DNA of 64,000 nucleotides from Laetmonice hystrix (lineage: Eukaryota), in the NCBI GenBank assembly GCA_965235115.1, contig OZ249436.1, positions 5,210,001 through 5,274,000 of the forward strand. Reading direction: 5' to 3'. Of the stretch, positions 1-64,000 are shown piece by piece (positions within the stretch are counted from its first letter, which is position 1; each line of letters starts with the position of its first letter). The notes below the pieces were generated by a model that searched no databases, was not told where the DNA came from, and saw nothing but the letters and a program-made list of their open reading frames with translations. A program made the translations under genes and the position numbers.

Positions 1-106
1 TAAAGGATGCTCGGGGTTCTCCTGATGTTCTGGATCTCGAGCCTTGAGTTTAAAAACTGTTCGTATATCCAAAATAAAAGATATATCCCATTCCAGGTGT
101 ACGTAC

Positions 107-3100
107 TGTAAAAACGGTTAACTGGTTTCAGATAATGATCACGTGGAGGCGGAGGGTTAGCAAAGGGTAGACGGATCTGGTTGTTGGCAGGGTAATAACC
201 CGGGTCATCACCCGTCCCATCGTAACTGTCGTTAGTGGCCGCTAGGAGGCCATCCTCAAACCTCCTCAGAGCGTCAGTCCACGACTTGGCCGGACCGTAC
301 ATTAACGTTCCGTCGATAAAGGACGAGATCTCATTGATCTACAAAAGATGATAGGTCCACGTGGTTATTGAATAGAAATACACGTGTGTAAGTGAGGAAA
401 AGTGACACGGTACAAGGGGTATAGTAAGATATATGCAGTTCCAGCAAAAAACCTCTTCTGACGTTTCTTCATTACGAAATTAGAAACGTGTGTACTCAAT
501 TGAGTAACATAACTATCCTTAAAGTCTATATTTCAAACAATCTCTGATCTCCTCGCATGACGAAAACTGTTCTCCTTTATGTGAGCTACCTGTTGTCTTG
601 GGTTGTTGGGAGAGAAGCCAGTCCTCTGATCGTAGCGGGACCGGAGCAGTGGCAATTCCTTGCCGCCTACATCCTCCTGGTCATAGAGAGGGTGCCCACG
701 TGGAATCTTGATGTTGAAGTATTCAGGCGGGCACCCTGGACGTTGGGCATCGAGAACCTCCTCCACTACTTGCTGACCTGGCAAGGTCAAGCACCAATAC
801 GAGATGTTCATGTCATCATTAAAATTGAGGTATAGGGCCTACTACTTGCTGACCTGGCAAGATCAAGCACCAATAGGAGATGTTCATGTCATCATTAAAA
901 TTGAGGTATAGGGCTTATGGGGGCCTACCGTGACCGCAGTCTTTCAAGGCAGAAAATAGTAGGCCTATTGACCACAATATTTATATCAATGTTATATGTA
1001 CGGTAAATTTGTTACCCTTGAACCCAGTATTTGAAAAATTGAGATCTTGTTTGCGCTTGGCGTTCCTGTTTGGCTGGTCTATTCAGGACCGTACCCTATT
1101 CAGGGGACACTGCTTTAAGCTTGAGAAGAGGTTATGGTTTCCAAAGAAAGAATATCTGAACTTGTTTCTATATATCTGATAGATAGCCAGTTACTGTTAC
1201 ACACATAGATAGATACATAGATACTGTCACACACATAGATATCCAGTTACTGTCACACACTTACCAAAGAAAACAAGCAGCGCTGTTCTGCCCCTGTATG
1301 ATGGGAACCCCGTCGATCCATTCATGACACTTTCACTGATGGTGATCGGGTTTGGACGACTTGTTCCGGCTGGCTCGTACACACCATCACTGTACACAGG
1401 GGGTACCCGACGGTAGAGCTGTGTCTCTGCATCAAAGTTATACCCAACGTCTTCACAGTCAGCAAGGAAACAGGTCAGCACGATCATAAAGGATAGCTTG
1501 TTGTAAATCTGATGTTGTATTAAACATAGGCGCCCGAACATATTCAGAGTTTGGGGACCAACTATATCCAATGTGCCCGAGGGGACGAAGCCGAAAGATA
1601 TACTTGCAGGGTTACTCCGATGACCAGTCAAAGCCCACCCTCTCCGCATACAGCTTTACAGCTGGGAGGGCCTTGTTAACAATCTTTGTGATCGGCCATT
1701 CAGTTTGATAGGCATCAATGTATATTATATGGGTCCCACTTTAGCTTCCCTATAGCAGGGACTGGCGCTCACCTGAAGCACCCCAGTCTGGGTGAGCAAA
1801 GTTGTTGAAATATCCATCATATGGACGGTCTTCGATGTATTCATGGTGCTGACCTACAATATACAATATACAACATTAATTCACATGAGTCCCGGAGGAA
1901 CCTGAGCCTGCAACAGATAGTGCCTTTGTTACCCTTCAAAACGGCGTAAAATTAGGCCAAATCCCATATTATATATAGCAAGAGGAACAGCAACTCCAGA
2001 AAATATAGTTCATAGGAGCCAACGAGTTTTCCTATTACGCATTGGCTTATAGTAAGGACAAATAGGCCATTAAATATTATTGAAATAAGCTGACAAAAGT
2101 GGAGTTCAGTCGAGGGTAAGTCTTGGCTGTTCCCTTGACAGAGACAAGGGTAACCTAGGTGAGCTGACGCCTGCTATGAGGGAACCCCTGGACTGCAAGG
2201 CCCAGGTATAGCTTAGATCTTCGGGTTTAGAGGCTAGAGCACTCGGGCTAGTGGGGTAAAGGACCATTGCAAGCAGTCACGCGAAATTGTATAAATATAT
2301 AGGCTTAAAACGCTGCAGCCGATAACCGCTGCCACAGCCTCAATCTGGACTTTGTAATGTTACATAATAATATATAACACAACAAATATATGGACCTATA
2401 TGACAGGGGCGGCTGTTATAAAGTCTGCCCAAGCGGCAGCGTGACAACCAAGTGACGACCTCAATGTTCAGCAGCGTGCTGAAGATTGCTCTCTGGACGC
2501 TCGACAGGGTGAGCAATATGAATAATCTTCCTGTCTACTTCCAGTGGAAACACCATTTTAAATTACACTGTTATGTAAGCATCTTGTGGCACTTCCCTTT
2601 GCCTTTGTTTTTCTCACGAATCGGGAAGCCAGTATGATCGTGTGAAACTAGTCTTTGTTTCCGCGCTGACCACAGAATACAGGTAGGGCCTATAGTGGGT
2701 GTTGAGTGTAGGCCTATTGTAGAAGCAACAAGTTACGCACTGTCAGTGTAGCTTGTCGACAAGACGTTGGCCTCGCCCAAGATCCAGCGGAGCTTAACAA
2801 CGGAAACTGAGGGGGGAATCCCGACTGGTCGAGATAACTGGACCGTCTCGGGTTGCTCCTGACTTCAAGGGGTTCCTCATTGTGCCCAGCTCGCCTGCTT
2901 TCGGTCGACTCTACATTACTGTGAATTCTTCAGATCGGTTGATAGCAGGCAGGAAAGCAGACAGGAAAGATGCTCCCGAGTATGATTCGTAGTACACAAT
3001 GACCAGGAAATAGTGATTTAGGCCTACACTGAGTACAAATCGGTGCCCCCACAGTGTGTATTTTGATGACACTACCCGGTATATAAGTCCCGCACACAAT

Positions 3101-6100
3101 GAGGAAATATTATTTTATTATTTTATCCTTGTATACATGGCTATGATGGTCAGGCAACTTATCTTCCAAGTGGCACCATGCAGTCTGAAGTAGGCCACAC
3201 TTCAACATGGCTAAGCTTTAGTGGATCACACTTTACAGGCGATTCATTGATGTTTACAGTGTGGGGTATCGTGGGGTCCATTCCACCTGGCAAGCCGTCA
3301 ACTGGTCCTTTGACATGGCAGAGTTTTACCGGCCTCTATTCAATCTCTAGTGGTACCAGCACGGAATGTGCCCATCTCAGACATACTAACCTCCTGATAT
3401 AGACCAGGCCCCAGTTTTTAGTTTGCAAACCGAGTCTTAAGATTCAAATCTTAAGTCTGAACTCTTGTTTCAGAGATTCTGATTGGTCCTTCAAATGAAG
3501 TCAGCCAATGAGGGACCATAACACAAGTCAGTCTTAAAACTCCAGTCTTAAGATTGGTAAAATGACGAACTAAAAACCGGGCCCAGGGTCGGGTCCAGGA
3601 GTTTGGTAAATAGGGACGGGGGTGGGGGGTGGATTCAGGGGTAGAAAGGAGGAGGGGGACGTTCACCATGGTCAATTCAGAAAGTTCTATGGGGGAACAA
3701 GAAAAATTGGTTGCCAAGGAGGGTTCAAACCCCCTGCCCCCTCCCGATCCGTCAGTGTAGACGACACGAACCTCCTTATATCACGAATCCCACCTGCTAT
3801 TTTATCACCACATTGGGATAGTTATAAAATAGACTATCCTTTATGAAGTGTATCATAATATTGTCTCTTGGATTATAGAGCTTACATATACATGTAGTGG
3901 GAAAAATGCAATGCTCAATGAATTTAAAAAGCTATAGGGCCGACCGACTGGACTCTAGCGGGGGAGGGGTGATTGTTTCAGCCGCAGGTTCCTGTGGGGA
4001 AGACCCATTGGCTGAGGGAAGGAAGTGCATCTACCGTCGTTACGGTACATAAATTGAATTTTGACAATTGAGGAAATCGAAACTCATATGAACTACCGCC
4101 TTCTAAACGAGTCGACCTCGATTTTCTCTCGTGTGAGACGAGGCTTCCCTGGATGGTTTCATCTAGTTGATTACCGTACAACGGTAAGACCAACAACACA
4201 AACCTTACAACGGTAAGACCAACAACACAAACCGTACAACGGTAAGACCAACAACACAAACCGTACAACGGTAAGACCAACAACACAAACCGTACAATGG
4301 TAAGACCAACAACACAAACCTTACAACGGTAAGACCAAAAACACAAACCTTACAACGGTAAGACCAACAACACAAACCTTACAACGGTAAGACCAACAAC
4401 ACAAACCGTACAACGGTAAGACCAACAACACAAACCTTACAACGGTAAGACCAACAACACAAACCTTACAACGGTAAGACCAACAACACAAACCTTACAA
4501 CGGTAAGACCAACAACACAAACCGTACAACGGTAAGACCAACAACACAAACCTTACAACGGTAAGACCAACAACACAAACCTTACAACGGTAAGGCCAAC
4601 AACACAAACCTTACAGAGGTACAGGAGAATCATCCAGTCGAGCTGAGATAGGCCCACACTAACTGGAGCACGTCTCGATCGCAACACTGACCCTATCAAT
4701 GGAGGGCTCTATATGGCCGGTAGGCTACAGTGGGGATGGGAGAGGCTTAGAGGTCATTCCCTCCATCTATTCTCCCCCGTTACAAAATCGTATCTGACCA
4801 TTGGTAATTGGACCATTGGATTCGCCTCCTGCTGTTTACATTACGTTTACTGTTGCTGGTCTCTGCCATCTAACAGCCGTCCTGTCCTGTCTTCAAGCTT
4901 CAATGATTTTTTCGATTAGATTCCTGACCACATACAATTCATACAAATCAGCGTAACGAGGTGTGTAGTTTGTAAGGTGAAATGGAAGACCAGGATTTGC
5001 TTTGTAGTCACGTTGTTCCCCTTTGTTTACTTCAACTACATGTATGTATAGAACCCCTCCTTTTTCTAAAGTCCTAGATCCGCGCGCCTCTGGAAAGGCT
5101 AAAATCGTATGAATCGGCCAAAAGGTTTTCTGTTTGCGGACGGAGGAACCATGCCAACTGATGTTTGCAAGGTCTGCACATAAAGCAACTGCATATAGGG
5201 GAGTGCCGCTGCTACCTTGTCGTGAAAATAGTCCCGCTTCTCTTCACTCCCGGCCTAGCAGAGACAGACGATTACAGCTTGCAAGGCCGTGCCTATACAC
5301 GACGCTGGCATATAAGGTTAATTCAACTTTTCTGGAGGATTCATGTGAAGAATGGTAATCGGAAGAGTTTGCCAGTTATGTCATGAAGAATTATAGCGTG
5401 CGAATCACAACTGTGTCCCTTGGCAGCAAAACAACCATACCGCCATGACTCGGTCGGACTTCGATGTAACCGGCATTCTTAGACACTTTTATTAACAAAG
5501 ACCAGCATTCTTAGACACTTTTATTGACAAAGACCCTGAAGCCATTTTCGTTTCAGACGTAGAATCGTAATCATTTGACTTCTATATGCCTGAACAATGG
5601 GCAGATATGATGAAATAGTCTGATATGATTTGTTAGAATAGGCTGGATCCCCTTTTCTCCCGATTTTAAAGGTAGGATGTCATGGCATAAAATTGTGAAA
5701 ATGTTGTGATTGGTTCATTGGCCTCGGTTAAGTTCATTCAAAAAGGTCGGTTGGTCGTTGAAATGTTCGAGAGAACGTTATTAGGCCGTTATAGATACGT
5801 GCACACTAATTTACACGAAATATGGAATTTGGACGTATATATTAAAATTCACTTTAAATATCGCTTTCCTACGAAACCAAGTATAATCTAACCTGTGGTA
5901 AACCTAAAGGCCTTACTTCCAGGCCATTGTGTACAGCCTACTTCTCTTACTATCTTTAAAAGGGGGAACGCGGCGTCTAGCTTTTGGTTATTTCATAACG
6001 TCCGTAGTTCCTGGCGACGTTACGTCGTTACAGGGATCTGATAGAACTGTGGCGTCCATATTATCTCCAAGAAACCTCTGCGGTCTGGCATCGTATCTAT

Positions 6101-8123
6101 CGCATGGTTCTTACTTCATTCACCTCCGCGGCTGGGACGCCAAAGTTACCATGCCTCGGCCAAGTTTGCACAATTGAGTACAAGCGAGTGCCTGCGCGGT
6201 TTGAAGAACGCCAGGAAACATGATTGATGCTAAGGGAATTTTCGTGTAGGTTTGGTTATAAATAGTATTGAATAATTCTTTTTGGGAGCTTTGCCCTGGC
6301 TGAGCAGGCCGAGAATGTGCCTGCCTGTCCATTAAATAGTAAAGTTAAGAAGAATCAACGTCACGTTTCTTTTTCTGACTGGTAATAGAAGAAATCGTTT
6401 CAGTAATCTTTGCCTTTGGAAATGTCATTGAGCATGGTCATACGGGGTGAACCTAAAGAAAAACTACTGGCAGTGTGGCCGAACCTTACTGCCAACTCCT
6501 CATAAATGCACAGGTGTGTTGTGTCAAAGTGGTTGCACAAACACCATTCCAGGTCCCTTGGAACCGATTACAAACATTTCAGGGCTGGCCGCAGGCGTCC
6601 GCCCTACTGACGGGTTAGATCCATAGTTGTAGAAACGATTGGGATGGAGAGACCATACATTATGCCAAGTTCCCTTGTCTCCGTCCAACTTTCATGGAAA
6701 GTTAGGAATGGTATATTACATATGGGCCGTGGGGTGTCTCCGTTCTGACTAGGGAGAAACATAATGGTTTCTTGACAAATCAATTAAGGTTCTTTATATT
6801 GTTCTTTGCCACCAAAATGGTAGGCCTGCTTTTTTATAACACCTAGTCGAGACTGACTATCTATCAAGTGCACACTTCTAAGGACGTTTTCATGAATGAC
6901 ATGGGTACTGTCGAGCACGCCTGTACAATTGCTGTCTGAGGTCATGTCATTCGGATCCCTCTGGTCTTTCACGACGGTTCCGTGTATTGCCCGCCGGTCT
7001 CAGTGTCGGTCTTGGTGCTTGGTTATACGTGCTTAGAATATTATGTTTGGTTTTTCTGTTTTCCAGAAGAACAGAACCATGAAACAAGTCCCATTACGGC
7101 GGCGAGCCCCCCCCCCCTCCCCACCCGACACGGAGTCCCCGGCCTCCAGCAACTCCAGAGTTCCTGTCAAACACACATTTTACTATTGTTTTCTAAAGGG
7201 AATCATTGCCGTCTGAACTGCATGGTATGTAACGGGACCTGTATACGGCCGACTGATCACAATAGTGTCAAACTGAAGGCTCTCTGCTTTTTGTTGTTCC
7301 TGCTTTACTTAGACATGACCCTAATTTTTGTGATTTGGATGGGGGCCATGTAACACCACAACTACCATACTTTACTCTCATTACTTTTTGTAGTTCCTTT
7401 TGTTCTCCTTTCAACGATGATTGATGTAGAACTACGAGAGGTAATAATTCTACGACGTGATTTTCTTGTTCTGTCTTTCTGCATCTCTGCGCACCTAGAG
7501 TACTGACATGATCCACACCAAGGCGCTGTTGTAAGGGTGGGTTGCTCCTCCAAAACGATGAATTATAGTTGTATAACGACAGACAGCGGTGTCTTTGTGC
7601 GTCTTCACTCTGCAGTGTTGTGGTAGAGTGGCGGTGTAGCCTATGTTTTTGGGCTTGGCTTTACAGGGATGTAGCAATATAAATCTATTAGGCCTACTTG
7701 GCTCTGATACACAGTCACTCGACAACGAGTAGCAGATGTAGGCATATTGAAGTAAATACTGTACTATTATAACAGTAGCGTATGAAAAGGGATCCAGGGG
7801 CCAATTAAAAAAGTAGGGGGCACAGTAGGCTCCCATGTCCCCCAAATATTAAGCTCTTTGGCCAATTAAAAATAATGGGTACATTTGAATACTTTTCACC
7901 AACATTATAGAACTAGACGTAATGTGTTTCCTATCCTGTTAGTTTGTGCTGTTTTGATCACCATTTTTTGCTTACCTGACTGACTGATCCCCCCCAACTG
8001 GAGATAGCTTCCTACGCCTCTGTATAAGGACCACATTTATCCCGTCTAAACTTAAATCTGATTGAGTTGTCTAAGCTTCTTGCAAGTGCATCATCACAGG
8101 GCTTCCTTCCCCCTGTCTCGATT

Positions 8124-8184
<61 letters not shown>

Positions 8185-11100
8185 CTGTTTCTCTCAATGG
8201 TCTATCTCTCGCTGTCTATCTCTCCGTCTGTCTCTGTCTCTCTGTGTCTATTTTTGTCTCTATCTGTCTCTCTCTGTCGCTCTCTATGTCTTTGTCTCTG
8301 TCTGTCTGTCTGTCGTAGGAAAACTCGAGGTATAGGGCCCTAGAGACCTCCTGGCACTCTCCACCCTTACCTGAGCGACTGTATACGGCTATGAGGCTGA
8401 TCGGTCTCCATGCCAATATCGCATGAACGAGCACTTAGAGGTAGGCATATAGGTCTATACATGGATACATTCTGCCACTAGACGCGTCCCAAAGCGACCT
8501 TGCTGGGGTCACCGCTGGCTGTGACAGTGTCATCTGCTTAAATTTTGACGTGAACATGTGAAGAGGAACATAGCAAGACAGCGCGATTTTTCTAACTCTG
8601 CCCAGCAATATCGGAAAGCATGTCGGTAACAGCTGTGTCGTGTCGGTAACAGCTGTGTCGTGTTGTCTTTGACAGCTGTGTCGTGTCGGTAACAGCTGTG
8701 TCGTGTAATGTATAATCAGTGGGGGATCCTGGATTTTGATAAGGGGGGGACCAGGATTTTGATAAGGGGGGCCCACCATTTCTTTTTACATTTTGACTGT
8801 CCTAATGCATCTTCATAAAAAAAGAAGGAAAACCCAAGGGGGGCCTGGGGCCCCTAGGCTCCACTGGATCCCCCCACTGATAATGTATCCGGTTTGATCA
8901 GTGTAGCCTATGTCCGGAGCTGGTGTAGGCCTAGATCTATACTTGGGAGGCAGACAGAGCGGAATAATATAGGCTACCTGCAAAACTTTTGAAAAGGTAT
9001 GGACTGCAGAAATAGAAGTTTGCCACTTTGCTAACAAAAATACTATAAGCCTATTGCATGCTTTGATGCTACGTCTCATGTCGAAATAAGCGAGCTTCTG
9101 CAGTCATCCCCCTTATGTTTGGTTTGAACCTTTGAAGCAGAAAAAGGAAAAATAGCGGAGTGTTGCAACCCCCTTAACCCCCCCCCCCCCCGATCCGCCC
9201 ACTGGAGTCTTGAGGGTATAAGGCCAACTGAAAAAATATGGGGCAATTAGGTTTATGAATAGTATAAATGTAAACTATTATTTGTACTTTTTCAGAAATG
9301 GCGTTTCAAAATGCTAAACGTAGCCCTGATATGATTAAAATGATTGACAGACCGCACAGAAAGGCAGTAAGGGGGTTTAGCGCACATGGACATTGTGTAC
9401 CATGCAGTATTAATATAGTAGTAGCCTGAATATCATAGCAGGGAACAGTGGCGGCCTAGAGTAGACCTATAGTCTGTCGCCAGGCTGGAGTGAGCGGCTT
9501 AGTTACGGAACCTCTTGCACGATAGCAGTGGAGAGTGACCTATTGCGTGACCATGCCATCAATCCTGTCGGAGAAATAACGCACGGCAGCTAGGACTTTT
9601 AGAACGAGAACAGGTTCCGGAGAAGCTAACGTCGACGGCTAAACTCAAGGATCATACAATAGAATAGATTTTACTCAAGTCTCTCTAGTCATAACTGGGT
9701 GTTGAGCCCATGTGTCGTTCCTGACTTATCCCAATAGTTCCTGCCGTGATCCATGCCTCGCCCACACTCATGTCTACCTTCCAATCGATGTGCTTCATTC
9801 ATTATTGATAGAGCTCACCATTGTTGTTGCCCGGAATCTATGGCACCTTGGCCAGCCGTTTCGTTTCCTGTTATTGATAGAGCTCACCATTGTTGTTGCC
9901 CGGAATCTATGGCACCTTGGCCAGCGCCGTTCCGTTTCCTGTTATTGATAGAGCTCACCATTGTTGTTGCCCGGAATCTATGGCACCTTGGCCAGCCGTT
10001 TCGTTTCCTGTTATTGATAGAGCTCACCATTGTTGTTGCCCGGAATCTATGGCACCTTGGCTAGCCGTTTCGTTTCCTGTTATTGATAGAGCTCACCATT
10101 GTTGTTGCCCGGAATCTATGGCACCTTGGCTAGCCGTTTCGTTTCCTGTTATTGATAGAGCTCACCATTGTTGTTGCCCGGAATCTATGGCACCTTGGCC
10201 AGCCGTTTCGTTTCCTGTTATTGATAGAGCTCACCATTGTTGTTGCCCGGAATCTATGGCACCTTGGCCAGCCGTTTCGTTTCCTGTTATTGATAGAGCT
10301 CACCATTGTTGTTGCCCGGAATCTATGGCACCTTGGCTAGCCGTTTCGTTTCCTGTTATTGATAGAGCTCACCATTGTTGTTGCCCGGAATCTATGGCAC
10401 CTTGGCCAGCCGTTTCGTTTCCTGTTATTGATAGAGCTCACCATTGTTGTTGCCCGGAATCTATGGCACCTTGGCCAGCCGTTTCGTTTCCTGTTATTGA
10501 TAGAGCTCACCATTGTTGTTGCCCGGAATCTATGGCACCTTGGCCAGCCGTTTCGTTTCCTGTTATTGATAGAGCTCACCATTGTTGTTGCCCGGAATCT
10601 ATGGCACCTTGGCCAGCCGTTTCGTTTCCTGTTATTGATAGAGCTCACCATTGTTGTTGCCCGGAATCTATGGCACCTTGGCCAGCCGTTTCGTTTCCTG
10701 TTATTGATAGAGCTCACCATTGTTGTTGCCCGGAATCTATGGCACCTTGGCCAGCCGTTTCGTTTCCTGTTATTGATAGAGCTCACCATTGTTGTTGCTC
10801 GGAATCTATGGCACCTTGGCCAGCGCCGTTTCGTTCCGGATGCTATAATAACACGCCTGCAGTTTAATAGTACTCCTGGCCTGCAGTCGCTGAGTTATAG
10901 TGCTGTGATATATGTTCTTTGGCTTGTTTGTTTGTGGGTTTTTTCTTCCTTGCAGATTTCTCTGTCTGTTTGTCTCTGCGTTAGATCTTACTTAACGTTT
11001 TAAAACATTCCATTAGGACCACGAGAAACCTGCTTCGACAACCTCAAACATTCCTGACAGCTTTCGACGGTTGGGTTATTTAAAAGGGCACAAATTGGAA

Positions 11101-12987
11101 GAATCGCACTTTCGAACGACTTTTGTATCTTTCTGTGGTTAAATGCAAAACATAAAGAATAATGGTGAAACTGTTGTCTTGGCATGTGGCTTGATTACAG
11201 GCCAATCAACGCTACTTTCAGGATAGGAATATTTAATTTCGGACCTCTTTACGCTATCATAAGAAAAACGCAAAGTCAGTCGAAAAATTGTGCCCCTTTA
11301 AGTGTTTTTGTATGGGTGTTTTTTCTGGGTAGCGAGACACATTAGTAAGTTATAAAGAAATTGTCGATGACCCAAGAAATTGCTGACGGCCTTCCTGGTG
11401 TCAGTGGGTCTATTAATAGGTCGTGTCAACGGTGTGTGTCCTCAGGTACAAGTGCCTGGAACAAAGAGGATTCCAGAAACCTGCTCCCAGAGGTAACCAC
11501 GTGACTGGCCTGATACTCGAGGCATTCCATGCATTCGTTGCTTCTAATGGCTCCAGGCTCTCCTGTAATAACTGTCCATGGAACCGTATCACATAATGCT
11601 TGGAGTTCTTTTCACGTAAACGGCGAAGTTTTGTAACCGTACGCACTTTCTTTTTCTCTCCAACGTATGCTAAAAATCTGGATGCAGAGACCGCGGAAGC
11701 GGGGGGGGGGGGGGGGGCTTCAGCCCCCCACTTTTTTCTGAAAGCCCTTTTTTTAATATAAGTTTTATACTGTCGAAACTGTTCCGCGGTCCCTGGGATG
11801 TATGATCTTTGTAATCGCGTTGCACCAAAATCATGTTCTATGATACGGCTACGTATCAATTACTTGGTTTTCTAGCCTTTATGGTTTACTATTGAGATTA
11901 CAGGAGCATTTAGAGTAAGCTACATTACCATCGTGCATTACGTGGTATGAGGAGATACGTCCTGATTTGAATGCTGTCAAGGTCAGCTCGTCTCACTCGC
12001 TCTCTGCTCTTCATTATCAATGACGACCTCTCGTTGGGGTCACAGATAACCGGGTCAAATTCCAGAACGCTACATTTATAGGCCTATGTTAAGTGGACCC
12101 TTATTTTATGGCAGGCCCCGTTAGGTATTCAAACGTGGTGTCATACCCGTCATGGCTTCAAAACGAAATCTCCCCCGCGAACTCGGTATTCAGGCTTTTC
12201 GCCACTCAAACGTAGAATTGGATTCAGAGTTCATTCAATGTGGAGGCCCATCTCATTTCCGCATGTATTATTGTATTGGTCTTTAGCAATTGATTGTTCT
12301 TAAAATATTCCCGTCATTTTTTGCCGGGGGTAGAGGGTAGCTAAAATTTGTAAGAAAAAGTATTCTGTCTCCATGGTAGCGTTTAATGCACGCATTTAAA
12401 CGTTAGGAAACCGGCCTCGACCGTGAGCGAGTATGCGTGACAACATATGATTTTATTCAAGCCTTGATTTCACAAGGTCAGTGTGGCGAGGAATGTCATG
12501 AAGGAAAGTGGCTCGTACACTCGCCATAACCCTGTGTACATGTGTGTCCACCAGCTGCTCAATCGCTTCCGAAACATGCAGATTGGTGGAACTTAGAACA
12601 AAGTATAGGCCTAATAGCAAACCCCCAGTATTATATCCAAGTATCGGCCTCTACTTGTCACTTTCATGACACGCAGTGCCAGCCAAGAGGACGTCATGTA
12701 AATCGATGCCGCTGCCATTTAGCCATAATAATAGAAGCTTCAATAAGAGCATTAATATCATTGCAATACGCTTTAACAATATAACATGACGGTCGCGAGG
12801 CCACACAATGCAAAACCTTAGTGCTCACTGCCTGCGCCCCGCCTGTCAGTGCCCCCCGGGCCGGAGCTCCGGCCGCTGAGCGGACCCACCTACCTTTGAT
12901 CGACGGCAGGTGTGTCAGACAGTAAAGGGTGGAGACCAGCAGGGCCCACCGTACGACTCTAATCCTGAGGAGATTGCCTCTGGCCAT
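107..12987 (-). CDS. DUOX: Dual oxidase, 5' part (signal peptide plus N-terminal peroxidase-homology domain); gene continues off the left edge
   Basis: Phase-compatible GT-AG exons: 12987-12894 (MARGNLLRIRVVRWALLVSTLYCLTHLPSIK, signal-peptide-like; least certain, about 11 kb intron follows), 1853-1773 (YDGYFNNFAHPDWG), 1426-1265 (LYRRVPPVYSDGVYEP..RPNP..RTALLVFFG), 777-590 (QQVVEEVLDAQRPGCPPEYFNIKIP..RSRYDQRTGFSPNNPRQQ), 338-107 (INEISSFIDGTLMYG..PFANPPPP). These are characteristic DUOX motifs, and the gene is divergent from DUOXA. Confidence 0.93.
3407..3584. mobile_element. Harbinger-like MITE
   Basis: Imperfect TIRs GGCCCCAGTTTTTAGTT / AACTAAAAACCGGGCCC. Confidence 0.55.
4173..4616. repeat. 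29-bp minisatellite, about 15 copies
   Basis: Unit CC(G/T)TACAACGGTAAGACCAACAACACAAA. Confidence 0.95.
8128..8313. repeat. (CT)n microsatellite with degenerate CT/GT tail
   Basis: Seen directly. Confidence 0.95.
8717..8879. mobile_element. hAT-like MITE, 5-bp TSD
   Basis: TIRs CAGTGGGGGATCC / GGATCCCCCCACTG, ATAAT on both sides. Confidence 0.75.
9802..10836. repeat. 69-bp minisatellite, 15 copies, DUOX intron 1
   Basis: Unit TTATTGATAGAGCTCACCATTGTTGTTGCCCGGAATCTATGGCACCTTGGCCAGCCGTTTCGTTTCCTG, copies nearly identical. Confidence 0.97.
11084..11297. mobile_element. Kolobok-like MITE
   Basis: TIRs AAGGGCACAA / TTGTGCCCCT, TTAA on both sides. Confidence 0.6.
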
Positions 12988-15052
12988 TGCGGACCGATCA
13001 CTTCTCTAGCTGCACATGAAGACTACACTCTCTTAACTGATGTTGTCCAGAGTGTGGTCAGTAGGTTTTGAAGGGGCCCTCTCCCTCTCACACCCCTCTG
13101 TCTTCGGGTTATGCCATGAGAAAGTCACGGAGTGCGTGCGGCCACTGGAGCTTCCTGTTCCAGATTTAACCTACCAGGCGGCAATAGGCAATCCCATTGG
13201 CTCCCACTGCCAGTTCCTCCATGCTTCGCTGGTTCGGGGCTCAGTCTGGCAGAGGAGGGGCCGTCATGGAACATGTCCTTCGAGATTTTGCTTTTCGTAT
13301 GTAAATGTAGGCCTACTTCATGCTTTAGTGACGTTGACCTTATATGTCTTCGTCCGGACTAGATACCTCATGTAACATCAGTTGGAGTATGCTCTATTTG
13401 GCTGGCTGGTCCGGAGTCAAAGCTGCTCATGTATAGATAGCAGCCAAGAGGATATTTGTAAACTAAACATTCCGAGAAGTGACCATGAAGTGTAGGGTAG
13501 TATTTTTATATGATACAACGTGACCATGCGATCTTATACTGCATGCAGTATTTATAATAGGACAGACAATCAATATTAAGGCCCCCGTAAACCATGGTCT
13601 TCGTAACCCACTTGTGGAGCTCTAGGGGTTCGAGTGCGGATAGTCTATACTTGCACACGCCATCATTCATTCATTCATTCATTCATTCATTCATTCATTC
13701 ATTCGCTATCCAATTATAGAAAATTATGGTTAGCCAGTGGTGAATTTAATGACCATCTTCCCGGGCTTACGATCTTTTTTTGCATTCCGATCTATTAAAC
13801 TCTCAAAACATTAAAGGTGAACTTGAAATCATTTTTCCCAAATGATATTTCATCATCCTTTCTTTAGGTTCGGTCAAAGCGTAATTTCTCCGATTAAAAT
13901 TTATGTTTTTATTGAGGTCAAGAAAGGCACCATAATAAAATTCTAGGTTCGAGCGATAAGCGAAAGTATTTTAAAAATGGAGTGGAAAAATAATTATGTC
14001 TCCGCTGTCCTCCTGGCTTCCAAGTGTGCTCCGATTTAAAAGAAATACGGTCTCTTATCGCCTGAACGTGAAATTTTAACATGGTGCCCCTGGGGTTTAA
14101 AGGTAAGTGTTTGAGGAATTTGGGGTGTCACTTTAATGTAAGAGTGCTATGTAGCGGGCAGGTGCCATTTTCAGACAGTCCGATCCCAAACAGCCTTGTT
14201 TCATCATGTGGCAGTCAACAGAACTGTTTCTAGGGGGCGGGGGTCCCCATGGCAATAAAAGAAAGTTTTCTTGTTCTGATTAAGCCATGAATACCTTTAC
14301 TCCGCGCGGCAAGGTCATGCCCTGCTCTCTGGAGTGAATGCAGTTCTGAAAGGGTATTTCTGAAACCCTAAACTTTAATGATTACCATTCGTTATGAAGT
14401 AGCCTACAAATGGCCTATAATGTAATAATTCTTTTAATTGACGTGGGCCATAGATCATTGAAGGGCGCGGCTGTGCCATGTATTTCTGTTTGCATGCATG
14501 TTTTTGCTCTATATTTCCTATACTAGAGGCCAAGGCATACGCTGCATCCTAAAAGCGGAGTTATTTGGATTAAACGAAGATTATTTTTCATATACCCATG
14601 CATCTTACCTTATGGAAATGGTTTGGGCATCAACCTTTTCATCAGAACGGCAAATATTCCGAAAACGATATCGATTTAAACCTTCCTAAACTGATAAATT
14701 ATATATGTACCTGTACATACCTGTATGCTAGCATAACAATGCCATATCAATGATATATGTCCTGTTCAGAGAATAAGAAAACTATTTTGGGAGACGGTAT
14801 TCTGGCGGAATGCATACATCGTTTCACTTGTTTGATGTTTGGTTGCTCTGGGCTTGTGCCAGTGCATGTATGTTCATAGGAGGAAGACTTTCCATAGAAG
14901 TAAATTCCGAGTCAGCAAAGCAGACCTTTGGTACCAACGACGGTCTAATTAGTCATCAGTCTCTCGGACAATGAACCAGATGGTATGCGGTATGAACAAT
15001 GGCAATGCTCCAGGGGGGAAAGGCAGCTGATTGTTATTATTAAGAGGATCTC

Positions 15053-15217
15053 CATATTACCAGTAACTTTGTACTGTAGTGTACATATTACCAGTAACTT
15101 TGTACTGTAGTGTACATATTACCAGTAACTTTGTACTGTAGTGTACATATTACCAGTAACTTTGTACTGTACAGTACATATTACCAGTAACTTTGTACTG
15201 TACTGTACATATTACCA
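15053..15217. repeat. 31-bp minisatellite, about 5 copies
   Basis: Unit CATATTACCAGTAACTTTGTACTGTAGTGTA. Confidence 0.9.
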
Positions 15218-17771
15218 ATACTGTCTTATGTTCACATCGATGTACATTATAAATACGTTTGGGTGAGGTATAAACTTTATGCGTTATGTATGTATAAAAG
15301 TTAGGGTATAGAAGTAGGAGTATGTGTTATTTTATACTACCAGTTTTTTATATTTAATGTATTTGCAGGTCATAAGTAAACTTCGTAACTATTACTCAAC
15401 CGGATGGAGCACCAATAAGCCATGGGCTTCAGTGTTCTTTATAATCAGCAATAGAAAATATATGGCATACAAGATCAAATAAAAAAATTTAAAAAAATTA
15501 AAAATGTTAAAATTCCTGCCGTTCTCCTCTCAAACCACGCCGTCTATGAAAACATTTGTAAAGCCGATAGGAAAAGTGAAAGAACCCAATGTTATCTTAG
15601 ATGGTTTTAAAGTTATACCATTCTAGATGTTCTCATGACATCCGTGCAGGAATCAGCACCGGACTGTCAGCAGTTCTGACAATGTGACAGACGCTGCGTC
15701 AGAGGGACGCTGTGACGTCACCTCGTGTCGTGACTTGGATGACGACTGTCAGGCAGGGCAGACGTCAGTGAGTGTCAGCCACGACAGAAGGCCGCACACT
15801 AGTAGTATTTCACAATATCTGCCCAGTCTTACATCTAAGCTTCAAAATCTCGTAACTATGACTTTAAATATCGTAATTACGATTATAAATCGCGTTATTA
15901 CACTTTTTATCTTGTTATTACAATTTTCTATCTCGTTAAGTCGTAAAAATGTGATAAAATGTCGTTATTACGAGAAGTAACGAGATTTAATGTCTTATTA
16001 CGAGATTTATAACAAAAATTGTGGCGCTCTTGACGCGGATTATTTAAAAAGCGTCATAACGAGATAAAAAGTAGTAATTACGAGATTTAAAGTTGTAAAA
16101 ACGAGATTTTAAGTCCTAAAAAGTCATAGCGTCCATAGATCTATATAGGACAATCAAATTAAGGCGCAGGTGGAAATATACGTCGAGCCTTGGCGTTGAA
16201 CAGATCTCGCACACCATTAAGACGCTGCCATTAAACATTTACAAGTGGAAAATACAGCAGTGCGTCAGGACACGCTAACCAGCGCTCAACCTGAGGTTCG
16301 GTCAGAATGTGTACGAAACAGGTTTCAGAATCTCCTGGGATACCTTGTCAGGCCAGCAGTGGTGATTATGGGCGACGTAAAATCATTATTATGGTCATCG
16401 TGATAAGCATCGCCTTTCAGCAATATTTGTCGAGGTACCAGCTGTATAGCGGTGGCTGTGGCAGCCAATGTGGGATGGATGTGATATTTACTTTCTCCGG
16501 TTAGAAATAGGTCTAATTATGTGAAACTGCTGGGATATCCTGTCATGGGCCACCTGGCTGAAGGCTCTTCGATTGACAGTGGTTAAGCGGAATGTTCGGG
16601 GGGGGGGGGGGGCGTTATGGACGAGTGGCTGTCATGAGAGGCAGTCATCTATATGATTATGTCTAGGTCTAGAATGAGTGGGCTGTAAGGTTAGGACGCT
16701 AGCGATCCGATGTCTCTGGCTACACAGGAACATTCTACAGATCCGACTCCAATAGTGTGAGCTGTAACATGTTACTGTGTGTTGAATCAGGTCCATAATG
16801 AATGCAAGTTATCCTCATGATATCTGCAGGGTTCGTTCACTATTCAGTGATCTTATCATCACCAACGGTCTGAGGAGATTTTATTACTTTGATGACCTTG
16901 GTATAAAGAAGGCAAGGATATGTCGATTGGCTGTCGTAAAGCCACCAATCAACCACTCACCATGTCAACTGGATAGTTCAATACAACCCTGTCATCAATT
17001 TATTGTGATCATTTTCATGGTCAATAATCAATAAAACATTGTCTTTATTCTAGATTTACCTTCATTTTCATTACTATTGGTGATGTGTGGTAACTTTGAA
17101 AACAAGTCGGATGGTACTGAAGATATTGGCTACGAGTTCTTACAGTTTACATCCCTTTACAATCAATTAAATATATCGTAACCAAACAGTACAACAAAGG
17201 AATATATAAAGCTGTCACTGTGGTGAGCCCTGCTCTTCCCTGTATACAATATGCACGAGTGATTCTTCCCCTTCCGGTGAGGGTCGACCGATCACCAACA
17301 ACAGCCAGGTATCGATTGGTAATCGATGTATAGACTGGCAAGATGTGGTGCTGGGGCCGGCCCGATGGCCTACTTGTTGCCGACGTATAGTTCGTAATCA
17401 GTGTATTCATGAGTCCGATCCTGACTTCTCCATCTCTCTTCAAACATTATGGCACCCTGAACTTCTACAAGCCGATCTCCTCAGCAGATCGGCCATGATC
17501 TGTCAAAGGAAATCTCATCTATAAAAAGGTAAGTGGCACTTTTTCTACTCGCAAGGATGATGCCCTCTCTCAGCCTGATTAGCCTTTACCAACCACTGAC
17601 TGGCTTCAGTCTCTGGTACCCTTCACCCATGGTTTGACACAGGGTTTCAATGGTATAATGCATTAAGACTGGACCGTAGTAAGAATGATATCAATTTTAC
17701 ATTGAATGACCTCTTTGAACCGTAAATACTTATATAAGACTTGATTTGTAACCTCTCGTTGGCATATCATC

Positions 17772-17776
17772 CTACA

Positions 17777-17832
<56 letters not shown>

Positions 17833-17860
17833 TACTACTACTACTAGCCTACTTCTACTA
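17772..17860. repeat. (CTA)n microsatellite
   Basis: Seen directly. Confidence 0.95.
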
Positions 17861-17967
17861 CGATACTATACTGTTCGCAATTCGCCGTCAAAAACACCCT
17901 TTGATAGTGACTCAGGAACCTGTTCCTCATGTTACTCATGTGACCCTGATTCTGATGTGTGACCTCA

Positions 17968-18131
17968 GGGGCCCGTCTTACAAAATCCCCACCAAAATCC
18001 CCAGATCAGGGATATCCCCGTTGTGAGGTGTCTCACTAAAACGTCCCTCCATTGAAACAGTGTTGGGGAGATGTCTCCAATTTGGGGATGTCCCTGATTT
18101 TGGGAGTGACATTCTTAGTAAGACGGGCCCC
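17968..18131. mobile_element. Harbinger-like MITE; related copy at about 32487-32630
   Basis: TIR GGGGCCCGTCTTAC. The internal CAGGGATATCCCCGTTGT..CTCCATTGAAA..GATGTCCCTG is shared with the 32.5 kb copy. Confidence 0.7.
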
Positions 18132-18819
18132 AAGATCCGTTCCACAATTCCTCTGTATTGAAACTTCCAAATGTTCCAGATAAGATGGCTTCATAGGCGG
18201 CGAAAGTGAGGGGGCAGAGGTCACTCCCCCCAATAATTCCCCCTTTTGGTATCAGTTATTCCCCCCCCCCCATACCCCTCTTTTTTTCCTCAATTCAGTT
18301 GGAATCCTAGATTTGGGGGTTGTAGGCCTACTATAATTTGGGGGAGCTAAAGTAAGAAATCGCTAGATTTAGAACTACATCTTTCTCCCTGTCCTCCACA
18401 ATTCCAAGCAAGACCTATATGCGATGCCCAGTTTAACTTTCGGTGGCTGGTTTCGGTTTTGTAAATTTTGATGACAGGGAAAGGTGCCCCCCCCCCTATT
18501 AACTCAGTTCGAGATTTTCCTCACACAACGTGCCCAGATAGTCACGCTCCCCATCATTCGGGCACGGAAGTTTGAAACTTGACAATGGGATATGGAAGGC
18601 AGTGCCAAATGAACCGATCAAAAATCGTGCGTGGAATTAGAAATAACTTCGGAAAAAGTGAATATCCATTAGATTTACGAAAGGCCCATTCATAGTCCAG
18701 TCGCTGACTGTGACCAGCGCTTTCAGCAGCCATGAAATCTTTCCGATGTTCCATCCTCCTTCAACAGCTGATTCTACGCATTTATTATTGAAGACACGAG
18801 CACGAGCTATACAGCAGGA

Positions 18820-18915
18820 CACAGCCCAATCAATGAACCAATCATATGTTTTTATAGCCTACTCTTCAGTCTCGTTCTTCTGCGCCGGTTTCTCCAAGAT
18901 GGCGGCGCCCTAATG
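18820..18915 (+). promoter_or_regulatory. Candidate DUOXA proximal promoter/5' UTR
   Basis: Two CCAATCA boxes (about 18826 and 18838) and a YY1-type CAAGATGGCGGC (18895-18906) just upstream of the ATG. Confidence 0.5.
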
Positions 18916-21900
18916 GAGTCTGTACGTCGGTCAATGTTCGGGTTGTTCCGGAAGTGGCCGTTCCCGACCCTATATCCGCCTCTACCTACTGCAGTCACCA
19001 CTGATGTACTGGTGGTCGGGACGGCTTATGGCCTCCTTTGTCTGTTCATCTCCTTCATCCTCATCCTGCCAGGGGTCAGACACCGCCAGGTGACGTTTTT
19101 AGACCGTGTATAAAACGAGATTTAGATCTTTTACCATTACCAAGAAATAAAGTTATACGCAATTTATTCAGAAAAACACGGCATATATTTTCAAACTTCT
19201 CCTTCCAGGACCGCTTTCTCCCAAATTCACAAAGTATACGTTTGTCAAATTATCGATATCAAGATTCTGAAAAATGATCAAATCAACGCCATGAGGCATG
19301 ACCAGCAGGGTGGGTCAATCAGCGGTATAGATTGAATGGTTGTAGCTAATTGCAGTTTATGTCAGCAACAAGAAATAAACAAATGACCCAGAAATTATAA
19401 GTTACGAGTGGGATGCTGAATTAATCATCTTAATTGACAGAGGCGGAATTCGGCTATCCAACTTATGCTGGGCATGTTCATATTGGCCTCCATATTACGT
19501 GAGTTGAAAGCTCTGATTCATTCTGCCACCATTGCTGTGGTAAGGTTATAATGCAGTTGTTTTACAGTGCAGAGATCTGTAGATCCATACGTGTTGGGGT
19601 GATATAATACAAAGTATGACTATGTACTACAAATGTAGGTCTATTAGTAAACCCGTGGCTCCGGGTTCCGGATTTCATTTTGATCAAAGTTTTCATTGTG
19701 TCGTCACAGTGTGTAACTTTGGCCAGGACTGGGAGGTGGCTTCTCTGGTGACGAGGACTCAGTATAAGGCTGGAGTCAAGGGTATCATCAGGGCAAGTAT
19801 CAAGGTCAAGATCGGACTCAGGTCTGTCAACATTACTCTGACAGGTACGTTGACGTCCTACCAATATCAATATCCCAGGTGTAAAAAAACACAATAACGG
19901 TTTGAGTTCAAAAAGGGTTAGAGTTAGGGTTAGAGTTAGGGATAGCATTGGTTATTAACTCTTAGAGATTTACGGTTAGTTAGGGATAAGGATAGTGATA
20001 TTCCAACACAGTTGAGAGCAGCTAGGCTAACTGTCACGTGCGTCCTACTCGGCATTTGATTGGCCGAAATGGCAAACCTGTCTGGAGGAAAAGAAATTCG
20101 CAGCCCGGGTAGGCCTAATTCACAATCATTTTACTATACCAAATGGCCATTATGTTTAGGGCAAGTTTTGCCCTAAAGGTGGAGATGCCGTCACGATGTC
20201 AACTTCCTCACTCCCCCACTCGGCATGTTTTCGCTGAAGGCTACATGACATTTTTAGTGACCACAGCCAAGGGTCACCATTCTAGGCTACTACCACCATC
20301 TGTGGTGTATCCTTGTGTCCTCCAGGTATACCCCGAACTGTGTGGTTTGGCGCTGGTATCGCGGAGACCATTGATTACAACGAGCGTTTCTCGTGGGACA
20401 ACGAGGGATGGGTCCAGGGGCAGCTTGGGTTTGGTCCAGGAGGTAGGTACACATTCTGTCTACCTCCAGGGGCAGACGTTTGGCATAAATAGAGGTCATG
20501 AACCTATAAGGTTACCTCATGTAAGGCTATGCATACATCGTGTTTTGATTCATTTGGGTTCTTCAAAGTGCCAGGGGACCATTGCTCTTTAAGTATAGAA
20601 GTTAACAAAAGTGTTGTTTTTCGTTCTTTTGATCGTTTTCTAAACGTTTTAGCTGGCAGATTCAACCAGGAGTACCGAGCTGGTCAGGTGCGCGGTCTGC
20701 CCTACCCGATCCTGTGGATCGCCGAGTACCTAACGGTAGACGGGGAGGGGCTGCGATGGGGGCGTTTCTACCGCCAGGCCGGGTACTTCACCCACGCCCT
20801 ACTCTGGTCAGCTTCCATTGAGGGTGTAATAGAGAAAAATATCCGTTCTAATGATGGACTGCTCAGGCCCGGAGAGTTGGCTGCCCCTAAATAAGACTGA
20901 GGAAATGGTTAAATTCACAATTTCTGTGTGTAACAAATGTATTTTGTGCAGGTTTTGTGATTAATCCCCATGACACGTTTGAAGAGAAAGACGTTAAAGA
21001 CGTTACAGTGGTATGTCCTATAGTGGGCATACATGTTCCTCACTGAATTTCTGTGCATGGATTTCTCCAGGCTGGCTCTGCCGCTGTGGCTACTGTCTTT
21101 GGTGCTCCTCAACTTGGTTATTTCCTACGGCGTCGCCTTCTGCCTGCTGACCGGTTCTGACCTGCTGCTGGCTGCGACTGTCTACTCCCTCACTCGTAAC
21201 CCGGTATCATTGGTCATCCCGTTCGAGGACGGCAGGCTTGAGTTCCACTGGGGATGGTGCTTCTGGCTCTGTATCTCTGCAGGTCTCGTGTCCTCATTCT
21301 GTAATATCATGGTTCGAAACTATAGTAGAAACTTGAACCTTATTGAATATAGGTATATGATTGATAGCTTCCTTATCAATCTCTAAGTCTAAGATTCCTA
21401 TGTTAAGTTACCCTCCCCCTTGAGTCACTCACCCCTTCACTCAAGCAATGATGCATGGTACGGTGCGACTGTATATTTATCAGTTCACTCTTGGTGCGTA
21501 GGGCAGAATATGTCATAGATTTGGACCGCAAAGAATTATGTATATATCACACCATTTTATTGTACATAAGCGATAAGATGTAATACCGATGCCGTGGTGT
21601 TCTTTCCTGCAGGTTTGCTGTGTGTTTTCCTGCAGGTTTGCTGTGTGTTTTCCTGCAGGTTTGCTGTGTGTTTTCGTCGGATGTCTCGTCATGGTCCTTG
21701 ACCACTGGAACGCCGACAAAGTGGCCGGCTTCTTCGGGAAAGACGTTTGTGACGAGGCGCAGGAACTTTACGTCAGTGAGTTCAACCTGAGGCTTCTTCA
21801 CGTCATATATGTTTACAGGAAGGTTTGGTCCGTGGGACTTCAGCATCAGGTTTAATAATAATCATTAAAAGAAATCCTTTTTTAGGTACGGCGGACCTGC

Positions 21901-22613
21901 GGGATCTCGAGAGGACGTCATCCCGATACCCAGTGTCCAAGATAAGGTCAGTTGTCAGGTGGTGTGGGGGGTCGACTGCGAGCCTCGGACCCCCGTCCAG
22001 TGACGACGGTTCGAGTCTGAATGACTACGATGATCAGGATACCTTGGTGGCCAACGAGGTTGGTATAACTCTAACCATTCAGGTTTGGTAGCCACCATGC
22101 AACGACTGGTTCTCCAGCCAAAATACACGACAGTTGGCCCGAAAAGATTAAAGACATCGGGCAGACCTTTTCAGCAACTGCTCCGTCGGCAAGAAAATCT
22201 GCAAATAGAATGCAACCATCTTAACTCTTTCCAAATGAACATAGCGAACCTACAAGTACAAAATATGTGCACAAAATTATGATAACTAGTGATTTAAATG
22301 TTATTCATTATGTTCAGTCTAAATATCACAATATTTACATTAACAATCAGTAGACCAGGCTCAGTCAAAGTTTGGTTTACCATGAAATGCACGACAATTC
22401 CATAGACCCACGTCTTCTGTTTTTAACATTTTCATCTCTCTTTTTTTCTTTTAAAAACAGAACTACCACCAGATGTTCCTGAAACGTACCCCATCCTCGC
22501 TTCTGCTGCTCAAGGTTACCAACAAATTGCGCGACTCGTTCCCCGTCCTCAAGAGGAAACCGATTACTCATTCAGACGGTGGACAGTGTTCGGTCATCCC
22601 GACATACACGTAG
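18913..22613 (+). CDS. DUOXA: Dual oxidase maturation factor (DUOXA/NIP family)
   Basis: Exons 18913-19089, 19441-19498, 19710-19844, 20326-20442, 20653-20806, 21071-21282, 21659-21775, 21886-22058, 22461-22613. Motifs ILPGVR, CNFGQDWE, VKIGLRSVNITL, IDYNERFSW, GLPYPILWIAEY, WGRFYRQAGYF, FHWGWCFWL. The 3' end is uncertain: either stop at 22611-22613 or a splice to the exon at 27270. Confidence 0.93.
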
Positions 22614-22666
22614 CTATCCTTACAATATACGTCACTTGATATTTGTGGTCAGGGTCACCTCTTTCA

Positions 22667-25600
22667 GCATTCGGGACTCCCTCGGGCATATGACGTCACT
22701 TCCTGCTATTCGAATATACCCTACACTCTTAAAAATGACGGTTCCGAAAGGGTTCATCATGGAGAACCAAAGTTCTTCAAAGAACCATTTGGTTCTTCAG
22801 CTCGAAATGCGTTCTTTGGCTACGCAGAGGGTTCTTGGCAAAGGAACGTAGGTTCTTCAGTTAAAATAGGTTCTTTACTTAGGTAAAAGGTTCTTCAGTT
22901 TATGAAGAACCATTTTATAAATGGTCTTGTGTGTGCCTGTTTTACTTGAATTTAATGTCAAATAGGATTTTTCTATTCCTAACCAGGTTTCCAGAAAACA
23001 TGTAGGGGAGAGTGGGGCATTGACTGACACATTTTGTCAAAGCCTAATATCTCTGCGGTTATGAATGCTATTCAGAAGCTATTTTGTGGGTGGCTGTCCA
23101 TCAGACCTAGCTTTATTATCGTCTTTGTGTGACTTTCAAATTATACATTTTACAGTTATCCACAAAAAATGCTTCTGTCCGGTTTTCCTCCATGCCTGGG
23201 TCCTACGGGGCAAATCCTGTGGGGATACACTTATTAACTAATTGTATATAGGCCTACCAAGGTCATAGCACGTTGGTTATGGGGTATTCCAAGCTAATGA
23301 GGTCTCCGCCACGTGGCCAAGCGCCGAAACCAGGGTAGCCCTGTCCTTCAGCCCACGTGGCCCATACATGTGGACTAAGACAAGGCGGGGGCTGGACAAG
23401 GTATAAGCGTCGTAGTTCAAACATCCTGTTCTTTCGCTCCGATAAGAAGCAGTCGCTCTATCGACGCATTTTTCACCAACCCACAAAGAAAAGGAAAGCA
23501 TCTTCTGCAGAATTCATCTTCAGATCAGCACACTCTCCTGCACAGCAACTTCAAAGATACAGGGTCACGACCCCTTCTTTGGTAAGTGTTTAACTTTTTC
23601 AATCTGGAGTTGAACGAAGGAATTTAACCCTAACCCTGGAAATATGTCTCATTCAATCAGAGGCATTTTACCTATGTACATTATCCTATAGACATCTGAC
23701 CAATGGACATCTGGCCAATACGTCACTGATGGAGATAGGGACCCCCGTTTTTTTTGTTATAACCGAGTTTCGTTATATTCATTTTTAATGAAAAGTGCAT
23801 ACATCCATAGAAATGTACAAAGGAACCAGAAAAATGTATGTGTTTTCTTTTACTTTTTCTTTTCATTGTCATTAATCATGTCGGGAAATCCACCAAAATA
23901 CAGTCATGGGATCTTTGGTTTGGAGAAAACCACCTCTCCTGCAGTGTGTATTTTTACTTAGGGAGGCTGAGCTGTGAGAGTGACCAGTTATAAATAGCCA
24001 CCAGCCCAGCTCAGCTGGCCGTGTAACCTAGCCGGTCAAGCCCCATGTAATTAGGTCACTCATTACCATAATACCACCCACATCTAGAGTCTCTCTCTCA
24101 CATGTTAGTCAGCCTGGAGTACATCCTGTGAGGGTCAGGCCAACTTAACTGGACATCCTACTGTGTTTTAAAAACCGGATTTTACTTTGTCCATTAATGG
24201 ACATTCAAATGGATTATTGTGAAGAGGGAGGTTTCTGTGTGAACAGTTGAGGAGGAGCCACTATAGGACTCTCTGTGTGTGAGCAACGAGTCGTTGGTGT
24301 GAGCTAGGCCAGTTTCACCACCATTTGTGAACACGTGGTCAGCTGAAAGCCATGTGCCGGGTGGGTTCCCTATTTGTTACACCATGTGTGCAGATCCACT
24401 TATTCCTTAATCTCCACAATCCTTTCAATACTCGGCCATGGTTTATCAGTGTTGGTCAGCCCCAAAAAGGTTATAATACTATTTTTTTGTACACCCACGT
24501 GCACGGGTGACGCCATGTTGGATTTGGTGTTAGGACAGTGTGCGTGGGAGACGCCATGTTCCACGCGCTATGTCCTGGCTTCCATGTACCAGGTCCCAGC
24601 TGACATGGCTTTTGTAGCTTTTTCGGTTTTACCTATATAAAATTACAACAACTTAACATTGTAGTCTAATGTGTGCCCTTTAAATCTTTAGGAAGTGTGC
24701 CGCACTGATGTTGATTCCAGAGAACTGGCCTTTTCTTCACGTTGGATCAGGTATGTAATAAATTACATGAATGCATGCATTCATATGTTAATCTTCAATG
24801 CAAAAAGATGATTATTATCAGAAATAAACTAAAATAGAAAACCTAACATACTAATGCTCCGACACCTTCAAATAGAATCTTGTCTTGAACCCATTTTTAT
24901 TTGGTAATTTTAATATAAAGAAAAGAAAATAATTATGATTGTTTTCTTTAAACAGCACTGTGTGGCTCCTAACAGTCTCCAAGCCTGCTCGGTGCCAACT
25001 CAGGACGAATTCTGATGGATGGGGAAGAGGTGGTACTAATCAGGAATTCGTACACCATCGAGGACTTGGCCTGCACATTTAGTTTATATTACATCTATGG
25101 TATTGAATACCCCAAGGGCTTGAGAAACAGTATATATCGAGAAGTTTCAAGCATTTAATTTTCAAGTGGTCATTAATGCCCCCATGAAAGGGGTCACTGA
25201 TGCCTCCTTTATATTTATCATATTTTTCTTTTGTCGGTATTAGTATCTTTATGCGCCAATGACAAGCATATGTGTATACTACCATACAGTTTTGAATAAT
25301 AATTTCCCAAGCAGTCTGCAGGTTGATTGTGATACAGAGGATGACAGGATTTGTGATGCATCTATGATTAACATCTACTACATCTACTTTTTGTGCATTC
25401 GTTTTGCTTTTGAAAATGCTGTTTTTTTTTGTAAAATAAAAGAATGGGCAAAGTGGTTACGTTGTACATGTTAACTTCTTGTTCACTTAATTACATGAAT
25501 AAAATAGTGTTGTCATGATATCAAAGATTGTAGAATTTACAAATATGGATGTATTTGTTGTATGTGTAACGATGTACATATAATCATTGACTATTTTTTT

Positions 25601-26659
25601 TAATTTAAAAGAAAAATAATCATGGGGAAATTAAAGAACCCTCTTAAATCGATTCACAAAGAACCATTTGAAAACCTACTAAAGAACGCTATTTAAACGT
25701 TTCTCAGAGAACCACTTTAAAACCTGCTAAAGAACCCTATGAAAGAGTTTCTCAGAGAACCATTTGAAAACCTGATAAAGAACCCTATAAAAAAGTTTCT
25801 CACGGAACCATTTGAAAACCTACTAAAGAACCCTATGGAAGAGTTTCTCAGAGAACCATTTGAAAACCTGCCAAAGAACCCTATGGACGAGTTTCTCAGA
25901 GAACCATTTGAAAACCTCCTAAAGAACCCTAGAAAAGAGTTTCTCAGAGAACCTTTCCTAAAGGTTTCACAAAGAACCATTTGAAAACGCATTGAAGAAC
26001 CCTTTTAAGAACCATCTAAAGAACGCTTTCTCATGGTTCTTCGGAGAACCAAAAAAGGTTCCCTATTTGTAATGGCCCGAAGAACCTTTTTGGGTTCTTT
26101 GACGAACCATTTGTTTTAAGAGTGTAGGGTGGAATAGCGGCCATGTTTGGCAACCAGATACACGGCCAAATGGAGGTGTGTAGCGAGGCACTGAGTGAAC
26201 CGTCATATCCCATCGAGCCAGGAAGTAGTGCATTATTGACACCTGCTCCTTCGGCGTTGTATGTGCAAATATAAATTTCTGAAGGGGAACGTTTGAAGAA
26301 GAAAAATGAATCACTCAATTTACCTAAATGGGCGTCAATACGGTAATTTATCAAATTCTGGGAAGCAATATGGCCGCGCCCATGTACGACACTGGCCCGA
26401 CACATGGTAGGACTACTTGTAATCATGTTGTAATTTAAATTGTATCATGACACGATACTATTGTAATATTGCCCACTGACTTCGGGGAAAGCATTGTAGG
26501 CCTATTCTAGTTGCTTCCATGCCTGATGCAGACAAAATACTGCAAGCACTGCCATGCTGTCGAGAGTCCCAGCTAAATGTACCCGCGATGCAATGCTCAA
26601 AATGGCACCTATTTCACCCGAGGCTACTTTCGAAGATATGGCCGAGGATTCCCGAATGC
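22667..26659. mobile_element. MITE of about 600 bp interrupted by the CACTA element
   Basis: TIRs GCATTCGGGA..TCGG..CAT / ATG..CCGAGGATTCCCGAATGC. The parts 22667-22723 and 26125-26659 align with the reverse complement of 44996-45767. Confidence 0.8.
22724..26124. mobile_element. Non-autonomous CACTA/EnSpm-like DNA transposon, 3.4 kb
   Basis: TIRs CACTCTTAAAA...TTTTAAGAGTG flanked by TA on both sides. Subterminal GGTTCTT/AAGAACC repeats at both ends (39-bp units near 25630-26040). Internal spliced remnant near 24990-25155 reads LACTFSLYYIYGIEYPK, like the YYxxxxxYP accessory ORF of animal CACTA elements. Confidence 0.85.
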
Positions 26660-27269
26660 TCTCTCAGGAATCATGACCAATCGGAACATCCGAGGCCATT
26701 TCCGGTGGAGAAATAACCTAGGATGTAAGTCAGACCCAAAGCTACAGGCGTGACTAGGCTCGACCACATCACCGCTCATGTTCTACCGCCCTGCTGTGTA
26801 GTTCCAACTTATGAATCTGACACAAATTTAAGTGGGGGTTTAACACAAATTTCAGTCTCCAAAAAGCTGAAATCCGCGAATCCGGAAGATGTTCATCGTT
26901 GCCCTCCCTCGGTCATGACGTCATATGCCCGATGGAATCCCGAATGCGTCTTATAGCATGTCTTGCCTGCCTGAGCTCCAGGCTCGGGCTAAGCATACAT
27001 GTTGCGAAGTTTACACGCTACATGTATTTTAGTTCAAACGTAACATATTTATTACAGACTACCAAGTCCCCACGATTTCAAGCAATAAAAAATACAGTCA
27101 TGGAGTTTGGCGCTGTCCAGAAGCAAAAAAGGCGCCGCCATTTTAACTAAATCGGTCACATGACCCCATCGGATCTAGCGCTCGTAATACATTCGAGGTG
27201 TTTTGCGCACAGAAAGCCCGAGATGTTGCGATTAAAGTACAAATATGCCGTGTCTGTTTTGTTTTACAG

Positions 27270-27813
27270 AGGCGACGATCCAGAAAGATTCCATCGAAGA
27301 AACATTTACATTCGACCTAACAGTTCAAATATGGGGAGCGGTTCCCACAGCAACAAAATCTGTTTCATTGCTCCTGGTGAAATGATTCATCCGTCACTGT
27401 CAAACACTGTGACGGGATGGCGTCAATCACGTGACAAACTTCTGGTCCAACAGGACAGTGTGACGTCAGAATCCGACGGTCCCCTCCCACAACAGCAGTC
27501 TTGTAACCAGCAGAACACTGATCAGAGTCCTGATACCACAGCGACGGATGGCACGGTAAACCAAGGATATGAGCAGGATGGTGAAATGAAGGACCTCGAC
27601 GGTCCTCAGGAAACAACCGGAAGTGCTCCAAACAGCGACCCTCCTGACGATAAGAACACAAACGTAACGGTTTCAGTGTTGAAGCAGGGTAGATCTAGGC
27701 CTAATAGTGGCACATCATGTACCTACCAACTGGACCCTGCTCAGGTGGAGAAAGTTGTTCAACAGTCCCACTGTGGGCGCCAGTCAGTCTCAGAATGTCC
27801 AGTGGTGGATTAG
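27270..27813 (+). CDS. Probable terminal exon of DUOXA (long low-complexity cytoplasmic tail)
   Basis: Strong acceptor TTTTGTTTTACAG at 27269 followed by about 180 open codons (S/T/D/Q-rich, with an NQGY motif). Needs a phase-2 donor in the 22461 exon; only weak ones are visible (e.g. AC|GTAGCT after 22609). Confidence 0.5.
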
Positions 27814-27929
27814 GTCGCCTCCTTCGAGTCATAGAATATTTCTTCCTGGACCTAGATTCTAGAATATTAGGCCTACAGATCTACGTTAACTGGGCCAATG
27901 AAGGGCCTATAGACTAGGACTACCCGCTT

Positions 27930-28460
27930 AAAGTCTCTTCTACACGAATAAGTTTTCATTGACAAGTTTTCATTGACGAGAAAAAAGTGCCCGTGTATAA
28001 AAAGGGTATCGCGACAAGTTTTCCTCGTCAATTCCCACTCGTTGGAAAGCTGGTTGTGCTAGCTTTTGAACGAGGACGACGAAATGGGCGACGAAAACGT
28101 GTTGTTAATCTACACGGGCACATCACTCGTCAAGGAAAGTTGTCAAGAAAAACTTGTTCGTGTAGAAGAGGTTTTAGAGTTTAGTACTTTGACATCTATA
28201 GGTATAACCTTGCAACAGAAGGGAGGTCTAGGCAGTACTTAAGCCCCGTCCACACTGGCAAGTTTTCCTTTACAAGTTTTCCTTGGCGAGGAAAAGGTGC
28301 CAGTGTAGAAAGGAAAAAGTGACAACTCGTTGGTGGTTGTGCTAGCTTTTGAACGAGGAAACTTGGCCATGGGCGATGGCAACTTGTTGGTAACCTACAC
28401 GGGCACATCACTCGTCAAGGGGAGTTGTCAAGGAAAACTTGTTCGTGTAGAAGAGGCTTT
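27930..28460. mobile_element. Two adjacent copies of a Harbinger-like MITE of about 220 bp
   Basis: About 27930-28175 and 28240-28460 are similar. Termini CTCTTCTACACGAA..AAGTTTTC / GAAAACTTGTTCGTGTAGAAGAG with TAA/TTA flanks. Confidence 0.65.
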
Positions 28461-28774
28461 ACTTCTACTTACGGGCCCCACCAAACATACCTCAGTCAAT
28501 GCCCAAAGTTTATATCTTACCTTCCACACTCCACCTATACAGGCTGCCAATGCTCATTGTACAGGCATGGCCAATTTTCAATGAGCTTGGCAGAAATGTC
28601 GGGTTTATTATTATACGCGAATATGAGAACCTGTTGGATTGCCTGACTTTCTGTTTGCGGAGTTTTGTCTGTTTGTTAGGTTTTTAAGGGGCATAAAAAC
28701 TATATTGACTGAAAAATACTGTATTTAACTGTGCGATTGTGTGGCAAACGGCAAATCTATATTTTATTGTATTT

Positions 28775-29320
28775 TAACAGTGTGATTGTGTGTTGATGTA
28801 TTTATTGTATTTAACAGTGTGATTGTGTGTTGATGCATTTATTGTACTGAACAGTGTGATTGTGTGTTGATCCATTTATTGTACTGAACAGTGTGATTGT
28901 GTGTTGATCCATTTATTGTACTGAACAGTGTGATTGTGTGTTGATGCATTTATTGTATTTACAGTGTGATTGTGTGTTGACGCATTTGTTGTATTTAAGT
29001 GTGATTGTGTGTTGATGCATTTATTGTATTTACAGTGTGATTGTGTGTTGACGCATTTGTTGTATTTAACTGTGTGATTGTGTGTTAATGCGTTTATTGT
29101 ATTTAACAGCGTGATTGTGTGTTGATGCATTTGTTGTATTTAACAGCGTGATTGTGTTGATACAGTTATATTATATTTAACAGTGTGATTGTGTGTTGAC
29201 AAATTTATTGTATTTAACAGTGTGATTGTGTGTTGATGCATTTGTTAATTGTATTTAACAGTGTGATTGTCTTGATACAGTTATATTATATTTGACAGTG
29301 TGATTGTGTGTTGATACATA
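28775..29320. repeat. Degenerate minisatellite, unit about 36 bp
   Basis: Unit AACAGTGTGATTGTGTGTTGATGCATTTATTGTATTT. Confidence 0.9.
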
Positions 29321-29812
29321 GCTTATATTTGTTGATTGCGTGTTGGTGATTTTATTATGCTGTATCTGCATGATTCTGCCAGTCACACCGACAATTTCAA
29401 ATGTAACGATCGACATCAGATAAAATCCATATCACCGACGTCTCAATCACAAATGACTGATACATGTATACCACTCTGTCGTCATGGAATCCACCACGTA
29501 TAGGATGAGAAAAGTCGTGTCGTTGCCGCGCAACTGTCTTTACTCCATGAAGGAGGCTGAAAGCGACTTGCTCACCTCTAACGTAAAGTCCTATACTTCG
29601 AGATCAGGAGTAATGTACTGGAACTAAAAGTATAAATGCCAGAGCAAATTAAGTGCTGCAATATATGACTAGCTCTAGAATTACAAAAGATTTGCTTTAT
29701 CCCTGCTCGTATCTGTTCTATAAATGCATCAATAACCAACTTGACGAATGAAAAATTGAACGTCTTGCATGGATTTCTGGATCTCATTACCGTACAGGTC
29801 TTACGAGGATGA

Positions 29813-30855
29813 CATCATTGTTAACAGTGTGATGACGTCAGAATACATACCAGTATATATCAGTCATCATTGTTATCAGTGTGATGACGTCAGAATACAT
29901 ACCAGTATACATCAGTCATCATTGTTATCAGTGTGATGACGTTAGAATATATACCAGTATATATCAGTCATCATTGTTAACAGTGTGATGACGTCAGAAT
30001 ACATACCAGTATACATCAGTCATCATTGTTAACAGTGTGATGACGTCAGAATACATACCAGTATACAGTACATCAGTCATCATTGTTAACAGTGTGATGA
30101 CGTTAGAATACATACCAGTATACATCAGTCATCATTGTTAACAGTGTGATGACGTCAGAATACATACCAGTATACATCAGTCATCATTGTTAACAGTGTG
30201 ATGACGTCAGAATACATACCAGTATACATCAGTCATTATTGTTAACAGTGTGATGACGTCAGAATACATACCAGTATACATCAGTCATTATTGTTAACAG
30301 TGTGATGACGTCAGAATACATACCAGTATACATCAGTCATCATTGTTATCAATGTGATGACGTCAGAATACATACCAGTATACATCAGTCATCATAGTTA
30401 TCAGTGTGATGACGTCAGAATACATACCAGTATACATCAGTCATCATTGTTATCAGTGTGATGACGTTAGAATACATACCAGTATACATCAGTCATCATT
30501 GTTAACAGTGTGATGACGTCAGAATACATACCAGTATACATCAGTCATCATTGTTATCAGTGTGATGACGTTAGAATACATACCAGTATACATCAGTCAT
30601 CATTGTTATCGGTGTGATGACGTCAGAATACATACCAGTATACATCAGTCATCATTGTTATCAGTGTGATGACGTCAGAATACATACCAGTATACATCAG
30701 TCATCATTGTTAACAGTGTGATGACGTCAGAATACATACCAGTATACATCAGTCATCATTGTTAACAGTGTGATGACGTCAGAATACATACCAGTATACA
30801 TCAGTCATCATTGTTATCAGTGTGATGACGTCAGAATACATACCAGTATACATCA
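29813..30855. repeat. 52-bp minisatellite, 20 copies, CRE-containing
   Basis: Unit CATCAGTCATCATTGTTAACAGTGTGATGACGTCAGAATACATACCAGTATA. Confidence 0.97.
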
Positions 30856-31471
30856 ATCCTCATTTGGAGGCATTTCATGTTTAACACATCAAACCATTTC
30901 ACAGTAATTTTGAATAAAACATATAGAGCAGCCAAACTGCGATTATCGTTTGTTAGTTTTTAGGAGACAAATTGGAGGAATTAGTTTTTCGGTTACAAGT
31001 ATACACTGGCTCAACATTGTGACTATATCGAATGTTGAGTCGTGTCACCAGAGGGCGTGGAGAGTTTATTCTATGGAGGCGAGACAAACACGACGCCCTG
31101 TCAAGTCCGCGTGATCCAAAGTGAAGCAGGAAATGTGAGGATGTTAAACATTTGTATGTCGGTCGCGTGATGACATCGTGCAGCTCTGCACCGATGTAAC
31201 ATTTACGTCACCTTGACCGGGACGACCGGGTAGGGCCTATAGGCCTTTTAACCATGGGTGACCCTAAATACGCCAAGTGTTCAGTGCTTTTTATGACACG
31301 GAAGAAATAATAGCCTACTAAATCATCAATCACTGTAGGCCCGTTCGTGTTTCTGAAACGTCGGGCCCCTAAATATAAAATAGATGGTCTCATCGCCGCC
31401 GCCGAGACATCGGGCTGAGAAATAGAACTCTTTTTACCACCCCAACTCGGTCCGAGGTAACGACAATATTG

Positions 31472-31636
31472 CAGTAGTGTAGGAAGGAAAAACATATTGG
31501 GGGGGGGGGGCAGAAGTGACGTCAAAATGACTTACGCCTATGCTTTTGCATTGAGCCATGCGGTCATTTTATAAATATTGGGGGGGGGGGGGGGGGCAGC
31601 AGCAGCCCCCTCTGCCCCCAGCTTCCTACGCCCCTG
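31472..31636. mobile_element. hAT-like MITE, 5-bp TSD
   Basis: TIRs CAGTAGTGTAGGAAG / CTTCCTACGCCCCTG, TATTG on both sides. Confidence 0.7.
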
Positions 31637-32887
31637 TATTGTAATATACTGGGTGTCCCCAACAATATTGTAAGTAAAGCTATTCCTATTATTAGGTATA
31701 TTATATAGGCCTATAATATTGCAGCGCACAGTGACTTTTGGGACGCTCCTGTGGCCTGGACAATCATCAGGGCTGTCCATTTATCGTTATGTCGCAGATT
31801 GGAGCGACAACAACACAAATGCGACAAGGAAAAAACTGAGCATTGATTTGGCAACCAGGCCAAGGCCTACGCGATGCATCTTTTATTTGGAGATACGCCA
31901 GTGACCCATGAAAGTCAACTCAAGGCACTGTATAACGACGCATTTACTCTCGCATGATTTAAGCGAAACGGAGAGTAGGGCCCCAACCTGTTTGGGGTAA
32001 GTTTGGCAGATTTGACTTTAATTTGAACAAATTATACTTGGACGCTACACCCCTGCCGCCTACTCTCACCCCCTTTCTTGCAAAATAGCTGCTAATTTGC
32101 TGGGGGTGTACTTGGTGCGCAGATTTGGATGTGCTGTGTGCACCATGCAAGCGGCCGCAACTTTGGACAGCCCTGATAGTAGTTTGATAACGGTTTCAAT
32201 AAATTTACTTTAAAACGGCTGATTCTCAGCATCCTCCCAGGGTGGGGGCCTAAAGCCTCGACATTCTTCTTCCTCTTGTATCACACTCGGTGTAATACTA
32301 GGCTCCGTTATCGTGCAGAATGTAAACCAGGCCTACAGTGACTATCATGGCGACTTAGAGCTAATTTTTTAAAGCCTTTCTTGTCATTTTTTTCATGTTT
32401 TCTATTCGCTTCTAATCGCTCAACCGATGCTATCGGTCGCGGTCTGGAGCCTGTCCAGGCCGCTGAGGGTCTGGATGATCGAGACTGGGGCCTGTCTTAC
32501 TTACGCCCATCCCTAAATGATTCAGGGATATCCCCGTTGTCGGGTGACTTACTAAAAGAAAAAGTCTCTCCATTGAAAGTGTCGTGAGATGGATGTCCCT
32601 GTTTTGGGATGTTACGAGTTAGACGGGCCCAAAAACATACATACTAAGTAGGCCTACTAAACGTCTATCTTTAACAAAAGTCCGTGTCTGTGCTGGCTGA
32701 GGTGGGAAGTGGAGACAAGTCAATCTTCATAGCGACCATCTTCTAGTGTTGTCAGGGTTATGGTCACAAAACTTTACGATAGGCTCTTCGTCCAAAAACG
32801 GATTTTCAGGCGCTGGATGTCACAGCTATAGACATCTAGAGGCCGATCTTACGACAAATGTTTTGATCTGAGTCCGCACCAACTTAA

Positions 32888-33226
32888 AGGGGCCCCGTTA
32901 ATCAAAAGCCACAAAATTAGGCCCCCTCCCATATTAAAAAACCTAGATTTACCTGCAATCTCGTAATAAATTGGAAGCAAAACAACTGCGGATGTAGTTG
33001 TAATACGAAGCAGCGTGTGCCATCAGTAATTGCCTCCCTTCGCTCCACGCTCCACGTCATCATCAGCACCGGTTTGCCATGGCGGTGGGTTGTAAACTCC
33101 ACGGACCGTGCTCCCGCGACTGAACTTTTCTTACATTCACTGCCATTATTTGACCGCCATATTTAAATATCATATTGCTAAGGATGAAAGGTACGTTTCA
33201 TATTTGGGGGAATTGACGGAGTCCCT
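32888..33226. mobile_element. Kolobok-like MITE
   Basis: Imperfect TIRs AGGGGCCCCGTTAAT / ATTGACGGAGTCCCT, TTAA on both sides. Confidence 0.65.
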
Positions 33227-34183
33227 TTAAGAGATGTAGGTGAACCGTTCGCCTAATGTGTCTACTGGTGGAACATAAGCATACAATAATTGTTTGAATC
33301 GCGTCCAGAAAGTGGGCTACATATAATCCAATGGGGGGGGGGGGGGGGGGGGGGGGGGCTTGCTACTGGATGGACGATCCATCTAAAGGATTGCCAACTA
33401 CAGCAGGATAGGCGATTTTAGCGTTGTACAGGTTTCATCTGCCTGATACTAAGGTTTGATTTCCTATAATCTATAAATCCCAGGGGTGGATCCCTGGTCC
33501 CTGGATGGTGCCTCTCCCCAACCTCATCCCTGCAGCTTCTTGGCATCCACACACTCCAAAAATACATGCTTCTTGGATTACAGAGTCGACTTGATACCAA
33601 GCCAGCAGGGCTGATCGTTAGGATTACCCCTTTCTGTCTATTGTGTACAGCTATGTCGTTTTATGGTAGGCGAGCCATTCTTGTCCAAGAAATAAAACGT
33701 CAAGACCATTTCTACAAAATATTTACTTTAATATCAGAACTTTCATACACGCTCGCAACCTTTGATTTCTACACAAAAATCTGTCAAACCCTGGCTTTTG
33801 TACAAATGTTATGAAAACTTTAATTGTCCATTCCCTGCTTCCATTCTCGAAGACTGTTACATCAGTTCCCAAGTCTGTGGCAGTTGTGGGGAGTTTTAAA
33901 GTTGCATATTTTACGTTTCACTGTACACTTAATACGGACAGCACGGGTCTCACCCCCCCCCCCCCCCCTCTTCCCCTCCTCCCACGTATATGTGGAAAGA
34001 TGTTCATAGCAGAACAGAACAATCACTGAGGTCTACCGCCCACATCCTCCGCTAGGTGGCGCGACGTAGGGACTTGTGCTAAGCCGATCGGACTCGCTGA
34101 TAACCCATAAATGAGAAATTACTTCTAAATGATCTGTAAATTGATAAATAATTTCTTTACAAAATATGTAGACTAGAGCTGTG

Positions 34184-37100
34184 TTAGCTGGGCTTGTGCC
34201 GCTTCCAATATCGTTTAACGTCATCGTGACCCACTCGAGTAACAACCATGAGACGTCTGCGTGGGTTTTCAAACACTAACACACCGAGATCCTGAAATAA
34301 AGTGATAATATAACACTTGTGTCATCAAATAAAATTGTATAATGAGGGTCAAAAGAAAATAAATTTGTTATACCATGTACCCCAGATACTTACTCTCAAA
34401 ATGGTTATAACTGGCCCAACAATTTGCAACGAGACAAAAGGTGTAGGCAGTATACGACAGGTTGAGAGGCTAGTATGTTTGGTACATCCGTATGTACATC
34501 ATTTAGAAAGGCAGCCCTATACCAATCAACACAGAATCAATCATATCCTCAAGGCATACCTTTGCGTAATTTCGAAGCATTTCAAAGTCGTTATCTGAGA
34601 GGAACTGGTCATAAAGAACACCCTCCGTGAACTTGAATCGGTCACGCTCCAGCTCCCACAGCCGGATCTGATCGCTGACGGTGGGGGGAAGTAAAGGTTG
34701 CTATGCAATAAAAAAAGAAGGAAATCACTTGTACAGTCCAATTATTGTCATGGCATGGTTTGTAGATAACATCTTCATGGAATTTGGTGGCAAGAAGCCA
34801 AACTTAATCCTAATCCAAGAAACCTAGCTGCTACACCCAGCCCCTAGACCTGTCCAAGAGACCTAGCCCTAACCTTGTCCCTAATCCTAACTGCTACACC
34901 CAGCCCTAGACCTGTCCAAGAGACCTAGCCCTGACCCTAACACTAATCCCAGCCCCTAGAACTGTACAAGAAACCTATCCATAACCTTGTCCCTAATCCT
35001 AACTGCTACACCCAGCCCTAGACCTGTCCAAGAAACCTAGCCCTAACCTTGTCCCTAACCCTAATCCCAGCCCCTAGACCTGTCCAAGAAACCTAGCCCT
35101 AACCTTGTCCCTAATCCTAACTGCTACACCCAGCCCTAGACCTGTCCAAGAGACCTAGCCCTAACCTTGTCCCTAATCCTAACTGCTACACCCAGCCCCT
35201 AGACCTGTCCAAGAGACCTAGCCCTGACCCTAACACTAATCCCAGCCCCTAGACCTGTCCAAGAAACCCAGCCCTAACCTTGTCCCTAATCCTAACTGCT
35301 ACACCCAGCCCTAGACCTGTCCAAGAAACCTAGCCCTAACCTTGTCCCTAATCCTAACTGCAACACCCAGCCCTAGACCTGTCCAAGAAACCTAGCCCTA
35401 ATCTTGTCCCTAACCCTAATCCCAGCCCCTAGATCTGTCCAAGAAACCTGTCCCTAATCCTAACTGCCACACCCAGCCCTAGACCTGTCCAAGAAACCTA
35501 GCCCTAACCTTGTCCCTAACCCTAATCCCAACCCTAACCTTGTCCCTAACCCTAATCCCAACCCTAACCTTGTCCCTAACCCTAATCCCAACCCTAACCT
35601 TGTCCCTAACCCTAATAATCCCAGCCCCTAGACCTGTCCAAGATTTTTAGTCATTCCTACCTTATTCTTCATTTCAGGGTGTGCATAACTCCGGAGAAAG
35701 TGTATAATCTGCAGGAGAAATATAATGTGCTTGATCAGACAGAGATTAGGTAATGGCTCGTATTGAGGTTTCCCCCACTGAGCAATTAGTTTTGAGATTG
35801 GAACAACGATCGTTTCCTTCCAGTGGTCAGCGAATATCACTTTATGATGGGTGTCTGACGAACTACAAGATGTTAAAGGCTCAACAGTACAGCTAGATGT
35901 ATGAGACAAAAATTGGCATACATCTGAAGACGGCCACTGCAATGTAAACCTGCCCAGTATAAGTACTTACCTGTTCTGCCGTTATGCCCCGGGTTAATGC
36001 TTCTCTTACACTGGCCCGCGATATGTTGCAGACTATCATGTTGGGAAACCTGGAGTAATGGTTTACACCAAGTTTGGTCAAAATTCAATGGTGATTTCTT
36101 CAATACAATGCAATAATATCACCTCAGCAGACTTAACTGTATATAACAATCTAGACCTCCTGGAAGTAGAGTCCAGTATTGTGGGACATATAAACCTCCA
36201 CTACTGGCAACTCATAGAATCATGCAACATAGAAATTCCTTTTTACTGCAGTAGGTGAGAATAAAACTTACCTGTAGAGCAATTCACAAAATATCGATAG
36301 CAGTGCCACCTTCAGGGGTGAATCTGAAACAAATTGTCCAGGGAAAAGGGTTAATAATAATATTTTTACATTCTAATTCAGCTGGTAGGTTCTAAAGAAC
36401 GTTTAGTTGTATAATTATGCAGATATGCAGTTTATATTTTGGTTGCCACCGTCTTATTACTTTTATGGCAATGGCCTATATTAGGTACCTTTCACGGTAA
36501 CAATTTCTTTAAATGCCTCATAACATACCTAACGTGTAATAAATAAATATAGGGCCCCATTTAACCTGCACTGTAACCACCTACCCGTGTAGGCATACAG
36601 CCTAAAGTTTGTCTCCACGACAATAAATCCCTCCCCCTGATTGTACATGTTGGAGTTGGAAAGTCCTGAGGCGAGGTTGATTGTCAGACGGGTTGGGTAA
36701 AACCTCTGTGACTTTCTCTGTGTGGTCAAAGTCAGGGATATGAAAACCTAATCTTTGATATAATGGTGCAATAACAAGCATTCTTACCTTTTAGGGACGT
36801 TATAAGAAACCAAGAACTACAAGTCCAGTCTGGCCACCATATTACAGTATAAGGGTTACTTTGACAGTTGTAATGCCTGTCATATACTTTCTTTGACCAT
36901 TATAATAGAGGTAAGGAATAATAAACGTGATGCCTAGAAAAACTCTACATGTCTACGGTAGTAATCTGTGTTGTTATTGTTGACATATGAACCACCTTTC
37001 TCTGGTATGTCAGACCACACTCTCGGAGATGTTGAAGAAAACACAGCTGGGATTCAGTCATGCCCTCTGTTGAGTAATCCTGGAACAAACGTGGGGGAAA

Positions 37101-39875
37101 TGCGTGGAAAATATGTGGCAAAATGCATGCATAATCTGTTGTATTCCTTTCTCTTTGTACAGTCGCATTTTCAATAAACAAACTCTGCATTTTAAAAATT
37201 ATCTTTTTTCACAAAATAATATGACTGTTCAATCGAGGCACATTGTATAAGGGGAATGGCAGGTTAATTGCCACTGAAAGTTTAGCAGATCTAGATCCAG
37301 AGTAAGTCATCATCTACCTTTCCTAGTGTTGAGAAGCTCAGTTGGAAGAGGAAGGCCAGGCCCTCCACCAGATCCACACCTCGAGCCTTCAAAAAAAAAC
37401 ACAAACTATTTCAGTGAATCAGATTCACATCATTACTACATTAGGGCATTCATTCCTTAAATCAGCATTCAAATTCACAATTTTTCAAATTGGAATCTGG
37501 GTTAAACTTCATTTTTCTACTAAGAGAAGAAAATACACAATTAGATTGCAGCCACATTCAAGTGTACATATTATTGGCATCTGTTACCTCAGCAGTGTCG
37601 AGGTACTGCAGTATGAAATACCAGACTTGTGTGGGTGTGTCCATGAGAAGGAACTGGAAACCTCCAGGGGTAATGAAAGAATCAGGGCCGTCGGCCTGTC
37701 TGCAGCAATAAAATCATCGCCACATCTCAGTCTCAACATTTTGTGGCTACTGCTATGGCATGTAGAACTAAGACTCCCGAGACCTGGCTACTATGCAACA
37801 ATTAAGGGCTGCAAAATCTTATATCTTGTTAAAACATTACCCACCTTAAATTTATTGTCTGGTAAGCAATCTCATCAAAAAACAAAATAATACTAATATA
37901 GTCATGCATAGGTACAAGCACAACGAGCAACTAATAGGTGCAACAAATAAATAAATTTATCACATACTTTTTCATCAGTCCAGCATGAAGTAAAATGGAA
38001 ACAACATCTCGACTGACTCCTTCCTTGCTGCCAACCATGTAGTGTAACACACACTGAAATATGCCAGTTGACCATCAATGGAGTGAATTGCTGTATGGGG
38101 TGTAAATGCACGTGTAGAACTGTGCATTTAATGAATGACTCAATGAGGCAGGTCTGCTTATGTAAAAACAACACCCCCAACCAGTGGCAACCACTCACCT
38201 CCCAACGTTCTTTGGCATAGGAATCAAGGAAGGCCATATCTTTGCCATGTTTATCTGTGCTCAGTGCCCCTGCTCCTGTCCATGGCTTTCCCCTTGTAAA
38301 CAAATAAGAAGAAAACTCATCACATGCCATACATTTGATAGCAATTTATAATATTACAAAGCATTATAAGAATTACACACGGCAAACATTACTAACTTAG
38401 AGTCACTGAAAATGAATATATTATATCAGAATTTCACAAAATTACTCTTAAATATACAGCTTCAAGTGTAGAGTATGTACACCAACCCTCCAAGCAGTGC
38501 TATCTTCAGGTTGTGTCTGAAAGTTTGGTTTAGCAGCCATGCCTGAAGTCCACCAGGCAGCGAACAGTCATGCCATACTCGAAGTTCACTCAGCACAGTA
38601 ACTGCAGTTGTATGGTCTCTAAAAGAGAAAAATTAATGGTTGTTTAGATTTGTATTTTTGAGTGGATATTAAGCTGAAAATAACATCTCAGTTGAGTTGT
38701 CAGGTAAACAGAAAGTTAGAATGTATTGTCTTACTTCTGATGATTTGACGAGACCCAAGCTGAGACAACTGGTTGTGAGACTGGCTGTTCAACAAATAGC
38801 ATCCGCATCACATAATGCTGGGCTAAAACTGGCAATTCCCTGAAACAATAAATGTAAAAAAATATTATGGTAGATATTGCAGAGTTATGGGCTGCTCACA
38901 AATATATACTGAGGTAGTAGTAGACTTTAAGGCTAACTTAGCAAACAAATCACCTATCATTTTGACAATCGACAATATGAATATCAACACGATCACCATC
39001 ATAGAATGACTTGTAGTTTTGTTTATAAATTTATACTATTACAGATTCTACTACTACTCCTACTACTAGGCTGTGGATCAGACAATTTTGGATAAGTTAA
39101 CTTGTCTTAAAGGTGCTATTCGTCTCGCACAGAATGGCATTTCTCCTATCATACATTGTGCACATAGTACTAGAAACAATTCCTACCGATACCATTGGCC
39201 TGATAAACCTTCTATTAGTTTGTGTGCAGCATTTGAAACCTATCTCGGTGCGCACCGAGATAGAGCCATTTCCTATGGTGGGGCGTGTCAGGGTCTCCAC
39301 AGGCCTTCTGAGAGAGCCCCATTTGTGCCGTTATCCATGAAAAATTTTGATTTCCTTTGTTGTGAATCTATTTCCATGATAGGTGGGATCACATAAACGT
39401 CAACAAAATTAAAAATAAAAAAATTGAATTTTTGTTCACGAATAGCACCTTTAAGACTGACTGACCCCTTAAACTTAAGTCCAACTGAGCTAAAGATAAA
39501 TAGCAAGTGAACTAGTCTAATCAACAGCATAAAATAAACCAGGGGTCTTGTTGTTTCGATTTGTGACCGTGGGAGGTGCAGTGGGTCGGGACTCGGCTAG
39601 GGTAACCCCGGTACCGTCCAGCCTCCCGGCCAGTGACGCACTGACGGGGGAGGCACCCCGCCTTCTGGCGGAGTTCTGCCTCTCCACACGTGTGCCCCGA
39701 CCTCGCACTTTCCTACTGTAGAATTAACAGCTAGCGACATCTGAACCTACCTAAACACTGCTAAACATGTTGCGGCGTGTCCATACAATTTGTCGAGTAC
39801 ATGTGTGGGTAACGTTCGCAGATAACCGTGTAAATCTTTACACTCCAAGTGCCGGCTTCCTTGGATAGTGGCCAT
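34184..39875 (-). CDS. GTF2H4: General transcription factor IIH subunit 4 (p52/Tfb2), about 455 aa
   Basis: 14 phase-compatible exons: 39875-39751, 38839-38735, 38618-38487, 38292-38199, 38053-37968, 37699-37588, 37386-37318, 37079-36996, 36717-36585, 36323-36272, 36049-35971, 35708-35661, 34700-34560, 34291-34184. Motifs [77 protein letters not shown]. Confidence 0.97.
34805..35642. repeat. Telomere-like composite satellite in GTF2H4 intron 12
   Basis: Units of about 50-62 bp built from CCCTAA/TCCTAA/CCTTGT hexamers plus CCCTAGACCTGTCCAAGA. Confidence 0.9.
39111..39450. mobile_element. Kolobok-like MITE in GTF2H4 intron 1
   Basis: Perfect TIR AGGTGCTATTCGT, TTAA on both sides. Confidence 0.8.
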
Positions 39876-40817
39876 GTTCCCTTCCGAGCCACCTTTTGTG
39901 TCTCCTACAGTGGAGAATACTAGGATTTCACGCTAGAGGGCAGCGTTGTGTTCCCCGCTTTAGTAATTCATCTAAAATACGCCAGGGGGCGGGAGTGCGG
40001 TAAAGCGGCCGGCGAAGCCTGTGAGTCAGTTTTTCTCCAACTCCATTAAAGCGAACTAGGGGCAATAGATTGCGAAGCAATACAGGAATCCCATTCCCCT
40101 ATTAAAAGGCGATGGCGGAAATGGCAAGGGGTTGCAATGCTTTGCACCTTGCATTTCTTTTTGCGGCAGTCATGAAAAGTCGAAAACGACCCGGCATAGG
40201 GCCTATATTATAGGCCTAGGCCTAATAAAGGGGGGGGGGGGGCTTAAAATATTAGGCCTACAATATTTTTACGATTTGCGGGTAATTTATTTTTTGCGGT
40301 CCTATAACATAGATCTACGAAACGTAAAACAGCTGGGATTTTTTTTAACGATTTGCGAGACACTCTTTTTTGCATGGGTTTGGGTTTTACGATTTGCGGG
40401 GAATTTTACGTTTTGACCCTTTTTTTGTAAAGAAATATTTTACGAATTGCGTTATGTTTTATTTTTTTGCGTTAATTTTTAATTTTTGCGAAAGTTTTAC
40501 GATATGCGGTCCTACAACTTGGCAGCCAGTGGCACAGTCATGCGTACATGCACTAACGACGGCGCCACTTGGCCTTTTCAAGGAGCATGGATTTGAGGGT
40601 GGTGGGCTATAGAACCGACACAGACAACGAGACAAAGTTTTCCAACACCTAACGTTAGCTTTGTGGATTAAAAATAAAGAATCAAAGCAGTAACCTGACC
40701 TATTTATCCCCTGTATATATTCGACCCCCTTTTGTTTCATAATAGAAGAAACTTTCTATGCATCTAAATTTTTTGGTTAATAAAAATGAAACCAGATAGA
40801 TCTCGTAGCGACTCTCT

Positions 40818-41170
40818 GTGTGGTATTGGAAACGGAACGAGCACGTGTCGATCTGTGGGCGTGTTTCTACTGCTGGTGTGGTATTGGAAACGGAACGAGC
40901 ACGTGTCGATCTGTGGGCGTGTTTCCACTGCTGGTGTGGTAAATTGGAAACGGAACGAACACGTGTCGGTCTGTGGGCGTGTTTCCACTGCTCGTATGTG
41001 GTATTGGAAACGGAACGAGCACCTGTCGATCTGCGGGCGTGTTTCTATTGCTGGTGTGGTATTGGAAACGGAACGAGCACGTGTCGGTCTGTGGGCGTGT
41101 TTCTACTGCTGGTGTGGTATTGGAAACGGAACGAGAACGTGTCGGTCTGTGGGCGTGTTTCTACTGCTGG
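40818..41170. repeat. 58-bp minisatellite, 6 copies
   Basis: Unit GTGTGGTATTGGAAACGGAACGAGCACGTGTCGATCTGTGGGCGTGTTTCTACTGCTG. Confidence 0.95.
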
Positions 41171-43084
41171 TAATTGAGCTCAACCGATCTCTGCCACGGA
41201 TTACGAGAACCTAACTCACGCAAAATACGGATTAGCCGTGGTTTGACGTTAATCCGCCAATGTTTGTGACATTCCCACTGACTGCAACAGATCATATTTC
41301 TTCATGTCTGGTTTACATTATGAACTAAGATAAAATCTTGTTGCGTGCGCACATATTGATCAGTTCGTATTTGAATTTTGGGGAGAAATTAAACAATTTT
41401 AAAGTTTCGAAGATACTGGGCATGCAGCTGATATCAAAATAGGCCTACGAAGGGCTGATGGTGAATGTGGATTTTTTTCTTTCCTTAATTTGTTTTATTT
41501 GCCCTGGCCAGGGTTGAACTCAATAAGGCATGAGGGTGTTTGGCGTGCGGGTAATTAGCAGATATAAGGGCAGGCTGCAGTAGCTCGATCAGTAGCCGAG
41601 TCTCTGGGTTAACGTAAGGATCACTTAGACTGGAATCTAACATTTATAGGGACAGGTGGCGAAACGGATAACAACATTATAGCGATCATATAAACCACAA
41701 CGGGTAAGTCACCAGCTCATTTTTATGACATCTCTGATGACCTCAGTCATTGCTAAGGTGTAGCCCAGAAATATTGCTTTACGTATACCGTCTGCATAAT
41801 ATTCGATATGAAAAGATCTCAACCAGGAAATCATATTTTGACAGAGCCATTGTTCGGTGACTGATCATATAGAAATTATCAAGGTTGACGGTCCTCTGAG
41901 GCTTTCCGCAATACACGTGCGCGGTTCGCTGGATTATTGAGGTAAACATTTGGGTAATACTTCTGTCAATGGATACATGTATAGGCCTACATTCGTTAGA
42001 AACTATATCTATAAGTGAGGGGACCCCCGTATATTTAAAATTGGACTGGCCAGCCTGTCCTTATAGTTATGGAAAGTTTGTTCTTTATAATATGTATAGA
42101 AATCTATAGTTTTGATTGAGGGTTATCATTCTATACATATCCTTTACATGACTGCTTCTTTCAGGATGGATTTTCGAAACATACCAACACGTTTAAGGTC
42201 TGTTGGTAGGGTGACGTTCCCTAAGCATGAAGTGTGTTATTAGACTTTTGCAGATCTACATTGCTTGATGTACTCCTAATTTATCAAGTTATCTGGCTTC
42301 GATATAGTTTAGGCACACAAGTACTGTTAAAAAGTAGGACACATACATCTGCCCTCCATGCCGTACACATAATGCACCTGTAGGCCCCATATATAACACT
42401 CCGAATTGACCATGCATGCTGAAACCTCCTCCTCCTCCTCCTCCTTGAAGCAAATTCTCCCCCTAACATAATTTACAGTCAGGATCTGTGCGAAAAAGAG
42501 GTTATACGAACACTATTGCGACTTCTCATTCTTATAATCTCGTACAAAAACAACAATTGATTTATACAGTCCCCAGTATATGAAAACAGACTATTGTGAC
42601 TTCTCATTCTTATAATCTCGTATAAAAACAATTCTTGATTTATACAGTCCCCAGTATATGAAAACAGACAAGCCTCAATGTGGTACATTATGTAAAGGTC
42701 ATCGATTGTAATTGCACATTTGCACTTAAATATTAATAGTGTATAGCTTTATCCAATTAGTGATCAAGCCAACTTAGGGACGTAATCCTACTTAAGGTAA
42801 TCTCTTTGTATGCAATGCATTTTTAGTTATATAGCTGACTTTGTAATGCTAGTCTAATATCTAATGTTCGACGTTAATTGAGTTGAAGATTCATTATTCC
42901 CTTATTATAATGAGATATATTTGATGTGATCAATAGACTCTATTCCTTTATTGCGTCCTCCTATAGGAGTGTGATGTGATTAATAGCTACAAAACACGGT
43001 TCTATCCACCAACGGATTACTTTTCTGGATGATATAGGGTTGTATACCCCATGCTGATTTACAGTGCAGGTTGTGTGGTGCAGG

Positions 43085-43298
43085 GTGGACTCAGTGACCT
43101 AGCGGTCTAAGCCTGTGGCTCTGGGTTCGATCCCCGTTGAGCCAGATGTGAGCAGGTTTGTGAGTGACTTGCTATATCTGTGCGGTTTCCCCCGGGATAT
43201 ACACCGGTTTCTCCCGCCATGCACTAAAACTATCCGCCTTGACCCTGGCTATTGCGAAGACGTATTAATAAACCCCCCAATCCAAACAAATGAATTGT
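43085..43298 (+). mobile_element. tRNA-derived SINE
   Basis: A box TGACCTAGCGG, B box GGTTCGATCC, central GGTTTCCCCCGGG..CCGGTTTCTCCC motif resembling conserved SINE core domains, A-rich tail. Confidence 0.7.
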
Positions 43299-43393
43299 AG
43301 ACATCTCGAATTCAGTTCGTGATATCACTAAATCGGAATATATATTAAAACGGCTTCCCATACTTTCAAGCTGGGAGATTGAGACACACACAC

Positions 43394-43399
<6 letters not shown>

Positions 43400-43481
<82 letters not shown>

Positions 43482-44005
43482 ACCCGCTGGTTAATTCGCG
43501 TAGGTCTATATGTATATTTATAATCCAGCGCGGCATCCATTGATCCTGTCTTTGCACGTCGATCGATTGGTCAAAACTACTTTAATAACGACCCCCCCCC
43601 CCCGGCCGCTCGTGTAACCTGTACGTGACACGGCTGGCCTGGAACCGTTCGTACCACTTCACGTTTATGGCTGTCAACCACGACTCTACACGTATTGTTG
43701 ATCGTCGAGTCATCCCATCTGCCGGTAAACCATGCACTGGAGGGACAAGGACGAGCAGTCAACTCACTCCAGTATATCAAATGATTTCTGGATCTTTAGA
43801 CACATGCCTCAAGATCCTCAGGTGGAGCTGCTTAGGTTTGACAGCTTAGAAAATGACGAGAGAGATACAAGCGCAGGCGCTAGAAGTGTACTTCTTGGTA
43901 GGATTTATCATTCATATCGTTGGAGTATAGGAGTCTATTTACAAAGTCCCGACGTAATGATCCAGTGTCCAAACACTTCACAAAGTAAATGCTTCTCTAG
44001 TTTTC

Positions 44006-44102
<97 letters not shown>

Positions 44103-44631
44103 ACACCCGCTGGTTAATTCGCGTAGGTCTATATGTATATTTATAATCCAGCGCGGCATCCATTGATCCTGTCTTTGCACGTCGATCGATTGGTCAAAAC
44201 TACTTTAATAACGACCCCCCCCCCCCGGCCGCTCGTGTAACCTGTACGTGACACGGCTGGCCTGGAACCGTTCGTACCACTTCACGTTTATGGCTGTCAA
44301 CCACGACTCTACACGTATTGTTGATCGTCGAGTCATCCCATCTGCCGGTAAACCATGCACTGGAGGGACAAGGACGAGCAGTCAACTCACTCCAGTATAT
44401 CAAATGATTTCTGGATCTTTAGACACATGCCTCAAGATCCTCAGGTGGAGCTGCTTAGGTTTGACAGCTTAGAAAATGACGAGAGAGATACAAGCGCAGG
44501 CGCTAGAAGTGTACTTCTTGGTAGGATTTATCATTCATATCGTTGGAGTATAGGAGTCTATTTACAAAGTCCCGACGTAATGATCCAGTGTCCAAACACT
44601 TCACAAAGTAAATGCTTCTCTAGTTTTCTAG
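43400..44631. repeat. Direct tandem duplication with 623-bp offset, each copy starting with (GA)n
   Basis: 43478-44008 appears identical to 44101-44631; the ORF track shows identical ORFs at +623. Confidence 0.95.
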
Positions 44632-47308
44632 TCTCTCTAGTTCTTGAAATGTCCGATGATTATTTATGTTCTGTAATATACACGTCATTTACTGTTTTAG
44701 ATGTTATTTCTGTTTAGACATGCCCTATATGTAGGCCTATATCGCCTAACTCACGCTTCAGTTCTTGTCACGCATTTTCGTTGTCCGCGGATATCATGCC
44801 TACGCAGGCATGATTAAAGGGGCCCAGTAGGAAGAATGGCACCAGTCTTGTTATTCATTATGTATATTTTCCAGGTAGATTTGATGGTGATATATCATTT
44901 TCGCAAAAACAAAAAACGTACAGGTCGATCGATCCATTTCAACCTATCTTCAATAATGTATATCAAACATATATTATAGGCCTTCACGCCCGAATGCATT
45001 TGGGAATCCTCGGCCATCTTCGAAAGTAGCCTCGGGTGAATTAGGCGCCATTTTGAGCATTGCATCGCGGGTATATAGCCGCCGTGACTCTCGCCAGCAT
45101 GGCAGTGCTTGCAGTATTTTGCCTGCATCAGGCATGGAAGCAACTAAAATATAGGCCTCCAGTGTTTTTCCCATAGTCAGTGGGCACTATTACGATAGTA
45201 TCATGTTCATGATCAGGGGCGGATCTATAGCTTTCAGGAAGGGGGGGGGGGGGGGGTTGATGTTTGAGTGAAGGTGACTGAAGGGACCCCTGAAAAGGGT
45301 CCGTTTTTTGTTTTTTTTTTATCAATTTCACCATCAAAACATAATAGTCAGCAGCTGAAGGGGGGTGGGGGGTTGCAGCCCCACAACCCACCTACCCCCC
45401 AGATCCGCCACTTATGATACAAGTAGTCCTACCATGTGTCGTGTTGTTGTCGTTCATGGGCGCGGCCATATTGCTTCCCATAATTTGATAAATTACCGTA
45501 TCACGCCCATTTAGGTAAATTAGGTGAGTCATTTTTCTTCTTCAAACGTTCCCCTTCATACCAGAATTTATATTTGCACATACGATGCCGAAGGAGCAGA
45601 TTTCAATAATGCACTACTTCCTGGTTCGATGGGATATGACGGTTCACTCAGTGCCTCGCTACACAGCTCCATTTGGCCCTGTATCCGGTTCCCAACATGG
45701 CCACTAATCCACCCGAGGGTATACGAATAGCAGAAGTGACGTCATATGCCCGAGGGAATCCCGAATGGTCCGAATGGTTATTTAACGTTAATGAAACTGT
45801 GGAGCGAAGTGAATGTATGATTTGTGTGATGTTTTCTGAAGTTCATTTTGCAAGGTTTACTCATGCTATTCAATGTTATTGCTGTCATAGGAGGCCCTCA
45901 CAGATTAGATCAACTACTCCTCATGAATGCCTCTCTGCCCTCCCTACCGCCATCTGGTGGAAGAAATCTTCTCAGAGGGCCCCGGATTGTTACAAGACCT
46001 CCTCTTCAAAACGTCTCAGGGATCACTAACAAACAGGGAAACTGCAAGAACCTTTTTAGAACCAGCAGAAGGAAGCAGCAGGACAAGACAAAGAAAAGAG
46101 TTCGACTTCGCCTGCCAGGGGAGACGTGTGAGACAGGCCGAGTCGATCCTTTCGCTGACAACTGGTTGGTGGACACTCCAAGACTCATACTTAGTGAGAA
46201 AACTACTATTGGCATGAGTTCAGCCTTACAAGAAGAACTCGAGGCGTTTTATGTGGAGGTGGCCCACGTTGACGAGACTGAATATGACCTACCAAAGGAC
46301 TGTGTGGCAAAGCTTACCTATTACGTCATGAGGAAGTTGAACTTGATGGAGCTCGATGGAGGCCTAAAGGTCTCGGCTAGGGCAACTTTTGTAGGAAGTC
46401 TGTATGATTCAACCCAGGTCATAGGTATCGGGGACATTGACGTACTTATCGGTTTCAGCATTCACGATGCTAGAATCGAGTCTGTACAACCAGGCTACAA
46501 TATCATACCATTACCGCGACACAGGGATAAAGAGGGTGGGCCTGGGGACAAGTATGGGTTCGGACGATCACTAGACGGACAATACTTGTCTTCACGTAAA
46601 GTTGCAAAGTTATTCTATGACCTTGTCAAGAGAGCCCTGAGGAAAAAGTCAAACGCCGTTGTCCAGCCCTTCACGCTGGAAGAAGGTAAATCCCAAATAA
46701 CGGTGTTACTAAACCAGAAATATCATGTAAATTTTCTACCGGCAGCTTGGGATCCAATATTGGAGGGCCACCTGATCCCTCGACCTTACATTTACGACGA
46801 AAACCCCGGCTCAGACATGATGTGGCGTCTCATGTTTGCTCAGAATGAACGCCATCTTATGCAAACAATGGATATGGCTGACCGTGGAGCCAGAGTGAAG
46901 GTTTATAAGATCATGAAGGCGCTCATCCGGTTGGAGCACACATTGCACGGCCTCCTGGGATACCACATCAAGACCGTCCTGTTACACGCCTTCGATAGTG
47001 ACGTCGACAGTACGCCACGGTGGCAACGTGGTAATATTGAACACTGCTTTATGTCAGTGCTTAAACAGCTCAAACATTATCTCTACAGCAAAAATCTTCC
47101 TCATTTCTTCATCCGCGGACAAAACCTGTTTGAAAACATGCCAGAACGGACTCTTACGAACCTCAGAAACAGAATAGCGTATCTTGTGTCGAATCCCAGA
47201 GAATGTACGAGAATAATAAAGAAACGACCAGAACAGGAGCACGTTGACGACATAGGTCAGGGCGAATCCCTCGCCTTGGGCAGGTCTACATCAAGAAGAA
47301 CTGTATAA
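44355..47308 (+). CDS. Mab21/cGAS-like (cGLR) nucleotidyltransferase-fold protein with MiD49/51-like features
   Basis: Main exon 45891-47308 contains VGSLYDSTQVIGIGDIDVL (GS-x-DxD), YLSSRKV, NFLP, WRLMF..NE, KIMKAL, GYHIKTVLL and LPHFFI..NLF. A phase-1 upstream exon 44355-44520 (identical copy at 43732-43897) fits the acceptor at 45890. AATAAA at 47387. The start is uncertain; the first ATG inside the main exon is at 45923. Confidence 0.88.
44996..45767. mobile_element. Second, inverted copy of the same MITE family, itself interrupted at 45214-45413
   Basis: Long reverse-complement similarity to 26125-26659 and 22667-22723. Further fragments near 26915-26947 and 48030-48110. Confidence 0.8.
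45214..45413. mobile_element. hAT-like MITE, 5-bp TSD, nested in another MITE
   Basis: TIRs CAGGGGCGGATCT / AGATCCGCCACTT, ATGAT on both sides; absent from the paralogous host copy near 26420-26450. Confidence 0.75.
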
Positions 47309-48775
47309 CTGTATAATTTTATCATGCACCGGACACTAACATATAATTTATGCATGTTTATATAACTGTTGCACGCATCCAAAAAGAATAAACGTAATAG
47401 CATATACCTTAATCCCCCACATAGGCCTAGGTCTATACCTGTCCTATTCCCTGGCGCATAAAATTTCAAATTCCAAAAAGCTTAGCATGTCATATTTAAA
47501 ATCTGTTATCGGCTGTTACCCCCGACCAATGTAGTATCTTTCCGGCAATTTTCGGCCACTTCGGGAATAGGACAGGTAGGCCTAAGTACGGGATTAAGGT
47601 AGTAGGCCTACCTATGTAGCTAGGCCTAGGTCTATGTTAGATATTTGGCAAATATTGAGAATAATAAAAAATGATTTCTTTCTACCCAAAACGATGAACA
47701 ATCAACATGCCCACAACCCTCAACGGGGCCACTGCACATTACTTCCCCTAACAAGGGGGCGGTCCAGTTGTTCAAAGTACCGGCATATAGCCTGTAAGCG
47801 CTAGGTCCAATTCACCCAATCACCAGGCGACTGATCAATGCAAAACTGCATGGGGGACGACCAAGGCCCCCCCCCCCCCCGTGGCGTACCCAGAAACTGG
47901 ACCCAGGGGGAGCTTGAAATAACCAACGTCGTAGGCAGTGCAAATTGGGAGGGGGCTGTGGGCAACAAGCGCACAAAAAAATGGGCAAATTGAGGGGATG
48001 CTTGAGCACCCCAAGCACCGTGAACGACAATCGGGAATCCCGATGTCATTTCTGCTCGAAAGTAACCCGGGGTGAAATCAGCGCCACATTGACCATTGCA
48101 CCCCGTAGTGATTCATTGTAGCCTACCCAACGCAACATTTTTACAAAAAAAAAAAATTTTCATTCTATAATAAAAGAGTGTGTGGTTAATAGAGGGTTAA
48201 AGTTAGGCGCGGCCCCCTCCCCTATCTCCCCTGCCACCCCCCCCCCCTCAACCCATGCAACCCCTCCGCCGGAGCAACATATCGGTAGAGCTCTTGGTTC
48301 CAGCAAAAGCGACCTCTGGTGGAAGTTTGTGCTAAAGGTGAAAGCCAACTACAAAACCATGTAGATCTCCCCAAACCAGACATGCAGGGAATGCGGCTCT
48401 CAACAGTGAAACCCAAACCCACGTCCTAGAGGACGGCGATTCACCTAAAAAACAGCGACCAAATCTTAACGACCCCAAAACGACCAAAAACACAACCAAA
48501 CTACTAATAGCTGACACCATCCACAGATGGGAAACAGCTGAGCCGACCCACCCCAAAGGGAACGGCGACCTGGAGAACCAGGATTAACGCACGAAGAAAG
48601 GAAAGAAAAAAGGGCGGCTCAACTCGGAACGGATAACACCCCGACTTACAATGGCGCGAACCACTGCACGGCGCTGTGATCGCAGGGCGCCACCTGGTGG
48701 TTTTCCCGCTATGGTCATATCCAACGTCAGGTGGCGCCTGTGTGTAGTTGACCCATGACCTGAAAAAAGGTAAAC

Positions 48776-51700
48776 ATGGACAACTTATCGGAGGGGAGTT
48801 TACGTCAATTAATCTTCAATATTGCATTGGTTGTGATTCTTTTGCCAACAAGTCACACTAATGGTATGTATTAGTGCAAGGGTGAATGCCTCTTAACTGA
48901 ACTAATACGGGAAGTCCAAGGGTTCTACCACATGCAGTGGGCATGGGCGATAATATGCCATAAATACCGTCCTAAGTTTCGACTTAGGCCTAACGTTATT
49001 GCTGAAGCAGTAAATCATTCATTATGGAATATTATGGGTGCCAGTATACAAATAGATCTTGATAAAGTTTCCATGTTAATTTCAGATCATTTTTCATGAT
49101 AGCCATATTAGGTCTAGGCTATAATCTATATTATCAGGCCTGTGATGTTTCCGGTTTTTGCCAGATTTCCGGCTTTTTTAATTTTTGGGTCACCCTTATT
49201 GCCTTTTAACAGTTAAAGCGACAGTCAGTTCCTATGCTACAGCATAGGAACTGAAGTCTATAAATAGCACATCGACCGTTAGGATGGCCAGCCTATCGCA
49301 CAATGCTGAAGGACGAGACCGTCGCTTTAATACCGATGACCTGAGGCCGAGAGGATCAGAGATGACCAGAGATGACCCAAGAAAAATATCAACTGGAAGC
49401 ACTAATATTAAACCCTCAGTGATATTTTTCGCGGGTCATCTCGGGTCCTCTTGGTTCATCGGTATTCAGGGTTTTCCTTTCTTAATACCGAAGACCCGCT
49501 AGGACTAGTGGCCATGTCGGGTCACCGGTATTAGGGATGACCCCTTTTTTGTATCAAAAAGTTACCCCTCTGTGATTGGTGCAAATGCATTGAGATCTTA
49601 TAATTCATATGTAGGGGGTGGGGGTAAAGCTCTTCAAATTGGTCAAAACTCACCGGCCTATAGTTGTAAACTCAGGGAGGGAGCACCCCTCCCACACCCG
49701 CCTATAGTTGCACCACAAAATTCAGGCTTTTTTTCCTTCACCTGATCACACCCCTGTAATATAGTATATCTAAGGCTAAACTTGTCAGTTAGGACCATTT
49801 CTTCCATTTCTGCTGTTGTACTTTGTAGTTGTAGTCTACATGTAGTTGTATAACTTGTCCTTAGACTAAACTTGTAGACTGCCACTTGTGAAGTTGTTTC
49901 CTGTATTATGAATGCCCAGAGTGGAAATATCACTGTTAAAATAAATAAAGAGGGATGGCATGGAGGGATGTTGATAAACCTACTGGTCTGTCAAACAACT
50001 AAACACCAACTATCTTTCCAGGAAAAACAGTTTCTATGAAGATTGTTGAGGAACCATCTAGTTTTGGGTAAGTCGGCTGAAAGGAAATATTTACCTAAAA
50101 AGGACTGACTGGTTTTATATGAAATTTCCTGTATAGGATAAACTTATCAAAAACATACAAATACCACTCACAATGTTAGCTTGTGTATGTAGATTTGATA
50201 AATTGTTAGTTTATAACAATTACGGTTTTTTTTACTCTCATGCTGTTTAACCTGGTTCCAGCCAGTGTGGTAACTCTTACAAAATGGAGCAACCATCTTA
50301 GAATTCATATAGCATGCCAACTTGTTACTTGTGTGCTGATGTTTGGAAAAAGGCTAAACATATTTGTATTTTTGTGGCAATCAACTTGTGTAGTTCCAGT
50401 TTTATAAGCAATAGGAGTATGTAGTTCCTGTCTTCTGCTACATCCAGGATGAACAATGGTTACCAGGACCAAGTCCAGGTGGACAAGATAACGATGAGAG
50501 TACAGCCTTCTAATTTTTCGGGACCCCCTCACCTACGAGCTCTAGATAAGAGATGTTTTACAAAAATTGATGATGCGTAAGTTCACTATAATTCACTATA
50601 AAATATATCAAATCAAAGAAAATCTGCCTGCATAGTGGATATTTTTCTTAAACATTGTTTTATTTCAGCTACAAGTACGAATTTTGTCCATTTTCCAATG
50701 TGACTCAGCATGAGCAAAGTCTAAGGTGGAACCCATATAGTGGTGTGCTTGGGTAAGCATAAAATTTGTCTTTTGGACAATTCAAACATTTGGACTGACA
50801 GTCATTATGTCCAGATGTTGTGCTGAAAGGGTTAACTAGATTGTAATCTTAAGCAGTGACCTTTTCTGCATTTATAGACAACTCATATTTGAGGCAGATT
50901 TCGATGACTTAGCCTCTATTTTAGGCAATAAGTTAAACCTTTTATCACTAGAATTGTGAACCCATTGAGACAGAAATGAGCAGCAGCAATTATCTTGTTA
51001 TTGCAGTGTCTGGCAGGAATGGGAAGTTGAGAACAACACCTTTAAAGCCATGGTCATGCGTGAAGGGGACACCTGTGGCATGCTCCACAGGACAACCAAG
51101 GTAAACATATTTTACCATTTTTTATTGTGACATAAACAGCCGAGTTGACATTGCTAGAATTGATGTCCCTAGCTATGTTCTTGCAGGGTTACATTAAAGG
51201 TGATAATAAAAATGAGATGAAGACAGAGGCAGCTGAGCATTTTTGAGTATATTTAAGAATTTAATAGTATGTTATTTTAAGTTAACTCTATGACTGGTTT
51301 AGCCTAAAGTTTGACCCCAAAAAAGTTAATTCTTAAGGATTTGACTTATGGATTTTGATAGGTAGTTATGAAGTGTGGTGAACGAAACGAGATTGAGAAG
51401 GTGACAGAACCAAGCACCTGCAACTACCTGTTGGTGTTTAGAACTCCATATGTGTGCCATCCTCACGCTATGCTCGTCTACCCAGTCCTCACACCTCAAC
51501 AGCGCCACCTATGGGATATTTTGGAGGGGCAATGGGTGAATGAAGAACTAACTCAACAGGTGAAGATGCTATTATCATTATACAAGTACATGTGAATATT
51601 ACCTACTGCATTGGTAATACAGTCAAGGTCTAGTCTGGTTGTTATCTGAAAAAAAAACTCCAAACCAATGACAAATAACTCCATTGTCAACCTCTTCAAA

Positions 51701-52711
51701 GTGTCTCCTTATAAAGCCATTGCTAAGACACCATGAAAATCAATTCAGTATGTTACACCAAATGAAAAACGAGAGAAAAGGAACTCTCAGTGCCAGTTAG
51801 CAACCAAAAAATGCTCCCCCCAGATTTTGAGTAGATCTGTCGACAGAGCACTACTTTCCCCAAGCTGCAGCTTTGAGCTGGTCATTCCGCTATGTTCATT
51901 GTTGTCAAATGATTATTCATGTTGTCAGTTTTTTTAATTTGGTAACAACTTGATTGGTTTTAGGGTTACAGGAAAAAGTTGCATCAATTATTTGAAAAGG
52001 CTGGTTTAATGTTAGCTGAGAAACAACGAGTGGAGGTTTCACAACATGCCAAACAGCGAGAGCGAGATGCTGCCAATCAGGAAAAGGGTGAATTTGTATC
52101 CCTTGATATTTGCTCACAGGTAAAGTAATTCCTGTTCCCATCCATTTATTATCATCACGTATACACGGCTCGAAATACTTTTAAAATTTTGATTCCCAAT
52201 AATTACAGAGTTATATGGTTTGTAGAAGCAGTAATAGGTAATATTTTGTGACTCACCTCTTAATTTGATAGCGTTAATTAATTTGATTCATAATACACTG
52301 ACTTTGGCATGCAAATTGCGATGTGAATCTGGTTAATTCGAGCCTTGATATAGAAATACCTCTTCTTATACTTGGATGCATATAATTTTATGTCATTTAA
52401 AATGGAACTGTGGTAGTGAGCAAAGGGTTTTCAGCAAGTTTCAGATTTTTTAAAATGCATTGACATGCTCAGCGAGCTTTCTTGAGAAGATAGGATTTAT
52501 TTTTTTACAGATGTATAGAGTTAAATCGAGTATCACAATCAGCTGTGTTCACTGCCATGCTCCAACCAGTTTCTTCTCCAATCTGTTAAAGATAATGAAC
52601 TAAATATATATTTGACAGGAGTACAGAAAAATAAAAGAGGAAATTCAGATTCTACGTGCCTCACTCCAGATGTACCAGGCTGGAAATGGAACACATGGTA
52701 AGTACCGGTAA
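48776..52711 (+). CDS. GNPTG: N-acetylglucosamine-1-phosphotransferase subunit gamma (MRH domain)
   Basis: Exons 48776-48863 (signal peptide), 50022-50067 ([11 protein letters not shown]), 50448-50576 (SGPPHL..CF), 50669-50752 ([28 protein letters not shown]), 51007-51100 ([16 protein letters not shown]), 51362-51559 ([21 protein letters not shown]), 51964-52119, 52619-52711. A donor after 52697 could instead splice to 54166-54206. Confidence 0.94.
49135..49756. mobile_element. Probable hAT-like MITE in GNPTG intron 1
   Basis: Imperfect TIRs CAGGCCTGTGAT / ATCACACCCCTG, imperfect flanks TATTAT/TAATAT. Confidence 0.5.
52164..52347. mobile_element. Probable MITE in a GNPTG intron
   Basis: TIRs CACGGCTCGAA / TTCGAGCCTTG. 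Confidence 0.5.
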
Positions 52712-55700
52712 AACTGATGAGAACCGGGAATTGACTCAACTTTCATTTGACAGAATAATGTTGATATAGTGCAATAGTAACTTTGCTTTGGTGATGTGTT
52801 GTACAAAAAGGTTAGAGTTGTTCCTCATTAGTTGGTCAGAACTCACTATATTTGCAGTATTTGGCAAAGGTACACTAAAAAAAAACATTCCTCATTTTTC
52901 CACTCACAAGAATGAGATTTTTGCTTTTTGCCACAAATGCTATGAAAGAGTTTCGATGTGTGATTGGGGAATTAATGCTGACTTCCTTTTCCAGCTTGAT
53001 CTGCTTAGTGTGTTGTGGAATGGTATGGCATTATTGATCGGATTGTTTTAATGATACATTGGTCTACAGTCAACTTTGCATTGATAAAACTAATCGGGCC
53101 TGGCAAATTTCATAGAGAACAAGTTGACTTCAATACTCTTGGCCTTTCATTAATATCTCTATACAATGGAATGTAGAAAAAGAATTACTAATACTATACA
53201 CCGTTTATAACAGTGATGAGAAGCAAGCAGAGTGTCCAAACTATAGACCTTCCCAAATAGGGATTTAATTTGTAGGGGAAATCTTTTAAATCTGGAGGTC
53301 CTAAAACACCATTTCCAGTACTCCCAGACGAATATTTCTGTCAAAAAAACTCCGTAAATTGATCGTCATTTTAGGTTTGTTTCCTATAAAAATATAAAAA
53401 AGGTTATTGCAATAAGATAAGACTTCACCTGGCTATCCAAGTTTATTTCATGTCCTTGAATGACAAGTATTTATGGGAATTTGACAAAAATATCTTGCTG
53501 GGCAAGAGCAGATCTTCAAAATCGGGATGTATCCTATCCCAACCACTATTGTGTCGGGATTCGGAATTTTAAAGCAAACCGGGGAAATATCAACAAAATC
53601 GGGATGGTTGGACACTCTGAGCAAGTGTCGGAGAAGCATAGCTTTACTGCAAACAAAAATTGACCCTTGATACTGGGCATTCTGTCTCCCAAATTGGCTG
53701 TACAAATCAGCTGGCTTCCCGTATGAATACGGCAATTCAGTAACTGGTTAATAAGTCCTTAAACATAATATTCAAATGACTGCTGAGATATATTTTCCAA
53801 ACTAGACATCGTTGCATTTAGTTTCTAAGTTGTTACTTGTGAAACTGAAGGTCGGCAGACTTTTATCCCTGTGGGACGAAGGACGATAAAATTCTGCTAG
53901 CTTTACCATTAACTGTTAGTGTTACCCTAATCACGTGTGACCATGCTTGACCTCTTCCTTAGGTTAATCACCCTAATGTGACCATCACTGACCAGTGGCA
54001 AACACCTAATGTAAGTCTCTCACCCTTTGAAGGATGACTTCAAATGAAAACAATCTTCTCATGATAAAACAACGGGTACCCCGGTAATTCATTTATCACT
54101 GGCGAGATTTCTAATTCTGAAGCTATTACCACCAGGATTGGAAATACCCATTGCTAATCATGCAGAGGATCTGCTACCAGTTGTTCATCAAGCCAGTGTT
54201 TCCTGACGAAGTCATCCTTTATGTAGGACGAGTTTGGAAAAAGGGAAAAAAAATATCCAAAACATTGTTGTTCCAACAAGCAAATTATACAAATGCCTTT
54301 AGAAATATTTTGTAGGCGGCTATTCGCACCGGAAACCTCCATCACATACGGTTACCGTTATATTTTCTGCCTCCTTTTCATGATCCATGATCACCGTGTC
54401 TGAATTCAATATTTATAACCTGGGTCTGTTTGACATCTTCAAGGCAACTTTTTTCCTGGACTCGTCCGTGAATCTAGTAGTGCACTTGGTGTATGGGTTG
54501 ATGGTTTTATGGTGTAAAGGTATACACACTTGGTCACCGGGTTTGAATTTCAAATGCTCAGTAAAGGCGTGAGCATGACTGAGATAAGGATTAGATCTGC
54601 ATACTGTTGCACATAAACATAGTTGTAGATAATGCATCATGTTTAACATATATACATGTACTGGTATTACCTTAGGATATGTGTTTAACTTTTAGGTTCC
54701 GGATACTGTGACGATGTATATATATCATTGTTCTTAAGTACATAAAGGTAGTGACATTATAAATAGCAAACTCACATTGAAGTTATGGCATACAGGGAAT
54801 TATTCCCTTATTATACGCCTCATAAGTTGAAAAAAAAGAATGTAAAAAATTTAGAATTTTTTTAACAAATAGGGACTCAGTATATGTATTTTGACTAAAA
54901 TGATGTTTGTGAATGCTTAATGGTGAATAGAGTTGCCACGTGTCATTGTAAGGTCTCTTAGTCAACTTATAACGTATTCTGTTTCAGGCAAACTGCGGAA
55001 AGCCAAAAAGGGCACCAATGATTTCGCCATTGACTACCGGTACCGTGACTACTACGGCGACTACTAGATTAGATCACCAATAATAGCCTAAAATGTACCA
55101 CTCCACACTCTCCACACTCCAGAACTGGAGCCTAATTTCTTTTCATGAACATCTCGATCCTCTTTCAAAATGTATGAAATCGCTGGCTCTCAGAACACGG
55201 AAAATATATTTACTGATAATCTGTTTTGAAAGCTGCCGAGCACTTTGGTAAAACAGACACCATTCAAAATACGTAATGGCTCTGGCAACATCAACAGTTA
55301 TTAATGCAGAATTATTGAAACATCATATTCCCAGTGGAAAGTTTTTGTTTTTGTACATATTTGAATTTCAATAATCACTGCAGTGAGAATGTGTTGAAAG
55401 CATTAATGTGATACAGATGTGGTTAGGACTGCCTCAGTATTGAACTGTTATGTATGTGAAGTCTAAGTACTCGTATTTATTTGGTCACAACATCCTCTAT
55501 CTCTATGGCTAGTGACTACGGTAATAACTCGGAGGGAATCAGGCGGGTGTACATGTTTATGGTTTACCGGGTGCGTCAGTGTAACCTGGTACAATTCACC
55601 ATTGGAATGGAGGCAATCGGTAAAACGGGGCCAGGTCTTTCAGGCCGTTTCATTTGGGAGACTAGGGCCATGTATGTTGGGCCTGCTTGGGCTTAAATGG

Positions 55701-56146
55701 GTTATTATGTGCGTGTTTTTTCAAAGAAACACAATATTGGTACATGCTTTCTGATGTTTCTTGGTATGCATTCTCCAGGAATGTTGTTATTTCATGGGAG
55801 CTCGAAAACATGAGATCATCGCAGCACCAAGATTAGATATTTTGTTAAAAAAATATACATTCTACCGTGGGAACCTTACAAAGAAGTTTTTATCACTGGC
55901 AGTTTTTATAACTACAATCCAGGATATTTGTCAATAAAATTTATGAAAGCTATTGGTTTTTTGTCGTGTTTAATTATATTTCACTCTTGAATATTAAAGT
56001 TCATTTAATTGATGACAAAAGGCTTTAAGTATATATGTTGAATCCCAAAGGACTGCCAAAATATTTTATTCCAAACAAAGACAGGTTCACATGAAAGCAG
56101 ATGCTTACTTATATACTTGATAACATATAGAATGTACAAAGCTTTG

Positions 56147-59100
56147 TCAACTCTTCTTGGTTGGGGTAACTGTGTTTTTCTTCCACGGACTTTTAGTAAT
56201 GTATTCAGATGAAGTTTTCATAGGACTCCCAGTGGACATCTTCGTTGGGCTATCCATTTCCTCATTGACTGAAACAGTATTATAATATATACAGTATCAC
56301 TTCAAGTCCTATACGTGACACTCTGGTCATCTTGGAGGCTTATCGTGTCAGTTGCACAGGAGTAAGTAGGAGTACCAAGTCATTATGAGGTTACATTTTG
56401 TATGTTAATCGCATGTATTACATAGAGAAAGAAAAACGTTTACATTGCATAATATGGTAACCCCAAAACACATTTTGCTAATTTCTTTCTCGTGAAGATC
56501 AGGCCATTTGTACAAGACTCACCTGCACAGGTTTGCACTTTACGTTTGTTGGCTGCAAGAAATGGCTCATGAAAAACAGAGTGGAGACGTTTAGCCTGAA
56601 AAATAAAACACAATTCATGTGTAAAAAAAACCCTTCACTACATTGTAAGTATGCGGGTTAAGATACCAGGTAAATATTTTTTTAGTTTTTTATATGCCTA
56701 CATTTGCCCTAACTCTAAAAAATCAGCAAAATTAACTGAGTTTTCATTTGCATGCATAAAGGCCACTGACCTTCTGTGGTCCAAGACCTGAGCACAATGC
56801 CAGGTCCTCCTCGCTGGCCTCGATCATCTGATCCACTGACTGAAGTGTAATAACATTTATGGGTGGATATAATGTGGCTGAATTAGGACTTTTCTATGCT
56901 TTAGAACATGATACCCAGCAAATGTTGCAATGTGAACTACAATACTTACGTTCCTAAATTAATCAAAGGCCAAAACATGCGAAATGCTACACTTGAGGCA
57001 CTTAAAGCAGACATTTAGCAAAAGTGAAAAATTATTTGCTACATGAAATTGTGTTAATGGTATATCAAAGTACATCCCTATATACAATCTAATACAATTT
57101 AGGTACCACTACTCAACTTCTCCCATCCTTTTGATTGTTAAACTAGATGTTTACTCACACCAAAAGCTGTGAGCAGGGTCATGGCATCTGTTTTGTTCAC
57201 TCTCCTCACGGTGGTCAGGCAGTCTGTTAGCTAAACCAAAGACAGAGGGAACGTTATCTAATGCCGAGTTGTATGCAGAGCTGTTCGAATTACTCCTGTT
57301 GACTGACATCAAAATGAAAATGAGATGGATTTAAAAATATGACATCCTGGAGAAATATTGCTTGGCAAGATGACTTACCATGTCAATAAATATTTCCTGA
57401 ATAATCAGTGACCAATGTCTCACCTTGGACAGGTAGGTAAGGGTTTTTATGTCTCACCTGGGACAGGTAGGTAACGGTTTTTGTCTCACCTGGGACAGGT
57501 AGGTAAGGGTTTTTATGTCTTACCTGGGACAGGTAGGTAATGGTTTTTATGTCTCACCTGGGACAGGTAGGTAAGGGTATTTATGTCTTACCTGGGACAG
57601 GTAGGGAAGGGTTTTTATGTCTTACCTGGGACGGGTAGGGAAGGGTTTTTATGTCTCACCTGGGACAGGTAGGTTAGAGTTTTTTATGTCTCACCTTGGA
57701 CAGGTAGGGAAGGGTTTTTATGTCTCACCTGGGACAGGTAGGGAAGGGTTTTTATGTCTCACCTGGGACAGGTAGGTTAGAGTTTTTTATGTCTCACCTG
57801 GGACAGGTAGGTAAGGGTTTTTATGTCTTACCTGGGACAGGTAGGTTAGAGTTTTTTATGTCTCACCTGGGACAGGTAGGTAAGGGTTTTTATGTCTTAC
57901 CTGGGACAGGTAGTTAGGGTCAGTCTTCTCCATGATGAGTTCGGGAGGCTTGTTCTCATATGACTTGTAAGTTTCTAGGTAACGTCCAGCCTCTTCTGGT
58001 CTGATCAATAAAATATCATCACCTTAATTCATCCTTTGTTTAAACAGAGTTTCGGGTACAGTCTCTATATAGATTGGAGAACATTCATACAAGAAGTGAA
58101 CTGGAGACACTGAAGTAATTATTTGGTTCACCGTCTTACGTCCAGGCTAGTACAAGAGTGCAGTCAGCCAAAATGCATATTTTCCCAAGTTCTTTCAGCG
58201 CATGGTGTGGATCCTTCTATTAAATACAGAAAGAAAACAGCAAGCATTAGGTACCTAGAATTCTCTCTATTCAAGTCTATTGTAACACATACAGTATGGT
58301 GTTAGATTCCCTTTTCTCGTTTTCATAATTTCAATTATTTCATGCTTCAAACTTCACAATGATGGTCTGAGGCTAGAAATTTTAGAATTTTGGGAATATG
58401 TGCTGGCAATGAAGCAGAAAGCATCAACCAACAATTACTCACCGTGTCAACTTGGGCCAATAATACTCTAAGCTGGTAACTGTGCGCCAGTTGTTTCAAT
58501 CTCTCATGGATATAATTTGGGTTGAGGGCATGATACCGTAGGCTGCAACAAACATTTTAAACTTTACCTACGAGACAAATCATGTTATACTAACAAATCT
58601 ATTTCAAACTATTGCACAAGGAACTCAATAGTAATACATACCCTGGTAAATGAGAAACAGCTCTAAAATAGTTCTCTGTTTGCATTATTATTGAAATTGA
58701 CCTATTTTTAAAAGGTATGCTTTCACTAAGTTTTTGTAGCGTAGAAGGAGACTCACCTGAGGTACAGTGCACATGTAGTCTGACCCATGACATAATCTGG
58801 GACAATATCACCAAACTCCCAAGGAACATTTCTCACATGCTTCAAAATTGGATTGCCTCGCTGACAAAGATAAAATATTGAAACTTCATCATTAAGTTCA
58901 TGACTGATTAAATAAACAAAACAATTTTTTTTAAACAATTACTTTTTGAAGGTGCATTTATAACTCCCTTGCTTAGTAACAAACCACTGTGCTGCCCTGT
59001 CATATGCGAGAGATATTGTGAGAAACATGGTGTTGAGCCACACAAAGCTGGTTACAACAGCAGTGGCGAATCCGGGGGGCAAGGGTCAGGAGCCCCCTTT

Positions 59101-61709
59101 GGCACCCCCCTTTACAAATTCCTGGATCTGATCCTGATCAGTGTATAAGATTGGGGCTTAGAGAGTCTGATACAGACACAAAGGATCCGGGACTGTATGT
59201 GCTCACCAGGATTTGTTTTAAGGCACCTCTACCCAAATATCAATCTTACATATTCCCTCAGCCCTGAAACGCTTGATCTGACTGTGACTTCTTTGTTATA
59301 TATTCGTGTCTTCAAGACATACAGTTTGAATAAAACAGGGATGAAAGTGGCCAGCTGTAAAATTTCCTGAAATTCTGACCGGGGGGGGAGCGGCGGGGGC
59401 CAATGTCCATAATTAATATTTGTTCATGCGCACATCCAAGGCTTACCCCCCCCCCCCCCTTAAAAAAAGTCAGGCTAGAAACAGCAGACAATCATGACCC
59501 GATAAGGCCTCCTAGCTATTATATATTATAGGGCCTAGCCCTCAGTATTTAGTCGCCACCCCACCCCCCACCCCCCCCCCTCAACCCCCCACCCCTGCAA
59601 ATTTGCTGGATAGACTCCATCACTCATCAGTCCATGCCCCTGTTCAAGGCTGCTGCTTGCCTGTCACAGTCGGTGTCAACCTCTGCCTGGCTCTGCCGTC
59701 TCTCTCCAACATTGGAATCCAGTCGGCTTTTAGCGTCCAAAATGCAACCGATTACGTTGTCAAACAGCTTCCATGTGTTAGACTGACCACACAGGCTGTC
59801 CATCAGTCTTGACCCTCAGCAGTCACGACCCTCAGCGGCTCTCAGCCAAGCAACACAGGCTTCGCTGAGTCGAGTGGTTCAGCCCGTGTGTCCATGTGCC
59901 ACTCATCATGTTGTTGTGAAAATTGTCACTTCCGGTCTTATCAGGACACCTGCACTGATCGACAAATGTAATGAAAAGTCCTGACAACCCCAAAACTTCA
60001 GTGAAAACCACTTACGTAATGCCACTATCCTCAAATTTATATGCAAGAACACATTATGAGAACTTACTGACATATATACTAGGCAGATTCATAGAACTAA
60101 ATTGACCCAGTTTCCTGTGAGTAGTGACATTGTGATGGTGCGTAGTTCGTCAGCCTAATCACTATCACCGGGACTAGACAGACCGGTCTGTCTATAGTCT
60201 CGTTGCTATCACTAAGTGAGCGCTCAGGCAAAACTCGCGCATGGATATGGCATAATGGCAAGCCTGAATCAACGGGCTTCGCAGCTGCCTGACCATCAAT
60301 TTTGCCTGAAGTCATTACCTGAGGTGAGTCGCTCTCACCACAGCGACACGGGGCCGTGCCTGCCAGACGGGACAGACGCCACCGCGTGCCGGTAGAAGTC
60401 AGCCCACGCGGGCCGGTCTATGTGAGCGATGTCACCACAGCTACAGGGACCAGCACCCCCGGCAGACCGGCCTATGCACGGTGGCACCCGTGACACTGGA
60501 CGGGTTTGAGACACTCTAATATCCCCATCTATAAACGAACTTTGGCAGGTAGAGATATATTGAGCTGCATGGTGTTAAAAAACGTCCTGGAAGGGGATAT
60601 TGTTTCATTTGATATTAATTGCCCACCACACAGTCCAGGGCAATACTTAGCCTTGGCTTAGGCCTACCTCTTTTGCCTATAGATCTAGGCCTATTTCCTT
60701 TTTTGGGTGTTATTTCTTGGGGGGGGGGGGATTTTTTCAAATTTCCTGATTTCAGGAAATTTCCTGAAAACTTTCATCCCTGATAAAAACATATTCAACT
60801 TACCTGTCTTGGACTCACAATGAGGGAACTGATACTTTTTGCAGTTTTAACTGTACTTGAACATTCCACTGTGCTAAAAATTAAACATTTTTATTCAATA
60901 TTGTAGTGAATTTCTTCTTCTACTTTTCATAAATTCAATGATAAAATCAACATAATTCCCCCTTAAAATGCATCATTGAAAAATCCCAGGCCAGGCTGTA
61001 CCCAGGTTAACCAAACAAATTAAAAACTTTTGGTACCTGTTAACAGATTGTTGTTCTATTGTGCTGCCTGTTTTTGAGGTTTTTGTTGCTGTCGAAGCTG
61101 CCTGAGGTTTGACGACTTCTAGTTCTAATTCGGTCTGCTGTTTACGGGAAGGTTTTGAAATGTAAGACTCTGTCCTTGCTGTGGCTGATGACTGTGAGTT
61201 TCCATCTGATGACTTGGACAGACCTCTTGTGCTAGCTCTATTTTCTGCAGCCTTAGGTGATATATTAGATTTTCCTGACTTGTGAGTTTCAAACAGACTT
61301 GCTGTCTGAAAAAATAATAATTCTCACCGTTACTAGTGTCAAAAGATTATAAGACTTAGGCCCTAAGAGCCCGATTATAATGGAGGATTAGCTACTGACT
61401 GTCGTATGTACTGTACTTCAGGTTTCAGTTAGTTCAATAATGATTTGATGTGTCAAGGCATCCTACTATCCTAGTCTCAATTTCAAAATCTTGAATCAGG
61501 GACAGGGAGAAGAAACAATTGTTAGCGGATTATCTAATCTGTCACTGTCAGGTAACACTACAGCCAGTACAGGTTGGCAACTCTCTTGCCACTGCCAGTC
61601 TTGGTAGTCTTACTCAAACTCAGATAATCAGTCTTACCTTTATCTGTGGATCCTTGGATTTCTCCATCTCCTGAATTGAAGGTATCTGAAATCTGCCTCT
61701 CGCTGACAT
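56147..61709 (-). CDS. ERCC1: DNA excision repair protein ERCC1, about 375 aa
   Basis: Exons 61709-61638, 61305-61037, 60873-60804, 58860-58757, 58542-58443, 58216-58140, 58000-57901, 57230-57159, 56839-56771, 56595-56523, 56268-56147. Motifs [71 protein letters not shown]. Confidence 0.97.
57417..57913 (-). repeat. Minisatellite of about 34 bp made of the ERCC1 exon 7 end plus donor site, 15 units
   Basis: Minus-strand unit ATAAAAACCCTTACCTACCTGTCCCAG|GTRAGAC; the first unit is the true exon junction at 57901. Confidence 0.95.
59336..60782. mobile_element. Non-autonomous hAT-like element, 1.45 kb, in ERCC1 intron 3
   Basis: Perfect 13-bp TIR CAGGGATGAAAGT, 6-bp TSD ATAAAA, subterminal AAATTTCCTGA repeats. 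Confidence 0.8.
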
Positions 61710-62100
61710 CCTTCACTGATTATTGAATTGTAAAACTGTAAAATAAACAACGCCTTCTGAAGAACTAAGTTATGACATGTGCCAATTGACAGCGGGAAAT
61801 GGCCGAAGTGAGGAAGCGGTATAAAACCCGTTATAACATTAGTATTGGCGTCTTACACCAGATGGCGCAAACTAAACCCCAGCATTCCGTGCCACAGATG
61901 CTTCAAGATGGACGATTATATGGAAGAGGACAAGTTGTGAGTATCAAAATTAAAACTGTACGTGTTGGAGCCATCTTAGTGGAATGTAATTTATGAGGGT
62001 TAGATAAATAGAAGGTCACGTTGTAATGGTATCGTTTATTAAGAGAGAGATGATGACAGAATTACTGAAAACAGCCATGATAATGGTGAGCATCGGTAGC

Positions 62101-62907
62101 ATCAGACTCTGGCTTACTCCAACAAGTCAGAGTCCTAGTCCTTACGTCCATACGGACTCTGACCGTCGAGTACAAATGCGCCAGCGACTGCTATGCTGTC
62201 GGGGTTCTATCTCGGTCCTATCGCGCATCATCGCCTCAAAGTCATGTTTCAGACCACTTTTGGCACTGAAACTTGCTGAGAGTACACAAAAGAGGTTACT
62301 TCAACAGATACGTAAATGTATTTTGTTGGATGTTATCTTAGTAGGTGAAATTCTCAGTTTGTTTGGTCAAACTCAAATACAGCGCAGCGCGGGTGACGAG
62401 CGGTGACCCAGTTTATCGCGTGTGCGTATTTTCGACCTCTACAGTGGATCCGGAACGGACCGCATAAGTAGGTCGCGCTCTGTTCAAGCAGACGCTGTCG
62501 CTGACGGCACAGAGTGAAGCTACCCGTTTCGGGTACCAGTAGCGATCTAACTTTTATCAGTTCCCGGTCACTCGGTGCACCGCAGATGGCTGACGGACTT
62601 TGGGACCCGACATGCTCGTAAACAACGGGACCGTGTTGACGTTATATTTGTCCAATAATTATAATCAAAGTCGGAATAGAAATTTCAATACCGTGGCTCT
62701 CTATAAAAATCGATTTCATACTCCGGGGAAGAAGTTTAGTACCAAAACGAAGGCCGCAAAGTTGCGATAACGGACCTCTTCGCAGTGCGTCCATGAGTCG
62801 CTAGGCCAGCGTCACTCGACAACTAAACGGTGTTCTGGAAGACACCGTTTAGAAACTGAACTAACTCTGGCTCTGCCTAGTCTTACTCCAACAAGCCAGA
62901 GTCTGAT
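62101..62907. mobile_element. Probable non-autonomous TIR element upstream of ERCC1
   Basis: 15-bp inverted termini ATCAGACTCTGGCTT / AAGCCAGAGTCTGAT and a repeated CTTACTCCAACAAG at both ends; no clear TSD. Confidence 0.5.
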
Positions 62908-64000
62908 AATCTGATATGTGGTCTGTTGACAACAAACTAGCAGAACAGGGTCTAGGTTCCTGGACTATGCCAAGTCTGTGCCTCTGGCTCTGTCCTGGCT
63001 TGTTAAAGTACCGGGTATAAATTTCCTACTTTACTAGCCCTATCAGATCTGCCCCTGGTTTGTACCTTGCTTTGCCGGCTGGAGCTTGGCTTGGTGCATC
63101 TAGACGGATTTGTTGTGAGCTAGATCAGGATAGCAGATGGACATTGCGAAGTCATCATGACGTCAAACAGTGGTTTTGGAGCAGGCCACGCTTATCATGC
63201 CTCATGTTTACCTACTGGCTGCTGAAACATAAAATGAATTGCAGTGAATATTTTAATTGTAAACTAATTGTCTAATATAAAATTGTTAATCTTATGCAGT
63301 GGTTATTCTGCCAGTGTATAGATGGGTCATGTGACTGCAATACTGGATTCTTATTGGATGATATCTGATGGCAGAATAGCGGATTATCTAATCTTAATTA
63401 GTGGATAATTAACAACAATTTTGGGACTAAACTAACACTAACCCTAGGCCTAACTTTAACCCTAACCCAACATAGCGTTTCGTGTTGGTAGGCCTACTAA
63501 GTCAAACTAATTTATATATTCTGACATCTCAGCCCTCGACATTAAGCACTAAATCACTGGCCCGGCCCGATTTTTCATGTACCGGGCCAGTCCGGGCCAG
63601 TAATTTTTGTTAATCACTGGCCCGACCAGGCCAGTAACTTTTGTAAATCTCTCTCACGATCAAATACTTTCCAAATGCTCCAAATACTCCCACAATCATG
63701 ATCTTTAGCAGCACTTAGTAGGAGTACCTTCTCTGCTCCGGGCATTTTAACTGAGGTCGTAGTAATGTCAACGCGTGCATTAAAAATTCAGGCTGCTTCT
63801 TACGTCTGTATGCATGTGGGATTGTCTTCTGCTATGATTCACTGGACTGGACGCTTACTTTTTTTGTGCCACGCTCTTGTGATGATCTTGTCATCTGCTA
63901 CAAGGACACGCAGGGCCAGTAACTTTCATTTTCTACTGGCCCTGTCAGGGCTTCAGATAATATTTTAAGGTAGGGAGTTTTTGAATCCTCTTTTTTCAGG

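Follow-up and report, generated by a model that had tools for sequence, protein, structure and literature searches.

Why should splice junctions be copied in tandem? The question is raised by three arrays in the window (the whole 64-kb stretch of DNA analysed here), in the genes DUOX, DUOXA and ERCC1. An earlier note had claimed that each of them copies a real CAG|GT exon boundary, and both TRF and a junction-word scan agree on this: repetition of junction words was found at only these 3 of the 86 splice sites, with the same outcome at three settings. The note counted three of six genes; the three stand, but one of the six is essentially a single open reading frame, which makes the proportion three of five multi-exon genes. 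We consider it probable that the three arrays are mirage minisatellites, that is, chance duplications spanning exon edges, with no new intron. The features are collected in Table 1.

Table 1. Arrays and neighbouring exons in the window (positions in the window).
Feature	Positions	Strand	Remarks
DUOX peroxidase-domain exon, downstream of duplicated acceptor	590..777	-	DUOX1 match, E 4e-13
DUOX acceptor duplication	765..914	-	TRF: 76 x2.0; exons align gap-free to DUOX1
DUOX upstream exon	1265..1426	-	donor at 1264, phase 1, Gly codon
DUOXA exon 6	21071..21282	+	donor CAG|GTCTCG, weakest among 43 donors
DUOXA acceptor triplication	21603..21675	+	TRF: 23 x3.2
DUOXA exon 7, in-frame form	21659..21775	+	junction gap-free in 15/16 aligned relatives
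GTF2H4 intron 12 TTAGGG-rich satellite	34823..35616	-	wholly intronic; left out of junction-copy pattern
Following ERCC1 exon	57159..57230	-	human ERCC1 235-258
ERCC1 donor minisatellite	57415..57920	-	TRF: 34 x14.9
ERCC1 exon, its 3' end seeding the array	57901..58000	-	human ERCC1 202-233

The DUOX unit joins 62 nt of intron to 14 nt of exon across CAG|GT, and its two copies differ at 3 of 76 positions. The native exon starts at 777, with a spacing that is unchanged in 87 of the 88 relatives with flanking motifs, while the extra acceptor (at 853) retains its CAG and leads to stops; use of the GTs within the exonic piece would, by inspection, give exons of 8 or 11 nt, out of frame. In DUOXA the unit is shorter (10 nt of intron and 13 nt of exon, again meeting at CAG|GT), the copies are 100% identical and the extra acceptors likewise retain CAG. 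Of the candidate exon starts at 21613, 21636 and 21659, only the last is in frame; the one aligned relative (of 16) that does not confirm this junction stops short of it. A search with DUOXA exon 5 returned 18 proteins, and the search for exon 6 homologues matched none of 1098 candidates. The sole branch-point-like word in DUOXA precedes the first of the acceptors, which is out of frame, so that plain 3' scanning would pick the wrong one; this counts against the mirage reading.

ERCC1 carries 15 donors, namely the native GT at 57900 and those of 14 further units, each 32-35 nt long and the last with its GT at 57423, the copied boundary being CAG|GT here too. All 14 extra donors rank 28-38 of 43 by donor score, and the intronic copies are closer to one another than to the exon copy. 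Template switching was rejected as the origin of the unit, since intermediate variants account for it by single steps. In all three genes the conserved protein results only from the copy on the exon side, and all the extra sites lead to frameshifts or stops.

Other arrays were considered and set aside. The GTF2H4 satellite had been drawn into the pattern by the earlier note, and it does contain GGACAGGT 12 times, with the first copy lying some 20 nt inside intron 12; its unit, however, takes nothing from an exon and its GGACAG|GT has a lower score than any of the 43 true donors, so it was rejected as a fourth case and is not a mirage. Two candidates for non-AG|GT mirages at exons missing from the annotation were not counted, a 29-mer at 4173 (plus strand, donor-like ACG|GT) and a 69-mer at 9802 (minus strand, donor-like ATG|GT), whose scores were reached in 7% and 24% of random windows, respectively; the candidate exons at these arrays gave no convincing Pfam or Atlas match. 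In the DUOXA genes of other animals, 55 arrays were found in 72 loci (271 kb), with no clear copy of a junction among them at the resolution of the alignments, and 3 of the 55 sit near alignment ends.

How far do the three cases exceed chance? Intersecting TRF arrays with junctions gave 3 overlaps among 20-39 arrays, where 1.4-1.7 would be expected (P 0.16-0.25, window-wide). Junction overlap is thus near chance, with no excess shown window-wide, and the mutational bias at junctions that the earlier note had proposed is not shown by these counts. The AG|GT share among the copied junctions is borderline, or mildly unusual: AG|GT at 3 of 3 junctions has P 0.053 unstratified and 0.016 by site type, and CAG|GT at 3 of 3 has P 0.008, all post hoc and all, like every statistic given here, from one 64-kb window. 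Some observations run against a plain-chance view, namely the AG|GT and CAG|GT at 3 of 3 junctions, the presence of a CCT...AG|G inverted repeat at each of them, and an overlap with P 0.04-0.10 within annotated gene spans (a mask that excludes the array-rich DUOX 5' region, 1854-18912).

The anatomy of the arrays is that of mirages: in DUOX, DUOXA and ERCC1 (and not in GTF2H4) head-to-tail units lie across a real boundary, and the extra copies keep their AG or GT signals. Tandem duplications are frequent in this genome, which is rich in repeats and has short introns (in the window, median 263 nt; shortest annotated 92 nt among 42), so that some units span an exon edge by accident. Such a duplication always spares one exon-adjacent site, either the last acceptor or the first donor, and additional copies merely extend the old intron. 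The cell would mainly use the exon-side site, occasional use of the others giving early stops and, presumably, decay of the mis-spliced RNA, while slippage or unequal exchange would alter copy number and homogenise the intronic copies, as in ERCC1.

Mirages are known in amphioxus, in Adh3, the globins BflGb6 and BflGb9, troponin C and PGBD5 (PMC3087553, PMC3902484). They copy both boundary types, RT-PCR suggests normal splicing, intron gain is proposed as an outcome, and how they arise is called unclear (PMC3087553). As in amphioxus, the units described here cross a 5' or a 3' boundary and have sizes in or beside the Adh3 range (10-72 bp), and the ERCC1 intronic copies are homogenised as in BflGb6. 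Unlike amphioxus, the host is a probable lophotrochozoan (the named DUOXA matches listed are annelid and chiton), and its arrays are known from DNA sequence only, whereas normal splicing and length polymorphism are reported for those of amphioxus. The ERCC1 array is also built like the human donor VNTRs of F7 IVS7 (37 bp), CBS IVS13, IFI 6-16, LMNB2 and PDGF (PMC1557585), with the first unit across the exon-intron border and the donor reiterated within the intron. The passages on these VNTRs deal with donor arrays only, while DUOX and DUOXA are acceptor cases. The F7 array repeats UGG/gugggu, and of these identical donors the first alone is used (PMC1557585). Unlike that of ERCC1, this donor is not AG|GT, which shows that arrays of other donors can be tolerated as well.

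The claim that selection tolerates only AGGT copies is therefore too strong, given the F7 array and the intact exon-adjacent site that a junction copy always leaves. A weaker AG|GT preference, mainly at acceptors, may exist. It would follow from a selective filter, an explanation that we hold to be unlikely, in which AG|GT junction copies persist because a mis-spliced transcript can be re-spliced (recursively, in a ratchet-like manner) to the right mRNA, most strongly at acceptors, since scanning favours the first AG. Both copied acceptors are AG|GT, against 7 of the 43 acceptors in the window, as is the one copied in amphioxus BflGb6. By eye, CAG|GT also stands at the repeated donor of two PGBD5 arrays in lancelets, which brings the pooled count of AG|GT cases to 6 of 7 (P 0.011 with window base rates, for hand-picked cases from different genomes). 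The ERCC1 copies have strong donor and marginal acceptor scores, and by these scores re-splicing there is plausible. In human tandem repeats, Duan et al. 2024 report an 8.4-fold enrichment of introns at dual-specific sites and propose tolerance through such sites. Dual-specific AGGT sites in repeats such as those of UBC and VCX3A are described as making expansions less harmful, as these can be spliced out (PMC10809524), a selective idea shared with the earlier note; those repeats lie within exons and what is spliced out is a new intron, whereas the present arrays stand at an existing junction and their dual use is putative. Against such a filter, the donors regenerated in DUOX and DUOXA score poorly (fourth and third lowest of 43), the removable pieces (76 nt; 46 or 23 nt) are below the shortest annotated intron, a branch-like word is missing from the DUOXA piece, F7 tolerates a non-AG donor array, and the cases are three, seen post hoc. 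The idea of splicing repeats out and that of intron gain are both already published. The amphioxus mirage passages (PMC3087553, PMC3902484) hold no test of AG|GT bias, and our literature search, with subscription papers outside its scope, found no genome-wide test of it in junction-spanning minisatellites.

A combined reading, which seems to us quite unlikely, takes the copied acceptors of this genome to be a non-random set, namely AG|GT sites with a fold-back pyrimidine tract (CCT...AGG), where a hairpin would seed the duplication and AG|GT would permit ratchet re-trimming of 46-76 nt. Very unlikely, in our estimate, is a local mutational bias on its own, with a CCT-containing pyrimidine run folding onto AG|G(T), the hairpin promoting slippage and the AG|GT excess a by-product. 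It accords with the stems at the DUOX and ERCC1 junctions, the two longest (6 bp) of the 86 sites, with an 8-bp palindrome in DUOXA, with stem-length P values of 0.001-0.075 across 24 window and loop settings, and with a CCT...AGG motif that occurs at 7 of 86 sites, all three copied junctions among them. The motif, however, was spotted post hoc, and with windows of 20-25 nt the signal in folding energy weakens (P 0.06-0.46). By eye, the motif is absent from the PGBD5 junctions and from one of the two BflGb6 haplotypes, and the authors of the F7 study detected no special structure there (PMC1557585). That hairpins cause arrays in general was rejected, as the 16 non-junction arrays show no excess.

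The earlier note also saw in the arrays an ongoing route to new introns. Judging from their positions, which are common to human genes or other animals, the three host introns are old. The ERCC1 position is that of human ERCC1 c.702+1; those of DUOXA and DUOX we take to be human DUOXA2 c.769+5 and DUOX2 c.326-20. In DUOXA, 21 of 26 motif rows from 72 related loci, judged by eye, show a GT or GC donor after that Gly base. DUOXA intron 6, whose ends share 8 nt, was considered as a young intron and rejected, its position being common to human DUOXA2 and the related loci. The arrays do resemble intron gain by AGGT duplication in being tandem duplications with AGGT, and potato RdRp copies an intron 3' end and exon start, as DUOX does. 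The classic model, however, requires an exonic AGGT, copied within an exon at a new intron position, and here, beyond the junction, the exonic parts of the units contain none. The AG|GT that was copied is simply the pre-existing junction, so that precise re-splicing would leave a zero-base exon and hence no intron gained. In potato RdRp a cryptic donor lies within the copied exon; here there is no exon between two introns, and no donor that would leave an in-frame new exon is found in the acceptor pieces. Nothing in the three arrays, as we read them, shows the birth of a new intron. That one is underway, the copied exon piece becoming a micro-exon or a split exon (as in the Rogers, Hellsten, potato RdRp and amphioxus mirage models), is highly improbable: the route is proposed for mirages and documented in potato RdRp for an acceptor duplication, but the exonic parts are just 13-14 nt (acceptors) or ~20 nt (donor), and every extra site gives a frameshift or stop.

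For DUOXA, the array was also followed in read data from three DNA runs (one sample, probably the assembly source). Contigs from 3 of 3 runs, those of both haplotypes included, end at 21632 and start again at 21646-21673, which fits at least three copies in a 31-mer graph, and their listed joints include no skip of 23 or 46 nt. An assembly artefact, with short perfect copies produced by sequencing or consensus errors, is hardly credible, despite the identity of the DUOXA copies and the single sample, given these breaks where at least three copies predict them and the substitutions present in DUOX and ERCC1 copies.

As mirages, the arrays are three clean added examples of a known repeat type, and DUOXA is a useful natural experiment, with three identical acceptors 23 nt apart, of which the third alone is in frame, and a likely branch point ahead of them all. 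Two leads emerge, the excess of AG|GT at copied acceptors and the short CCT...AGG inverted repeat present at each copied junction; either bias at copied acceptors, if true genome-wide, would bear on the origin of mirages and on splice-out tolerance in repeat survival. Should hairpin seeding and ratchet re-trimming prove true together, the sequence itself would indicate which junctions turn into mirages, and recursive splicing in short introns would gain a natural test system.

The DUOX, DUOXA and ERCC1 arrays (an acceptor duplication, an acceptor triplication and a donor minisatellite, respectively) belong to a known kind, the "mirage" minisatellites, in which head-to-tail units span a real intron-exon boundary. 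In amphioxus, mirages repeat the 5′ or 3′ boundary of an exon in tandem and have homogenised inner copies; RT-PCR pointed to normal splicing there, and an intron-gain model was already proposed (PMC3087553); PGBD5 and troponin C are further amphioxus examples (PMC3902484). Passages of PMC10078293 gave nothing specific.

Hand annotation of the sequence gave five multi-exon genes (DUOX, DUOXA, GTF2H4, GNPTG and ERCC1), whose identities were checked against solved structures or Pfam. It comprises 43 donors and 43 acceptors, with a median intron length of 263 nt; it lacks the first exon of DUOX, which could not be placed, and is less secure for the 3′ exons of DUOXA. The junction word recurs locally at three of these 86 sites, under three settings: DUOX 777, DUOXA 21659 and ERCC1 57901, all reading CAG|GT. 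The junction-duplication pattern of the earlier note holds for these three genes. The GTF2H4 intron 12 satellite, which the note set beside them, was rejected as a fourth case: it starts about 20 nt into the intron, is rich in TTAGGG and contains no copied exon sequence, and its GGACAG|GT has a lower donor score than all 43 real donors. The palindrome TAGGCCTA occurs 30 times in the whole window, versus about 1 expected from base composition alone.

Features of the window (positions in nt)
Feature	Position	Strand	Unit (bp) × copies	Basis or remark
DUOX, 5′ part of gene		-		hand annotation
DUOX array	765-914		76 × 2	TRF
Array in DUOX intron	1178-1260			begins 4 nt into intron past donor; donor uncopied
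Array	4173-4615		29 × 15	donor-like site ACG|GTAAGA on +
Candidate DUOX signal-peptide exon	8371-8432	-		ends in phase 1; no in-frame ATG
Array	9802-10835		69 × 15	donor-like site ATG|GTGAGC on -
Deletion, DUOXA intron 5	20855-20897			43 nt; on second haplotype
DUOXA intron 6	21283-21658			weakest donor of 43; same 8 bases across both ends
DUOXA array	21603-21675		23 × 3.2	TRF
Element in last DUOXA intron	22722-26126			terminal inverted repeats with 13 bases in common; exon-like splice signals; read depth about ten-fold over part compared; looks like a DNA transposon
GTF2H4 satellite	34823-35616			TRF
Tandem duplication	43400-44631		623	both copies start at (AG)n microsatellite; unit missed by TRF at period 500
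Mab-21/nucleotidyltransferase-family ORF	45863-47308	+		481 aa
Array in GNPTG intron	50582-50601			begins 5 nt into intron past donor; donor uncopied
Exon-like piece, last GNPTG intron	53963-54010	+		48 nt; inclusion gives a stop right past the junction
ERCC1 array	57415-57920		34 × 14.9	TRF

In all three genes, the conserved protein is predicted from sequence to come from the exon-side copy only. Acceptor 777 of DUOX joins human DUOX1 positions 102 and 104 gap-free, with the same spacing across the junction in 87 of the 88 relatives having flanking motifs, and the reading frame from acceptor 853 meets stops. The third DUOXA acceptor gives 524 aa, and 15 of 16 relatives align across its junction without a gap; the first and second give 313 and 350 aa and, because these short forms retain a hydrophobic stretch past the junction, their leaky use may be mild in effect. 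With the first ERCC1 donor, the protein runs on from human residue 234 to 235; of the 14 later donors, 13 hit a stop before the next exon is complete and one shifts the frame.

The DUOXA copies were checked over 17900-25600 on DNA contigs from three runs of a single sample, which is probably the source; the search that gave these runs listed none of RNA. In each run the contigs stop at 21632 and restart at 21646-21673, those carrying second-haplotype differences break at the same position, and no skip of 23 or 46 nt at the array is among the contig differences listed for the three runs. On our reading, such breaks need at least three copies, assuming 31-mer graphs. The DUOX copies and the ERCC1 copies differ among themselves by substitutions. 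Mismatches between contigs and window reach a few percent of bases.

The best reading of the origin of these arrays is a passive one, in which frequent tandem duplication in short introns would now and then catch an exon edge, one intact splice site would remain at the exon and the extra copies would turn into intron. In human F7, a donor VNTR (IVS7, 37 bp), the first of the identical donor copies is used, and this donor is non-AG (PMC1557585). The passive reading is less tidy for acceptors than for donors; the sole branch-like word near the DUOXA array lies 29 nt upstream of the first acceptor. Re-splicing at a copied AG|GT could rescue a wrong DUOXA acceptor choice. However, the donors regenerated in DUOX and DUOXA are the fourth and third lowest of 43 in rank, and re-splicing would have to excise 76, 46 or 23 nt, compared with 92 nt for the shortest annotated intron. 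The ERCC1 copies would be better candidates for dual use as donor and acceptor. Tolerance of tandem repeats by splice-out has already been stated (PMC10809524). A new lead, to which we give low weight, ties the copying to a short inverted repeat, with CCT pairing with AGG, within which all three junctions lie; the two longest stems among the 86 sites are those of DUOX and ERCC1 (stem length P 0.001-0.075, 24 settings; folding energy P 0.06-0.46, 20-25 nt), and the CCT...AGG motif is found at 7 sites, but this repeat is, by eye, mostly missing from the published cases. No hairpin excess was found at 16 other arrays of the window.

The junction bias proposed in the earlier note did not emerge window-wide: when each array is reduced to a single unit and compared with uniform placement (nine settings), 3 of 20-39 arrays span a junction versus 1.43-1.74 expected (P 0.16-0.25). 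Within annotated gene spans the figures are 3 of 6-15 versus 0.84-1.17 (P 0.036-0.10), a test flattered by a mask that leaves out the DUOX 5′ region and the arrays there. AG|GT is present at 7 of 43 annotated acceptors and 26 of 43 donors; its presence at three of three copied junctions (P 0.053 unstratified, 0.016 by site type), like that of CAG|GT (P 0.008), concerns a pattern chosen post hoc. Since CAG is the acceptor consensus and AG|GT the donor consensus, the informative part is the two acceptors with GT after them. Pooling with published cases, namely F7, the amphioxus BflGb6 acceptor (AG|GT) and two PGBD5 donors (CAG|GT; amphioxus junctions by eye), gives AG|GT in 6 of 7 (P 0.011 on the window's base rates), a small and hand-picked set. 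The arrays at 4173-4615 and 9802-10835 would count as non-AG|GT mirages if they copied exons missing from the annotation; gene support was found at neither.

As for the suggested route to new introns, a model of intron gain by AGGT duplication has been reviewed (PMC3443670, PMC4974935), and no intron gain is shown at the three arrays. Around each junction, AGGT occurs solely at the junction and is absent from the exonic parts of the units. Because a cut between two AGGT copies leaves zero exon bases, the same single mRNA junction results. The host introns are all old. Named human variants place introns at the corresponding positions (ERCC1 c.702+1, DUOXA2 c.769+5, DUOX2 c.326-20), the match being probable for the latter two. 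In a comparison of 72 loci related to DUOXA, 26 rows (several near-identical) match the exon-6 end motif, of which 21 have a donor GT or GC past the same Gly base and five read through like transcripts (by eye). Several related loci have a GC donor at this position.

Among the papers listed by our literature searches, none tests junction-spanning minisatellites for AG|GT bias across a genome. An AG|GT bias at copied acceptors, or a hairpin bias, is possible, and either merits a count across the genome.
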